A stretch of DNA of 64,000 bases from Candidatus Dojkabacteria bacterium. Its GTDB lineage: Bacteria > Patescibacteriota > Dojkabacteria > SC72 > JAHDCA01. The stretch is taken from assembly GCA_030583845.1 (NCBI GenBank), contig CP129478.1, positions 343,175 to 407,174 on the forward strand, in the 5' to 3' direction. The position numbers and the translations under genes are program-made. The notes beneath the pieces are model-generated. The model was not told the origin of the DNA. It ran no database searches and was given only the letters and a program-made list of their open reading frames with translations. Shown here piece after piece: positions 1 through 64,000 of this stretch. Positions within the stretch are counted from its first letter, which is position 1; every line of letters begins with the position of its first letter.

Positions 1-925
1 CTATCTTAGTCAATTCAGAATCAATAAGGGATAAGATCGAATCCTCCTTCACCAGACCCATATTCTCTGCCCTTCTCTTCTTTATACCCTTACTGCCTTT
101 CTCTTTTGCCACATCTTTTGCGACCATCTTCTGTAGATCTTCTCTAGGATTTGCCTTGTCATAAGCATTAATTGCAGCTGACTGGTCATATTCAATTACT
201 ATATGCTGAGAGTTATTATCTAGTCGATATACATCAGTTACTGCTCCAAAGTACTTTTGGAGGTTTTTAGCAAATTCCTCGACTACCTGCTCGATACCCA
301 CCTCAATACCTTTAGAAAGCGATTCCGAGAAATCGATGACAAAGTAGGCATCCTTGGTTTCCCTTGTCACTGCTGTTCTTTCCGACTGTCGCCACCCCCA
401 CATCCTACAGGTTACAGAGTGGTCATCTTTCCAGACTGGCTCACCAACATATGGAGTGCCAACTTCCGCCTCACCTATGCCCAAATAAGGCTCATCGCCT
501 GTTGCGAAATCGAGTTGCAAATCACCGACAACCTTAGCTAGATCCTCTCCTCCAAATGGGAGGCCATACTTGACCGAATAGCTGTTGTAGAAGTTGACCA
601 AAGCATTAATATTTGGGAGGTCCTTATCGCTCATAACCCTCTTGGTAAGGGCAATATGTGAGGCGTCGAAGCTCTCAGTTACCTTGGTCGTTTGAGAGAT
701 ATTGTCTAGCACCATCTGGTAGCGATCCTGCCATAGCTTGTACTGTGGGAGGCTTAGCCAATCAAGGTCGGCATATTTCTCACGCAGCCCAGCTTCTATC
801 TTCCGGCTTTCTTCCAATATATCTTTGCCAAATCTGGTCTCGATATTTAGGCCACGAGCGATGACAATATACTCCACTGCGTCGGGGAACTTCTCGAAGA
901 TTTTGTTACTAATTGAGACCTTCAT
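1..925 (-). CDS. B3/4 domain protein (PheT beta-subunit-related, COG3382-like); C-terminus truncated by window edge
   Basis: Own translation of the minus strand from ATG (RC of 923-925): MKVSISNKIFEKFPDAVEYIVIARGLNIE... This matches the conserved N-terminus of stand-alone B3/4 proteins. The frame is open to position 1 (no in-frame stop), which is why it is absent from the ORF track. Confidence 0.6.
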   Translation of the reverse strand, partial: MKVSISNKIFEKFPDAVEYIVIARGLNIETRFGKDILEESRKIEAGLREKYADLDWLSLPQYKLWQDRYQMVLDNISQTTKVTESFDASHIALTKRVMSDKDLPNINALVNFYNSYSVKYGLPFGGEDLAKVVGDLQLDFATGDEPYLGIGEAEVGTPYVGEPVWKDDHSVTCRMWGWRQSERTAVTRETKDAYFVIDFSESLSKGIEVGIEQVVEEFAKNLQKYFGAVTDVYRLDNNSQHIVIEYDQSAAINAYDKANPREDLQKMVAKDVAKEKGSKGIKKRRAENMGLVKEDSILSLIDSELTKI

Positions 926-952
926 TCGATCTATTCTCTAGGTTATCTTGCC

Positions 953-1029
<77 letters not shown>

Positions 1030-1224
1030 ATCTCCAAAGTCCAAAATCATTTACCCTCGAAGTTGCGAATGAATTACTTCCTATTTTACCACCTTGATAC
1101 CGACTCTGCACCAATCATGTGATCGTTAGTTTCACTCCGTCCCATGCGCGTTACACGGTTTTTACACTCATTTAGATCGTTAAGTCTGCAGTACCAGCGG
1201 CCATATGGCTATAGGACAGTAAAT

Positions 1225-1298
1225 CGTACCCGGACGGAATCGAACCGTCAACCTTCAGCTCCGCAAGCTGATGCTCTATCCAGTTGAGCTACGGGTAC
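1225..1298 (-). tRNA. tRNA-Arg (anticodon GCG), no encoded CCA
   Basis: Cloverleaf: acceptor GTACCCG/CGGGTAC, D-arm GCTC-AACTGGATA-GAGC, anticodon stem TCAGC/GCTGA with loop TTGCGGA (U33, anticodon GCG, G37), T-arm GACGG-TTCGATT-CCGTC. GCG is unusual: most bacteria use ACG read as ICG. Confidence 0.75.
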
Positions 1299-1364
1299 AT
1301 AATCGTCAGGTGATTTTACCCGACGACATCAATAACCGCAACCAACCTATGCCGTTTCGATTTC

Positions 1365-2021
1365 TCACTTCTTGGGCACAACCTGACCACCCATTGCCTT
1401 ACCCAGCCAGGCGATCCCAGCTCCGAAGAGGAAGCCACCAACGTGTGCTCCCCATGCTACGCCGCCCTCGCCATTGCTATAGCTCAACAAACTGTTTAAG
1501 AACTGCAAAGCAAACCAGAACGCTAGTAGATACTTCGCACTAATATCATAAATCCCAACGCGAGGATATGCAATTATAAAGCTCTTGATTTTGCTTTGTG
1601 GAAAAGCAACCGCATAATATCCAAGCACTCCTGAAATTGCTCCGCTCGCTCCTATGATTGCCACATTTGTGTCCCACGAAATCCCTAACTGGACAAGTGC
1701 GGCAACGAGCCCAGCTACAAGATAAAACAGCAGATACTTCCCACTCCCCATCTTCGCCTCAACGTTATCTCCAAACACCCAGAGGTACCACATATTTGAG
1801 AATAGATGTAGCGCCCCACCATGGATAAACATAGATGTAACAAGTGTAAGCCACTCGCCATTTGCAATTAGCTCTGTTGGGATCAGTGCATAGCTCTGCA
1901 GAAACAGTTCAAGATCTGACTGCAGGTACTGAAAAACGAAAAAGAGGACATTTATTAGAATAAGTACGACTGTTACCACTGGGAAGATCTTTGATTTTTG
2001 CGAGTCGCTTATTGGCCACAT
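1365..2021 (-). CDS. Rhomboid-family intramembrane serine protease
   Basis: 218 aa, multiple TM segments, motifs HGGALHLFSNM, GASGAISGVLG (GxSG catalytic Ser) and AHVGGFLFG (catalytic His). Confidence 0.8.
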   Translation of the reverse strand: MWPISDSQKSKIFPVVTVVLILINVLFFVFQYLQSDLELFLQSYALIPTELIANGEWLTLVTSMFIHGGALHLFSNMWYLWVFGDNVEAKMGSGKYLLFYLVAGLVAALVQLGISWDTNVAIIGASGAISGVLGYYAVAFPQSKIKSFIIAYPRVGIYDISAKYLLAFWFALQFLNSLLSYSNGEGGVAWGAHVGGFLFGAGIAWLGKAMGGQVVPKK

Positions 2022-2216
2022 CTTGTTGAAATTCTAGCATCTGATGAGCTAAAGAACTAGCAAACTTCCTTTGACTTTCAGAAAGTCAAGATTTCTCTCC
2101 ACCGCTCTTTCATTAAAATTTAATGGAATCTGGCTTGAATGCAGCGCAATCCTCTACACTTACCTCTACATGATATGAGACGAAACACACATTTTAATGG
2201 TATAATGCTCACCGTT

Positions 2217-5117
2217 ATGCAGGAAGAAATAGTAATTAAGGGCGCGAAGACGCACAACTTAAAAAATATCAGCCTGTCCATCCCCAAGAACAAATTTGTT
2301 GTTATTACCGGCGTTTCTGGTTCTGGGAAGTCGTCGCTCGCTTTTGACACCCTCTATGCTGAGGGGCAGCGTCGTTATGTGGAGTCGCTCTCATCATACG
2401 CACGACAGTTCCTTGGACTCATGGAGAAACCCGACGTTGAGAGCATAACTGGACTATCCCCAGCTATCTCCATCGACCAGAAAACATCTAGCAGCAATCC
2501 ACGATCGACAGTCGGCACAGTGACAGAGATTTATGACTACCTGAGGCTTCTTTACACCCAGATCGGTGAGCCGCACTGTCCAAATTGTGGCCGCCCTATC
2601 CAAGCCCAGACTATCCAGGAGATCGTCGCTCAGATCAATACGAAACTGCTTGAGGGCAAAGAAGACAAGGCTAAACTGCAGGTGCTTGCACCTATCGTGC
2701 AGGCAAAGAAAGGAAGCTATAAAGATCTTTTCGACAACCTTCTGTCCAAGGGATTCCTAAGAGTAAGCGTCGACGGTGAGGTATACTCACTAGACGAGGC
2801 TGACGAGATCAAGCTTGATAAGAACAAGAAGCACAGCATCGACCTAGTTATCGACCGACTGGTATTCGACAAAGCATTGCATGAAGATAGCGAAAGTGAG
2901 GAATATAAGAGCTTCCAAAAGAGGCTTAATGATGCGATAGAGCTCTCCTCAAGCATGGCCGACGGCGAGGTCAAGATCTTGATCGACGAAGAGGCTCACT
3001 TCTACTCCGAGAGCAACACCTGCTTCAGCTGCAAACTATCGTTCCCAAAGCTAAAGCCAGCCTCTTTCTCATTCAACTCACCACATGGAGCCTGCCAACG
3101 CTGCTCCGGTATTGGCAGCCTCAAAGAGATCGACGTAGAGAAGATCTACAATCCTCGTCTTTCTATCCTTGAGGGAGGCATATTCCCATGGTCAAATCGC
3201 ACCACAAGCGACTCATGGACAGCCAAAATATTGCAACAGGTCGCCGTAGAGCACAAATTTAGCCTCAAGACCCCTATTGGCGAGTACCCGAAAGAGATCC
3301 TCGACCTTATCTTCTATGGCACAGGAGCCAAGGAGCGTTACAGAATCAGCTACAGAAATAAGCGAGGCGAGTTAAGAGATTATGATGCAAGATTCGAAGG
3401 AGTTGTGCCAGAAATTGAGCGCCGCTACCTTGAAACCACATCGAACTATATCCGCGCTGAGACCGAAAAATATATGGTTGAGCGAGAGTGCTCGGAATGC
3501 CATGGAGCTCGCCTCAAGCCCTACCCGCTATCGGTCAAGCTAAAAGATAAAAACATAAACGAGCTGAGCAATCTCCAAATCAATGATGTGGTTAAATTCT
3601 TCAAATCGCTTGATCTGAAGGGAAATCGTAAAGAGATCGCAGACCCAATTTCGCGCGAGCTGATAACCAGGCTTACATTCTTGCTCGACGTCGGGCTTGA
3701 TTATCTCACCTTAGATCGACGAGCCAGCACTTTATCAGGCGGTGAGTCGCAACGAATTAGGCTAGCCTCACAGATAGGCACAGGGCTTACAGGTGTCCTT
3801 TATGTCTTAGATGAGCCATCAATCGGCCTCCACTCTCGCGACGTAGACAAGCTTATCAAGACTTTAGAAAATCTTCGCGATATCGGTAATTCTGTAGTGG
3901 TCGTTGAGCACGACTATGACACAATCTCTAGGGCCGACCATATCGTGGATATAGGTCCTGGTGCAGGTGTAAATGGTGGCGAGGTAGTTGCCGAGGGTGT
4001 ATATAAAGATTTCATGAAGCAAGGCAGTCTAACAGCCCAGTACCTCTTGAACAAGAAGCAGGTCGGAGAAAGCCTTCAGGACATTGAGAATGAAGAGACT
4101 CAGAACTTTGTTGACGGGAAGAGGCTCGTCCTGAAAGGGGTTAAAACGCACAATTTGAAGTCGGTAGACCTCGAGGTACCTCTTGGCAAGTTTGTGAGCG
4201 TTACGGGCGTCTCAGGCTCTGGGAAATCCTCGCTTGTAAATGACACACTCTATCCGATCTTAATGAACGAGAAGATGAACGGCAAGCAAAGCGTTGGAGA
4301 ATATGAATCTATCGAAGGGCTTGAGCATGTACAGAAAGTCATCGGAATCGACCAGAGCCCTATCGGGCGCACACCTCGCTCCAACCCTGTCACCTATATC
4401 GGCGCTTTCCAGTATATCCGAGACCTTTTCGCAATGACACCAGAGGCACGCGCCCGAGGCTATACACCAGGCCGATTTAGCTTCAATGTGAAGGGGGGGC
4501 GTTGCGAGAAATGCCAGGGCAACGGTCAAATCAAGGTAGAGATGCAATTCCTCGCCGACATGTATATCACCTGCGAGGAGTGCGGTGGCAAAAGGTATAA
4601 CAAAGAGGCTTTGCAGATCGATTACAAAGGGAAAAACATCTCCGAGGTGCTAGATATGTCAGTAGCTGAGGCACGCGAATTCTTCTCAGCTATATCCAAT
4701 ATAAAGAGGAAGCTTGATCTACTAAGCGATGTTGGGCTCGACTATATCAAACTCGGTCAGTACGCCACTACCCTTTCAGGTGGCGAATCGCAGCGTATAA
4801 AGCTAGCTCGTGAGCTCACTAAAATGGTGCGGGGACACACAATGTATATCCTCGATGAGCCAACAACAGGCTTACATTTTGCTGACGTCGACAAGCTCTT
4901 AATTGTATTGAAAAAGCTTGTAAATAAGAATAATACCGTGCTCGTAATTGAGCACAATATGGACATCATCCGCTACTCTGACTGGATAATCGACCTAGGT
5001 CCAGATGGTGGCGACAAGGGTGGGTTGATCACCGCTCAAGGCAGTATGGCAGACATTATTGCTGCAGGTACGCACACTGGCAACTATTTGAAGGAATACC
5101 TAGACCATACCTCATAG
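2217..5117 (+). CDS. uvrA: Excinuclease ABC subunit A (UvrA)
   Basis: Tandem ABC ATPase domains (GVSGSGKSSL twice, LSGGESQRI twice) and C-x2-C zinc-finger insertions. The ORF track starts at 2139, but the conserved N-terminus MQEEIVIKGAKTHNLKNISL begins at the ATG at 2217. Confidence 0.95.
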   Translation: MQEEIVIKGAKTHNLKNISLSIPKNKFVVITGVSGSGKSSLAFDTLYAEGQRRYVESLSSYARQFLGLMEKPDVESITGLSPAISIDQKTSSSNPRSTVGTVTEIYDYLRLLYTQIGEPHCPNCGRPIQAQTIQEIVAQINTKLLEGKEDKAKLQVLAPIVQAKKGSYKDLFDNLLSKGFLRVSVDGEVYSLDEADEIKLDKNKKHSIDLVIDRLVFDKALHEDSESEEYKSFQKRLNDAIELSSSMADGEVKILIDEEAHFYSESNTCFSCKLSFPKLKPASFSFNSPHGACQRCSGIGSLKEIDVEKIYNPRLSILEGGIFPWSNRTTSDSWTAKILQQVAVEHKFSLKTPIGEYPKEILDLIFYGTGAKERYRISYRNKRGELRDYDARFEGVVPEIERRYLETTSNYIRAETEKYMVERECSECHGARLKPYPLSVKLKDKNINELSNLQINDVVKFFKSLDLKGNRKEIADPISRELITRLTFLLDVGLDYLTLDRRASTLSGGESQRIRLASQIGTGLTGVLYVLDEPSIGLHSRDVDKLIKTLENLRDIGNSVVVVEHDYDTISRADHIVDIGPGAGVNGGEVVAEGVYKDFMKQGSLTAQYLLNKKQVGESLQDIENEETQNFVDGKRLVLKGVKTHNLKSVDLEVPLGKFVSVTGVSGSGKSSLVNDTLYPILMNEKMNGKQSVGEYESIEGLEHVQKVIGIDQSPIGRTPRSNPVTYIGAFQYIRDLFAMTPEARARGYTPGRFSFNVKGGRCEKCQGNGQIKVEMQFLADMYITCEECGGKRYNKEALQIDYKGKNISEVLDMSVAEAREFFSAISNIKRKLDLLSDVGLDYIKLGQYATTLSGGESQRIKLARELTKMVRGHTMYILDEPTTGLHFADVDKLLIVLKKLVNKNNTVLVIEHNMDIIRYSDWIIDLGPDGGDKGGLITAQGSMADIIAAGTHTGNYLKEYLDHTS

Positions 5118-6363
5118 TTGGTAAAGATTCTGGCAAAGTTGGGTAAGTCATTCAAAATTGCAAATTTAAGCAAAATTTGCACAGACGTCTTCACTTGCTA
5201 ATATACTAGCGGATTCTTTATAGAAAAGGATCCGAATTTATTCGCCATTAAATTATAGCTCCGTAAAAGCAGATTTGGTATCAACCCTCCTTGCTGTCGA
5301 ACTACAGGATACACCAGGAGGAAGTAACACCAAACTACAGGCTACACCTATAGTCAACAACTTTGAATGCACTGACATTATTATTTAATAAAACCCTCAA
5401 ATATAGCAAGAAAGTCCTTCCGTACAAGATAAAGAATAGGTTGCTCGCAAAATTACTATACCTGCAACACTAGCGCATAATTAGTTGTAGGTAAAGACAC
5501 AATTATATCATTCTATCCAATAATAATAGACGTAAATAATCCTGTAGTCGGAATAAAGCAGTAATACAGGTTCGCAATCTAGATGAAATGGCGTAGCTAC
5601 AAGTGCAAAATAGTGGTAACATTACTTTCATAATGTAAGTCCATCTATTTATCATAGCAATACGGCTGCTGCTATATTATTTAATTTACTCTTTATACTA
5701 AAGAGTTTCAAATTAAATAGTGCCAAAATTGCACTGCAACATTTACTCCTTGAAAATATTACCAAAAGTAGGCGGATACTTTACTTACAAGCTTTACAAT
5801 CAAATTCAAGCACTTATATACGTTTTCCTTCTTTTTCTAACTTAACGTCTTATGTAAAAGCTTTTCACACGGTTAACCCAAACCATAATATTTGGAATCC
5901 CCCTTACCCATAAGGCATTAACGATTATAAATATATTTTTAGCCATAACCGCTCAGTCCACCAAGAATTATGCAAATCTTCTCGGATTTTACATAATATA
6001 TTTTATAGGCCTACAGTTAGCTACCCAACAGCATTCATGGATACATTTGTGAAACATATGCCCAATCCAGGGTACGCAATTCTGACCCACTCATAATGTG
6101 ACACCTATGCACAATACCTACTAATCATATAGTGGCGCGTCGCAAAATGTGCTTTAAGGTTTATTTTGCAATATTGGCACGCCCTGTATTGGTTTGCTAC
6201 ATGCTTTATAGTGCAAACTTGTATAGAAACATACATTACTGATACCAAGGGAAAATTTATATTGGCTAGCAGAAGTACATGGAGTGTGACAGTGTTAAGT
6301 CTGCTACTCACCTCCACATAGAAAAATTTTGTTGGGGATGTCTGATGATATGTCAGACCTAGA

Positions 6364-6440
6364 TGGCGTACCTGGCAGGATTCGAACCTACAACCTACTG
6401 CTTAGAAGGCAGTTGCTCTATCCCTTGAGCTACAGGTACA
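6364..6440 (-). tRNA. tRNA-Arg (anticodon UCU), CCA encoded
   Basis: Cloverleaf: acceptor GTACCTG/CAGGTAC, anticodon stem ACTGC/GCAGT, loop CTTCTAA (anticodon TCT, A37), T-arm GTAGG-TTCGAAT-CCTGC, G discriminator plus CCA. Confidence 0.85.
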
Positions 6441-6529
6441 TAACCTTAGCAGATCACCTATTCAGGATTGCTAATTAGTCGCATGAGTATAATACATTTA
6501 GACTAAGCTTTCAATTAGCATGCTCTCTC

Positions 6530-7366
6530 TCAGAGCCCTATTACAATAGACTTTTTATTAGCTGTGGAGAGTACTTTAGCGTCCACATTTGCCAGCCTGC
6601 TTAGAGCCTCAGGACTAGGATGCCCGTAGCTGTTCTCACTTGCGAAGCTACAGATGGCAGTCTCGGGCTTAGTTACAGTCAGAAACGCCTCGGTACTTGA
6701 GCTTCTTGAGCAGTGATGACCAGCTTTCAGTAAGTCTATATCTTCTAACGAACCTTCCTCTAGCAGCTTTTTCTCGAGCTCCGCTTCAGCATCGCCAACA
6801 AACAGCAGCTTTTTTCCTGCCACTTCGAGAAGGAAAACTATTGAGTCATTATTCACATTTTTGTCTGTGGGATTCAGGCTACCTACAGATCCTTTACAAT
6901 CAGATGGTCTCGCTTCAGCGGCAAATGGATGCAAGATCTGTATCACCATATCCTTATACCTGAGTTCGTGAAGGTTATTAACTGGCTTTATCTTGAGATC
7001 GAGATCTAGCAGAAGTCTGTACAAGCTAGAGTTGAAACAGACCGGATTAATCCATACTTCTCCGATCTCATACCTATCAACAATATCTAGAATTCCCGAG
7101 ATGTGGTCTGCGTGTGGGTGCGAGACTATCAGTATATCGATCTTACTGTCGTCGACAGACATGTATCGCGGCAAGGCAAACGTAAGATAATCGGCTGGTC
7201 CACCATCCACCAATATATTCAGCCCTTCATACTGGATCAAAGAGGCGTCACCCTGCCCTATATCCAGGAAGATCACTCTGTTATAGCTGCTATCTGGGAG
7301 CAGATCTACGATGAGAGCACCGATCAAGAAGAGAACAGTGATGAAGTTCTTCCTAAGAGTATCCAT
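6530..7366 (-). CDS. comEC: ComEC C-terminal metallo-beta-lactamase domain (split from N-terminal part; probably one gene)
   Basis: Motifs IFLDIGQGDA and HPHADHISG (MBL HxHxDH) preceded by a TM helix. Its ATG (RC 7364-7366) overlaps the stop of the upstream comEC fragment in the sequence ATGGATACTCTTAG. An A4 run (gagaaaagtt, RC of 7372-7381) sits at the junction, where a 1-nt change fuses the two ORFs. Confidence 0.7.
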   Translation of the reverse strand: MDTLRKNFITVLFLIGALIVDLLPDSSYNRVIFLDIGQGDASLIQYEGLNILVDGGPADYLTFALPRYMSVDDSKIDILIVSHPHADHISGILDIVDRYEIGEVWINPVCFNSSLYRLLLDLDLKIKPVNNLHELRYKDMVIQILHPFAAEARPSDCKGSVGSLNPTDKNVNNDSIVFLLEVAGKKLLFVGDAEAELEKKLLEEGSLEDIDLLKAGHHCSRSSSTEAFLTVTKPETAICSFASENSYGHPSPEALSRLANVDAKVLSTANKKSIVIGL

Positions 7367-8951
7367 GCTGCTTGTAATAATAACTTTTCTCAACCCCACT
7401 CTTCGGATACAGACTCACAACCAGCAGTAGCTCCAGGATGAATATTGCAGCTGCATGATATAGCCCAAAACCATCCAGTGATACCAGCACATGCTCATAT
7501 TGCCCTATCCAATCCACAACCAGTTGAAAGTACTTAAGCTCAAGATAGAGCGCCAGGAATGTGAAACCGCTAATGTTCTGACTAATCATATCGCCCAGTA
7601 TTGAAACAACCCCAAGAAGCAACGAGCCTTCTACCACGGGCAAAATCAAAAAGTTGCTTACGACTCCAGCAATTGAAAGCTGCCCGAAATAGTATGCCGT
7701 AATCGGAATCGTACTCAATGTACATGCCAAAGTTGGAAACAGATATGCCCCAAGCATTGCGTGAAACCGCTTGCCAATCAACTTTACCTTACCAGCACCC
7801 TCCTCCAAAATTGGAGTTATATAGATCAGACCAGCGGTTGCAGCAACAGATAGCTGAAAGCTAAGGTTGTAAAATATCTTTGGATCAAATAGCGAGAAAA
7901 TAAGAGCGCTGAGTGGCAGCAGCAGATGAACTACACCTTTTCTTCCCTGCGACAAAGCCAGTAAGGCCAGCGTGCTCATAATAGCCGCACGCACGATTGA
8001 TGCCGAGCCTCCAGACAAGATAACAAAGAGCCATACAGCCAGTAGCGAGAGGGCAATCCGAGCTCTCTTTGGTAGCCAGCTAGCAGTAAGTTTATGAACC
8101 GAGGCGATAAGTATGGCCACATTATAGCCTGAAGCCGCGATAATATGCGTTGTTCCCGTAACCCTTAGCCTCTCGGCAAAAACCTCGTCGAAAACACGAT
8201 CTTCACCTAGAAGTATGCCGATAAGAAGCGACGCTTGAGGCTCAGGAATCTTCCTCTCTACTCGGTTTACGACCATCAGCTTGATATCGTACAGGCTATT
8301 CCTAAGCCTGCTACCACTCCTAACATTCTCGATATTTTCGCACTGGATCACGCTGCTGGAGCGGGCTATATAGAAGATTTTCTTATATCTTAGATACTTT
8401 CTATAATCAAAGTCAGAAAAGCTTTCTGGCTCAACCAGCTTGCCACTAAATCGGCATCGCTGACCTAGGCTGTAAACAGGATACCTCTCACCTTCGATCA
8501 GCAGATTAAGCTTGATAGATCTGAAATCTTTAGCTTCGTCAGTTTCACGATCAGTAATATTCAGAACTCTCATTACATAACTCACGCTTTCATGATCTAG
8601 CTCTGGCTCGCGGCTGATATAACCTTCAATCTCTACATCCTTGCCCATGTACCTCTCTCGTACAGCTGCTCGTACCGCAGCCTCATTGTGAAACCACCTG
8701 ACTACTACAAAAGCTGCCAAAAGTGAGCCAAGAAGAGGAAAGAGTATAAAGCGAGGCCTCTTCATTAATAGTAGTGCCAAGCACACGACTAAAAGGCACA
8801 GCAGGCAAGCTATAGCAAAAGTAGGATTGCGCAATTCGCTCTCTACTGCGAGTATATTTACGACTATATACCCGATGCATAAAAGCAGTATTGGTGTGTC
8901 GCATATGAGCCGAGCTAGAGCCAAGAGTCTTTTCGATACTGCATCAGTCAT
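7353..8951 (-). CDS. comEC: ComEC N-terminal region (DUF4131 plus competence membrane domain)
   Basis: 532 aa polytopic membrane protein. It lies immediately downstream of comEA and upstream of the MBL fragment. The TM-rich competence-domain organisation is typical of ComEC/Rec2. Confidence 0.7.
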   Translation of the reverse strand: MTDAVSKRLLALARLICDTPILLLCIGYIVVNILAVESELRNPTFAIACLLCLLVVCLALLLMKRPRFILFPLLGSLLAAFVVVRWFHNEAAVRAAVRERYMGKDVEIEGYISREPELDHESVSYVMRVLNITDRETDEAKDFRSIKLNLLIEGERYPVYSLGQRCRFSGKLVEPESFSDFDYRKYLRYKKIFYIARSSSVIQCENIENVRSGSRLRNSLYDIKLMVVNRVERKIPEPQASLLIGILLGEDRVFDEVFAERLRVTGTTHIIAASGYNVAILIASVHKLTASWLPKRARIALSLLAVWLFVILSGGSASIVRAAIMSTLALLALSQGRKGVVHLLLPLSALIFSLFDPKIFYNLSFQLSVAATAGLIYITPILEEGAGKVKLIGKRFHAMLGAYLFPTLACTLSTIPITAYYFGQLSIAGVVSNFLILPVVEGSLLLGVVSILGDMISQNISGFTFLALYLELKYFQLVVDWIGQYEHVLVSLDGFGLYHAAAIFILELLLVVSLYPKSGVEKSYYYKQHGYS

Positions 8952-9757
8952 CAGATGCAGACCAGATCTTTTATTGCGTTATACTTGCTGTCACCTATAC
9001 CGTTCACGTCGAGTAGCTGCTCGATAGTTGTGAAAGGCCTTGCGTCAATTATCCTCGCTGCTGTGGCCTCGCCGATGCCTGGCAGCTCTTGCAGCTCTTC
9101 ATTTGAAGCAGTATTGATATTGGTGCAATCGCCCTGACCTGGATTGCTGTTGCCTTCTTCAGGATTATCTTCACCACGACTGCTTACATCAGTCGTATCG
9201 CCATCTTCATATGCAGTCGATATTAGATCGTCATCCATAGGAACATCCTCTGCGTACTGGAATTTCTTGGCAGTACAGCTGTACTCTTCCGCGAATGGTA
9301 TGTAGATCTTCTCATTCGCGCGGAGCTGGCGTGCATAGTTAATATATTTCGACACATACTGGAAAGCGTAAACATCATAGTTAATATCTCCAGCTCGAAG
9401 TATTGCGTTCACTACCATTTCGCCCTTATCAAGGCAGTAGACACCCGGAGCCATTACTGCACCTGCTACATCAACACATACCTTCACACTATCCGATACC
9501 TCGACAGTATCATCCATTGTCGAGCCAGCACTTTCCGATAAATCCGTCAAAGTTAGCTGCTCTTCGCTAGGAGGATCACTCGATGGAATATCTCGATAAC
9601 TTATAATATGCGGCTGCGAGAAAAATCCTAATGCGAAGCCCACCAGCAAGCCAACAACAACCCCCACTAGCACTCCTTGCCTCTGGCTAAATATGAATTT
9701 ATGGGCGGTGAGAAAAAAGTGTTTATGATCCATACCAAGATCATAAACGGAGAACAT
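8951..9757 (-). CDS. comEA: Competence protein ComEA (SLBB plus helix-hairpin-helix DNA-binding domain)
   Basis: N-terminal TM; SLBB-like VKVCVDVAGAVMAPGVYCL; C-terminal tandem HhH NINTASNEELQELPGIGEATAARII...LLDVNGIGDSKYNAIKD. Confidence 0.8.
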   Translation of the reverse strand: MFSVYDLGMDHKHFFLTAHKFIFSQRQGVLVGVVVGLLVGFALGFFSQPHIISYRDIPSSDPPSEEQLTLTDLSESAGSTMDDTVEVSDSVKVCVDVAGAVMAPGVYCLDKGEMVVNAILRAGDINYDVYAFQYVSKYINYARQLRANEKIYIPFAEEYSCTAKKFQYAEDVPMDDDLISTAYEDGDTTDVSSRGEDNPEEGNSNPGQGDCTNINTASNEELQELPGIGEATAARIIDARPFTTIEQLLDVNGIGDSKYNAIKDLVCI

Positions 9758-9802
9758 GAAAATTTGCTAAAAAGTGGAAGATCTCCCTAATCAGAAAGAG
9801 AA

Positions 9803-10558
9803 TTAGTTCTCTACAATCTCGATATCGTTGATGATTATAGGGTTGAGGGGGCGATACTCGCTGTTACCTTGGTATACAGTTTGAGATTCAATCTTATCAA
9901 CAATTGTGAAACCGCCTGTCACAAAGCCGAATATTGTGTACTTGCCGTCGAGAGTATTGCTATCAAACTCGCGGCTTGTGATAAAGAACTGTGAGCCATG
10001 AGCATCATTAGCACCGCTACCTTCGGACATCGCTATCACAAAAGGCTCAAATTTCAATGTAGGGTCACTCTCTAAGCTAAGCTCGTATCCAGGACCACCT
10101 GTACCATCACCTTTCGGATCGCCACCCTGAATTATGAATCCTTCTATCACCCTATGGAATGAAGTGCCATCATAGAAATTTTCCTGCGCCAGGAAGACAA
10201 AGTTATTGACCGCCTCTGGAGCCTCGTCCTGATAAAGATCCAACTCAATACTGCCCATGTTGGTGCTGATTCGTGCAGAATAATCTGAGCCACGATTTAT
10301 AACTGTAGGGGGAGGATTGTTATATGCGTTATTTTTGCCGTTGCTGACAGGCTCTGGTAGATCGCCGCTATTATTTCCGCCATTGTTATTATTTCCAACA
10401 GGATTTAGCGGTCCGGTAGCAGACCCGTTCAAATCCCAAAAGTTAAACACGTTCTGGCTGGTGGCACTTGCGATAAGCATTGAGAGAATAACAACCGCCC
10501 CCATCGATAGGAACAGCTTCTGGTTATCTTTAAATACTCCTTTTGCGTCTACTTTCAT
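9803..10558 (-). CDS. Secreted or membrane-anchored cyclophilin-type peptidyl-prolyl cis-trans isomerase
   Basis: Cyclophilin motifs FHRVIEGFIIQGGDP and GSQFFIT. N-terminal signal/TM follows the ATG at 10558 (MKVDAKGVF...VVILSMLIASATS). An N/G-rich low-complexity linker is present. Confidence 0.8.
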   Translation of the reverse strand: MKVDAKGVFKDNQKLFLSMGAVVILSMLIASATSQNVFNFWDLNGSATGPLNPVGNNNNGGNNSGDLPEPVSNGKNNAYNNPPPTVINRGSDYSARISTNMGSIELDLYQDEAPEAVNNFVFLAQENFYDGTSFHRVIEGFIIQGGDPKGDGTGGPGYELSLESDPTLKFEPFVIAMSEGSGANDAHGSQFFITSREFDSNTLDGKYTIFGFVTGGFTIVDKIESQTVYQGNSEYRPLNPIIINDIEIVEN

Positions 10559-10781
10559 GCCTTTATTATACACGAGACAGTTTATAGGTCTACAGGAATC
10601 CAACCCACTTTCGCCCTATGAGTCGCGCCTACCCATGAAACTCCGAAATGATCCCGAGAAACAGATGAGTACATTTTTGCAATTAAGCCACGACCATGCT
10701 GATACAATTGCAAACTTATCAACACCACCCAAGGCCAGAGAATTCTGATCAAATTTCCCAGAACCCCCGACCAAATATTCT

Positions 10782-13310
10782 CTAGGACAGAATAACGTTG
10801 GCAATTTTGCCTGGCACGTAGATAAACTTCTTTACATTCTCTTTGCTAACATATGTAGAAAGTCTTGCATCGGCAAGGATCTTTGCTTGCACCTCTTCTT
10901 GGCTTGCACCAGCGTCTACTTCTACTGTACCGCGAGTCTTACCGTTGACCTGCACTGGGATGCTAATAGTCTGCTCCTTAATAAGCTCCTTATCATATCC
11001 CGGCCACGCCTGCAGATGGACGCTGTTCTCAGCCTTCCACTCAGTGAAGCTATTGATCTCCTGCCACAGCTCTTCTGCTGTAAACACGGCAAATGGAGCA
11101 ACTATCTTCAAGAAATCTTTCCATACTTCGACTGGGATCGCTTCGGCCTTCTTCATTTCGCGCACTGCGATCATGAACTCGCTCACCATTGTGTTCATCT
11201 TGAACTCCTCTGCCATCTCTGTGGTGCGCTTAATTGCCTTGTGAATGACCCGTCTCAGGCCCAGGTCATCAGCACCCTCCTGAACCTTCTCTCGCAGCTT
11301 GTAGATGTCTTGAATCAGCTTGTAGCACCTCTGTAGGCTGCTCTCGTTATATGGGAAGGTGCCGTTGTACGGTCCGATGAAAGTAATATACATTCTTACC
11401 GCGTCTGTGCCATACTTTTCGAGGACTTCCTGCGGTTCGATAACATTGCCACGTGACTTAGACATCCTGTAACCGTCTGGTCCAAGCAGTGTCCCTCCAT
11501 TCATCCTCCAGGCATACGGCTCAGATGTAGGCACAACTCCGTTATCGTACAAGAATTTATGCCAGAACCTCGAATAGAGCAGATGCAATGTTGTATGCTC
11601 GCTACCACCGAAGTAGTAATCAACAGGGAGCCAGTAGGTCATCTTGTCCATATCTGCAATTGCCTTCTCATTGTGCGGATCAATATAACGCAGGTAGTAC
11701 CAGCATGAGCCTGCCCAGTTAGGCATCGTATTTGTCTCGCGCTTTGCGGGCTTCCCCTCAGAGTCAACCGTATTCACCCACTCCTCATTGCGGGCCAATG
11801 GTGAGGTGCCATCATCAGAAGGTGTGTAATCAGGCACCTCAGGGAGGTTCAGAGGAAGATTCTTGTCCACCGAGCTAGCATCTGTCGTGTCTGCTATAGC
11901 TTCTATACCACCGTTCTCTTTATGGATCAGAGGTATTGGCTCTCCCCAATATCTTTGGCGTGAGAATAACCAGTCTCGCAAGCTGTAAGTAACCTTCTTC
12001 TCAGCCCAACCCTTCTCGATATAATACTCAGAGATCTTCTCCTTAGCAGCCATGATCTCCAATCCGTCTAGGAAGCCTGAGTTGACCATATGTCCTTCCT
12101 CTTCCTGCACCTGCTCTGGCTTGGTGATCTCAGACTCGTCTCCATCAACACCCACCACCACCCTCAAGATCGGGATATCAAATGCTTTGGCAAACTCGAA
12201 GTCTCGCATATCGTGACCCGGCACTCCTACAACTGCGCCGGTACCGAAATGCCCAAGCACGAAGTCTGATACATAGACCGGGAGCTCTGTATCATTTACT
12301 CGGTTCAGCACTTTGAATCCGGTAAATACACCTGTCTTCTTCTTGGTCTCGGCCATACGCTCAAGGTCGGTCTTGTTTGTGGCTTTCTTCACATATGCTG
12401 CCACTGCCTTATATGTTTTCTCATCAACCTCGATCTTCTTCGAGATGATATCTTGTACGAACTGATGCTCAGGAGCTAGTACTACGAATGTAGCACCAAA
12501 ATTCGTATCTGGGCGAGTTGTGAAGCATGTAATATCTACTCCCTCTACACCCACTACAGGATAGTTAATATTGATACCCTCTTTGCGGCCGATCCAGTTT
12601 GTCTGAGCAGCAATAATTGATTCTGGGAACTCGATCTCAGTGATCTTCTTGCCGTCGAGATCTTTAATGTCGCCTCTCAATCCATCGATCAGCTTGTCTG
12701 CATATGCTGGGATCTTCAGCACCCACTGCCTTACCATTTTGCGTTCCACCGAACTGCCATCGCGCTCTGCTACCAGATTACCATCTGCATCCTTGACCAC
12801 CTCTTCCTCTGCCAACACAGTCTTCATCTTCTCACTCCACCACACCGGTTCCTCACGTAATTCCGCCAATCCAGCCTCATAGAATTTCAGGAAGATCCAC
12901 TGTGTCCACTTGAAATACTCTGGATCGGTGCTATTTACCTCCCTATCCCAATCAATTGCATAGCCCATATCTTGCATCGATTTCTTGTAGAAGACCTTTA
13001 GCTCATCTACCTGCTTCGATGGATGATTACCTGTCTTAATTGCATAGTTCTCCGCCGGCAATCCAAATGCATCCCAGCCCATCGGGAACATCACATTATA
13101 TCCACGCATTCGTAGGTATCGTGAGAAGATCTCAGGCAGCGTGTAGCGCATCATATGCCCAACATGCATGCTCTTACCCGACGGGTAAGGGAATTCGGCT
13201 AGCACATACTTTTTGGGCTTATCTGAGAAATCCTCTGCTCGATAGATATTGTCTTCGAACCATTTCTCCTTCCAGTTCCCCTCTATTTTCTTGAAATCAT
13301 ATTTTGTCAT
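10782..13310 (-). CDS. leuS: Leucine--tRNA ligase
   Basis: 842 aa; HIGH-type motif HVGHMMRY, KMSKS motif MSKSRGN, LeuRS editing and anticodon-binding domain organisation. Confidence 0.95.
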   Translation of the reverse strand: MTKYDFKKIEGNWKEKWFEDNIYRAEDFSDKPKKYVLAEFPYPSGKSMHVGHMMRYTLPEIFSRYLRMRGYNVMFPMGWDAFGLPAENYAIKTGNHPSKQVDELKVFYKKSMQDMGYAIDWDREVNSTDPEYFKWTQWIFLKFYEAGLAELREEPVWWSEKMKTVLAEEEVVKDADGNLVAERDGSSVERKMVRQWVLKIPAYADKLIDGLRGDIKDLDGKKITEIEFPESIIAAQTNWIGRKEGININYPVVGVEGVDITCFTTRPDTNFGATFVVLAPEHQFVQDIISKKIEVDEKTYKAVAAYVKKATNKTDLERMAETKKKTGVFTGFKVLNRVNDTELPVYVSDFVLGHFGTGAVVGVPGHDMRDFEFAKAFDIPILRVVVGVDGDESEITKPEQVQEEEGHMVNSGFLDGLEIMAAKEKISEYYIEKGWAEKKVTYSLRDWLFSRQRYWGEPIPLIHKENGGIEAIADTTDASSVDKNLPLNLPEVPDYTPSDDGTSPLARNEEWVNTVDSEGKPAKRETNTMPNWAGSCWYYLRYIDPHNEKAIADMDKMTYWLPVDYYFGGSEHTTLHLLYSRFWHKFLYDNGVVPTSEPYAWRMNGGTLLGPDGYRMSKSRGNVIEPQEVLEKYGTDAVRMYITFIGPYNGTFPYNESSLQRCYKLIQDIYKLREKVQEGADDLGLRRVIHKAIKRTTEMAEEFKMNTMVSEFMIAVREMKKAEAIPVEVWKDFLKIVAPFAVFTAEELWQEINSFTEWKAENSVHLQAWPGYDKELIKEQTISIPVQVNGKTRGTVEVDAGASQEEVQAKILADARLSTYVSKENVKKFIYVPGKIANVILS

Positions 13311-13501
13311 TTATATCGGTTGATAATTTAGTGTAGATCGAATTGGTCTATATGAGTGAATTATACCGTCTAACAGCCAATTCTGTAATAGGTTGTGGAA
13401 AGAAAATTACATCCCCGAAGGGAGGAATACTATCGCGAGGAGTTGTGTGCGATATTTAGTCACCATTTATGGATTTTACTTGATAATGCAATTGGGTTCA
13501 A

Positions 13502-13951
13502 TCATGCCTCTCCTGTAGGTAGCTGGTATTGCTCTGCAATCCAGCAAAGCTCCCCTGCCACCTCCTGTCTGCGAATGTTGATGTACCGTTGGTATGTTGG
13601 CTGGTTAAAGGATGTAAGAAAAAAATTGAGTGACTCTCTATTGCCGTCCCAACAAAACCTTAATGACCTGCTCCATTGCAAATCAGTCAGCATAATGGCA
13701 GTATGCGACAAGCTAACTACTTCTAAGTCATCAATATAATTCAGAATCGCTATTAGTGCAGCAGCTACAGGATGTTGGCTTATATTAACGTTTTCAAATG
13801 TTTCGCCAAACCGAATGGTAGCAGCTTCTTGTGCAAGTTGGTAAACTGCATTAACCAGCTCGCCCTTTTCTGGATCACGGTACCTCGTACTCCATACCTC
13901 ATGGAGCGTTGTGAACCCTCCCAAAGGCCCACCCTGAACTATATCCGTCAT
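13502..13951 (-). CDS. Hypothetical protein (149 aa)
   Basis: ORF only; no motif I can recognise. Confidence 0.4.
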   Translation of the reverse strand: MTDIVQGGPLGGFTTLHEVWSTRYRDPEKGELVNAVYQLAQEAATIRFGETFENVNISQHPVAAALIAILNYIDDLEVVSLSHTAIMLTDLQWSRSLRFCWDGNRESLNFFLTSFNQPTYQRYINIRRQEVAGELCWIAEQYQLPTGEA

Positions 13952-14116
13952 ACAATTATCTCCAAGAACTTATCCACAGCATAATTATATCATCCTATAG
14001 GCCAGTGTGCTATGCGACTATACAAACAAGTCTTGCTGAGATAAGCCTTTCTGGTATAATTTCGTGCAAGCAGTGTCACAAAGAGTTTGCGCTGGAAGAG
14101 TATTAAGTATCTTCCC

Positions 14117-14183
14117 CCCACATCTTAGGTGTTAAAATTTTCGGACGTGTTAGCGAGTAAAATTTTAACACCTAAGATGTGGG
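14117..14183 (+). repeat. 25-bp perfect inverted repeat (hairpin) abutting the 5' end of tRNA-Ala(GGC)
   Basis: cccacatcttaggtgttaaaatttt (14117-14141) pairs with aaaattttaacacctaagatgtggg (14159-14183); 17-nt loop. The last 3 nt are the first 3 nt of the tRNA. Confidence 0.9.
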
Positions 14184-14254
14184 CCTGTAGTTCAGTTGGC
14201 TAGAACGTTTCGATGGCATCGAAAAGGTCGTGAGTTCAAGTCTCACCAGGTCCA
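14181..14254 (+). tRNA. tRNA-Ala (anticodon GGC), no encoded CCA
   Basis: Acceptor GGGCCTG/CAGGTCC with the G3:U70 Ala identity pair, D-arm GTTC-AGTTGGCTA-GAAC, anticodon stem TTTCG/CGAAA with loop ATGGCAT (anticodon GGC), T-arm GTGAG-TTCAAGT-CTCAC, discriminator A. Confidence 0.85.
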
Positions 14255-14255
14255 G

Positions 14256-14329
14256 GTTTTCCATGTGTATTCCGACTCACTGCCCTGCTTCGCAGAGCTC
14301 TAACGTTCGTCGAAATACACATGGAAAAC
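14256..14329 (+). repeat. 16-bp inverted repeat with 42-nt loop immediately 3' of tRNA-Ala(GGC)
   Basis: gttttccatgtgtatt (14256-14271) pairs with aatacacatggaaaac (14314-14329). Confidence 0.85.
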
Positions 14330-14426
14330 TGCTGAATAGCATCACCCAAAGGGAAATTGCTACGTCATGCTATTAATCTATTGAATCAAAATGCCCACGC
14401 AGAGGATTGTACTACCCATCTACTAA

Positions 14427-14497
14427 GATTGTGTGAGTTGCTGAACGTTAAAGAGCTGCCGTAGGACAGCTCAGTGAAGCAACTCACACAAGATTAG
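14427..14497 (-). terminator. Hairpin downstream of the LysM-M23 gene (probable intrinsic terminator)
   Basis: Inverted repeat ttgtgtgagttgct / agcaactcacacaa (14 bp perfect) with an inner second hairpin gagctg...cagctc, directly 3' of the minus-strand ORF ending at 14494. Confidence 0.5.
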
Positions 14498-15519
14498 TAT
14501 CCGCAAAGGCCATTAATCATATATGCGCCAGGGTGATATGCAGTCCATGTACCAGTCTTTACCAAGACGAAGTGTACGTGAACACCATAGGCTGTACCGC
14601 TTCGACCCATCTGGCCTAAAGCCTCGCCTGTTGAAACACGCTGACCATTGGTTACATAGATCTGATTCAAGTGGCCATAGATTGATGTGAGGCCGTTACC
14701 ATGGTCTACCATTACGGTCCAGGCTAGACCTGTACCACCAACCTCTACTCCAGGTGCTGGACAGTAGCCTGATTGGCAGCCTGCAAAAGTAACCACACCG
14801 TCAGCAGAAGCAACAATGTCAGGCTTGAAGTTTACATTTCGGCTCGCGATATCGATCGCCCTATGCCATCCAGAGTAACACTGGGACAGGTAGCCTGCTC
14901 CATTTGCTACTGGCCATCCAAGGAATCGGCCAACACCTAGATTAGGGTTTGAGTAGCCCGGAGCTGCGGTTGGAGATGCTACGACACCAGTGTATGTGGC
15001 TGGACGCCTAGTTGCGATAATTACTGGCTGTGGTGCTTTACCATCAGGTAGGAATAGATCTTCTCCTGCCTCAATATTGTAATTACCATTTTCATCTGGG
15101 TCGAGCCAGTTCCATTCAACGATCAGCTGAGGCTGTGTCTGATACTTCTCGGCAAGCGATGCTACTGTATCACCCGATTTAACCTTCACATATACACCGT
15201 CTTGGCGTGGAATGACCAGCTTCTGCCCCGGCTTCAGCACATTAGCAGAAGTCAATTCATTCGCCCACATTATTGTATCCACATTGATACCGTGATCTGT
15301 AGCAATTGAGCTTAGGGTGTCTCCACCCTTGACAATATATTCAATATTGTCGGTTCTCGCGATTTCTTGGGAGACAGATGTCTTTGTAGATGAGTTCTGC
15401 ACCAAGACGTCAGTCGCATGGGCAATATTTGCTTGAGGTGTAAGTGCCTGGAACTCTTTTGGCAATGCACCCTGCTTATAGACGCCGGACACAAGTATCA
15501 TCACGATGAAAGACAGCAC
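14494..15519 (-). CDS. LysM-domain M23 family peptidase (cell-wall endopeptidase)
   Basis: N-terminal TM/signal; two LysM repeats (GGDTLSSIATDHGINVDTIMWANEL and VKSGDTVASLAEKY); C-terminal M23 motifs HRAIDIA and GRSGTAYGVHVHF. Confidence 0.85.
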   Translation of the reverse strand: MLSFIVMILVSGVYKQGALPKEFQALTPQANIAHATDVLVQNSSTKTSVSQEIARTDNIEYIVKGGDTLSSIATDHGINVDTIMWANELTSANVLKPGQKLVIPRQDGVYVKVKSGDTVASLAEKYQTQPQLIVEWNWLDPDENGNYNIEAGEDLFLPDGKAPQPVIIATRRPATYTGVVASPTAAPGYSNPNLGVGRFLGWPVANGAGYLSQCYSGWHRAIDIASRNVNFKPDIVASADGVVTFAGCQSGYCPAPGVEVGGTGLAWTVMVDHGNGLTSIYGHLNQIYVTNGQRVSTGEALGQMGRSGTAYGVHVHFVLVKTGTWTAYHPGAYMINGLCGY

Positions 15520-15554
15520 TCAGGAACTGAATAGTAAATTTGAAAAGGTTTCCT

Positions 15555-15824
15555 CTACCCCAGAACATCTTTCCGAATCAAGAATCGCTTTGATGATTCA
15601 AATTGATTGGTGAGTACCTCTACAAATACTGTAGAAAGGACAAAGAAAAGACGCGTTCGGGATCCAAGATACTGTGCCGTGTCTACAAAGAATTGTACTG
15701 GCCAAAAGTCGTACCCAATCTTGCGAGCAAATCGCTTAAAGAGCATTCTCGCTACTAATAATCGCAATTTCCGGAGTATCATCGGCATAAGAGCCGATTT
15801 CTTTAATAAAGAGGTTACCATCAC
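15555..15824 (-). CDS. Hypothetical small protein (89 aa), uncertain
   Basis: Only ORF in the 510-nt gap between the LysM-M23 gene and rho. Basic composition, no recognised motif; could be non-coding. Confidence 0.2.
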   Translation of the reverse strand: MMVTSLLKKSALMPMILRKLRLLVARMLFKRFARKIGYDFWPVQFFVDTAQYLGSRTRLFFVLSTVFVEVLTNQFESSKRFLIRKDVLG

Positions 15825-16031
15825 TCCTGCCGCTTACCTCGGTGGATGCTAAGTCCTCCTCTCTCACTTATTTGTCTGAAGTTCAATCCTTGGATGAACT
15901 TGTTGTTTTTTGGGGGCTTGCTAGAGCTAGTTTCCCCGGGTGTTTCCATTACAAGAGGTAATTATAGCAAAGAGAAAATTTATATCAAACTTTTCTTTAC
16001 CTACTATAGGCTAATATTTATACCCTCGATA

Positions 16032-17282
16032 CTAAGCTTCGTGAAGAGTCGCAAGAAACTCCTTGTTGTTCTTTGTTTTCTTCATTCGGTTGATAAGCAC
16101 CTCTGTAGGCTCGTCATTATTCTCTAGGACCTCCAGCATCCTTCTAATTCTCCATGCCTGGTTGAGCACCTCTTTATCGAGAAGAAGCTCTTCATTTCGT
16201 GTACCTGAAGCAGTCACATCAATCGCAGGGTAGATTCTCTTCTGCTGCAAGTGCCTGTCTAGGTGCAATTCCATGTTTCCAGTACCCTTGAACTCCTCAT
16301 ATACCAGGTCGTCCATTCGGCTACCTGTATCAACAAGTGCGGTTGCGACGATCGTGAGGCTCCCGCCATTTTCAAAGTTTCGGGCTGCACCGAAGAATCG
16401 CTTTGGAGGGTATAGGGCTACTGGGTCGAAACCACCTGAAAGAGTCCTACCCGATGTTGGCATAGTGATGTTGTAAGCACGAGCGAGACGCGTGATGCTG
16501 TCCATCAAGATGATCACATCGTGGCCCCACTCTACCATTCGCTTTGCCTTATCAAGAGCCATCTCTGCGATTTTGCAGTTATGCTCAGGCAGCTCGTCGA
16601 AGTTTGATGCGTATACTTCACCCTTAACACTGCGCTCCATGTCGGTCACCTCTTCAGGTCTCTCACCTACGAGGACAACCATAAGCTTGGCTTCTGGGTG
16701 GTTCTCGGAAATTCCGTGCGCAATTTCCTTCAACAGTGTAGTCTTACCCGCCTTAGGAGGAGCAACAATCATGGATCGCTGTCCAAAACCGATAGGTGCG
16801 AGCAGGTCAATAATCCTCGTGGAGATCACGGTTGCATCTGTCTCAAGCTTGATCTGCTGTTGAGGAAATACTGGAGTCATCTTATTGAATGCAGGCCTAC
16901 TTACAGCCTCTGCAGCTGGATGACCACCAACTGTATCAACTCGCAACAAGCTGAGATACTTCTCCTTATCCTTTGGTAGTCTAGCCGGACCGCCAACAAT
17001 ATCACCCTCTTTTAGGTTGAATTTCTTGATCTGGGAGCCGGAAATATATACATCGTTCTCACCCGGGAGCACACCATCTGTGCGCAATACACCGTGTGTT
17101 CCATCCTTCATCACCTCGAGGATACCCTCGACGGCGATAAACCCTTCCTTATCAGTAGACACCTTAAGAATCTCAATTATCAGATCTCGCTTATTTAATT
17201 CCATAAACTCCTGCATATTTAGCTTTTTAGCCATATTGCGAAGCTCGGAAAGCGGCTTCTGATCGAGTTCTTTAATGTTCAT
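16032..17282 (-). CDS. rho: Transcription termination factor Rho
   Basis: 416 aa; N-terminal Rho-N and cold-shock-like RNA-binding domain, RecA-type ATPase with Walker [15 protein letters not shown]. Confidence 0.95.
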
Positions 17283-17858
17283 TGATAAGGAATTGGAAAA
17301 AATTATATTACGATAAAAATTTGGGGAATCTCTCTAAGTGACAATGCTTTTAGGTGAAAAAGTGATGATTGATTAATGGATTATATACATCTGAAAATCA
17401 CAAGTCAAACTAGGAAATTTGGGATCGGCACTGCCCCGACCGACCCCAATAACTTTGTACACTTCTGTATACAGAGTGATCAGGTTACATCATTTCGGAG
17501 CTCAGAGAGCTGCATAGATGTATCTAAAAGGGGAACTTCCTACTCCGAGGGCTCAGTACGAAGGGACTCTTCAACCAAACCCTGGGAGTAAGAAGCTTCA
17601 CATAAGTCCACTATTCCTATCTAAAAATATGAATATGAACCTATTTCAATGATCTTGTACATTATACCTATAATATTACCATGTGTCAACCCTATATCAT
17701 TTAGTCGGTTGTACACACCCTTACATTCACTATACATACAGCATATTTAACGCAGGTCGTCTACAGATGTTACGATTTACACAATGCATAGATATTATTA
17801 CAAGAATTGTGGATAATTAAACAAGGCATGTATCCAGACATTGAAAAAGCCCTCTCCT

Positions 17859-19208
17859 CTACACCACCTTGGATATACTTTTTACAGCTGTAACTTTCAC
17901 CTTCGAGCTCGCCTTACCAGACTGAGGAGTTACAATTTTCTTATACCCCAACCTCCCAGCCTCTTTCATGACAGCATCCAAACCTAAGAATCCAGAGATC
18001 CTGCCAGTCAGCCCAACCTCACCTACATAGAGAGAGTATGGATCGGACTTAGAGTTTATCGCAGATGACTTGATCGCAGCACATACAGCAAGGTCTACCG
18101 AGGGCGACTCTGCTTTAATACCACCAGCCACATTTACAAACACATCTTTATCCCCCAGGAATACACCCGTATGCCTTGTAAGCACCGCGCACAACATCTC
18201 TAAACGCTGCCTGCTAATGCCGGTTGCCACTCGCCTGAGCGGACCAGCAGTAGCACCACGCTCTACCACTAGCGCCTGTATTTCAACAAATACTACTCTG
18301 GAGCCATTTACCAGTGCACTTAGACAAGATCCAGGCGATAGATCGGTGCCCTCGATAAACACACTTGATGGGTCCATGACCTCCATTAGACCACCCGACT
18401 CCATCTCAAACACACCTACTTCAAATGTTGATCCATACCTATTTTTGAGTCCTTTGAGCATGCGATAGTAGCCATCTCCCTGCCCCTCCATATATAAGAC
18501 GCAGTCTACTGTATGCTCCAAGATCTTCGGGCCGGCTACACCACCCTCTTTATTGATCTGCCCAACTATGACAAGAGGGATAGAGAGCCGCTTTGCCACC
18601 TCTGTTAGCCCAACTCCGCACAATCTTACCTGTGCAATGCTGCCTGGGTAGCTGGTAGATCGCTCACTTACAATCGCCTGAATTGAGTCAACAACAACAA
18701 AATCAGGCTTCTCGCTCTCGATTGCGGCGACAATTGATTCAAGATTTACCTCAGAACTCACAAGAAGGTTGGCTGAGATAGATTTTGAGCCACCGATGCG
18801 CTCGACTCGCGACATAAATTGACTCACCGACTCCTCGGCAGTGACATAAAGCACAGTGTTGGACTTGGCTATTTTCACAACCGACTGGAGCAGGAGCGTT
18901 GACTTGCCGATCCCAGGCTCACCACTTAAGATTACCACCTCACCTGGGACATACCCTCCACCAAGTACACGGTCAAACTCATCAAATCCAGAGCTTAATC
19001 GCTTCTGTGAGAGCTCAACTTTCTCCTTGTTGGCATAGATACTTTTTAGGCTTTGAACATCGGCAGCGCCTCTTGAGACTCCGGTCAGTCCAGCTTTCTT
19101 AGCAGTAACTTCCTCGAACTCTTCATAGCTTCCCCACTCGCCACAAGCCGAGCATCGCCCTTCCCATTTGAGTGAGATATTGTCACAATTGACACACTTA
19201 TACTTCAT
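17859..19208 (-). CDS. radA: DNA repair protein RadA/Sms
   Basis: C4 zinc finger CVNCDNIS...CSACGEWG, RecA-like Walker A GEPGIGKSTLLLQ, C-terminal Lon-protease-like domain. Confidence 0.9.
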   Translation of the reverse strand: MKYKCVNCDNISLKWEGRCSACGEWGSYEEFEEVTAKKAGLTGVSRGAADVQSLKSIYANKEKVELSQKRLSSGFDEFDRVLGGGYVPGEVVILSGEPGIGKSTLLLQSVVKIAKSNTVLYVTAEESVSQFMSRVERIGGSKSISANLLVSSEVNLESIVAAIESEKPDFVVVDSIQAIVSERSTSYPGSIAQVRLCGVGLTEVAKRLSIPLVIVGQINKEGGVAGPKILEHTVDCVLYMEGQGDGYYRMLKGLKNRYGSTFEVGVFEMESGGLMEVMDPSSVFIEGTDLSPGSCLSALVNGSRVVFVEIQALVVERGATAGPLRRVATGISRQRLEMLCAVLTRHTGVFLGDKDVFVNVAGGIKAESPSVDLAVCAAIKSSAINSKSDPYSLYVGEVGLTGRISGFLGLDAVMKEAGRLGYKKIVTPQSGKASSKVKVTAVKSISKVV

Positions 19209-19226
19209 TGAGTCACAGTCTGTTCA

Positions 19227-21737
19227 CTAACTTATCGCAATTTCACCATTCTTCAGGACGACCGAAAGCCTTTTCGCCTTCTCTCCGTTTACTTTCTTTG
19301 ACTTGCCATTCCTACTGTCCAGCAGGTAATCTGCTAGTGCACTCTCAACCTTATCCTGGAGCACACGCCTCAAATTTCGCGCACCATACTCCTCGCTAAA
19401 CCCATCCTCTACGATCTTATTTACTACGTCTTTATCCAATGATAGCGAGATCTTCTTAGACCTTAGACGACCATTTAGCTCATCAACGAGCAGCGATACA
19501 ATCATCCTTGCATCTTTCCTGGTCAGTGATCTGAAGATCACTATGTCATCAAGCCTATTGAGCAACTCTGGACGGAGTGTATCTTTCAACTCTTTCTCCA
19601 GATCATCGCGCATGCTCTCAAAAGCCGCCTCTATCTCTGAATCTGAACGCTGATTCTTCTCTAGATTTGCGGCGAAGCCAAGCACCTTATCCTTTCGGAT
19701 CTCCTCAGCTCCAATATTAGAGGTTAGAATTACAACCGTATTCTTAAAATCAACCTTATGCCCCTTACCATCCGTCAGGTGGCCATACTCCATGATCTGC
19801 AAGAGGATATTTAGCACATCAGGATGAGCTTTCTCTATCTCATCGAACAGTATTACCGAGTGAGGTCGCTTCCGAATCTTCTCGGTGAGCTGACCACCCT
19901 CTCGATATCCGACATAGCCTGGTGGCGAGCCGATCAATTTAGAGATGCTGTGCATCTCCATAAGCTCGCTCATATCGATCTGGATTAATCTATCCTCATC
20001 ACCAAAAAGCAGCTCGGTAAGCACTTTTGCCAGCTCTGTCTTGCCCACACCTGTCGGCCCCAGGAATAGCAATGATGCCCACGGCCTATCGGATGCTGAA
20101 ATGCCCGTACGGGCACGCTTGATAGCAGAAGCAACCGCGTTAACAGCCTCTTCCTGGCCTACAACTTTGGTCCCCAATCGCTCGTTAAGCTTCTTCAAGA
20201 TATCGGTCTCCTCTGTGCTGATCGTGGTTACAGGGATACCTGTCCACTTCGAGATTGTCTCCTGGATAGCGTCGACGTCTACCTTATATTTCGATGTGTA
20301 TTTGCTGCGGGTTCGTTTCTTCTTTACCTGGTCCATCTGATCTTGGATCGCCCTCTCCCTTTGCTGCATCTTCTTGGCTGTCTCCATATCACCCTCAAAT
20401 ACAGCCTTCTCTTTGCCACGCAGTGCTGCCTGGTACTCACCCATCAGGTCGGCTAGATCTTTATATTTCACCTCCAACTGCAATCTTCGTGACGCCGCCG
20501 CTTCGTCCATAAGGTCGATAGCCTTATCTGGCAGGAATCGGTCACTCACATATCGATCTGATAGCCTCACCGAGGCCTCGATCGCCTCTTCGCTAATATT
20601 CACATTGTGGTGCTTCTCTAATATAGGCTCAACCCTATGCATAATCTCAATGCTCTCCTCGATCGAAGGCTCCTCGATAAATATCGGCTGGAATCTCCTC
20701 ACCAGAGCATTATCCTCTTCAAAATATCTCGAGAACTCTACCGTAGTCGTCGCACCGATCACCCTGAAATCATCTCTCACCAGCGCCGGCTTCAGCACAG
20801 CAGCTATATCCATCCCACCGCCAGGGAAGTTTGTCCCCAGGATATTATGGATCTCGTCGATAAAGAGAATGACATCTTTCGATTCGGCTACCTCGCTGAT
20901 GATGGCCAACACCTTCTCCTCAACATCACCGCGCAGTTTGCTGCCTGCCAGCAGCGCTGATACATCAAGCGAGATCAGTCGTGTGTTCATTAATGAGTTT
21001 GGCACTGTGCCAGCAGCGATCAGCTGGGCTAGCCCCTCGATTATTGCTGTCTTGCCTACTCCAGGGTCTCCAATTATTACAGGGTTATTCTTACGACGAC
21101 GGCTCAATACATTTATTATCTGCTCCAGCTCATCTTCTCTTCCTACCAGCGGGTCAAACACTCCATCTCTTGCGAGCTCGACTAGATCCTGACCAAGCAG
21201 TCCTAGCTGGCTCTCTTCGCCGTCCATGTCGTCCTGGAGCTCTGGCTTAGCCAGTATGCCGATCGGGTATGTAGCGAAGTTAGAGAGGTTCTCCTTGAAG
21301 AACTTGTAGGTCAGCCCTGCATCCTCTAGCTCTTGGGTTATCTTAAGATCTGTCTGGCGGAGAATGGCTAGAAGGATATGCTCGGTACCTACATACACGT
21401 GAGAAGAGCTGCTTGCTATTGAGTAAGCGACTCGGATTACATCCTTTGATTCTTTCGATAGCAGGATATCTTTTGTATTTTTCTCAAATTTCGCGCGGTC
21501 AAACGCCAATAGAGTTGTGCCAGCGAGCTTCTGCAATGTCTGAGTTGTGTCTACCCCCATCGCTGTGAGGGCTTTAGAGCCTATCGATTCCTTATTGAGC
21601 AGTATGCCCAGGAATAGGTGCAGAGGAGTCACCTCTTTGTCGAAGAGTGTAGTCGCGATATCAGAAGCGAACCGGATTGATATCCGGGCGTTCTCGCTCA
21701 GCTTGCTGAAATAGTTTTGCTTCTTGCTTTTATTCAT
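19227..21737 (-). CDS. clpC: ClpC-type AAA+ chaperone/unfoldase (Clp ATPase with two AAA domains)
   Basis: 836 aa; Clp_N repeats; Walker A GDPGVGKTAI and GPTGVGKTELAK; short (about 75 aa) middle linker between the two ATPase domains, which fits ClpC better than ClpB. Confidence 0.8.
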   Translation of the reverse strand: MNKSKKQNYFSKLSENARISIRFASDIATTLFDKEVTPLHLFLGILLNKESIGSKALTAMGVDTTQTLQKLAGTTLLAFDRAKFEKNTKDILLSKESKDVIRVAYSIASSSSHVYVGTEHILLAILRQTDLKITQELEDAGLTYKFFKENLSNFATYPIGILAKPELQDDMDGEESQLGLLGQDLVELARDGVFDPLVGREDELEQIINVLSRRRKNNPVIIGDPGVGKTAIIEGLAQLIAAGTVPNSLMNTRLISLDVSALLAGSKLRGDVEEKVLAIISEVAESKDVILFIDEIHNILGTNFPGGGMDIAAVLKPALVRDDFRVIGATTTVEFSRYFEEDNALVRRFQPIFIEEPSIEESIEIMHRVEPILEKHHNVNISEEAIEASVRLSDRYVSDRFLPDKAIDLMDEAAASRRLQLEVKYKDLADLMGEYQAALRGKEKAVFEGDMETAKKMQQRERAIQDQMDQVKKKRTRSKYTSKYKVDVDAIQETISKWTGIPVTTISTEETDILKKLNERLGTKVVGQEEAVNAVASAIKRARTGISASDRPWASLLFLGPTGVGKTELAKVLTELLFGDEDRLIQIDMSELMEMHSISKLIGSPPGYVGYREGGQLTEKIRKRPHSVILFDEIEKAHPDVLNILLQIMEYGHLTDGKGHKVDFKNTVVILTSNIGAEEIRKDKVLGFAANLEKNQRSDSEIEAAFESMRDDLEKELKDTLRPELLNRLDDIVIFRSLTRKDARMIVSLLVDELNGRLRSKKISLSLDKDVVNKIVEDGFSEEYGARNLRRVLQDKVESALADYLLDSRNGKSKKVNGEKAKRLSVVLKNGEIAIS

Positions 21738-21846
21738 ATATTGATCAATGACCCCAGTATCAAGGATTATACTTTCAATCTAGCTCAATGGATAGTCCTT
21801 AATTCGCCTAGAAAGTATAGCGGTACTTTCTTTAAATCTAAATTAA

Positions 21847-21891
21847 CCCCCGCTAACTTATAGTGAGTTCCTCACTATAAGTTAGCGGGGG
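21847..21891 (-). terminator. Family-1 palindromic repeat; probable rpsA terminator (21-bp stem, 3-nt loop)
   Basis: cccccgctaacttatagtgag-ttc-ctcactataagttagcggggg. Preceded on the plus strand by an AT tract (aattaa), which is U-rich in the minus-strand transcript. Lies between the rpsA stop (21916) and the clpC start (21737). Confidence 0.7.
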
Positions 21892-21915
21892 TTTTCGCTT
21901 TGATCGAACCTTCTA

Positions 21916-23160
21916 TTAGTCTGAAGGGTTCTCCTCTTTCAAAGCCTCTTCTACTTTCTCTGCCAATTCTGCAGAGTCTACTGTCTCTGAGCTTGTATCA
22001 TCTGAAGAGATCTTAGACTTCTTAGTCTCGCTGTCCCACTTCAGGCTCAAGCCCAAGTGTCGCTCGGTTGATGAGATCGAAAGGATCTTCACCTTTACCT
22101 TGTCTCCCTGGGATACGATATCTCGTGGATCTCGAACAAGCTTGTCTGACATCTCTGAGATATGCACAAGTCCGTTCAAGCCTTCGTCAATTCTTACGAA
22201 TGCACCGAAGTCCACAACCTTCTGTACCTCACCGTCGACAACATCGCCAACCTTATATTTAGCAATAAGCTCTGACCATGGATCTGTGAGCAATCTCTTG
22301 ACGCTGTAGGCTACTCGCTTACCACCATCTGTGATGCCGATAACCATAACCTGAACAGTGTCACCCACTTTATATAGGCTTTCGATATTCTCAACCTTGT
22401 CCCATGATAGCTCTGAGAGGTGTACAAGTCCCTCGAGTCCCTGAGCATTAACGAAGATACCGAATGGTGTAATACCGCTAACTTCTCCCTTGAGTACATC
22501 ACCCTCTTTGACAGACTTAAGAGTCTTCTCTCGTCTCTCGAGGTCTCTCTCCTGGGTAACCATCTTCTCTGAGAGGATAATCCTATTCTTCTCGCGGTCG
22601 AGCTCAATAATTCTTGTCTTGATAGTCTCACCAACCAGACTGGTTAGCTTCTTCTGTACCTTAGCAGAGATATCCTTACCAACCTGTCGAACACCATTTA
22701 CATACACTCGCTGCGCATCAAGCTGTGATGTAGGGATAAAGCCTCGTACATCGCCCTTAAGCTGCACGATAACACCACCGTTGTTTGACTCTACAACTGT
22801 AGCCTCAACAACATCGTTATTTGTCTTAGCCTCTTCAAGCTCTAGCCAGACACCTGCCTGCTGTGTCCTGCGCACTGAGAGAATCAGCTGACCCTCTTCG
22901 TCCTCTGGACGTACAACATAAACTAAAAGTGTGTCGCCTTCCTTCAAGCTGTTGACGTCGATCATATCCGACTTCAGCTCTCGCCCAGCAACAATTCCCT
23001 CTGACTTGTAGCCAACATCTACGATGATAGCTCCAGGCCTGATATCGACCACCGTGCCCTCAACAATCTCACCTGAGGTGAGGCGCTTTGGCTGGTTTGA
23101 GTCGTCTGCAATGAATTGATCCAATTGTGAATACAACTGGTCCGCGTTTGTTTTTGCCAT
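21916..23160 (-). CDS. rpsA: 30S ribosomal protein S1
   Basis: 414 aa with four recognisable S1 RNA-binding repeats (GxV motifs, e.g. GEVSGITPFGIFVNAQGLEGLVHLSELS). Confidence 0.9.
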   Translation of the reverse strand: MAKTNADQLYSQLDQFIADDSNQPKRLTSGEIVEGTVVDIRPGAIIVDVGYKSEGIVAGRELKSDMIDVNSLKEGDTLLVYVVRPEDEEGQLILSVRRTQQAGVWLELEEAKTNNDVVEATVVESNNGGVIVQLKGDVRGFIPTSQLDAQRVYVNGVRQVGKDISAKVQKKLTSLVGETIKTRIIELDREKNRIILSEKMVTQERDLERREKTLKSVKEGDVLKGEVSGITPFGIFVNAQGLEGLVHLSELSWDKVENIESLYKVGDTVQVMVIGITDGGKRVAYSVKRLLTDPWSELIAKYKVGDVVDGEVQKVVDFGAFVRIDEGLNGLVHISEMSDKLVRDPRDIVSQGDKVKVKILSISSTERHLGLSLKWDSETKKSKISSDDTSSETVDSAELAEKVEEALKEENPSD

Positions 23161-23302
23161 AGTAATTCATAGCCTCGGATTTACTGGCTCCACAGTACCG
23201 GTAATTCCATATGTTAATTGCCTGTGGATTTATGGGGCGATTATAGCACGGGAGCTGGGTTTTGGGGAAGGTGGTTAAGGCTGCGCTGAGGTCAGTCATT
23301 AC

Positions 23303-24193
23303 CTAACTCTGCAATGTCAGAAAAGCCTGACTCTCATCAAGTGGGTAGCCTGCCAGATTGAGTAGCCTCATTAAATTTTCATCTGTGCTATCTGCTTCAA
23401 ATGATAGTTTTTCATAGCCGGCATTCATCATTGCACTCATTGCGTACTCAACATATGTTTGAGACTGTTCCGTTGTAGCGGGCGCTAGCCAGAAGTCGAG
23501 TAGGAACAGCTCCCCGTCTCCATCGCTCTCTTCCAATATTATGTATCCTATAATTTTACCTTCCAACTTGAAACAGAGCGAAAGCTGCTTATTTATCGCT
23601 TCGCTGGACATATCTCTATCCCAATACTCTTTGTAAATTGACCCAACTACTGGGTTGTGAGGGTGACAATCAGCATATTTCTGCAAAGCTAGATCAGAAA
23701 GCTCCGCTGCCGCCGCTTTATCAAGAGCTTCGAGCTTAGTCGCCACAACCCTCTCTGGAAGCGACACATCCTTCGTTACAAAGCTGTAGTGAAGTCCTAC
23801 TGTGCCTTCATACGTTTTCATCACCACCTTGAAGCCGTTATCGCTTAAGAAATTAAGATACTGCTCATGCGATACGTCATGCCCTGCCTGAAGCGGTAAA
23901 GACCTTTCATGCGATATCTCGAAGGCTTTGTTAAGTATAGGCTCAAGCTGGTTAGTGCTACCACTGTCAAAAAGAAGCATATTGAAATAGAGAACTTTAT
24001 CGTGAACTGCCCTACTCCAGAGCGTTAATATTCCTACTTCTTGCTGTTCTTGTGTACATCGGAACGCTTTGTGGAATGTTGTTGATTCTGGAGATGGCAT
24101 TCTTTGATAGAAGGATCTCTCCTCACCAAAGGCATTAGCAAGTTTGGTGTCGATTTCTGAGTATTGGCTTTGGTTGATTTCGTGGTATTCCAT
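23303..24193 (-). CDS. Hypothetical protein (296 aa)
   Basis: ORF only; possibly acyltransferase-like (IGYIILEESDGDGELFLLDFWL), but not supportable from sequence alone. Confidence 0.4.
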   Translation of the reverse strand: MEYHEINQSQYSEIDTKLANAFGEERSFYQRMPSPESTTFHKAFRCTQEQQEVGILTLWSRAVHDKVLYFNMLLFDSGSTNQLEPILNKAFEISHERSLPLQAGHDVSHEQYLNFLSDNGFKVVMKTYEGTVGLHYSFVTKDVSLPERVVATKLEALDKAAAAELSDLALQKYADCHPHNPVVGSIYKEYWDRDMSSEAINKQLSLCFKLEGKIIGYIILEESDGDGELFLLDFWLAPATTEQSQTYVEYAMSAMMNAGYEKLSFEADSTDENLMRLLNLAGYPLDESQAFLTLQS

Positions 24194-24326
24194 GGTTCTA
24201 TTTCGATTATAGCATCAGCTGTGAAAGCCCAGGTCAATCGGGCTAGTAATATAACGGCGTTACCTGATGTTAGTAAGCGCGTATTTATGAGTGTCTGTTC
24301 TTTGAAAAAGAAAATAGGAGATAAAA

Positions 24327-24800
24327 ATGAAGCAAAGACTAGTTGTTATATTCGTAGCACTGCTGGCAGCATCGGGTTTAGGTTTCGGGCTGCAAAATGC
24401 TGTAAAGGCTCAGCAATCTGAACAAGCTGATCCCTATCCTGATTGCGTACCAGGCTTCAATATGAATCTTGAGGCTAGCGATAGCAATCCCGAAGTTTTG
24501 GAATGGGTGACATTTACAGCAACTCTTACCAACGAAACGGGATTAACGCAGGAGCACTTGCAGTTTGTGGTGGGCTTTGGCCAGGCAGTATGGATAGTTG
24601 GCAGCGCCGACTTCCTTGAGCCTGGTGAAACCATCACGGGTACAACCCAAATGCGTGGCGGACTAACTGGACCAATGTTCAACGAAACTGGCGTTATACT
24701 CTTTGATGCTGAAGGCGAAGTTCTCTGCATAACACGCGGTCAGGGCGTTGATATTTTCGTTGGACACAGAAATTTCTTGCCATTAATTAGCAAAAGTTAA
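24327..24800 (+). CDS. Hypothetical secreted protein (157 aa)
   Basis: N-terminal signal peptide MKQRLVVIFVALLAASGLGFG; followed by a 10-bp-stem hairpin at 24841-24880. Confidence 0.5.
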   Translation: MKQRLVVIFVALLAASGLGFGLQNAVKAQQSEQADPYPDCVPGFNMNLEASDSNPEVLEWVTFTATLTNETGLTQEHLQFVVGFGQAVWIVGSADFLEPGETITGTTQMRGGLTGPMFNETGVILFDAEGEVLCITRGQGVDIFVGHRNFLPLISKS

Positions 24801-25017
24801 CACTTTATAAATCAACCAAGAACAGACAAAATGAAATTAGGGGTAACCCACTCGATTGCCTCGACAGCATCTCGGGTTACCCCTAATCTTCAATTATACA
24901 CAGAATCTCCTATATTCCCCTCTACGACAACTTAATCATGACATAAGGCTCGACACACATTAACTCGATACCTTCAATAACCCAGCCTATAACATCGCAA
25001 AAGTGTTATAATAGATT

Positions 25018-25698
25018 ATGCTACAAGTGCCTAACGAATCAGAACAACAACCGGCTGCTTTAACCTGGGACCAGGTGCTTCAGGGCGTTCCGGAGGAAAA
25101 AATCTCTCCAGAACAAGCAAGAGCTGAGATTGGAAACAGATTGATTCCAATTCTCCTCGAAACTGAAATCCCTGACAAATTTGCGATTGAGAGAGTAACA
25201 AGCGTTGATAATAGTACTGTTAACACAAAACTAAGATATCTTTACACCATAGAAGCGCTAAGGGATCATCTATTTCCAGCCTTCCTAACCGCAGAGCATC
25301 CTATACGAACCGACGAGAATGGCAGTATTGTTGAACAACCTAAGGAGGAGATTGAGATCGCTCCATGGGTAAATATGGTTCACGCATGGACCAAGCTCCT
25401 TAACCTCGCAAACGGTCTACACTATTACCAATACCACAAAGACGACCCCTCTATTTCCAACTTCCTTCTATATGCGGTTGAAGATCTGCATGGATTCACA
25501 ACAATGGGATCACTGAAAGAGCGACTTGCGAGACCTAACTCTTACTACGAAAACCAAGATGGATATTATCCAGAAAATGCATGGAGAGAGTCAAGAGTTG
25601 CTGGAGTCAACTCTTTGCGTCACGTTAATCTACCTGAAATGCTCTACATCCTAGACACATTTAGAGCTGCTTTCGCCAGACAAGCACCCAACGAATAG
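25018..25698 (+). CDS. Hypothetical protein (226 aa)
   Basis: ORF only. Confidence 0.4.
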   Translation: MLQVPNESEQQPAALTWDQVLQGVPEEKISPEQARAEIGNRLIPILLETEIPDKFAIERVTSVDNSTVNTKLRYLYTIEALRDHLFPAFLTAEHPIRTDENGSIVEQPKEEIEIAPWVNMVHAWTKLLNLANGLHYYQYHKDDPSISNFLLYAVEDLHGFTTMGSLKERLARPNSYYENQDGYYPENAWRESRVAGVNSLRHVNLPEMLYILDTFRAAFARQAPNE

Positions 25699-25703
25699 AC
25701 AGT

Positions 25704-26351
25704 TCACTTACCCGCACACCAACTACACCATCCCCTCTCCTTAAAAATACACTTCGACACTTCCGGCTTCACCCGAGCCTTACAATAATATCTACCATAT
25801 AGTACGAAAAGCGTATTCACCCTATGCCAATCCGCGCGGTCATACAGCCGCTGCAGATCATACGCAATGTCTCCAGGCTTCTTCTTATTGGTGAGTCCAA
25901 GCCGCTGAGAGACCCGCATAATATGAGTATCCGCCCCTATCCCCTGGTTGCTCTCGTACAGATCGTTGAGGAAGACATTTGCAGTTTTGTTTCCAACACC
26001 TGGCAGCTTCACCAGCTCCTCGACTTTATCTGGCACTTCACCACAGAAATCCTCGTCGATCATTCTAGCGGTCTCTATTATATGCTTTGCCTTATTGTTT
26101 TTATAATTTGCACCGTGGATTAGCTTCTGTACTGTGGCCAGGCGTGCTTTTTTCAAAGCTGGCGGGTCAGGATATTTAGCAAACAAGCCCGAAGTGACCC
26201 TGTTCACCTGTGCATCTGTGGTTTGAGCTGATAGAATGATGCATATCAAGAATTGGAAGGGTGTGTCCCAGTTGGATAGCTCTGACTTGGCACCGGGGAA
26301 AAGCTCTTCGATTTCTTGGAGAATTATGTTGGCCCGCTCTTTTTTGGTCAT
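25704..26351 (-). CDS. nth: Endonuclease III (DNA glycosylase/AP lyase)
   Basis: HhH-GPD motif LPGVGNKTANVFL and C-terminal 4Fe-4S cluster loop CKARVKPEVSKCIFKERGWCSWC. Confidence 0.9.
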   Translation of the reverse strand: MTKKERANIILQEIEELFPGAKSELSNWDTPFQFLICIILSAQTTDAQVNRVTSGLFAKYPDPPALKKARLATVQKLIHGANYKNNKAKHIIETARMIDEDFCGEVPDKVEELVKLPGVGNKTANVFLNDLYESNQGIGADTHIMRVSQRLGLTNKKKPGDIAYDLQRLYDRADWHRVNTLFVLYGRYYCKARVKPEVSKCIFKERGWCSWCAGK

Positions 26352-26429
26352 ACATGATTATATATTAATAGGGATCACATGGGGAACAGAAGTATTAACC
26401 TTACAAGCAAAAATTTAGGAGTAACCGAT

Positions 26430-27335
26430 ATGACTACTCAGAGTAGATCCCGACGGCGCAAAAACGCTACGTTAGTTATCATAGCCGCAATAATATTCAT
26501 CCTGGTAGATGCGCTGTTTATCTACAACACCTTCTACCCCGAGAGCAGCGATCGTTTCTATGACTCACTCCGCTCCTCCTTAAGCCCGAAGGATCGCTCG
26601 GGCGATAAAGAAGCTGAGCAAGAAGATGATAATGATCAGCCTATAGAACCGATAAAGCAAAATATTACCTACAACGAGGTACCAGTTACTCCTGATGGTC
26701 ACTTCTTCGAGAAGACTCCCACTATAGGTGGTCAGGCAGCATATATCGCACACCCCATAGAGATCGATCCAGAAGATCCTCCCACTATTATTGTATACAG
26801 TCACGGCTCGATTACCTTAATTACCAACGATTTTTCCGATGAATTTATGCTAGAAATGCGCTCATATGGCGATTTCTTTACTAAGCAAAACTATATCTTC
26901 GCAGCGTCTAACGAGCACGGCGAGAACTGGGGAAGTGCCCAGTCAGTAGAGGATATCCGGGCAATGGTCGAGTGGATACAGTCAAGATATGAGACAGAAC
27001 CAAAAGTTTACCTTACCGGGCATAGCATGGGTGGACTCCCAACATTTGAGTATGCCTTTGCTTATCCTGACACAGTGGCCAAGATCGGATTGCTCGCCCC
27101 CACTACTCGCCCAAGTGTATGGACAGCTGAAGAAATGCAGTCCCTAAACGATAAACCTGTGAAGATCTGGCACGGTGAAGCCGATGTAAATGTTGGCTCA
27201 TTCCTCAGTAGTAACTTCAAAACTGCTGCAGATGCACATGGAAATAACATTGATCTGGTGCTACTTCCTGGGGTAGACCATTGGGGTGTAGACACCGAGC
27301 TCATGGACGAGCTACTACTATTCTTTAACGAGTAA
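26430..27335 (+). CDS. Membrane-anchored alpha/beta-hydrolase (esterase/lipase family)
   Basis: GHSMGG nucleophile elbow and an N-terminal TM helix. ATG at 26430 is preceded by an aggag SD at 26416-26420 (the ORF track starts earlier, at 26379). Confidence 0.7.
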   Translation: MTTQSRSRRRKNATLVIIAAIIFILVDALFIYNTFYPESSDRFYDSLRSSLSPKDRSGDKEAEQEDDNDQPIEPIKQNITYNEVPVTPDGHFFEKTPTIGGQAAYIAHPIEIDPEDPPTIIVYSHGSITLITNDFSDEFMLEMRSYGDFFTKQNYIFAASNEHGENWGSAQSVEDIRAMVEWIQSRYETEPKVYLTGHSMGGLPTFEYAFAYPDTVAKIGLLAPTTRPSVWTAEEMQSLNDKPVKIWHGEADVNVGSFLSSNFKTAADAHGNNIDLVLLPGVDHWGVDTELMDELLLFFNE

Positions 27336-27374
27336 ACCACGGAGTAATTTCACAATTGTTTCATTAAAACAAAA

Positions 27375-27417
27375 CCCCGCTAACTTATAGTGAGATGCTC
27401 ACTATAAGTTAGCGGGG
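27375..27417. terminator. Family-1 palindromic repeat; bidirectional intrinsic terminator (20-bp stem, 3-nt loop) flanked by A- and T-runs
   Basis: aaaacaaaa-ccccgctaacttatagtgag-atg-ctcactataagttagcgggg-ttttt. It terminates the plus-strand hydrolase gene and the minus-strand rRNA operon after 5S. Confidence 0.8.
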
Positions 27418-27435
27418 TTTTTAGTTGTCAAAAAG

Positions 27436-27555
27436 TCCTGGCAACGACCTATCTTCCCGGGACCTTTCGGACCAAGTATTTTCGGCGCTAAAGCGTTTTA
27501 CTTCTGAGTTCGGGATGGAATCAGGTAGTGCCGCTCCGCTACAATCGCCAGGCCA
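27436..27555 (-). rRNA. rrf: 5S ribosomal RNA
   Basis: The reverse complement reads GCCTGGCGATTGTAGCGGAGCGG...CCATCCCGAACTCAGAAGTAAAACGCTTTAGCGCCGA...GTTGCCAGGAC, matching the conserved 5S core (CCGAACTCAGAAGTGAAAC). Confidence 0.85.
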
Positions 27556-27849
27556 CATAGAACAAGTTTATTACACGCGGGATTATAAAAACCCCTTACG
27601 TACAACAGAAAAATTTGTATACATTTCACAAATTCTCCGAGGTCGCATGTTTCACTACGCTTGGCGTAGTTCCACGATACGAGCACTTGCACTATTTGGC
27701 CTGACAGCCACTAAATAAATAGTGACTCTCAGGACTTTTAATTCGAAAGAGCTATGTACTTCGGTTGGACTGCTTGCGCAGTCCGACCTCCGTACTAGTG
27801 CGTATCCCCTTGCGGGGTTACACACTAAAAACCGAATAGAATAAAATCA

Positions 27850-30998
<3,149 letters not shown>

Positions 30999-31175
30999 TT
31001 TTAAAATGACTAATATTCTATTCGATTGTTAATGTGCAAACACCGTGAGTAAAATACTTTAACAGCGACTGGCCTACCTAAAAGTGTCCTGTTACTGATT
31101 TTACCCTCCGTTAAGTGCTCAACTTTCGTTAAACACTTAATGAATATTTAATGAACTGCAAACTACCCTACCACT

Positions 31176-31242
31176 CCAATTTTTAATATGATTTTCGAGA
31201 ATTGGCTTCGAGCCACCTCGAGAAAATCATATTGAAAATTGG
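31176..31242 (-). repeat. Imperfect 24/26-bp inverted repeat at the 3' side of tRNA-Ala(TGC); candidate processing stem
   Basis: ccaatttttaatatgattttcgag (31176-31199) pairs with ctcgagaaaatcatattgaaaattgg (31217-31242) with two 1-nt bulges. Confidence 0.6.
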
Positions 31243-31313
31243 ACCTAAGTGGATTCGAACCACTGACCTCCTCATTGCAAATGAGGCGTTCTAGCCAACT
31301 GAACTATAGGCCC
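31240..31313 (-). tRNA. tRNA-Ala (anticodon UGC), in the 16S-23S spacer
   Basis: Acceptor GGGCCTA/TAGGTCC with G3:U70, anticodon stem CCTCA/TGAGG, loop TTTGCAA (TGC), T-arm AGTGG-TTCGAAT-CCACT, discriminator A. Confidence 0.85.
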
Positions 31314-31365
31314 GCGACTATATTCATCTCAACCCTATCTCCCATTCATTACCTTAGCACACCAG

Positions 31366-31439
31366 TGGGCGTACCAAGGCTCGAACTTGGGACCTCAGTC
31401 TTATCAGGACTGCGCTCTAGCCAACTGAGCTATACGCCC
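31366..31439 (-). tRNA. tRNA-Ile (anticodon GAU), in the 16S-23S spacer
   Basis: Acceptor GGGCGTA/TACGCCC, D-arm GCTC-AGTTGGCTA-GAGC, anticodon stem CAGTC/GACTG, loop CTGATAA (GAT), T-arm CCAAG-TTCGAGC-CTTGG. Confidence 0.85.
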
Positions 31440-31605
31440 ACTAGAGTTCCAAGTTCTGCGGGCAAGATTAAGGTTGCTTGCAAGTTTATTCCAATGTAAT
31501 GAGCTCAACCTTTGAAAACTTAAAAGTGGTAGGAAAGTCTCTCGTGCAACGCCTAAGCGATGCAATAAATGACCTAGACAACCTTCTAGGTTAGGTTTTC
31601 TCCTT

Positions 31606-33178
<1,573 letters not shown>

Positions 33179-33450
33179 AAAAGTTTTTCACACAACCAGG
33201 GCACACTCGCAAGCGAGTATGCTCTATTGTTGGCTATTACTTAAAAATTGCGTCCATGGAATTAATGAATTAATCCATAGACGACTATTACTGGACTTCC
33301 TATGAAGTTCACGAAGGAACTTCTTTAGAAAGTGCTTTCACAGTATTGTGAAAGACTTCCTACCACTTTTCAGTTTTCAAAGATCAACATATTTCTGATC
33401 AGTATTCGGGTTACCAAATACTGAAGCAGTCACACGCACGAACAATTACG

Positions 33451-33479
33451 CTTATATCACTTCATGCCGATCCTGTCAA
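33451..33479 (-). promoter_or_regulatory. Candidate sigma70-type promoter of the rRNA operon
   Basis: On the minus strand: TTGACA (RC of 33474-33479), 17-nt spacer, TATAAG (RC of 33451-33456); about 265 nt upstream of the 16S 5' end. Confidence 0.45.
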
Positions 33480-33672
33480 CATTTCTTGAGGTTTTCGTAG
33501 GGTCGCCTACCGCCTGGTAGTGCCCAAGAGGAAACCTGTTCCATCCCGTATTTCTTTATGTGGGGGATTATATCAGAAATTTGGGCATCTCACAAGGGAG
33601 AAATACTGACGAATTACAGACCCAGCACCTACTTCCTCTTGATCATACCTAGCTGCCCAATTCAAAGTTGAT

Positions 33673-34581
33673 CTACTCTTGTGTCCTTATCCATTTAATC
33701 GCCAGTGCCAGTGCATTATCTTCGTCGCACACCACATCCGGATTAATAACCCCGCTCTGAACCGTGCCATTTCTATCTGCAACTTGAGCTGTCGCGAGCC
33801 CAAGTATCCTCCCACAGGGCAATTTAAATGGGGTTACTCCGGTGAGATAACCTGCACTATGATTACCAAACGTCCGCGTATTACTATTTCCCATAAATGA
33901 GACCAATACCATTTCACCAGAACTGGCTGTAGCACTTCCCACAAGCAGCGCAATCGGCTTTCTCCCAATGCCATGCATAGCACGCGCACCTATCCCCACG
34001 ACATTATTGTACAAATAGTACCCACCACGGAACCCCCAAGTATAACGCTTCCCTCCCTTTGAGATAAAGTATCCTAAGACCTCTGAATCAAAAAGTTCCC
34101 CAATCCCCGCAATCATGGGCTGCATGTTACCCCCATTATTTGACCTAAGATCTATAATCCACCCCTCGACACCCATCTCGTCCATTTCTTTGATATACCC
34201 ACGCAATCTTTCAATATAGAGAGTAAACTCACTTTCATCAAAGCCTGATATGCCCGGCACTTCTATATAGCCACAGCTACTTATAAACTCTGCTTTGGGT
34301 TGAGATGCCTCACTGTTTGGCTGCTCAAACTGCCCTACCGAACTAAGGTAGGAGTGATTGTCTCCTTGCTTCCTAAGTGCAGATAGAATGTGTTCAAGAG
34401 CTGTATAATAACCGCCATCTGAAGAAGCCATCTCGACAACATCTCTTTGCAGGGCATGCTCAACCAACCCTTCTGCAAAAATAGAGTTCTCAAATACAAT
34501 TTTACAGACCTCCAACGCACAATCCTGAAAAAACGTATGCGGCCCATCTTTTACTTCTGGCCTTTTTATATCATCAATCAA
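33673..34581 (-). CDS. Peptidase S41 family protein (C-terminal processing protease-like)
   Basis: Motifs IIDLRSNNGG and VGSATASSGEM (S41 catalytic serine region). Confidence 0.65.
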   Translation of the reverse strand: MIDDIKRPEVKDGPHTFFQDCALEVCKIVFENSIFAEGLVEHALQRDVVEMASSDGGYYTALEHILSALRKQGDNHSYLSSVGQFEQPNSEASQPKAEFISSCGYIEVPGISGFDESEFTLYIERLRGYIKEMDEMGVEGWIIDLRSNNGGNMQPMIAGIGELFDSEVLGYFISKGGKRYTWGFRGGYYLYNNVVGIGARAMHGIGRKPIALLVGSATASSGEMVLVSFMGNSNTRTFGNHSAGYLTGVTPFKLPCGRILGLATAQVADRNGTVQSGVINPDVVCDEDNALALAIKWIRTQE

Positions 34582-34605
34582 ATGAATTCTACGCTATTAA
34601 TTTAC

Positions 34606-36473
34606 CTACTTCCCCCACAATTTCACAAACTCGTCGCTCGTAGTCGCCTGTTCTACCGTCTTATCCCTATCAAATTCAACTAGCCTTGGAAACCTGAGCG
34701 CCAGCCCATACCCAAGCTCACCCTTACCAGCTACATGCAGCTTACTCTTGGTGATCTCATCCGCCTCAACTGTGCTTACAACCTCTGGCGCAACCCACAC
34801 ATCGGGCTCAAGCTCGCGCGCCACACTGTACTGTTTTGGTCGATCCTTCACCTCAATCTCCTTCAATCGCATAGCGATCTCTCGCCACTGCCCATCGGTA
34901 ATGCCAGTGCCTATCTTGGTCACAGACTCGATCTTGCCGCTCTCAGGATTGTAGATTCCCCCAAGCAGCGCACCCATCCCGAACTGCGTTTTCTTTCCAG
35001 AGCCGAAGTAGTAGCCCATGATTACCACATCAATTGTATCGACAAGCTCCTTGTCCATAGACTTCTTCAGCTTTATCCACTCGAAATTTCGTCACGCCAG
35101 GCTGATACCCACCCTTCTTTGATTTTGCAATTAACCCCTCAAGCCCCTCTTCCACACTCTGGACAAAGAATGAGTCTAGCTCCTCGCGGCTCTTGATCAC
35201 TCTTGTGTCAGTCTTCGCAATCAGCGAGTCTAGCCGGCACTTCCGACAGCAACTTATCCAGCAGCTCCAGCCTCTCCTCAGTATCTTTATCCAGCAACGA
35301 TTTACCCTTATACGCCAAGATATCGAATACAAACAGCTTCACAGGGATATCAAGCGTCGCTGCATCGATACCATGCTTACGCTTCCGACTCATCGTCTCT
35401 TGAAAAGGCAGGAACGACCTAGTATCTGCATCCCACCCTATCACCTCGCAATCAAGCACGGTTCCCTCATCTATATGCTTGCTAAGCTCAGCCACTACAT
35501 CCGGGAACATGCTGGTCATCCGCTCAAGATTTCTAGAGAAAAGCTCAACGCCGCTATCCCCTGCTGACTGATCAGCTGCAAACAGCCCAAGTGCCCCACC
35601 CTCGCCAGCAGTAGAGCTGTGCATTTTCATAGGCTCAATCCATACACGCTCACCCATCGTGGATTCGACATATTTAACACCAACATGCGCCTGGCACCTC
35701 AACCCATCAAATTTTGGCTGGAAGATTATCTCCTCGCCCAGTCTAGTAAATACCTCATCAAAATCCTTCACCCTCTCAACCAGCCTCGAATGGAGCGGAA
35801 TTCCAACAACGAGCTCTCCATCTACACCTCCCTCTCCATGAGTTAGCATGCTATACAGTAGCCAACCAATATCTGGATCCACCCCGTAGCAGCGGTCGAG
35901 CCGCTCACGCATGCCCTTGTCGCCCTTGAGAGCTACCGAGATTGCATCAAGAAATGTCTTCACGCTAACACCAAGTCTCATCTTGCCCGAGACGATTCTC
36001 GCGAAAAACTTAGCCTCAACTGGAGTTAGCCGCACCAGAATCTCGCCAGCGATATTGCTCTTGGTTGCAATCGAGCCTGAGCCCGATGTATTAATTATCT
36101 TCCACAGCTGCTCATACAGATCACTTACCTGATAGCCTTCCGCTTTGCCGGAGCCATCTAATTTCTCAGAGAGCTGAAAAGCTACAAGCCCCGCATCGCC
36201 AAGCTCTGAGCGCAGCTTAGTTATATCGACCTCACCTCCAAGCTGAGTTGCGATTCCGACCATTACATTCAGCATGCTTTTCTCAGAGTAGTTAAACTCC
36301 GCAGGTACAAATAGTGGTGCCACCCTACCCATGAAGAGATATGCAGCCATAGCAAGCTGCTCACTCTCGGACCTGTTGCGGGTAATAAAGCCGGCCAACA
36401 GTGCAGTCATCTCATTGCGACTTGAGGTTGACTCCAATTTTTCGAATAGCTCAGCGAGCTCAAGAAATTTCAT
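34606..36473 (-). CDS. ATP-dependent DNA ligase, interrupted by two 1-nt frameshifts (three ORF fragments: 35208-36473, 35030-35332, 34606-35058); probably intact in vivo
   Basis: Motif I QPKFDGLR (KxDG adenylation lysine), motif IV EGLIAK, motif V restored as RNFEWIKLK only after removing one A from acgaaattt (RC of about 35083-35094), OB-domain motifs DTIDVVIMGYYFGSGKK and LRFPRLVEFDRDK. The second shift is at the ccgg run near 35230. Confidence 0.8.
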
Positions 36474-36496
36474 ATTTGCTTAAACGATATTAACTC

Positions 36497-36558
36497 AGTC
36501 CGACCACCCGACCACTTGCTCGACCCACTTGCGAAGCAAGTGGTCGGGTGGTCGGACT
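36497..36558. repeat. Family-2 complex palindrome (62 nt) between the polA stop and the ligase start
   Basis: agtccgaccacccgaccacttgctcgacccacttgcgaagcaagtggtcgggtggtcggact; 15-nt outer arms are perfectly complementary; the inner core is cccacttgc-gaa-gcaagtgg. Confidence 0.85.
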
Positions 36559-39309
36559 ACTCCTTTATCTCGGCCCAATTATCACCATACCCCCACCCCA
36601 CTTTCAACGGCAGGCTCATCTTCACGCAATTTTCCATAATCTCCTCAATCTTCTTGGCGACCTCTTCCACGACACCCTTCTCAATCTCCAGCACAAACTC
36701 GTCGTGGATCTGCAGTAGCAGGAATACTTTCTCACCCCACTCCTTATCGATCTCACGCTGGATTCCGACCATCGCCAACTTCATAATATCCGCTGCACTT
36801 CCCTGCATCGGCATATTGATTGCCTCGCGTACGGCAGCATTCATGATGCGGCTATTTGCCGAGTTTAGCCCACTCATATATCTGCGCCTGCCAAACATCG
36901 ACTCAACATAGCCTCGCGATTGCGCCTCCTGAACTGCACGATTCATATATTCAGCCACACCTGCATAGGTCTGATAGTAGGTCTTGATGTATAGATCTGC
37001 CTCTTCGGGAGAGATACCAAGCATTCGAGAGAGCCCAAACTTTGACTGACCATACAAGATACCGAAGTTTACAGTCTTGCCGACATTTCGCTGCTTTGAA
37101 GTCACCTCTTCTGCCGAGACCTTAAACAGCTTCGACGCCGTATTTCTATGAATATCAAGCCCTTCATCGAAGTACTTGATCAGTACTGGGTCATTTGATG
37201 CATCAGCGACAATTCGATACTCGATCTGTGAATAGTCAAATGAGGCTAGGCAAAATCCATCACCAGGGATAAAGAATTTCCTCACCTTCTCAGCGAGATC
37301 ACCTCTGGCTGGGATATTTTGCAGGTTGGGATTTAAGGATGAGAAGCGTCCTGAAGATGCCCCTGTCTGCACAAAGTCAGTATGGATTCGTCCATCCTCG
37401 GCGCTTTTCATTATCTCCTCAAACGGGTTTACATAGGTGCCGAGCACTTTTGCAGCTTCACGATATTGAAGAATTGACTCAATCGCTGGGTGCATCTCTT
37501 TCAATGTAAGCAGCACCTCTTCGCGTGTGCTCTTCGCCCTGCCACCACCTGGGAGGTGTAGCTCATCAAACAGCACCTCTCCCAATTGCTTAGGAGAATT
37601 GAGGTTAAACTCATGACCGACAGCTTCAAATACAGTTTTCTGCAGCAGATCGACCCTGCTCTTGCAGTTCAACCTTGAAGCTTGCTAACTCCTCTTTATC
37701 TACGCGTATCCCTCGCCTCTCCATTCGAGCCAGCGTGTATGACACTTCAGGCTCGAGCCCTTTAATGACCGCCTCAATCTCGGTATCGCAATTCTTATAA
37801 ACCTTCTTCACAGATCCGATGCGACTAGCCGCATACTCGCCTAGAGCATAGCTACCCATCTTTTCGTTGTAAGCTCCGAGCAAGCTTTTTTGAATAGTAG
37901 ACAAGTCGGACCGCATCCTGAAAATTATTGACCTCTTCATGCAAATTCTTGCCCACTTCATTAAAAATTAATGAAGTAAGGCTGTAGTCACGCAATCCAG
38001 ATGACATATGGAAGGCTGCCAATTTCAGGTCAATAAAGCTGCAGCTTACACTGTCGAAATCTACGTCAGCACCCTGAACTGCAAAAAGTGCCTCGCTGTT
38101 GTGAATTATAGTTTCACAGGGCGTCACGACCAATTTTCGCATGAGATCACTTAACAGGGTTTCACGACCCTCCCCCTCCAAGATTAACCCTGAAAGTTCT
38201 CCCGATTTATCCACAGTTGCTACCACCCACTTCCCAGACAGAGCAAGAAGGTACACTTGAGCAGCTTCATCCACCTTCTTTACCAATTCATCTTCATTAA
38301 CTTCATGAATTTCATTAAACTCGTCACTCAAAGATTCCGTGGCCTCACTACTTTCCTTAGACTCGCCGCTACTTTTAGTCTCACCAAATATACCTAGCTG
38401 ATCCCCACCTTCATCCGTTCGCGATGACTGAGGAATTTTATTGACCAGCGATCTAAACTCCAACCGCCCAAAGAGAGAGATTACCTCTTCACGATTAAAA
38501 TCGCGTAATGTAGAAGCCTCCAGAGTCAGATCCAGATCAACCGCCTGGTCAATTGTGGCTAACTCACGACTAAATTGCGCCTGCTCCACCCCCTCAGCCA
38601 GCAGCTTCTGCTGCCTTGGCTTAAGTTTATCGATATTTTCATAGATCCCCTCAAGCGACTTATACAACCCAAGCATCTCAAGAGCGCTCTTATCGCCAAT
38701 ACCCTTGATCCCTGGGATATTATCAGAAGCATCACCTACAATAGCCTTATAATCGATCACCTGCTCAGGGTAGTAGCCATACCTCTTATATGTAGTCTCG
38801 GCATCATAAAGAAGCAGATTTTTAAAGCTCCCCGCCGGCAGAGCAATACGAACCTTCGGCGTAATAAGCTGCAAAAGATCCCTATCACCCGACACAATTA
38901 CCAACTCCACGCCATAATCTTGCCACTTTCCACTATCCACCCACTTGGCGACTGTCCCCAATATATCATCCGCCTCAAACCCATCCTTTTTAATTATCGG
39001 AATATTAAATGCATTTAACACCTCTTCTACTACTGGAAACTGATCGGTTAGCGATTTATCAACAGGCTTCCTTTGAGCTTTATATTCAACATACTTTGTA
39101 TGACGGAATGTCGGCTTGGGGGTATCGAATGCGCAAAAAATATATTCAGGCTCAAACTGCTCAAGAACGCTCAGGAGCATTGCGGTAAATCCGTATACAG
39201 CATTCACCTGCAACCCGGTAGTAGTAGTCAGATTTGGAGGAAAGGCGTGAAAAGCCCTGTGGACTATTGCATTTGCATCGATTGCCAATACTGTTGGAGT
39301 TTTAGCCAT
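36557..39309 (-). CDS. polA: DNA polymerase I, interrupted by two 1-nt frameshifts (fragments 37852-39309, 37626-37961, 36557-37672); probably intact in vivo
   Basis: N-terminal 5'-3' exonuclease (MAKTPTVLAIDANAIVHRAFHAF), central region YTLARMERRGIRVD, polymerase motifs FNLNSPKQL and QIHDEFVLE. The shifts sit at an A6 run (caaaaaagc, RC of about 37881-37890) and a ggg run (caagagcagggtcg, near 37650). Confidence 0.85.
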
Positions 39310-39394
39310 AAGCGGTTTAACCTAATCATCCGCAGCCGCTAACCTATAACTCCGAACCGCAGCTTAGTAGCGTGGTAGCGGCACAACCATACAA

Positions 39395-41263
39395 TTAATT
39401 AAACAAGCTATTGAACTCGTCCCTATCAATCTCTTCCTTCTCTAGCAAAAGCTTAACCAATGTCTCTACGACTTCACGATTATCCTTAAGCACCTTGCGG
39501 GCATAGTTCAATGCCTCGTCAATAATTCCCTTTACCTCTTCATCAATCAATCGCGAAGTATGGTCACTATGATCCTTCAAGCCACCATACTGGTAGCCCA
39601 TCATTGCTGATTCTTCAGGGTCACCATACTGTACAAAACCGAGCTTATCACTCATACCGTATCGCTGAACCATTGCCCTTGCTACCTGAGTAGCCTGACT
39701 GATGTCACTTGATGCACCGGTTGTGATACTACCCAAGAACACCTCTTCTGCTGCACGGCCGGCAACACTCGACTTGATCATCGAGAGCATTCTATCTTTT
39801 GTGATCATCATTCGATCATCTTCAGGGACATACACTGTCACACCACCAGACGAGCCTCGCGACAGGATAGAGATCTTGTCGACAGGGTCGGTATGTGGAG
39901 TGAGCTTGGCAACAACTGCGTGCCCAGCCTCATGATATGCAACTCGCTTATGGTCTTCCTCGCTTCTGGTACTCTTTCGCTGTCGGCCGAGCCTCACCTT
40001 GAGGTATGCCTCAGTCAGATCACTATGAGAAATCTCTTTGCGATCATCTTTTGCGGCTGCGATAGCAGCCTCATTTAGTAGGTTCTCAAGATCAGCCCCT
40101 GAATAGCCGATCGTTTTCTTGGCGATCCTCTCGAGATCAGCATCTGCGGCAAATTTCTTATTCTTGGCGTGGACCTTCAAAATCTGGAGCCTTCCATCAT
40201 AATCAGGCATATGCACAGTCACACTCCTATCAAATCGACCAGGCCTCAAGATAGCTGGATCAAGCACATCTGGACGGTTAGTTGCGGCTAGCACAATTAC
40301 ATTCTCCCTACTCTCAAGTCCGTCCATCTCAACCAATATCTGGTTCAATGTTTGCTCGCTAGCCCCAGAATGTACTACAGTTCCCCGTTTCTTAGCCACG
40401 GCATCGATTTCGTCGATAAATATGATACATGGAGAAGCCTTCTTAGCTTTTGCGAAAAGGTCGCGGACTCTCGATGCACCAGCTCCAACAAGCATCTCTT
40501 CAAACTCAGAGCCTGAGGTATGGAAAAATGGCACACCTGCCTCACCTGCCACTGCCTTGGCGAGCAAAGTCTTACCAGTTCCCGGAGGACCTACAAGTAG
40601 AACACCCTTAGGTATCCTTGCCCCGATCGCGAGAAATTTCTTTGGATGCTTGAGGAATTCAACAATTTCAATCAGCTCTTCTTTGACCTCTTCAATTCCT
40701 GCTACATCATTAAATGTAATACCTGTTCGCTTGCCGAAGATCAAACGAGCCTTGCTCTGACCAAAATCCATAAATCTACCACCAGAGCTCTGCATCCCCT
40801 TAATCATTGAGTAGATCAAGAAGATTCCAACACCTAGCAGCACAAGGGTAATAATGTCAGCGATATTGATCGCTACATCAGGCTTAAAAGTCGCATCCTT
40901 CAGCTCGCTAGTCATCACACCTTCAGACTCCATTCGGTCGTAGAAGTTCTCATTTGGTGGAAGCACGGCATGGATCCTGGTTGCACCGACTCGCTCATCC
41001 TCTGCCTCACGCTCAAGGATCAATGTACTCTCCTGCCAGATAATCTTCTCGTAATTACCTTCTACGGTCTCTTTTACAATCTTATTGTATGAGACCTCTT
41101 CGCCGGTTGGCTCGTATGCATCAAGGAAGAACCATGTACCCAAGATTAGTAGCGCAATAACAACTGTTGAGACAATTGTATAATTTGAAGGCTTTCGCTT
41201 TGAAATCTTCCGTATATCCCCACTCCCCTTTTCTTTACTCTTTGAATCTGCCACTGCTATCAC
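39395..41263 (-). CDS. ftsH: ATP-dependent zinc metalloprotease FtsH
   Basis: N-terminal TMs, AAA Walker A GPPGTGKTLLAKAVA, SRH region, zinc-binding HEAGHAVV. Confidence 0.95.
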   Translation of the reverse strand: MIAVADSKSKEKGSGDIRKISKRKPSNYTIVSTVVIALLILGTWFFLDAYEPTGEEVSYNKIVKETVEGNYEKIIWQESTLILEREAEDERVGATRIHAVLPPNENFYDRMESEGVMTSELKDATFKPDVAINIADIITLVLLGVGIFLIYSMIKGMQSSGGRFMDFGQSKARLIFGKRTGITFNDVAGIEEVKEELIEIVEFLKHPKKFLAIGARIPKGVLLVGPPGTGKTLLAKAVAGEAGVPFFHTSGSEFEEMLVGAGASRVRDLFAKAKKASPCIIFIDEIDAVAKKRGTVVHSGASEQTLNQILVEMDGLESRENVIVLAATNRPDVLDPAILRPGRFDRSVTVHMPDYDGRLQILKVHAKNKKFAADADLERIAKKTIGYSGADLENLLNEAAIAAAKDDRKEISHSDLTEAYLKVRLGRQRKSTRSEEDHKRVAYHEAGHAVVAKLTPHTDPVDKISILSRGSSGGVTVYVPEDDRMMITKDRMLSMIKSSVAGRAAEEVFLGSITTGASSDISQATQVARAMVQRYGMSDKLGFVQYGDPEESAMMGYQYGGLKDHSDHTSRLIDEEVKGIIDEALNYARKVLKDNREVVETLVKLLLEKEEIDRDEFNSLFN

Positions 41264-41399
41264 TGTCTAAAAAATTTATACTGTGCATCTTTCTTACAAT
41301 CTCGTATGCCATACAATTATATACCAAAGCCGACTAAGTTGTATCGTACAGCGCCTTAAATTTACTCTGGATATTTAAACTGCATTGAGTTTAACAATA

Positions 41400-41476
41400 T
41401 GGTGGTGGCGACTGGAATCGAACCAGTGACCTTGGGTTTATGAATCCCATGCTCTTACCTACTGAGCTACGCCACC
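41400..41476 (-). tRNA. tRNA-Met (anticodon CAU), elongator type, CCA encoded
   Basis: Acceptor GGTGGCG/CGCCACC (G1-C72 paired, so not an initiator), anticodon loop TTCATAA, T-arm ACTGG-TTCGATT-CCAGT, A discriminator plus CCA. Confidence 0.75.
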
Positions 41477-41608
41477 CGTAGCCTTATTGTCAAAGGATCT
41501 TAACATTTTTAGCGCTATCTTGATAGTACTATGGCTTCCTTAAGCCACAATTAAGCAAAGATTACCCACCCAGCGCCTTGTACAATATATACCCCCATAG
41601 GTATATGC

Positions 41609-42178
41609 TTATACCCTACCTGTATACTCTCCAGTCTCAGTATTGATATATATAGTATCCCCCTGGTTAACAAACAAAGGCACAGCGACCCTATACCCAG
41701 TCTCAGTAGTGACAAGCTTGGTTGCCGCATTTGCTGTATTGCCACGGACAGCATCAACAGACTCGGTAACCTTTAGCTCTACAGTCGGGTTAGTACGGAT
41801 CGAAAGCGGCTTGTTTTCGTAAAACTGCACCACATATTTGTCGCCCTCTTTCATGAATTGCGCGTAATCGCCGACAAAATCAGCTGCGACAGCGATGGTT
41901 TCAAAGCTGCCTGTATCCATGAAGTAGCAAGACTCATCATCCTTATAGAGGTACTGCATCTCCTTATGCTCTGGGGTGACAGTCTCAAACTTGGTACCGG
42001 CTTTTACGGTCTTGCTTACGTTGTGACCGTTTGAGAGGTTTTTCATCTCCAATATAATGAGTCCACCCTGCCTACCCTGCGTCTTATACTTTCGCTCAAC
42101 TACGAGATGAATATTCCCATCGATCATTAGGTAGATCCCTTTTACGAGGTTATCTGTCATTGCCATGTGTCGAATCAT
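41609..42178 (-). CDS. efp: Elongation factor P
   Basis: KOW-like N-domain with KTQGRQGGLIILEMKNL, C-terminal VAVPLFVNQGDTIYINTETGEYTGRV. The true start may be the internal Met MAMTDNL. Confidence 0.85.
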   Translation of the reverse strand: MIRHMAMTDNLVKGIYLMIDGNIHLVVERKYKTQGRQGGLIILEMKNLSNGHNVSKTVKAGTKFETVTPEHKEMQYLYKDDESCYFMDTGSFETIAVAADFVGDYAQFMKEGDKYVVQFYENKPLSIRTNPTVELKVTESVDAVRGNTANAATKLVTTETGYRVAVPLFVNQGDTIYINTETGEYTGRV

Positions 42179-42336
42179 GATAATTTAATGAAGCCACCAT
42201 TACTTCCGCCACTTGGGTGAAAAATTGGAGGCAGCTGAATATACCACAAAGCTATTTGCCGGCCAACCTACCCACATGCCCAAAATGTTTGTGTAAAACG
42301 GGATATTTGTATATAATCCCAGTGCCCTCAAATCGA

Positions 42337-42408
42337 CGCGGGGTAGAGCAGTGGCAGCTCGTCAGGCTCATAACCTGAAGGTCGCTGGTTCGAGTCCAGC
42401 CCCCGCAA
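42337..42408 (+). tRNA. Initiator tRNA-fMet (anticodon CAU), no encoded CCA
   Basis: C1xA72 mismatch at the acceptor end (CGCGGGG / CCCCGCA), U8-A9, anticodon stem TCAGG/CCTGA, loop CTCATAA, T-arm GCTGG-TTCGAGT-CCAGC. Followed by the perfect hairpin atattgaaaatatcc-gaa-ggatattttcaatat (42409-42445). Confidence 0.75.
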
Positions 42409-42604
42409 TATATTGAAAATATCCGAAGGATATTTTCAATATATTAAGGTGTTGACGAGAACCAGAGGCTCGTGAGGACGCATCCCACGAATGTAATGAG
42501 TGGCAGATGCGACGTCATGCTAGATTCATTGAGGTCTTCGAGCAAAGCGAGAAGTAACCGAAATGAGATCCAGTAAGTCCAGCCCCGCAACCAATTCCAC
42601 CAGA

Positions 42605-43063
42605 TTAGATTCCTGTGTAGTAACCCTGAAAAAACTCAACCCAGTACTGATACACCTTCTTATCTCTACCCAGATTCTCTTCTTCCCCACTCTTCACTGC
42701 CTCAATATAGTGCTTAAGCTCTGGTTTCTCTAAGAGCGACTCTTGAATCACAAACACGACCTCACCATCCTGGGTGTAATTAAGGCGGTCTCTAGACTCA
42801 GTTTCCACATGGTCGTCACTGGTCACCTCCCGATTCTCTATGTATACCTCAAGATTCTCTAGCCGCAAATTATCAACTTCCTGCTTTGCATTCTCAATAA
42901 TCATTAATTTCTCTTGGGTGTGGTAGATCGTCAATCCGGTTTGATATAGCAAAAAAAAGGTCATCATGACCAGACCCAGCCGGACTAGAAGCTTTATAAG
43001 CCCACTCTGCTCTCCTTTTAGCTGCCTTCTTTTGGCACTATGCCTGGCGCTATTTTCCGCCAT
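42605..43063 (-). CDS. FtsB/DivIC-like septum formation initiator (TM plus coiled coil)
   Basis: Single N-terminal TM (LIKLLVRLGLVMMTFFLLY) followed by a leucine-zipper-like coiled coil (ENAKQEVDNLRLENLEVYIEN). Confidence 0.45.
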   Translation of the reverse strand: MAENSARHSAKRRQLKGEQSGLIKLLVRLGLVMMTFFLLYQTGLTIYHTQEKLMIIENAKQEVDNLRLENLEVYIENREVTSDDHVETESRDRLNYTQDGEVVFVIQESLLEKPELKHYIEAVKSGEEENLGRDKKVYQYWVEFFQGYYTGI

Positions 43064-43250
43064 CCTTCACTCCAGATTAATTAAAGATATCGCATTAACT
43101 ATTCACCATATTAACATACTACACCCGTCATTTTGCATTCGATAGTTTGACCTATAATCTAACCCTATGCTATAATTTTCCAGCACTATATAGGGATATA
43201 GTTTTGCTTACTGCACAAGGAAAATTGTTAAATTGTGAAAGGTTGTACCC

Positions 43251-44138
43251 ATGGGATCAATAAAGAACCCTCAATTTAAAACCCACCACGACAGCTTCAT
43301 AAACGACCTCAAAGGAAAGGGTCGGTCGGACGCCACAGTTATCGCTTACTCAAAGGATATTGAGCAGCTTTTAAATTTCTTTTCTACAAGAGGTATTTCA
43401 TCGCTGAACAATACCAGCATCGAGGATCTCGAAGCCTTTAAAAGAGACCTAGAGGATAATAACTATACACCCAAGAGTGTTTCAAGAAAGATTAACAGCA
43501 CCCGCACATTCTACAAGTACCTCTTAGACAACGGACAGATCAGCGACAATCCATCTGAGAAGCTTGCTCACCCAAAATTTGAGGTAAAGCCACCACGAAT
43601 CCTTACAGAGATGGAGTATCGAGCACTCCGCGACGTAAGCCGAGTAGACCTCCGACTCTACTCTATTGTAGAGGTGCTTTTGCAGACCGGCATCCGCATC
43701 GGAGAGCTGGCAGCACTCACAATTCACGACGTCAAAGAATCAAACAGCGGCATCAAATATCTATATATCGCTCCACAGGGCAGCCACCCAGCACGCAAGG
43801 TCCCATTGAATAAGTCGGCAAACAAAGCAATCCAAGAATATCTGAAGGTACGACCTGAATCAGATGAAGATACGCTCTACATCACAAAGAATGGTCGCCC
43901 CCTACTCGTCCGCAACATTCGTACTACGATTGATAAGGCATTTGAGAAGGCTGGCATCAAGAACGCAAAGGTTAATGACCTTCGCAACACCTTTATTGCC
44001 CACCACCTATCAAATGGTGTAAGCTTGGTCACAGTTTCAAAGCTTGTTGGTCATAAGCGTCTCTCAACAACTGAGAAGTACCTGAATCTCATCAAGAAGA
44101 ATGGTGAGGAGCAGGAGAAGAGCCTTCAGGATCTTTAG
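43251..44138 (+). CDS. Tyrosine site-specific recombinase, XerC/XerD family
   Basis: N-terminal SAM-like domain; C-terminal catalytic residues R...HxxR...Y in LRNTFIAHHLSNGVSLVTVSKLVGHKRLSTTEKY. Confidence 0.8.
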   Translation: MGSIKNPQFKTHHDSFINDLKGKGRSDATVIAYSKDIEQLLNFFSTRGISSLNNTSIEDLEAFKRDLEDNNYTPKSVSRKINSTRTFYKYLLDNGQISDNPSEKLAHPKFEVKPPRILTEMEYRALRDVSRVDLRLYSIVEVLLQTGIRIGELAALTIHDVKESNSGIKYLYIAPQGSHPARKVPLNKSANKAIQEYLKVRPESDEDTLYITKNGRPLLVRNIRTTIDKAFEKAGIKNAKVNDLRNTFIAHHLSNGVSLVTVSKLVGHKRLSTTEKYLNLIKKNGEEQEKSLQDL

Positions 44139-44179
44139 ACTGTAAAGGGATCGTGAATTAAATTACGCGTTTTAATTCC

Positions 44180-44701
44180 TTGGCCATCCCTAATCCTGCA
44201 GCTAATCAACCTCACCAGGAAGACCCTACTGAAATAACCCCGTTACTCATGATTAGTCAGGAATTCGGACTCCAAAAGCTTGCCGAGGTTCCATTCAGAA
44301 GCGTACGTGCCTATATGAGCGTGGCAGGATTCACAGAAGAGGTTCGCTTTACTCCTGATGATTCACTTACTGCGATTGCATTAGATATTCTTTCAGTATA
44401 CTTTCTCCTATACGGACGAAACGGATCTTTTTCTCCGATGCCTATAGATTCAGCCTTAAACCAACATTATTCAATAGTCTCCAACCCGATTATTTCTGAG
44501 CCAGCAGATTTCATCAACACCCCTTATACTGACAAGATAGATAACCCACACCATAATGCGGAAGGGATCTCTCTACGCAGCGTCACAATCCCACTCAACC
44601 CTGCCCTCAGGCAAGGCACACGAATATACTTGGAGCCGAATATCGATCAAGAGGTCTTTACCATATATAAGATGGTCAGCAAAAACACTCCCGAGGGTTA
44701 A
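44180..44701 (+). CDS. Hypothetical protein (173 aa)
   Basis: ORF only; 41 nt downstream of the recombinase gene. Confidence 0.35.
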   Translation: MAIPNPAANQPHQEDPTEITPLLMISQEFGLQKLAEVPFRSVRAYMSVAGFTEEVRFTPDDSLTAIALDILSVYFLLYGRNGSFSPMPIDSALNQHYSIVSNPIISEPADFINTPYTDKIDNPHHNAEGISLRSVTIPLNPALRQGTRIYLEPNIDQEVFTIYKMVSKNTPEG

Positions 44702-44715
44702 TGATTAATGGGAAA

Positions 44716-44791
44716 TGGTAGGGGTGGGTGGAATTGAACCACCGGCCACTGCTTTATAAGAACAGCGCTCTAACCACTGAGCTACACCCCC
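44716..44791 (-). tRNA. tRNA-Ile (anticodon UAU), CCA encoded
   Basis: Acceptor GGGGGTG/CACCCCT (G1-U72), D-arm GCTC-AGTGGTTA-GAGC, anticodon stem CTGTT/AGCAG, loop CTTATAA (U33, anticodon TAT, A37), T-arm GGTGG-TTCAATT-CCACC, A plus CCA. A UAU-type AUA decoder is rare. Confidence 0.7.
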
Positions 44792-44870
44792 AGATCAGCC
44801 AGAATATCCATGACATGCTCGAATTGGCTGCCTGAAGTGATTTTACCAGACTTCCAGCGAATTTTACACC

Positions 44871-44922
44871 GCCCGGCCACCCGACAACTTGCGAAGCAAG
44901 TGGGTCGGGCAAGTGGCCGGGC
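44871..44922. repeat. Family-2 palindrome (52 nt), orientation inverted relative to 36497 and 60819
   Basis: gcccggccacccgacaacttgcgaagcaagtgggtcgggcaagtggccgggc; contains the cttgcgaagcaagtgg core. Confidence 0.85.
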
Positions 44923-45024
44923 TTTATACCGTCAATCAGCCTCTCCCCCTAAAGGCGGCGGTATACATTTCAAAATCATTTTGCTAAACTGGAAAAACTA
45001 ACAACATGTTGCAAAAACTAAGTC

Positions 45025-46788
45025 ATGAACCGTGGTTCTAGAACAGTACTAATTATTATCCTCGTGATAGCCGCCCTCTTAGGAATTGGGGCTATCGCTC
45101 TTCTCTGGTATAACTCAACAATTAACGACCAGGATGGAGACGATAACAATAATAATGTATCAGCCAACAAGTGTAACCAGATTTTCGTCCTTGATGCTTC
45201 CGAGAATGCTATTGATAATGATGCGACACTTGACCCTGCCCAACCTATCTTCATAGGTGCAGAATTTCAAGTTGATAAAGATGTGCTTCCTGATCAGCAG
45301 ACCGGAGCGGATGTCGAGCTACAGGATTTCGGATTTGCATTTACTGTTAACTCGGCTAATCAGCCAGAGGTTGTAACAACCGTCGACGTTGAGGAAAGCG
45401 GAGACTACTACATATTCAAACCACAATACTCCTACTCTGATTTTGGTGGAGACAGCACACTTTCTATAGTTGCTGATTTCGACGCAGAAGAGAATGTCGC
45501 ACTTGATAACTCGCTTGGAGCAAACTCAAGCTGTGCCGCAGTATATGAGGTAAAGATTGAAGGGAACCAGGGAAGTGGGTCATGCGTTGCAGTTGGAGAC
45601 ACAGGAACTATCAGCGAGGATCAGTGTTGTACCGGCCTCGAGCAGGTTGACAACTGTACAGAGCCAGATTCTAATAACCAGTGTACCCTCGAAGTCCCAG
45701 AGTGCTTCACCTGCGTAAATGCCTTGGGTGACAACGAATGTGGGACAGGTGAAAATGAATGTAACAGCCCTCAGGATTGTACAGGCGAGCCTGGCGAGCC
45801 AACTGAGGAGCCAGACGCCTGCATCTCTGCCGGCAATACAGGCGATGGTGGTGCAGGTGAAGTTTGCTGTAACAACCTTTTCGAAGTAAATTGCGAAACT
45901 CCTGACTCTAACAATAGCTGTAGCGAAGCGGATGCTAGCTGCTTCAGATGTATCAGCGGCGAGCCAGGAGATAATGTGTGCGGAAGCGGGGAAAATATCT
46001 GTAACAGCTTTGAGGATTGTGGAGATGGTATTCTTGAACCAACCGACCCAGGCGAGCCATCTGCAGGTGGCGGTGATGATGACGGAGATTTCGATCCGAC
46101 AGAGCCAACATCTGACAATTCAAACTTTACAGTCACAGTCACAACAGCCACACAGTGCGTAGAGAGAATTACACCAAATAACGATATCACTATCCTTATC
46201 ACAATCCGTAACGCAGGCTCGACCACCCATGATGTAGCCGAAGTCACAAATGCCCTGCCACTAGGATTTACATATATCAGTGGCAGCACGGTCATAAATG
46301 GAGCGGCAGATACAGGCGACCAATATCTCACACTTAACAACATCGGAGATAGTGAAGAGCTAGTCTGGACAGTAAGCAACGGCTGGAGCGTATCTGCAAA
46401 CGGCACATTGACCATCCAATTCCGAGCGATTGCAGACCAGAATGCCCTCACAGGCAGCAACCTAAACCAGGTAGTCGTCACACCGGAAAATATCCCTGTA
46501 AACAGCGACGCGTTGCGTGCATCGCTCTCTATAACCGTCGCACAGAACTGCTCTACGCCTCAGACAGCCATCTTTGGTGATTCATCAACCAAGATAATTG
46601 CCGGAATTGTAGCCCTTATCATAGCAATGGTATTCTACATCACATCTGCGGGCGAGATGGTCTCAATGAAGCTGGCTGGAAACAAGGTTATCCGAGACCA
46701 GGCTGAGAAAGTACGCATGGTTCACCTCAAGAAATCGAACCCACGAGAGTATTTCGAGGAGAAATTCCGAAAGAAGGATAAGAAATAG
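45025..46788 (+). CDS. Large surface protein with N-terminal signal/TM, two Cys-rich approx 80-aa repeats, a DUF11/CARDB-like beta domain and a C-terminal TM anchor
   Basis: Repeats CCTGLEQVDNCTEPDSNNQCTLEVPECFTCVNALGDNECGTGENECNSPQDC and CCNNLFEVNCETPDSNNSCSEADASCFRCISGEPGDNVCGSGENICNSFEDC; conserved-repeat-like NFTVTVTTATQC...TILITIRNAGSTTHD; C-terminal IIAGIVALIIAMVFYI. Confidence 0.6.
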   Translation: MNRGSRTVLIIILVIAALLGIGAIALLWYNSTINDQDGDDNNNNVSANKCNQIFVLDASENAIDNDATLDPAQPIFIGAEFQVDKDVLPDQQTGADVELQDFGFAFTVNSANQPEVVTTVDVEESGDYYIFKPQYSYSDFGGDSTLSIVADFDAEENVALDNSLGANSSCAAVYEVKIEGNQGSGSCVAVGDTGTISEDQCCTGLEQVDNCTEPDSNNQCTLEVPECFTCVNALGDNECGTGENECNSPQDCTGEPGEPTEEPDACISAGNTGDGGAGEVCCNNLFEVNCETPDSNNSCSEADASCFRCISGEPGDNVCGSGENICNSFEDCGDGILEPTDPGEPSAGGGDDDGDFDPTEPTSDNSNFTVTVTTATQCVERITPNNDITILITIRNAGSTTHDVAEVTNALPLGFTYISGSTVINGAADTGDQYLTLNNIGDSEELVWTVSNGWSVSANGTLTIQFRAIADQNALTGSNLNQVVVTPENIPVNSDALRASLSITVAQNCSTPQTAIFGDSSTKIIAGIVALIIAMVFYITSAGEMVSMKLAGNKVIRDQAEKVRMVHLKKSNPREYFEEKFRKKDKK

Positions 46789-46830
46789 AATCCCATAGGT
46801 GTGACCGCGTGCGTGACTACCTTAGAAGGT

Positions 46831-47232
46831 CTAGAATGACGGCGTTTCTACAATTATAGCTTCCCCGCTATCATCGTACAGCTTCCCATCTGAGATGATA
46901 TAGAATTGATACACTTTGCCTCTCTCTAAGCCATCTACATACGATTCATGGTCTACAGATGGAGCCCAACTATCACCGCTAATCTTTGAAGTATCCGAGG
47001 CAAACTCATTGTACTGAAGATAACTTACGCAGTCGCCATTGGTTTTCCACTGAATAGTGACATTCTCTTCCCGGATCGCTATTGTTTTCACATCGTAAGG
47101 TACACAACGAGGTAGCTCCACCTCTTCATTTGCTTCAGCACCCTCACGGATAAAAATCGCAGAAAATCCGAGAAGCAGTAAGATGTTCACCCCTATCGCT
47201 ACGAGCAGTATATTGTTAGTTCGCATCTTCAT
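46831..47232 (-). CDS. Hypothetical secreted protein, FN3-like beta-sandwich (133 aa)
   Basis: Signal peptide MKMRTNNILLVAIGVNILLLLGFSA; VTIQWKT...YQFYI pattern. Confidence 0.45.
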   Translation of the reverse strand: MKMRTNNILLVAIGVNILLLLGFSAIFIREGAEANEEVELPRCVPYDVKTIAIREENVTIQWKTNGDCVSYLQYNEFASDTSKISGDSWAPSVDHESYVDGLERGKVYQFYIISDGKLYDDSGEAIIVETPSF

Positions 47233-47665
47233 TTTCGCGGTGTATTAATAGATAAAATGTTTGAGTTGTCTCATGAATTCCATCAGACACTTCGACCACT
47301 ACCTTCACTGTCTCGTCGCCTGTTATTACAGGTATACCATAAAGCTCATATCCATTCCGTAGATCCATCCAGCTTGGCCCTTCTACAATCCTCAAGCTTA
47401 TATCTTCAGTCGGACTGTCAGAATCTGCCACCTTCACAATATAGCTAAACGGTAAATCTTCATAGGCATTTTGTGGGGCTACCGTGACGATCATCGGAAT
47501 CCCAGTAACCCTTTCAGCCACTTTTTCTTCCTCATTCTCCTCTACCAAGCTGCTTTTCTCGACTATTGTGATCTGCTTGTTTATCAGTAGAGAGGTCATT
47601 ATCGCGATAATCGAGACAAGTGGGAAGAGGATTAGGAATGCTATCTTTCTTCTTTTAGCGTTCAT
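47216..47665 (-). CDS. Hypothetical membrane-anchored or secreted protein (149 aa)
   Basis: N-terminal TM/signal MNAKRRKIAFLILFPLVSIIAIMTSLLI. Confidence 0.45.
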   Translation of the reverse strand: MNAKRRKIAFLILFPLVSIIAIMTSLLINKQITIVEKSSLVEENEEEKVAERVTGIPMIVTVAPQNAYEDLPFSYIVKVADSDSPTEDISLRIVEGPSWMDLRNGYELYGIPVITGDETVKVVVEVSDGIHETTQTFYLLIHRENEDAN

Positions 47666-47702
47666 ACCTGTACAGGTTAGCAGAATCGGCAGTTTAGCAC
47701 CA

Positions 47703-47824
47703 CCCCGCTAACCTATAGCACGTTCGACAACAGCCTAGATATGCGGTTTTATGTGGATATATTAAATCTAGCCCTGCTACCCTGCCCTACTGATTAATCT
47801 TCGACGCCTTATAGGTTAGCGGGG
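47703..47824. repeat. Family-1-related 15-bp inverted repeat pair separated by 92 nt, upstream of the rpsT promoter
   Basis: ccccgctaacctata (47703-47717) pairs with tataggttagcgggg (47810-47824). One C/T difference from the family-1 core ccgctaacttatag. Confidence 0.75.
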
Positions 47825-47834
47825 GGGATTATCC

Positions 47835-47863
47835 TTTACACAGCCACAATTTACCTATATAAT
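47835..47863 (+). promoter_or_regulatory. Candidate sigma70 promoter of rpsT
   Basis: TTTACA (47835-47840), 17-nt spacer, TATAAT (47858-47863); about 30 nt upstream of the rpsT ATG. Confidence 0.45.
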
Positions 47864-47894
47864 CTGACGTTTTACATCGAATATCATTAAGTGA

Positions 47895-48191
47895 ATGGCA
47901 AATATTAAGGCCTCCCTTAAATCAATCCGAAGAACAAAGACAGAAACTGTCTATAACTCAAGGTTGAAAAATCGATACAGAAGGGCTATAAAGAAATATA
48001 ATACTCTTCTTGAGCAGAATGATTTTGAAGCTGCTCAGCAGTATCTACCAAAGGTATACAAGCTTCTAGACAAAGCGGCAAAGAGGAATATTATGAACAA
48101 AAACAGTGCCTCGAGGAAGAAATCAAGGCTAACTGTCAAACTTAATCGATTGTCTGCCCTTGATGTCGAAGCTACTGCTACAAATTCTTAA
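47895..48191 (+). CDS. rpsT: 30S ribosomal protein S20
   Basis: MANIKASLKSIRRTKTETVYNSRLKNRYRRAIKK...KAAKRNIMNKNSASRKKSRL; typical S20 basic helical protein. Confidence 0.85.
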   Translation: MANIKASLKSIRRTKTETVYNSRLKNRYRRAIKKYNTLLEQNDFEAAQQYLPKVYKLLDKAAKRNIMNKNSASRKKSRLTVKLNRLSALDVEATATNS

Positions 48192-48717
48192 AATATCAAT
48201 ACTTCCGGCGGCGCTCATGATTACAAGCAAGGCTCTTGCTATGTATCTCTCTGTTCGGATTTTTGATATTACCCTCTACATTGATGACAACATTGAGAGC
48301 CTCTTCTCAGTTCAGCTTTACATCGATAATTTCGCCCAGGCTCAACTGGTTGAGTCTGTCTCAAACCTTGCAATGCTGCTCTCGATGGGTACAGTTTTCG
48401 GATACATAATGATCCGCTACATCCTGTATGAGAACAGCAGGCACGACCCAAGGACGATCGTGAAGCTTACCAAGCTCAATATGACCAAGTGGGTAACCTC
48501 GAAGGACACAGTTTTCCTGAAGATTTTCGTATGGGCACTTTTCCTCTTTATTACCTGCGCTATTGTTATCTCTAGCACACTCAAAGGCATGACATATCTA
48601 TGGATCGGTGTAGCTGCTTTTGTAACCATCATACTTACTGGATGGGGCTTGGTAAGGGCTTTCGAATCTGAATTCGGAAAGGTCTTCCCTTCTGAGCACT
48701 CAAATGGTAGCGTATAG
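48160..48717 (+). CDS. Hypothetical integral membrane protein (185 aa)
   Basis: Four or five hydrophobic helices; no recognised motif. Confidence 0.4.
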   Translation: MMSKLLLQILKISILPAALMITSKALAMYLSVRIFDITLYIDDNIESLFSVQLYIDNFAQAQLVESVSNLAMLLSMGTVFGYIMIRYILYENSRHDPRTIVKLTKLNMTKWVTSKDTVFLKIFVWALFLFITCAIVISSTLKGMTYLWIGVAAFVTIILTGWGLVRAFESEFGKVFPSEHSNGSV

Positions 48718-49339
48718 CGACATTTCAGGTTACAATATTTTTATGAAATCTCGCGAGCTCAAACGCTTACAATTGAAATATGGTTCGCTTTTAGACCCAT
48801 TCGCAATCGTTCTGCTCATAATCCTTTACTCGATCCCTATCCTAGCAGTCATCAACCTAACCCCACGCATCCGCCAATCGCTTACCGAGGGGAAATCGGT
48901 CCTAGGAAGCCAAGATAACACCGCAGTTGCAGTAACAAACATTACAGGGGTGCACACAGTCATAACCAACGAGGAATTTGACCAGATACTAGCAAATCGG
49001 TATGAGTATTCAGCCCGACTCGCGGTCCGCGATGAGGGAAGCTATTCAAAGCCATTTCTCAAAGTCAGCAATCCTACATTAGTAGAGCAAACAGTTGAAT
49101 TTCTTCCGATGAAAGAGAGCAGCTCGTCCACCGAGCTTGCAGTTATCTTTGACGATGTAAGCTACGTCGTCGCTGAAGCCGATGGAGAGACATTTTCAAG
49201 GCAGTTCACCCTAAAACCAGGCGAAGAGAAGGTCGCCTACCTCAGAGTCAGAAATGAATCGAGGGCGAATTTCTCAGAGAGGGTTAAGCTTGAGGTGAAT
49301 GTCTCGCAAAATTTTGCTTCAGATTCTTCCGAAGAGTAA
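48704..49339 (+). CDS. Hypothetical membrane-anchored protein (211 aa; start may be at the internal Met)
   Basis: N-terminal TM AIVLLIILYSIPILAVINL; rest predicted extracytoplasmic. Confidence 0.4.
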   Translation: MVAYSDISGYNIFMKSRELKRLQLKYGSLLDPFAIVLLIILYSIPILAVINLTPRIRQSLTEGKSVLGSQDNTAVAVTNITGVHTVITNEEFDQILANRYEYSARLAVRDEGSYSKPFLKVSNPTLVEQTVEFLPMKESSSSTELAVIFDDVSYVVAEADGETFSRQFTLKPGEEKVAYLRVRNESRANFSERVKLEVNVSQNFASDSSEE

Positions 49340-49414
49340 GCTCATCCCACACACAATCAGCCACTATCAATATACCTTAGCGGTAAAACCTTTTGATGAT
49401 ATAATCATTCCGTT

Positions 49415-51247
49415 ATGAAACAGGAACTGATAAGAAATTTCTCAATAATAGCCCACATTGACCATGGTAAGTCTACGCTTGCCGACCGAATCCTTGAGCA
49501 CACACTGCACATGAAGATCAAAGAGAAGAAGGTCGAAAGGGTCTTAGATACGCTCGATCTGGAGCAAGAGAAAGGCATCACCATCAAATTACAGGCCGCA
49601 CGTATGTCCTGGAAAGGTCACGAGCTAAACCTAATCGACACACCGGGCCATGTCGACTTCTCATATGAAGTCTCTCGATCATTGGCAGCATGCGAGGGGG
49701 CACTACTTCTGGTCGATGCTGGCCAAGGAATCCAGGCACAGACCATCTCAAACACTCGAAAGGCTCTTGATCTAGGGTTAACTCTCATCCCGGTAATCAA
49801 CAAAATCGACATCCCTGGGGCTGATATAGAGGCGCGAGTGCAGGAGCTTCATGAACTTTTGGGATTTAATGAAGATGAAATATTAAAGGTATCAGGAAAA
49901 ACCGGACAAGGTGTTGAAGAGCTACTGGACCACATTATCGAGGTATGTCCCCCACCAAAAGGCGATTCAGATGCACCGATGAAGGCTTTGATCTTCGATT
50001 CTTTCTACGACGAGCATAAAGGTGTCGTAGTAGCTATCCGTATGGTAGATGGAAAGATTGGCCATGAGGGCGAGGCTTATGGAAGCCTAAATGCCTTACC
50101 AAAGCTACATATTTTACAGAAGCAGGAAACATTTATCCCAACAGAGATCGGTGTGTTCGCACCAAATCTCGAGGAGATTAGCATGCTGGAAGCTGGTGAG
50201 GTTGGATATATAGCCACGGGTATGAAAGATATTAAATATTTTGCCGTGGGTGATACGATCTCGACAACCTCTGATGTTGAGGCGCTTCCGGGCTACAAGA
50301 CACCAAAGCCGAATGTGTTCGCCACATTCTTCCCTGTTGAGTCTGATGAGTACGAGGTACTCAAAGTAGCACTGAACAAGTTGGCACTAAACGATGCAGC
50401 TCTCACATTCGCCGACCAGCGCTCAAATCTGCTTGGATCCGGCTTCAGGTGCGGATTCCTGGGTCTCCTACATATGGAGATAGTCCAGGAACGGCTTGAG
50501 CGCGAGTACGATGTGAATCTGATCATTACAGCTCCTACCGTTGAGTACCAGATCACTAAGAACAGCGGCGAGGATATCGTAATACAGACTCCACAAGAAT
50601 TGCCTGATCCATCGGAGATACGAGAGATTCGCGAGCCGTGGGTGCAATTAAAGATCTTCACACCTTATAAATATATCGGCGTACTGATGGAACTGTGCTC
50701 TAGGTACCGCGGAAATTACATCAACACCAAGTATCTGACCGAAAGCAGTTCAATGAAAAGCCTTGATAACCAGTACATCACGTTGGAATTTGATATCCCG
50801 CTTGCCTCATTGATTTCAAATTTCTTCGACCAGATGAAGAATCTCTCAAGCGGATATGCGTCGATGGAGTACGAATTGATCGATTTCTTCCCTGTTGATC
50901 TTGTAAAAGTAGCCGTGCTAGTCCACCACGAGGAGGTGCCGGCATTAAGCTTCCTAGAGACCCGTGATAGAGCTCGTGGACGTGCAGTGAAGCTGCTTGA
51001 GATAATGAAGGAGGTGATCCCCCGCCAGCAGTTCCAGGTGCCAATCCAGGCCGCAATCGGCGCTAAGATCATAGCGCGTGAGGATATTCGTGCATTCCGC
51101 AAAGATGTGACCGGGAAACTGTATGGTGGCGACTACTCGCGTAAGAAGAAGCTACTTGAGAAACAGAAGAAGGGTAAGAAGCGATTGAAGCAGATAGGCC
51201 AGGTGAATATCCCGCAAGAGGCCTTTCTTGCTATACTGAAGACATAA
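49415..51247 (+). CDS. lepA: Elongation factor 4 (LepA)
   Basis: G1 motif IIAHIDHGKSTLADR, DTPGHVDF, NKID, and the LepA-specific C-terminal domain. Confidence 0.95.
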   Translation: MKQELIRNFSIIAHIDHGKSTLADRILEHTLHMKIKEKKVERVLDTLDLEQEKGITIKLQAARMSWKGHELNLIDTPGHVDFSYEVSRSLAACEGALLLVDAGQGIQAQTISNTRKALDLGLTLIPVINKIDIPGADIEARVQELHELLGFNEDEILKVSGKTGQGVEELLDHIIEVCPPPKGDSDAPMKALIFDSFYDEHKGVVVAIRMVDGKIGHEGEAYGSLNALPKLHILQKQETFIPTEIGVFAPNLEEISMLEAGEVGYIATGMKDIKYFAVGDTISTTSDVEALPGYKTPKPNVFATFFPVESDEYEVLKVALNKLALNDAALTFADQRSNLLGSGFRCGFLGLLHMEIVQERLEREYDVNLIITAPTVEYQITKNSGEDIVIQTPQELPDPSEIREIREPWVQLKIFTPYKYIGVLMELCSRYRGNYINTKYLTESSSMKSLDNQYITLEFDIPLASLISNFFDQMKNLSSGYASMEYELIDFFPVDLVKVAVLVHHEEVPALSFLETRDRARGRAVKLLEIMKEVIPRQQFQVPIQAAIGAKIIAREDIRAFRKDVTGKLYGGDYSRKKKLLEKQKKGKKRLKQIGQVNIPQEAFLAILKT

Positions 51248-51326
51248 AGGGCTCGATTATCGACGCTTGATTCAGTAAATTTTCGCTAACGAACTACAGG
51301 CCGACGCACAATTTCATTACGATTTC

Positions 51327-52466
51327 ATGATAAAAGAATTAAAACTCACCAACTTCAGAAAATTCGAAAAACTTTCATTAATTTTTAATGAAAGGGTCAC
51401 GATAATCTACTCCGACAACGCGGTTGGCAAGAGCACAATTTTAGAAGCTATCCACATCATTACCAATCAGTTCTCCCCCTTCTCCTCCGACAACAACGAA
51501 ATCTACAATATCTGGCAGGAGGAGCCAGACTCCCACTTCAGGATCGAGGTTCGCAATAAGCTTGACGATGATGAGGAGCAGCTTGCCCATTTCCAGGATA
51601 GAAAGAGCCGTCAGTACTTCAGAAATCGTGCAAAGACCACACGCAAAAAGCTCACTGAGAATGTCGCATCTGTAATCTTCAGCCCCGAGCAGATTGAGAT
51701 CCTCATGCTCTCACCAGACCGACGCCGTGATTTCATCGACGAGGTAATAGCCAGGCTTGACCCAGACTACCAGGACAATCTTAAAATCCTTCGCCGCACA
51801 CTTAAGCAGCGCAATTCTCAATTAAAGAAGCTCTCAAAGATCTTTTACGAAAGTGGCATCGTGCGAGAAAATGACCAACAGCTCGCCTACTGGACCAAGC
51901 AGTTCGCACATATCTCATCTCAAGTGATGCAGAAGCGAGCAGAAACAATCGACCTTCTATGCAACGACCTGCAAAAGCTAATCTATCTACCATCAGTAAG
52001 CATAAATATATTGAGCGACATGGTTAAGTATACTGAGCTTGTGGAATTGCACCTAGAGCAGCTTCAGACCAGCACAAAAAGAGATATAGCAGTGGGACAC
52101 TCCACGGTTGGCGCACATCGCGATGATTGGAAAATCATGGCCATCAGCAATGAGAAAAATGGTGTTGATCATAGCCAGGCCAAAGATGTGCGGAAATTCG
52201 GCTCACGTGGAGAGAAACGGATGGCTGTAGGCCGTCTGATACTGACTAGTCACACTCTACTCCAGGAGAAGCTTGGCTTTGCCCCCACTCTACTTCTCGA
52301 CGATATCTCATCCGAGCTAGACCAGGGCAATACTGTAAAGATATTGCAGGATGCCATATCGCGAGGTGCGCAGCTGATAATTACAACAATCCATCTTGAG
52401 GAGATACCTGAGGAGATCCGTGATCAAGCCGAGGTGCTCAATCTATCCGAGCTGCTCCGAGATTAA
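51327..52466 (+). CDS. recF: DNA replication and repair protein RecF
   Basis: N-terminal MIKELKLTNFRKFEKLSLIFNERVTIIYSDNAVGKSTILEAI (SMC-like Walker A); C-terminal LLLDDISSELD Walker B and D-loop. Confidence 0.85.
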   Translation: MIKELKLTNFRKFEKLSLIFNERVTIIYSDNAVGKSTILEAIHIITNQFSPFSSDNNEIYNIWQEEPDSHFRIEVRNKLDDDEEQLAHFQDRKSRQYFRNRAKTTRKKLTENVASVIFSPEQIEILMLSPDRRRDFIDEVIARLDPDYQDNLKILRRTLKQRNSQLKKLSKIFYESGIVRENDQQLAYWTKQFAHISSQVMQKRAETIDLLCNDLQKLIYLPSVSINILSDMVKYTELVELHLEQLQTSTKRDIAVGHSTVGAHRDDWKIMAISNEKNGVDHSQAKDVRKFGSRGEKRMAVGRLILTSHTLLQEKLGFAPTLLLDDISSELDQGNTVKILQDAISRGAQLIITTIHLEEIPEEIRDQAEVLNLSELLRD

Positions 52467-52502
52467 GAGCTCAGACCCGATCGGGTCTGAGCTCTTAATC
52501 TC
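52467..52502. terminator. 36-nt perfect palindrome between convergent recF and the 600-aa secreted protein gene (bidirectional terminator candidate)
   Basis: ttaagagctcagacccgatcgggtctgagctcttaa, perfectly self-complementary and centred on GATC. Confidence 0.55.
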
Positions 52503-52521
52503 GGAGGAATCTTGCGCTTAC

Positions 52522-54324
52522 CTACAAAGCATTCACAAAATCGATACCGTTTACTCTCCCATCGGAGTTCGTATCAGCAGGGCCACCATCGTCGCCATAT
52601 GCATCAATCACCTGCTGTGGCGTAACGTTCCCACCACCCTGGCATTGAGTACATGTCCCTCCACAACCATCACCCTCGCTACAGCTCCGTGTGACACAAT
52701 CAGGAATACATGCTCGCACATTTGTTGAGGGCTGAAGATGTTGGCACTCTACCCTATCCGGTGTACATCCAGACCAGATTGCATAGTTTCCAACTGAGTT
52801 TGCACCATTAAGATTATCAACCATCACGAAGCCAGCAGCGTAGTAATCGGTTAAAATAGTACTCAGGAAAGGATGGTAGTTCTCGGTCCCCAAGAAACCA
52901 GAAAGGTGGGTGTTTAGCGAAGGATTTCCCCCTTTCGCGCCATTTGCGAAAGTTTGCCAAGCGACCTGGTTGTTGTAGTGCCTTGGGTAATGAGAAGGTG
53001 GCTCGATATGCAGACCTGATGCTTGCACTACACTATTGAGAATTGAGAAATCGACCTCGGGCATATGCAGATTATTATCATAGTAGTAGGTTGCTATTGT
53101 CTCCGCGTTGCTATCTTTCGCCCGAATCTCATTGGCGATCTCATTCATGAAGCGAGCCATATTGTACTTCTTGAAAAGCTCGTAGTTAGCATTTTGTGGA
53201 AACGGCACCTGTGAAACAGGTGACTCGTTGCGTGTTGCACGCCACGCATTATATTTTGCCAACTCAACCGTGGAATAATCGACCTGGTAATCGTTCTGAT
53301 CCCCGATCTCGTAGTCTCGATCGCCAGCGTAACCAGTTGTAAACACCATATTCTCACGGATATGGGAGTAGCTTGGCTCCTGCCAGAGCAGATATCCACG
53401 CACATTCACATGATCCTTGTATCGCTCTGCTCCTTCACCGACAACCTTCTTAGTGAAATTAAGAAAAGCATCAGATGAATAGCTTGGGACAGGTGTGTGT
53501 ACACCAAGATCTGTATCTAGACCATTGAACACCATATCAGCTGACTCGTACACCTGAATCGGTGCGCCAAGATGCTCCATCTCCACACCATTTGTTGTGA
53601 GTGGTAGGTGTCTCCCATTTGGATGGGCGTGGCTATCCTGGTAGATCATGATATGCTCGATCCAGTTATAGTTGGATCCATTTACGTTGCTGGATGGATG
53701 TCGCATAGCATCAGTCGCGGGATCAGACATGCAGTAGCCTTGTGCAATTTTCTGTGCGATTGTCATACCTGGCCCCCAATCTGGCCTGCACCAATACCAC
53801 CCCATCAGCGAGTAGTACGAGTATGGGTATGGCGCCTGACCTCCATAAGCTGAGGTATTAATTAAGAAAAAAACTTCGATCCCATTTATCCTTGCTAGAT
53901 CCACCAGGTCATCATAGTAATCATAGTCAGGATTGTTAAAATCAACGAAATCGTTGATCTTGTTGGTGCCGCCAGGATGGTTGGATGGCAAACTATTATC
54001 TTGGCTCCATCTTGGTGGATATACATCCTTTGTATCCAAGAGAATCTGAAGCACATGTGGTTTGTGGTATGCGAGCATGGCATTGAATTCACCCTGTAGC
54101 TGAGCATAGTCTGTCGCGTGATCATACTTCATGAATTTATAGCCGCCCATCTGTGTCTCGGGTTTGAAGACCCACGGGGACGAAAGCGGAGCCCACCACA
54201 GATTCCACGTTTTATACCCCCCTTGAGCCTTCACTGGTGCTGACGAGGGTACATATCCAATGAGTACCAGCATCATTACGAGCATCACAAAGAAGTATTT
54301 TGAGTATTTCAGGAGCCTTTTCAT
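52522..54324 (-). CDS. Secreted protein, possible glycoside-hydrolase-like fold, with a Cys-rich segment and a single C-terminal dockerin-like repeat
   Basis: Signal peptide MKRLLKYSKYFFVMLVMMLVLIGYVPSSAPVKA; Cys cluster CIPDCVTRSCSEGDGCGGTCTQC; C-terminal DTNSDGRVNGIDFVNAL (calcium-binding dockerin-type loop). The enzymatic assignment is weak. Confidence 0.45.
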   Translation of the reverse strand: MKRLLKYSKYFFVMLVMMLVLIGYVPSSAPVKAQGGYKTWNLWWAPLSSPWVFKPETQMGGYKFMKYDHATDYAQLQGEFNAMLAYHKPHVLQILLDTKDVYPPRWSQDNSLPSNHPGGTNKINDFVDFNNPDYDYYDDLVDLARINGIEVFFLINTSAYGGQAPYPYSYYSLMGWYWCRPDWGPGMTIAQKIAQGYCMSDPATDAMRHPSSNVNGSNYNWIEHIMIYQDSHAHPNGRHLPLTTNGVEMEHLGAPIQVYESADMVFNGLDTDLGVHTPVPSYSSDAFLNFTKKVVGEGAERYKDHVNVRGYLLWQEPSYSHIRENMVFTTGYAGDRDYEIGDQNDYQVDYSTVELAKYNAWRATRNESPVSQVPFPQNANYELFKKYNMARFMNEIANEIRAKDSNAETIATYYYDNNLHMPEVDFSILNSVVQASGLHIEPPSHYPRHYNNQVAWQTFANGAKGGNPSLNTHLSGFLGTENYHPFLSTILTDYYAAGFVMVDNLNGANSVGNYAIWSGCTPDRVECQHLQPSTNVRACIPDCVTRSCSEGDGCGGTCTQCQGGGNVTPQQVIDAYGDDGGPADTNSDGRVNGIDFVNAL

Positions 54325-54369
54325 CCTCTAATATAGCACTTTGGCTGCGTGGTAGTAATTGTGGCAGGC

Positions 54370-54945
54370 CTAGAACAGGCTAAGGTTCTGATCATCTACG
54401 ACAACTCCCTGCTTTTCTCCGAGCGACCAATCGATCTCGGCCTCTTTCAGGAACCCGCTTCTATCATAATATTTGATTACCCCATGCTCTACGCCATAGT
54501 CATAAAGCTCCATGGTGACTTTCACATCTTGCAGGCAGTATTTCTTGAGGCTCTCAAGGTCGCCGGATACCCAGTAGCGCACTGCATCAGCCCCACTCCC
54601 GTTCTTGCCGTGGCCAAGTGTTGCATTGGCGACGTCGTCTAATTTAGGCCGGAAGCCAATCTTCTTCTGAATTGCCACCATCAGATCTATCTGCGGCAAA
54701 TTCATGACATCCTCGCCAAGGTAGTTGGCGATAACCGGCATGTCGAATGTAAATCCGTTGTAGTGGACTATCTTATCTGCACCTTTCAGCATCTCCCCCA
54801 GCTTTTCCATGTCCGATTCCCAGAAGTCGTAACTCTTGCCCGTCGCAGAATCGATTACCCCTGTGTAGGAGATCTTCATGTCTTTGATCTGAAAGGCATC
54901 GCCGCTTGTCCAGTCATTTTGTGTTTCAATATCAAGAAAAATCAT
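54370..54945 (-). CDS. DnaQ-like 3'-5' exonuclease (DEDDy family)
   Basis: Exo I FLDIETQ, Exo II HYNGFTFDMP, Exo III YCLQDV. Confidence 0.65.
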   Translation of the reverse strand: MIFLDIETQNDWTSGDAFQIKDMKISYTGVIDSATGKSYDFWESDMEKLGEMLKGADKIVHYNGFTFDMPVIANYLGEDVMNLPQIDLMVAIQKKIGFRPKLDDVANATLGHGKNGSGADAVRYWVSGDLESLKKYCLQDVKVTMELYDYGVEHGVIKYYDRSGFLKEAEIDWSLGEKQGVVVDDQNLSLF

Positions 54946-54980
54946 ATGATTAATTATATTTGAGGTTGATTAAATTATCG

Positions 54981-55355
54981 TTAAACAGCGCGTGGTCTTA
55001 TAGCCTTCTCAACTGCCTTAGCTGCTAGCGTGCCGCATTTTATGCGTCCACTACTCTCATCCATGTTGATCAGCTTGAGCGAAAGCTTCTCTAGATCGTG
55101 TAGCTCTTCTACTTTCAATCCTTTAATTTGGTCTGACAGCATAGATGCTGCAGCGATGCTTATTGCACACCCACGAGCCTCGAATTTTACATCATTCACC
55201 ACCCCATTTTCCACCTTTAATGTGACTTTCACCTCATCTCCACATGATGAGTTGGTTTCCTCAGCCTTATGAGTGCAATCATCCAATACCCCATGGTTAT
55301 GTGGGTACTTGTAATGGTCGATTATCTGCTGCTTGTACAATGTTTCTTTCTTCAT
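54981..55355 (-). CDS. sufU: Fe-S cluster assembly scaffold SufU/IscU-like
   Basis: NifU-N-like motifs NSSCGDEV and GCAIS; HYKYPHNHGVL N-terminus; sits next to sufS. Confidence 0.7.
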   Translation of the reverse strand: MKKETLYKQQIIDHYKYPHNHGVLDDCTHKAEETNSSCGDEVKVTLKVENGVVNDVKFEARGCAISIAAASMLSDQIKGLKVEELHDLEKLSLKLINMDESSGRIKCGTLAAKAVEKAIRPRAV

Positions 55356-55385
55356 CAGCTTCTACTGTGAGATTTCATTAAATTT

Positions 55386-56603
55386 TCATGAAAACTGTCC
55401 AACTACCTCTTTTAGGCTATCAATAAAATAGCGGATCTCATCCAAGCTGTTGTATGGGGCTACACTTATTCGAGCTGTTGGTCCAAATCCGTACCGCTCA
55501 TGCAGCGGCTCGGCGCAATGGTAGCCGGCACGGATAGCGATACCTCGCTCATCCAACGCCCCTGCAATATCATGTGGATGTATGCCATCGATACTAAAGG
55601 CAACTACACCGTAATGCTGCTCGGGATCTTCACTGCCAAAAATCTTGAGGCTCTTTATCCCTTTCATCCCAAGCATTGCTGTTTTGACTAGCTTGCTCTC
55701 ATGATTGTGCAACGAATCATACTCGAACTGGTCGGAGAACCAACTTATTGCAGCATCTAGGCCTACCCCGCCAGCGATATTCGGCGTACCCGCCTCGAAT
55801 TTCCAAGGCAGATCATTCCATGTGGCACCAGTCTTCTTCACGCTGCTAATCATCTCGCCGCCTCCCATCCACGGCTCAAGCTTCTCACCCCACTCTTTCT
55901 TCATATAGAGCACGCCTGTGCCGGTTGGCCCGTACAGTTTGTGGCCAGAAAACACCAGGAAGTCGCACCCTATCTGCTGCACATCTACTTTGACATGCTG
56001 AACACTCTGCGCCGCATCCACAAGCACTGCTGTACAATATTTCTTGGCCATCTCGGTGACTTTCGCTACATCATTCTTGCAGCCCAGCACATTTGAGATA
56101 TGCACTATGGAGATAAGCTTTAGCTGCTCTTTATATTTCTTGGTCAAGAAGTTGAGATATTCAAGATCGATGGTAAAATCCGGAAGCATCGGGATCCACT
56201 CAATGCGTGCGCCAATTAGCTGCCAAGGGACAATATTGCTATGGTGCTCCATTTCGGAGATTGCTATCACCCCTCCCTCTTCGACGATCTGCTTCCCTAC
56301 GGTATTGGCTATCAGGTTGATTCCTTCAGTCGCATTGCGTGTGAAGATTATCTCTTCCTCTGATTGCGCATTTATGAACGTAGCGGCTCTCTTATGTGCG
56401 TCTAGCCACAGATTGGTGGCCTCGGCTGCAAGAGTATGAATGCCACGATGAATGTTGGCGTTATGCTCTTTGTAGAAATCATTCATGGCTTCGAGCACCT
56501 TCTTCGGCTTCTGGGTGGTAGCTGCATTGTCGAGATAGACAAGCTGATGCCCATTTATATCCCGAGATAGTATTGGAAACTGTTTTCTTAGACTCTCATT
56601 CAT
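55386..56603 (-). CDS. sufS: Cysteine desulfurase (SufS/CsdA, class V aminotransferase)
   Basis: PLP-lysine motif FSGHKLYGPTGTGVLY, group II C-terminal active-site loop. Confidence 0.85.
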   Translation of the reverse strand: MNESLRKQFPILSRDINGHQLVYLDNAATTQKPKKVLEAMNDFYKEHNANIHRGIHTLAAEATNLWLDAHKRAATFINAQSEEEIIFTRNATEGINLIANTVGKQIVEEGGVIAISEMEHHSNIVPWQLIGARIEWIPMLPDFTIDLEYLNFLTKKYKEQLKLISIVHISNVLGCKNDVAKVTEMAKKYCTAVLVDAAQSVQHVKVDVQQIGCDFLVFSGHKLYGPTGTGVLYMKKEWGEKLEPWMGGGEMISSVKKTGATWNDLPWKFEAGTPNIAGGVGLDAAISWFSDQFEYDSLHNHESKLVKTAMLGMKGIKSLKIFGSEDPEQHYGVVAFSIDGIHPHDIAGALDERGIAIRAGYHCAEPLHERYGFGPTARISVAPYNSLDEIRYFIDSLKEVVGQFS

Positions 56604-56609
56604 CCCCGA

Positions 56610-57899
56610 TTATACCCCACGCACCGGAAACCCGCTTGCGAAGCTCTTAACCTCTTCGGCTACCTTGCTTATCGCTGTCTCATCCGCTAGATTGCCCATC
56701 ACTTGATGCATCCAGCCGGCAATCTTGACCATATCGGCCTCTTTCATCCCACGACTTGTGAGTGTTGGAGTACCTATGCGAATCCCGGACGGCTTCCAAG
56801 GTGTAGATTTCTCGCCTGGTACAGTATTCTTATTTACAATAATATTTGCTTGCTCAAGTGCGATCGCTACCTCGTGGCCGCCCAGACCGTTCGCGCTCAG
56901 GTCTAGCAGAACCAGATGCTTATCAGTCCCACCTGAGAGCACTTTGTATCCCTGCTTTACTAATTCTTCCGCCAACGCCTGCGCATTTGCGATAACTTGC
57001 TTTGAATAATCAATGAAATCAGGTTGCATCGCTTCTTGTAGTGCAACTGCAATACCTGCAATGCTATGGTTCATCGGACCACCCTGCAATCCAGGCATTA
57101 CTGCCCTCTCGATTTCGGCCATGCGCTCAGGATTGGAGAAGATCATGGCCCCAACTGGCCCTCTCAATGTTTTTCTAGTCGTCATCGTTACAACATCTGC
57201 ATATTCAAATGGTGAGCTTAGCACACCTGCAGCAATCAACCCCGCCTCATGGGCGACATCGGCCATATAGATAGCTCCAACCTCTTTGGCAATCTCACTA
57301 AGGGCCTTGTAATCAATATCTCGTGGATATGCAGTACCACCCGAGATAACTATCTGTGGCATCACTTCCTTGGCTTTAGCACGGATTTTTTCATAGTCGA
57401 AATAGCCTGACTCCTCATCCACATGGTAGAAATATGAGTCGTACACCTTGGATGTAAAGCTGATAGGCTTGCCTGTATCTGGCAATTTCCAGCCGTGCGA
57501 GAGGTGACCACCATCATATAGCATCATCGCCAACATCTTAGCTCCTGGCTGCAACAGTGCGTTGTAAACAGCAAGATTTGCAACACTTCCGGTTACTGCC
57601 TGCACGCATACATTCCACTTCTCTGGGTCTAACTTGTATAGCTGCAGTGCTCGCTCTTTTGCGAGCGCCTCGATTGAGTCGATATGCTTATTTCCCTGAT
57701 AATATCGCTTGCCTACCTGCCCCTCGGAGTATTTATTCATGACAATTGAGCCAACAGCCTCTTGAACTGCCTGGCTGACGAGGTTTTCGGATGGGATCAT
57801 CTCGAGCTGCTCTTTAAGACGCTGCTGCTCGTCGGTGATGTATTGGGCGATTTGTGGGTCGGTTTGTTGGAGTTGCTTCATGTTTTGCGATGATATCAT
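56610..57899 (-). CDS. glyA: Serine hydroxymethyltransferase
   Basis: SHMT motifs GGHLSHG and TTRKTLRGP (PLP lysine region). Confidence 0.9.
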   Translation of the reverse strand: MISSQNMKQLQQTDPQIAQYITDEQQRLKEQLEMIPSENLVSQAVQEAVGSIVMNKYSEGQVGKRYYQGNKHIDSIEALAKERALQLYKLDPEKWNVCVQAVTGSVANLAVYNALLQPGAKMLAMMLYDGGHLSHGWKLPDTGKPISFTSKVYDSYFYHVDEESGYFDYEKIRAKAKEVMPQIVISGGTAYPRDIDYKALSEIAKEVGAIYMADVAHEAGLIAAGVLSSPFEYADVVTMTTRKTLRGPVGAMIFSNPERMAEIERAVMPGLQGGPMNHSIAGIAVALQEAMQPDFIDYSKQVIANAQALAEELVKQGYKVLSGGTDKHLVLLDLSANGLGGHEVAIALEQANIIVNKNTVPGEKSTPWKPSGIRIGTPTLTSRGMKEADMVKIAGWMHQVMGNLADETAISKVAEEVKSFASGFPVRGV

Positions 57900-57955
57900 G
57901 GATTTTGTTGTATATAAAGGGTATAATCCGCGGCAATGTAAGATTTACCAAGCAT

Positions 57956-58456
57956 TGCATGAAACCGTATAGAACGGAGAGCGCACCACTACCCGAAACC
58001 TTCTCAGACTATTTGTTGGGATGCCTAACCACAGAGGAAGCAGCTACGTTTGATGAAACGCCTGCGGCACAATATCTTTTACAGAAGTTAACAGCTGTAT
58101 TTTTAAACCCGGCAGAAGAGGCTCCAGTAGTCCAAGCATTAATCGACGTTTCGGCAAGAGTTACTCGTCGAAATGACCATTGCAACAAACGTAGAGTAGC
58201 AGTAACACCAGGACAGTCGTTACTGCAGATGATTGATCTGGACGATTTGGCGGACTCGCCCTATTCTTATACATTATGGATACTGTTACACTATGCTAAC
58301 GTCTCCGAGGTAGCAACTACTCGCAAAATCTTCACTATTCTGGGGCAAAAGGCTCAATTCTATCAGATGCTCCAATGCGGCGGGCGACAAGATATCGCTC
58401 GATATGAAGAGGAAGATTACGAATTCAAATCACCTGATGACTCCAAGAACCATTAA
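57956..58456 (+). CDS. Hypothetical protein (166 aa from the ATG at 57956; the ORF track starts at 57854 inside glyA)
   Basis: ORF only. Confidence 0.35.
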   Translation, partial: CMKPYRTESAPLPETFSDYLLGCLTTEEAATFDETPAAQYLLQKLTAVFLNPAEEAPVVQALIDVSARVTRRNDHCNKRRVAVTPGQSLLQMIDLDDLADSPYSYTLWILLHYANVSEVATTRKIFTILGQKAQFYQMLQCGGRQDIARYEEEDYEFKSPDDSKNH

Positions 58457-58521
58457 CACTGCATAGACAGGGATATACACAGGTGGTAGATTTAAATGAT
58501 AACCTATAACCAACAAGATCT

Positions 58522-59220
58522 ATGAATCCGAATCAAACAGCAGGAACCACCGAACCTACAAACAGCACTACTCAGCAGCCAACAGTTGTAGCTGAACAAC
58601 AGCCACAACTTACATTGGACCAGCAGATAGACCTCGCCCTCACTGGATTTGAGAGTTACCCTGAGTCTAAGAGAGCTATGACTATCTTGTATGAATCAGT
58701 CATGCATGATGGATCTGACATTGCGAAAAGGGCATTGCTGTTATCCATCGATATGATCTCCCAGCAGGCACCACTGAATGAGTTCCAATTGCCGGGTGCG
58801 TTTGCAAAGGCACGTAGAGCGGAGCTGCCTCTGATCTGGACTGAGTATTTACCACGAATAACTGCTGCTCTTCAAGATTACCAACCGAATGTATACTCTG
58901 GGATCAATATCTCTGAGGCTCTATTCGTAGTTGCAGGTATGCTTATAAAGAGAAGAGAGAGTCGCAACAGAGGTGAAGAGTTCTTTAGAGAGGCAGCGGT
59001 AGCAGCTATTGCATCTACTATTCCACTTGATTTTAAAGAGAAAGGAGTTACAAGTTTCATCGGCGAGAAGGGAGTATATCTTGAAGCAAAAACCGTTCAC
59101 GACCTTATTAAGGCAGATCAAAAGGGTGGGTATCAAGATATGCCAACAGACGATCCACGTGTAAGAGACGTGATTCTCGAAGCCACAAGGTTGTATGACA
59201 CAATCGCAGGCACGTTATAA
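58522..59220 (+). CDS. Hypothetical protein (232 aa) with a disordered T/Q/P-rich N-terminus
   Basis: ORF only. Confidence 0.4.
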   Translation: MNPNQTAGTTEPTNSTTQQPTVVAEQQPQLTLDQQIDLALTGFESYPESKRAMTILYESVMHDGSDIAKRALLLSIDMISQQAPLNEFQLPGAFAKARRAELPLIWTEYLPRITAALQDYQPNVYSGINISEALFVVAGMLIKRRESRNRGEEFFREAAVAAIASTIPLDFKEKGVTSFIGEKGVYLEAKTVHDLIKADQKGGYQDMPTDDPRVRDVILEATRLYDTIAGTL

Positions 59221-59295
59221 ATCTTGCATGATATCTTATTCCAGAATTTACTGAGAGATATACTACCTCGCTAGAGGCTTACACTCCTCAAAATT

Positions 59296-60165
59296 CTAGT
59301 TTGATAATTGCATATTCGTCGCTGCCTGACTATTCTTCCATCCAGAATAAACATTCATCATCAACGCCGCTATCGTCATCGGTCCAACACCACCCGGCAC
59401 AGGAGTAATATACGATACAAGATCCTCTACAGCTTTAAAATCCACATCGCCGGCCAATTTCCCATCCGCCCCCATTGAGATTCCCACATCCACTACTACA
59501 GCCTCTTCTTTAATGAATTTTTCATTAACCAAACCAGCCTGTCCTGTAGCAGAGATTAAAATATCTGCTGTTCGACATATCTCTTCCAGCCCAACTGTCT
59601 TAATATGGCACACTGTCACGGTTGCATCGCGAGCCATCATCATTAAAGAGAGCGGGATCCCTACTACCTGAGATTTTCCGATTATCACTACACTCTTCCC
59701 TTCAACTTCAATACCATATTCATCAAGCAGCAGCATAATTCCAGCAGGAGTTGCTGGGGCGAACACTTCACTACTGCCGACAGCCAGCCCACCAAGACTT
59801 GCTGCAGTTAAGCCATCCACATCTTTTTTCACATTAATTTCATTAATTAGCTCCGCACTATCCCAGCCACCTGGCAATGGAAGCTGGATCATGCATCCAT
59901 CGACGCTGTCACTGCTGTTAACCGTCTCAAGATCGACCAGTACCTCGCCCTTGCTGGCGTCGGTGGCGTACTCGTGAAGTGTCATTGTGTAGCCCAAGCG
60001 CTCGGCGACCTTCTTCTTCATCTCGACATATTTGCGGCTGCCGAAATCATCACCAATCAAGAATATATCCAAGCGGGGCATGCGCATATTCTCGTGACGA
60101 GACAGTTTCAGCTCGATATCGGCCAATATCTTCTCTGAAGTTTTCTTGCCATCCAGAAGCACCAA
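59296..60165 (-). CDS. folD: Bifunctional methylenetetrahydrofolate dehydrogenase/cyclohydrolase FolD
   Basis: Rossmann GxSxxVG (IIGKSQVVGIPLSLMM) and the conserved PGGVGPMT motif. Confidence 0.9.
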   Translation of the reverse strand: MVLLDGKKTSEKILADIELKLSRHENMRMPRLDIFLIGDDFGSRKYVEMKKKVAERLGYTMTLHEYATDASKGEVLVDLETVNSSDSVDGCMIQLPLPGGWDSAELINEINVKKDVDGLTAASLGGLAVGSSEVFAPATPAGIMLLLDEYGIEVEGKSVVIIGKSQVVGIPLSLMMMARDATVTVCHIKTVGLEEICRTADILISATGQAGLVNEKFIKEEAVVVDVGISMGADGKLAGDVDFKAVEDLVSYITPVPGGVGPMTIAALMMNVYSGWKNSQAATNMQLSN

Positions 60166-60183
60166 TTTACAACCCTGCTTAAA

Positions 60184-60768
60184 TTATTTTTTGCGCCACA
60201 CCGATACCTTATCATTCCTCTTCGTGCCTACCTCATATACCTCTACGGAGTTTTCCGCTTCAAATTTCTTGCCAAATCCAAATGCCACCGATACGACTAT
60301 TGCACCCGAAGGCAATTCATTCACCAGACGTTCCATCATGTCCGCTACAAAGCCTGTGGTCATGTAGAGATACACTTTATTGTATTGTGAAAAGTCGGCC
60401 TCACGTACATCTTTTTTCATGAATTTAATGTTGCGCAGACGGTTAATTTTGGAGGAGCAGTTGCTCCAGAATATCAACGCCCTATTAATATCCATGCCGG
60501 TAAATTGTGCCTCGGGAAACTGCTTGGCTGCAGTTATCAAGAAACGACCACTCCCCGACCCTATATCTATAACTCTATCGCCAGGCTTTATCTCCAACAG
60601 TTGGACAGCTTTCTTGAGCAGTTTCTTCTCAACGGGTACAAATGGTACTGGATCTCTAAAAGAAAAGGCTACTATCAAGGTTCTACCGATCATAAATAGC
60701 GCCAATCCGTAAAAAGGGATCATGATAAGCAGTGCAATAAGCTCTTTCGACATGGGTGTGAGAGTCAA
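60184..60768 (-). CDS. Class I SAM-dependent methyltransferase with N-terminal TM helix
   Basis: Motif I VIDIGSGSGRF; N-terminal LIALLIMIPFYGLALFMIG. Confidence 0.65.
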   Translation of the reverse strand: MTLTPMSKELIALLIMIPFYGLALFMIGRTLIVAFSFRDPVPFVPVEKKLLKKAVQLLEIKPGDRVIDIGSGSGRFLITAAKQFPEAQFTGMDINRALIFWSNCSSKINRLRNIKFMKKDVREADFSQYNKVYLYMTTGFVADMMERLVNELPSGAIVVSVAFGFGKKFEAENSVEVYEVGTKRNDKVSVWRKK

Positions 60769-60818
60769 CTAATATATGATATGGCTATTATACGGTTTGA
60801 CAGCCCTTTTGTGGAGAT

Positions 60819-60881
60819 CACCCGACCACCCGACCCACTTGCCCGACCCACTTGCGAAGCAAGTGGTCGGGTGGTCGGGTG
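60819..60881. repeat. Family-2 complex palindrome (63 nt), near-identical to the 36497 copy
   Basis: cacccgaccacccgacccacttgcccgacccacttgcgaagcaagtggtcgggtggtcgggtg. Confidence 0.85.
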
Positions 60882-60884
60882 CCC

Positions 60885-62717
60885 TTAAGAAGCTTCTACC
60901 TCCTTGAAAAATGCCCCTTTCTTCTTCATCAACTCCTTGTACGAGCCAGACTCCACAATCTTGCCGTGCCGCAAATAGTAAATCCGGTCAAACTCCTCCA
61001 GATTATCGACATTTCGAGTGATGTAAAGCAGGATTCGATCATCGCTGTTTACCAATTTGAAAATATTGTCCAAAATATTCTTCCGCGACACACTATCAAC
61101 GTAGGTGAACGGCTCATCCATTAACATAATGTTGCGGTCACGGTAGACCATTCGGGCGATTGCGATTCGCTGCCAATAGCCTGCCGGGATCTCACGACCA
61201 CCGCTGAAATATTTTCCAAGCAGCTGATCATCTTTCAAGCCTTCCGATTTCATGAATTTGCTCACCCCTGCGACCTCCTTAGCAAATTCATACCTACTAC
61301 GATTTACCTTGACAGACTCACCAGTCAGCATGATATTTCGTTCTATCGTGAAGTTGTATCTGACAAAATCCTGGAATACCACAGCTACCTGATTCTTAAG
61401 CTCACCCCTTTCTAACTCGCGCACCGAATAATCACCCAAAAAATACTCACCAGTCTGGAGCGCATAAAGACCAGACAAGATTTTGACTAGTGAGCTTTTG
61501 CCTGAGCCATCACCACCGACGATTGCTACCTTCTCCCCTGGATTTACCACCATACTTATGTTTTCCAGAGACTTCTCTTTATCACCAGGATAGGTGAAGT
61601 CGACCTTATACAGCTTCAGGGTTGGCGTGTCGCGCTTGCTTAATTTCATATTCCCGGATTCTAGGTCGCTAAAACCCTCATATTCAAGCAGTGCAAAAAA
61701 CTCGTCTGTATAGGATATATCGTCGAGCAGTCTGAATAGATTCCTAATTACCGAGAAGCTACCATTATATGCGCTCTCCGCATAGTCATAAAGTGCTTTA
61801 AAATCACCGATTGTGAGTCTCTTCGTAATCGACACAAACAGTGTATAGATGATAAACACGACAAAAAGAAGTCGACCAATCATCGCGAAAAACGAATTAT
61901 CGATATAGAAGTGCTTCTGAAGCTCGGTCAGCTCCTTGTTGAATGAGAAATTCCCATCCCAATACTTCTGCTTAATATATTTGTACACGTTGTTAACACG
62001 TAATTCGGGGAAATTTGGTATCTCAAGCGCTATATACCTGAGATAGTTAACGAACTTAATCCCACCGATTTGCCTCTTTCGAAATTTCCTAATCTTATTC
62101 TCTCCGAAATACATCACTACTGGCTCAGCGATACTAATCAACACCAAGGTCACGCTCGGCCACCCTATCACCTCATACAGAATCACCATCGAGCTTACCG
62201 TTCTAATAAGCTGCTGCACGACAGTAGTAAACGTGTCATATGATGTGATGAGTCGTTCAATAGAGTAATTGGGCACAAATGCAAGCAGCTCCTGGAAATC
62301 AACCCTCTCAACCTCCTGCATATTCTCTGTCGACACCTTATCTAGCACCTCTTTCTCCCCTTCTAGCAATACTTCCCTGCTAATCCTGTCGAGGAGCCAC
62401 ACCCTGAGGTTGTTAAGCCCCTTCACTACAATCCAAATAGCGAGCCCGATCATCAGGAAATAAAACGAATCTGTAAAAAAATATTGTGTGATATCGAAAC
62501 TCTCCCAGCTATGCAGAACATCCGCCGTAGCATCAATAAACTGGCCACCAACGCGGATAAGGTAAAGCTCAAGGATTGTGATTATCAAAAAAGCAGTATC
62601 TCTAGTCAATGCAGAAGCCGGAGCCTTCTTGTAGACATAGGAAACTGTTTTGAAAATTGTGTGAAATGTCCTACGGATCTTCCCAGTCTTGGACAGCTTC
62701 TTTTCCATTCCCATCAT
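60885..62717 (-). CDS. ABC transporter, fused permease/ATPase (exporter type)
   Basis: N-terminal six-helix TMD; Walker A GGDGSGKSSLVKIL; degenerate signature FSGGREIP; Walker B IMLMDEPFT. Confidence 0.8.
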   Translation of the reverse strand: MMGMEKKLSKTGKIRRTFHTIFKTVSYVYKKAPASALTRDTAFLIITILELYLIRVGGQFIDATADVLHSWESFDITQYFFTDSFYFLMIGLAIWIVVKGLNNLRVWLLDRISREVLLEGEKEVLDKVSTENMQEVERVDFQELLAFVPNYSIERLITSYDTFTTVVQQLIRTVSSMVILYEVIGWPSVTLVLISIAEPVVMYFGENKIRKFRKRQIGGIKFVNYLRYIALEIPNFPELRVNNVYKYIKQKYWDGNFSFNKELTELQKHFYIDNSFFAMIGRLLFVVFIIYTLFVSITKRLTIGDFKALYDYAESAYNGSFSVIRNLFRLLDDISYTDEFFALLEYEGFSDLESGNMKLSKRDTPTLKLYKVDFTYPGDKEKSLENISMVVNPGEKVAIVGGDGSGKSSLVKILSGLYALQTGEYFLGDYSVRELERGELKNQVAVVFQDFVRYNFTIERNIMLTGESVKVNRSRYEFAKEVAGVSKFMKSEGLKDDQLLGKYFSGGREIPAGYWQRIAIARMVYRDRNIMLMDEPFTYVDSVSRKNILDNIFKLVNSDDRILLYITRNVDNLEEFDRIYYLRHGKIVESGSYKELMKKKGAFFKEVEAS

Positions 62718-62763
62718 AATAGTATATGGGTATGAAAAGAGCTACCCACACCATCAGAGAAAG

Positions 62764-62795
62764 ATGTGGCCCACTTGCAAGCAAGTGGGCCACAT
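62764..62795. repeat. Family-2 short variant hairpin (15-bp stem, 2-nt loop)
   Basis: atgtggcccacttgc-aa-gcaagtgggccacat, between the ABC transporter start and the hsp20 stop. Confidence 0.8.
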
Positions 62796-62833
62796 ACATT
62801 TACAAACTACCGAGGGATATAATCCAGTAACGA

Positions 62834-63253
62834 CTACCCTACCTTTACTTCAATGCTTTTCGGCTTAACCTCTTCTCGCTTCGGGAGAGTTACTTGGAGA
62901 ATCCCATCTTTAAAGGTTGCCTCTGCCTTATCAGCGTTAACAGCAACAGGAAGATCAGATGCACGTGAGAAAGACAATGAGCGTATCTCCTTGCGGTAAA
63001 ACTTTTTATCTTTATTGTCCTCCTCATTTTCCTCCTGCACTGATCCAGAAACAGTTATCATATTAGACTCAATCTGTATCTTAAGATCATCCTTGCTGAA
63101 GCCTGGCGCTTTAACCTTGACGACGACATTATCTTTATCTTCATAAATGTCCATCTGGACATCATCATAAGATTGGAAATCTACATCCCAATCCCAGAAG
63201 TCTCGTGGTACACCTTTCCACGGGTTCCATACTGCAATTCTTGACATAGTCAA
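62834..63253 (-). CDS. Hsp20/alpha-crystallin family small heat-shock protein
   Basis: Alpha-crystallin domain with the C-terminal GILQVTLPK and IEVK motifs. Confidence 0.85.
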   Translation of the reverse strand: MTMSRIAVWNPWKGVPRDFWDWDVDFQSYDDVQMDIYEDKDNVVVKVKAPGFSKDDLKIQIESNMITVSGSVQEENEEDNKDKKFYRKEIRSLSFSRASDLPVAVNADKAEATFKDGILQVTLPKREEVKPKSIEVKVG

Positions 63254-63287
63254 TTTTGTTAAAAATTAAATATGTAAATTGTAATGG

Positions 63288-63393
63288 GACCCGACCACTT
63301 AGCATTAGTAGAGCTCAAAAATGCTCGAAATAAGCCATAAATCCAAATAATTGACTTATCACTTAATCTATCAGTACTAAGTGGTCGGGTCCA
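63288..63393. repeat. Family-2-related 16-bp perfect inverted repeat pair separated by 74 nt, upstream of hsp20
   Basis: ggacccgaccacttag (63288-63303) pairs with ctaagtggtcgggtcc (63378-63393). Confidence 0.8.
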
Positions 63394-63467
63394 TTGGCAC
63401 AGACTAGAGACTCCCAGCCGCACCAAGGTTATATAATATAACAATTAGCAGACACGGCCGTCAAGTG

Positions 63468-63671
63468 CTAGTCACTTTGCTTTAAGTAGTTCTTAAGATT
63501 TTGAAGTTGGAGGATACACTCCTCCAATTTCATCATCGCATATTTACGAGCGCTGTTTGTGGCACCATCTTCGTTAATTACTGCGAACATCTCCTGTATT
63601 GTCTCGACAACTTCCGACAGCACTATCCCCACTTTGTATACAATTGTCTCCCCAGGATCTTTCATGGGCAT
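63468..63671 (-). CDS. Hypothetical small helical protein (67 aa)
   Basis: ORF only; divergent from the downstream XRE gene. Confidence 0.35.
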   Translation of the reverse strand: MPMKDPGETIVYKVGIVLSEVVETIQEMFAVINEDGATNSARKYAMMKLEECILQLQNLKNYLKQSD

Positions 63672-63805
63672 GATTAGAATTAATTTAGTCTTACATTTTA
63701 ATGAATTTTAGATATAATCTCACTCACAATATAGAAACGGCTTCTATATAAGGACACTAGGAATCTATATACGGTAGAAGAAACCCCAACTAGAATTTCT
63801 AGTAT

Positions 63806-64000
63806 ATGAACTACAAGTTAATAGGTGAGCAGATCCGTAAATATCGCAAGAGGCTAGGATTAACTCAGCAACAATTGGGAAAGGAGATTGGGGTATCCTG
63901 GGAAATGATTTCAAGGTACGAGCGAGGTGCTAGTAGCCCTTTGGCTAAAATTAACAAGCTAGCCGAAGCACTCTCTGTCGGACCGGTTGACCTCCTTACC
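63806..64000 (+). CDS. XRE-family helix-turn-helix transcriptional regulator (3' end outside window)
   Basis: Own translation from ATG 63806: MNYKLIGEQIRKYRKRLGLTQQQLGKEIGVSWEMISRYERGASSPLAKINKLAEALSVGPVDLLT; canonical Cro/C1-type HTH. Confidence 0.7.
   Translation, partial: MNYKLIGEQIRKYRKRLGLTQQQLGKEIGVSWEMISRYERGASSPLAKINKLAEALSVGPVDLLT

Follow-up and report, generated by a model that had tools for sequence, protein, structure and literature searches.

Three intergenic composite palindromes in a Candidatus Dojkabacteria genome: a candidate low-copy, REP-like repeat family

CPR bacteria have genomes of ~1 Mb, with few recognised mobile or repetitive elements. The 64,000-nt stretch of DNA analysed here (the window) comes from the MAG of such a host, a Candidatus Dojkabacteria bacterium, and already holds one palindromic family, the CCGCTAACTTATAG family. 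The sequence of that family is the tip of the 16S helix h10 in this genome; its motif is also the tip of the 16S helix h6 in a relative, and is found in terminators and in rRNA-spacer stems at non-orthologous places. A sequence-only reading of the window proposed a second palindromic family, unrelated to the first and present in five copies, which raises the question of what these palindromes are and how they came to their sites. The second family, unrelated in sequence to CCGCTAACTTATAG, was borne out in this small genome (a contig of 1,036,382 bp, ~1.04 Mb). When the sequence was read directly, three of the five sites proved to be members (copies A, B and C, Table 1), and the remaining two were found to be the terminator and the leader stem of the hsp20 gene.

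Each copy is built from three half-sites of 12-13 nt, CCGAC(C)CACTTGC, two direct and one inverted, with a 3-nt loop between them. Outer CCGACCAC 8-mers flank the half-sites of all three copies, one 8-mer being missing from the left arm of B. A nested hairpin in which a CGACCCACTTGC unit is duplicated, described earlier for A and C, was recovered in both, and the two copies are indeed near-identical (98% identity across 44 nt); B is 86-89% complementary-identical to both of them. B had correctly been described as inverted, its minus strand being collinear with the plus strands of A and C, but the 3-nt loop is not inverted with the element: compared with A(+) and C(+), B(-) lacks 8-9 nt of the left arm and has TTC in place of GAA as its loop, and TTC on the minus strand is GAA on the plus strand. 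The apex reads GCGAAGC on the plus strand in A, B and C, whatever the orientation of the element.

Table 1 Features of the palindrome family and of the hsp20 region (positions in the window).
Feature	Position	Strand	Description
Copy A	36497-36558	+	62-nt composite palindrome; 24-nt perfect arms 36497-36520 and 36535-36558
Copy A half-sites	u1 36508-36519; u2 36520-36532; inverted u3 36536-36548		GAA loop 36533-36535
Copy B	44871-44922	-	52 nt
Copy C	60819-60881	+	63 nt; tandem CCGACCCACTTGC units 60830-60842 and 60843-60855; GAA loop; inverted unit
Promoter-like site, methyltransferase-folD genes	60787-60815	-	TCCACA-17-TATAAT; abuts copy C
hsp20 intrinsic terminator	62764-62795	-	14-bp stem, CUUG loop, CTTTCTCT tail
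hsp20 5' leader stem-loop	63287-63392	-	26-nt arms (inverted repeat), 54-nt spacer
hsp20 promoter-like site	63435-63471	-	TTGACG-18-TATATT; overlapped by CIRCE-like TAGCA-N15-TGCTAA; defines the leader holding the stem

The recurrence of these sequences was compared with shuffles. The core CCACTTGCNNNGCAAGTGG, with up to 2 mismatches, gave 3 matches against 0.02 expected, the arm GGTCGGGTGGTCGG 5 against 0.15, and CCCACTTGC 6 against 0.30. A covariance model built from A, B and C scored those same three copies at 75-88 bits. The arms remain complementary despite the differences between copies; between A and C, three outermost pairs are changed on both sides, and 98% of the cells are paired. 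All three copies are intergenic within the window, and they stand as singletons 8-16 kb apart, with no dimers or BIME-like clusters. The copy count of three refers to ~79.5 kb of this organism, comprising the window and the loci L031 and L045.

The two hsp20 hairpins are related to the family in different ways. The terminator has in common with it the 9-bp apex stem CCCACTTGC/GCAAGTGGG only, and scored 16.6 bits (E 0.23) under the family covariance model; we class it as a relative of the family core, not as a full copy. Its position is conserved and its hairpin is different in each genome, with the family core in the window and a CCGCTAACTTATAG-family sequence in the relative L043, which suggests that hairpin families colonise transcript-end positions. 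The second site is, going by its sequence and position, a conserved hsp20 leader stem and not a dispersed copy: the base of the stem, GGACCCGACCACTT / AAGTGGTCGGGTCC, has 11-12 nt in common with the family arms, CCCGACCACTT at this base being the only family sequence there, and the stem is found at the same place in L043 and L044. Since a more distant relative also has this stem, it predates the family. We also considered whether its arms form a CIRCE element, defined as TTAGCACTC-N9-GAGTGCTAA ahead of a heat-shock gene where the genome encodes HrcA. This assignment was rejected: the half-site-like TTAGCA and TACTAA are more than 50 nt apart, and a CIRCE-like element lies ~55 nt further upstream, at 63445-63471 over the hsp20 promoter, with 4 mismatches to the consensus and the form TTAGCA-N15-TGCTAA in L043 and L044. 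HrcA is encoded nearby, in L031. A role of the leader stem as a Shine-Dalgarno-masking RNA thermometer was unsupported, since none of the three genomes has an evident Shine-Dalgarno sequence ahead of the hsp20 ATG.

The orthologous spacers of related Dojkabacteria were then compared with those of the window. Spacers without the element and unstructured were found in all the genomes covering the sites, namely two for A, two for C and one for B. Site C is empty in L043, where the ABC protein is 82% identical and the adjacent promoter is conserved, and in L044 (64% identical); the folds of these two spacers (z +0.8 and -1.0) were no better than shuffles, compared to -5.9 for the corresponding spacer of the window. 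A is absent from L051, in which the polA-ligase spacer is 18 nt, and an unrelated 8-mer tandem array occupies its place in L049. B is absent from L051, where the neighbour (586 aa) is orthologous to ORF 45025. The family covariance model found no further copy in ~100 kb from four related Dojkabacteria genomes (L043, L044, L049-L051). These empty, unstructured spacers indicate that A, B and C were gained in this lineage after divergence, and the palindromic-element turnover proposed by the sequence-only reading is upheld at all three sites. The relatives' proteins are 64-82% identical to those of the window, a distance at which insertion is inseparable from spacer replacement. A PolA homologue search returned no close relative and the closest FtsH relatives are on 3-kb contigs, so that A and B were compared only with relatives at 64-68% identity. 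The evidence for mobility is presence and absence between distant relatives only, and no autonomous parent was found.

Hallmarks of known mobile elements were sought at the copies and in the sequence collections. Reading of the flanks showed no conserved GTAG/CGTC tag, GTAG being present at A only, partly within the stem, with neither GTAG nor CGTC next to B or C, and revealed no target-site duplication or shared flank motif at any copy. No RAYT, Y1_Tnp or other transposase domain was detected among the 40 large window ORFs scanned. No family-related sequence was found in GTDB representatives, JGI metagenomes, IMG/VR, or plasmid and phage collections, the host genome itself not being among the GTDB or JGI matches. 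Of the 30 GTDB matches to the 19-nt core, not one had the arms of the family: eleven of them were chance hairpins occurring singly, as expected for a palindrome with only ~11 free positions, those in Pasteurellaceae lay within 23S rRNA, and those in two WOR-3 MAGs belonged to an unrelated ~200-nt repeat with the same apex. All 10 JGI metagenome matches to CCGACNACTTGCNNNGCAAGTGG were likewise due to chance. With neither a target-site duplication nor any related sequence in these collections, the copies differ from MITEs, which are defined by terminal inverted repeats with target-site duplication and by autonomous IS kin.

REPs are short extragenic palindromes of 20-40 nt, divided into GTAG- and CGTC-tagged super-families, mostly located downstream of coding regions and in many cases thought to act as RNA elements (PMC3733652). 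The description of the copies as REP-like holds in that they are extragenic palindromes; further likenesses are the preference of REPs for spacers between co-directional genes, mostly downstream of coding regions, their species-specific families, of which several may occur per genome, and their plausible transcription as RNA hairpins. It holds only loosely, and not for the tag and the clustering. Unlike REPs, A, B and C measure 52-63 nt, are composites of three half-sites and 8-mer repeats, carry no unpaired GTAG/CGTC tag, occur as singletons rather than in dimers or clusters, number three in ~79.5 kb with no RAYT among the 40 window ORFs, and reside in a CPR host. No account of REPs from CPR bacteria turned up in a full-text literature search. 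Rickettsia palindromic elements (RPE), which are 100-150 bp long and often inserted in frame inside genes, resemble the family, as do other small palindromic repeats of reduced genomes, in being dispersed hairpin repeats of a ~1-Mb host-dependent genome, with presence/absence between relatives and no recognisable transposase, but the family is strictly intergenic in the window. In naturally competent Neisseria, inverted pairs of DUS form hairpins at gene ends at ~1 per kb, and Correia (NEMIS) elements carry terminal inverted repeats and a TA duplication. Here too a short motif in inverted pairs forms gene-end hairpins, and the window encodes ComEC and ComEA; the differences are a density of ~1 per 9 kb, the lack of single or intragenic copies, for which a DUS/USS-like uptake signal was judged unlikely, and the lack of Correia-type termini or a TA duplication.

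Taken together, we consider it somewhat more probable than an even chance that A, B and C are low-copy, lineage-specific dispersed composite palindromes of REP-like type, possibly a miniature non-autonomous element. As a proposal, they would most likely have spread through a trans-acting single-strand DNA mechanism that recognises hairpins, of the RAYT or IS200/IS605 type; hairpin-templated repair, likewise a proposal, would preserve the symmetry of the arms and might account for the flipped loop of B. The sequence of the family was probably seeded from the resident hsp20 hairpins.

The position of the copies bears on a possible role at transcript ends. A runs into the polA stop codon (36557-36559, minus strand) by 2 nt, and the ligase ATG (36473) follows 23 nt downstream of it. 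C is separated by 3 nt from the stop codon of the ABC transporter (60885-60887, minus strand), which it follows, and, in the direction of transcription, lies directly upstream of the promoter-like site of the methyltransferase and folD genes, whose hexamers and 17-nt spacing are the same in L043 and of which only the GTATAAT -10 is kept in L044. The earlier statement that the copies sit exactly at gene boundaries is correct for these two and not for B, which is in mid-spacer between the divergent tRNA-Ile(UAU) and ORF 45025, 80 nt from the 5' end of the tRNA and 102 nt upstream of the ORF (45025-46788), and not at a 3' gene end. The stems of A, B and C are very long (20-26 bp) and perfect; as RNA, the copies fold at -38.8 to -55.6 kcal/mol (z-scores -5 to -11). 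In Rfam 15, none of the copies matched at gathering score, and membership of a known family was rejected, the sub-threshold matches to generic hairpins (miRNA precursors) being noise.

Such stems, extremely stable and lying 0-3 nt past the stop codons in A and C, the latter abutting a promoter conserved in L043, might be dedicated terminators or insulators selected at each site, their similarity being kept by gene conversion and not by transposition. The asymmetry of the copies, which in each of the three points the same way with respect to the co-oriented gene upstream, and the terminator-like nature of the related hsp20 hairpin fit this explanation, which we nevertheless regard as unlikely. 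On the transcribed strand A, B and C have no U-tract behind them, so that they are not canonical intrinsic terminators, and a consensus scan (GC-rich stem, 3-8-nt loop, U-rich tail within 2 nt) called none of them. The copies are like intrinsic terminators where a GC-rich stem-loop directly follows a stop codon, but their stems are far longer than typical terminator stems. The only site with both hairpin and T-tail was the hsp20 terminator, which fits the definition fully; the terminator function suggested earlier for all five sites can be retained, by sequence, for this one only. As B lies in a divergent promoter region, a 3'-end role for all the copies does not hold. Moreover, relatives lack any hairpin at the same junctions, A interrupts a polA-ligase junction of just 18 nt in L051, and Rho is encoded at 16032-17282, which means that hairpins are not the sole means of termination. 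Gene conversion, for its part, requires pre-existing similar hairpins, and the empty sites argue otherwise. If A, B and C are instead dispersed palindromes, they would be transcribed as the 3' end or an intercistronic part of the upstream mRNA, and their stems, once formed in RNA, may hold up 3' exonucleases, be processed by a double-strand-specific RNase or serve as weak roadblocks; the copies are probably tolerated at their positions rather than required.

We find it improbable that a sequence-specific protein (regulator, nucleoid protein or recombinase) binds the copies as arrays, with the half-sites and the hsp20-leader motif as recognition units. The regular layout of three half-sites is kept in all copies, CCCGACCACTT is found again in the hsp20 leader, with a conserved XRE-type HTH gene as neighbour, and B lies ~730 bp from a XerC-like recombinase gene. 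Against this, the sites are absent from relatives keeping the same genes, the half-sites of the hsp20 leader are ~80 nt apart and would be joined only in a folded single strand, and no regulon logic joins the polA/ligase, tRNA-Ile and ABC/methyltransferase genes. The 3-nt spacer is unfit for dif-type sites; with this spacer and three copies, a dif/Xer site at B was rejected.

Even less probable, in our view, is an action of the copies as single-stranded DNA, in priming/initiation or as uptake-type signals, through the very stable d(GCGAAGC) mini-hairpin of the apex. GCGAAGC and CCGAAGG mini-hairpins occur at the phage G4 and RSF1010 ssi origins (PMC13037366), and all three copies have precisely GCGAAGC as their plus-strand apex, in either orientation of the element. 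With ComEC and ComEA present, uptake would be conceivable; however, three of three copies on one strand has p = 0.25, every occurrence of the motif is inside a palindrome, with no single or intragenic ones as in DUS or USS, and the mini-hairpin is a structural motif, not a genetic element, explaining neither arms nor dispersal. GC skew is negative across the window, and by the usual rule the plus strand is then the leading-strand template, in which case the lagging-strand template would show GCTTCGC instead.

An assembly artefact, envisaged in the sequence-only reading, or a chance similarity hardly merits consideration. Short-read contigs do break exactly at the palindromes (at the centre for C, in Logan contigs), and the frameshifts in polA and the ligase gene beside A could reflect assembly errors. 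An artefact was rejected for B and C on the strength of independent short-read Logan contigs: one spans B with 100% identity, and others contain the two halves of C, the left one coming from three samples, among them strains ~0.7% diverged. The shuffle statistics exclude chance.

As a REP-like family gained after divergence, A, B and C would show that palindromic repeats are still arising in streamlined CPR genomes, and would give a handle on operon punctuation, such as that by stable 3' hairpins lacking U-tracts where Rho is encoded as well. In practice, these palindromes break short-read assemblies exactly at their sites. The family has stem sequence in common with the hsp20 leader and terminator hairpins. 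That the dispersed palindromes of Dojkabacteria are structured-RNA hairpins copied elsewhere by a hairpin-specific or RNA-templated mechanism is a rather unlikely idea; if true, hairpin copying would amount to a mobile 'hairpin cassette' system by which variable helices of rRNA, as well as transcript ends, could be remodelled in CPR genomes, and might couple to a double-strand-specific RNase or an unknown nuclease. On present evidence the family is small and ordinary-looking, and its main value is as a pointer to a wider exchange of hairpins between loci, including 16S rRNA.

Three of the five intergenic sites that the sequence-only reading had assigned to one REP-like family (family 2), here copies A, B and C, proved to be true members, and the remaining two, both at hsp20, turned out to be the hsp20 terminator and a stem-loop of the hsp20 leader. 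In the window, the family-2 core occurs three times with up to two mismatches (0.02 expected), its 14-nt arm five times (0.15 expected) and CCCACTTGC six times (0.30 expected). Over 44 nt, the identity between A and C is 98%. RNA folding of the three copies gave energies between -38.8 and -55.6 kcal/mol (z-scores between -5 and -11). A covariance model built from A, B and C, which scored its own copies at 75-88 bits, found no further match in 179.5 kb (window, extensions and four related genomes) except a weak one at the hsp20 terminator (16.6 bits, E 0.23). Related sequence was also absent from the GTDB representatives, JGI metagenomes, IMG/VR, plasmid and phage collections searched, the source genome lying outside the GTDB/JGI sets scanned. 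Three copies in 79.5 kb would correspond, purely by extrapolation, to a few tens per genome.

Positions of the repeat copies and of neighbouring features in the window and in related Dojkabacteria loci (L043, L044, L049, L051)
Feature	Locus	Position	Strand	Description
Copy A	window	36497-36558	aligned as (+)	true family member
Copy B	window	44871-44922	aligned as (-)	true family member
Copy C	window	60819-60881	aligned as (+)	true family member
hsp20 terminator	window	62764-62795		14-bp stem, CUUG loop (transcribed strand), CTTTCTCT tail
hsp20 5' leader	window	63287-63392		long stem-loop downstream of promoter-like TTGACG-18-TATATT
hsp20 promoter region	window	63394-63471	minus	
hsp20 promoter region	L043	9275-9360		
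hsp20 promoter region	L044	1829-1910		
polA and ligase	window	34606-39309	minus	ATP-dependent DNA ligase
polA-ligase spacer	L049	16119-16310		about 17 copies of 8-mer GGTGATTA / GATGGTTA
XerC-side area	window	43251-45024		
XerC-side area	L051	1842-3745		
XerC-side area	L049	1-1781		
Lone arm CCGACCCACTTAC	L051	20671-20683		
CCGCTAACTTATAGTG family	window	32933-32983		tip of 16S helix, h10/V2 region
CCGCTAACTTATAGTG family	L049	18855-18893, 18227, 20651-20717		
CCGCTAACTTATAGTG family	L043	9924-9974		
CCGCTAACTTATAGTG family	L051	~21455-21510		
52-bp palindrome	window	52455-52506		perfect (26 + 26 nt, spacer 0)
Rho, ComEC and ComEA	window	6530-9757; 16032-17282 (Rho)		

Copy A shares 2 nt with the stop codon of polA and is located 23 nt upstream of the ligase ATG; copy C is 3 nt downstream of the stop codon of the ABC-transporter gene and 4 nt upstream of the -35 hexamer of a promoter-like TCCACA-17-TATAAT of the methyltransferase-folD genes; copy B is flanked by the divergent tRNA-Ile(UAU) and ORF 45025, about 170 nt downstream of a co-oriented 173-aa ORF. 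No U-tract follows any of the three on the transcribed strand, and a terminator consensus scan called none of them; we consider it unlikely that they are terminators homogenised by conversion. No transposase-type domain was detected in the 40 large window ORFs scanned.

The genes on both sides of copy A, polA and ligase, are each spread over three reading frames (two frameshifts each) with homology persisting through every frame, NCBI annotates a 371-aa polymerase fragment, and in L049 and L051 each of the two genes is one intact ORF. Either they are pseudogenes of recent origin, or the local assembly is in error. ComEC likewise consists of two overlapping ORFs (Competence and Lactamase_B) and may hold another frameshift. 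The area beside the XerC-like recombinase differs among genomes, tRNA-Ile(UAU) having opposite orientations in the window and in L051 and being missing at the corresponding place in L049; copy B is located at this rearrangement point.

When aligned, A(+), C(+) and B(-) are collinear. Read from the left, the outer 8-mers (CACCCGAC / CCGACCAC, one or two of them) are followed by the first half-site, CCGAC(C)ACTTGC, and by an invariant second one, [CT]CGACCCACTTGC; after a loop of 3 nt come a half-site in inverted form, GCAAGT[GT]GTCGG, and 8-mers complementary to the outer left ones. Overall, 98% of cells pair. The nested double hairpin described earlier is present, and corresponds to two alternative pairings of the right arm, either with the outer left arm, the second unit being looped out, or with the inner unit, a C being bulged. 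The three outermost pairs of A differ from those of C on both sides with complementarity kept, and B has one 8-mer fewer in its left arm. An array of protein-binding sites, as the repeated half-sites might be read, is improbable. The loop of B is the reverse complement of that of A and C (TTC vs GAA, aligned orientation), most simply through a loop flip inside the palindrome, so that GCGAAGC, a known and extraordinarily stable DNA mini-hairpin (PMC13037366), stands on the plus strand in all three copies, a sharing that is not significant with n=3. That the copies act as a single-strand DNA signal is still less probable.

The whole of copy B is contained in one independent contig at 100% identity, and the left and right halves of C are each found in independent contigs, the left half in three samples, two of which hold strains about 0.7% diverged. 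Contigs covering C stop at the palindrome centre, as de Bruijn assemblers are expected to do at long perfect palindromes, so these breaks are no sign of an artefact. An origin in the assembly is rejected for B and C, and an artefact is hardly credible. Logan short-read contigs (SRR24881069, DRR859400, DRR779145/6) align to the window at 99.3-100% identity and lengthened it by 8.7 kb on the right side (L031) and by 6.8 kb on the left (L045). The DNA is bacterial and has a minus-strand rRNA operon (16S-tRNA-Ile-tRNA-Ala-23S-5S); nine tRNA genes including tRNA-Ile(UAU) are present, and WKZ31483.1 (ABC transporter) and WKZ31462.1 (FtsH) of an NCBI Candidatus Dojkabacteria MAG are identical to window proteins over the shared length. 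The genome is indeed small, as had been proposed: a 1,036,382-bp Dojkabacteria MAG contig of a CPR organism.

The copies were compared with five loci from four syntenic Dojkabacteria genomes, L043 and L044 (82% and 64% identity to the window for the ABC transporter marker), L049/L050 and L051 (68% and 64% for FtsH). At site C, L043 and L044 have a short, unstructured spacer (z +0.8 and -1.0 vs -5.9 in the window); the adjacent TCCACA-17-TATAAT is also found in L043, and only the GTATAAT -10 is kept in L044. At site A, the polA-ligase junction is 18 nt in L051, and the 193-nt spacer of L049 is filled by tandem repeats of an unrelated 8-mer, (GATGGTTA)n. At site B in L051, an oppositely oriented tRNA-Ile(UAU) adjoins the ORF 45025 orthologue (38% identity, E 7e-116) across a 78-nt spacer without structure. 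Since the sites are empty in the relatives compared, A, B and C were gained in the lineage of the window; at these distances, clean insertion and spacer replacement would look alike in sequence. The lone arm of L051, a distant relative, is 12/13 identical to a family-2 half-site and lies about 720 nt upstream of 16S, with about 0.1 such matches expected by chance.

The hsp20 terminator has a 9-bp apex stem, CCCACTTGC, in common with family 2, and is related to the core without being a copy of the element. L043 and L044 each carry at this position a hairpin with a T-tail and an unrelated stem, that of L043 being a variant of the other palindrome family of the window, CCGCCAACCTATAAGTCGA. A CIRCE-like TAGCA-N15-TGCTAA (in L043 and L044, TTAGCA-N15-TGCTAA) overlaps the hsp20 promoter-like site, and a small conserved hairpin separates this site from the leader stem-loop; all three features are found in L043 and L044 as well. 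The small hairpin has covarying G-U/A-U pairs and, like the CIRCE-like element, is kept in three Dojkabacteria genomes. HrcA is encoded at a distance of 8 kb; hrcA-grpE-dnaK and groES-groEL lie just past the right end of the window. The base of the leader stem, GGACCCGACCACTT / AAGTGGTCGGGTCC in the window, is GGACCCGATCACTTGG / CAAGTGGTGGGGTC in the more distant L044, and the 11-mer CCCGACCACTT (seven matches with up to one mismatch, 0.57 expected) is confined in the window to this stem and A, B and C. The leader stem therefore predates family 2, and may plausibly have been the source of its arms.

Other palindromes were observed. The CCGCTAACTTATAGTG hairpin in h10/V2 of the window 16S exceeds the Rfam model length by 27 nt. 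In L049/L050 the h10 helix is short and the motif instead builds the 16S h6/V1 hairpin, of which L051 has a diverged version; L049 also has a lone arm upstream of 16S and, in its rRNA spacer, an arm pair between tRNA-Ile and tRNA-Ala. These differing placements indicate one hairpin at non-orthologous places, rRNA interior included. The 52-bp palindrome is flanked by convergent genes, 51327-52466(+) and 52522-54324(-), and its centre is where two Logan contigs stop. Two WOR-3 MAGs contain dispersed repeats of about 200 nt (L002, L003, L006, L007, L011, L012, L014, L018, L020, L022, L023), whose hairpins share the 21-nt apex CCCACTTGCGAAGCAAGTGGG within outer stems of three kinds; one kind ends in GCCAC-TCTTTCTC, resembling the hsp20 terminator of the window. 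This likeness could reflect convergence on a GCGAAGC apex, or something shared. An identical 19-nt core hairpin, CCACTTGCGAAGCAAGTGG, occurs in the rRNA-operon (23S-matching) region of several Pasteurellaceae (Avibacterium, Gallibacterium, Haemophilus; L001, L004, L005, L008, L010, L013, L017, L028).

Compared with the published REP definition (PMC3733652), family 2 is an extragenic palindrome mostly downstream of ORFs, but lacks the GTAG/CGTC tag and the dimers or clusters. The best-supported reading, towards which we lean, is that family 2 is a REP-like palindromic repeat, specific to this lineage and low in copy number. The structure of the copies, their excess over chance, their gain when set against other genomes and their place between genes beside stop codons are shown; mode of spread and function we infer. 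Because the stems are perfect, 20-26 bp long and without U-tract, and A falls within a polA-ligase junction that is tight in one relative, we favour tolerated transcript-end or processing hairpins over dedicated terminators; such hairpins would serve as an exonuclease barrier or as a substrate for a double-strand RNase.
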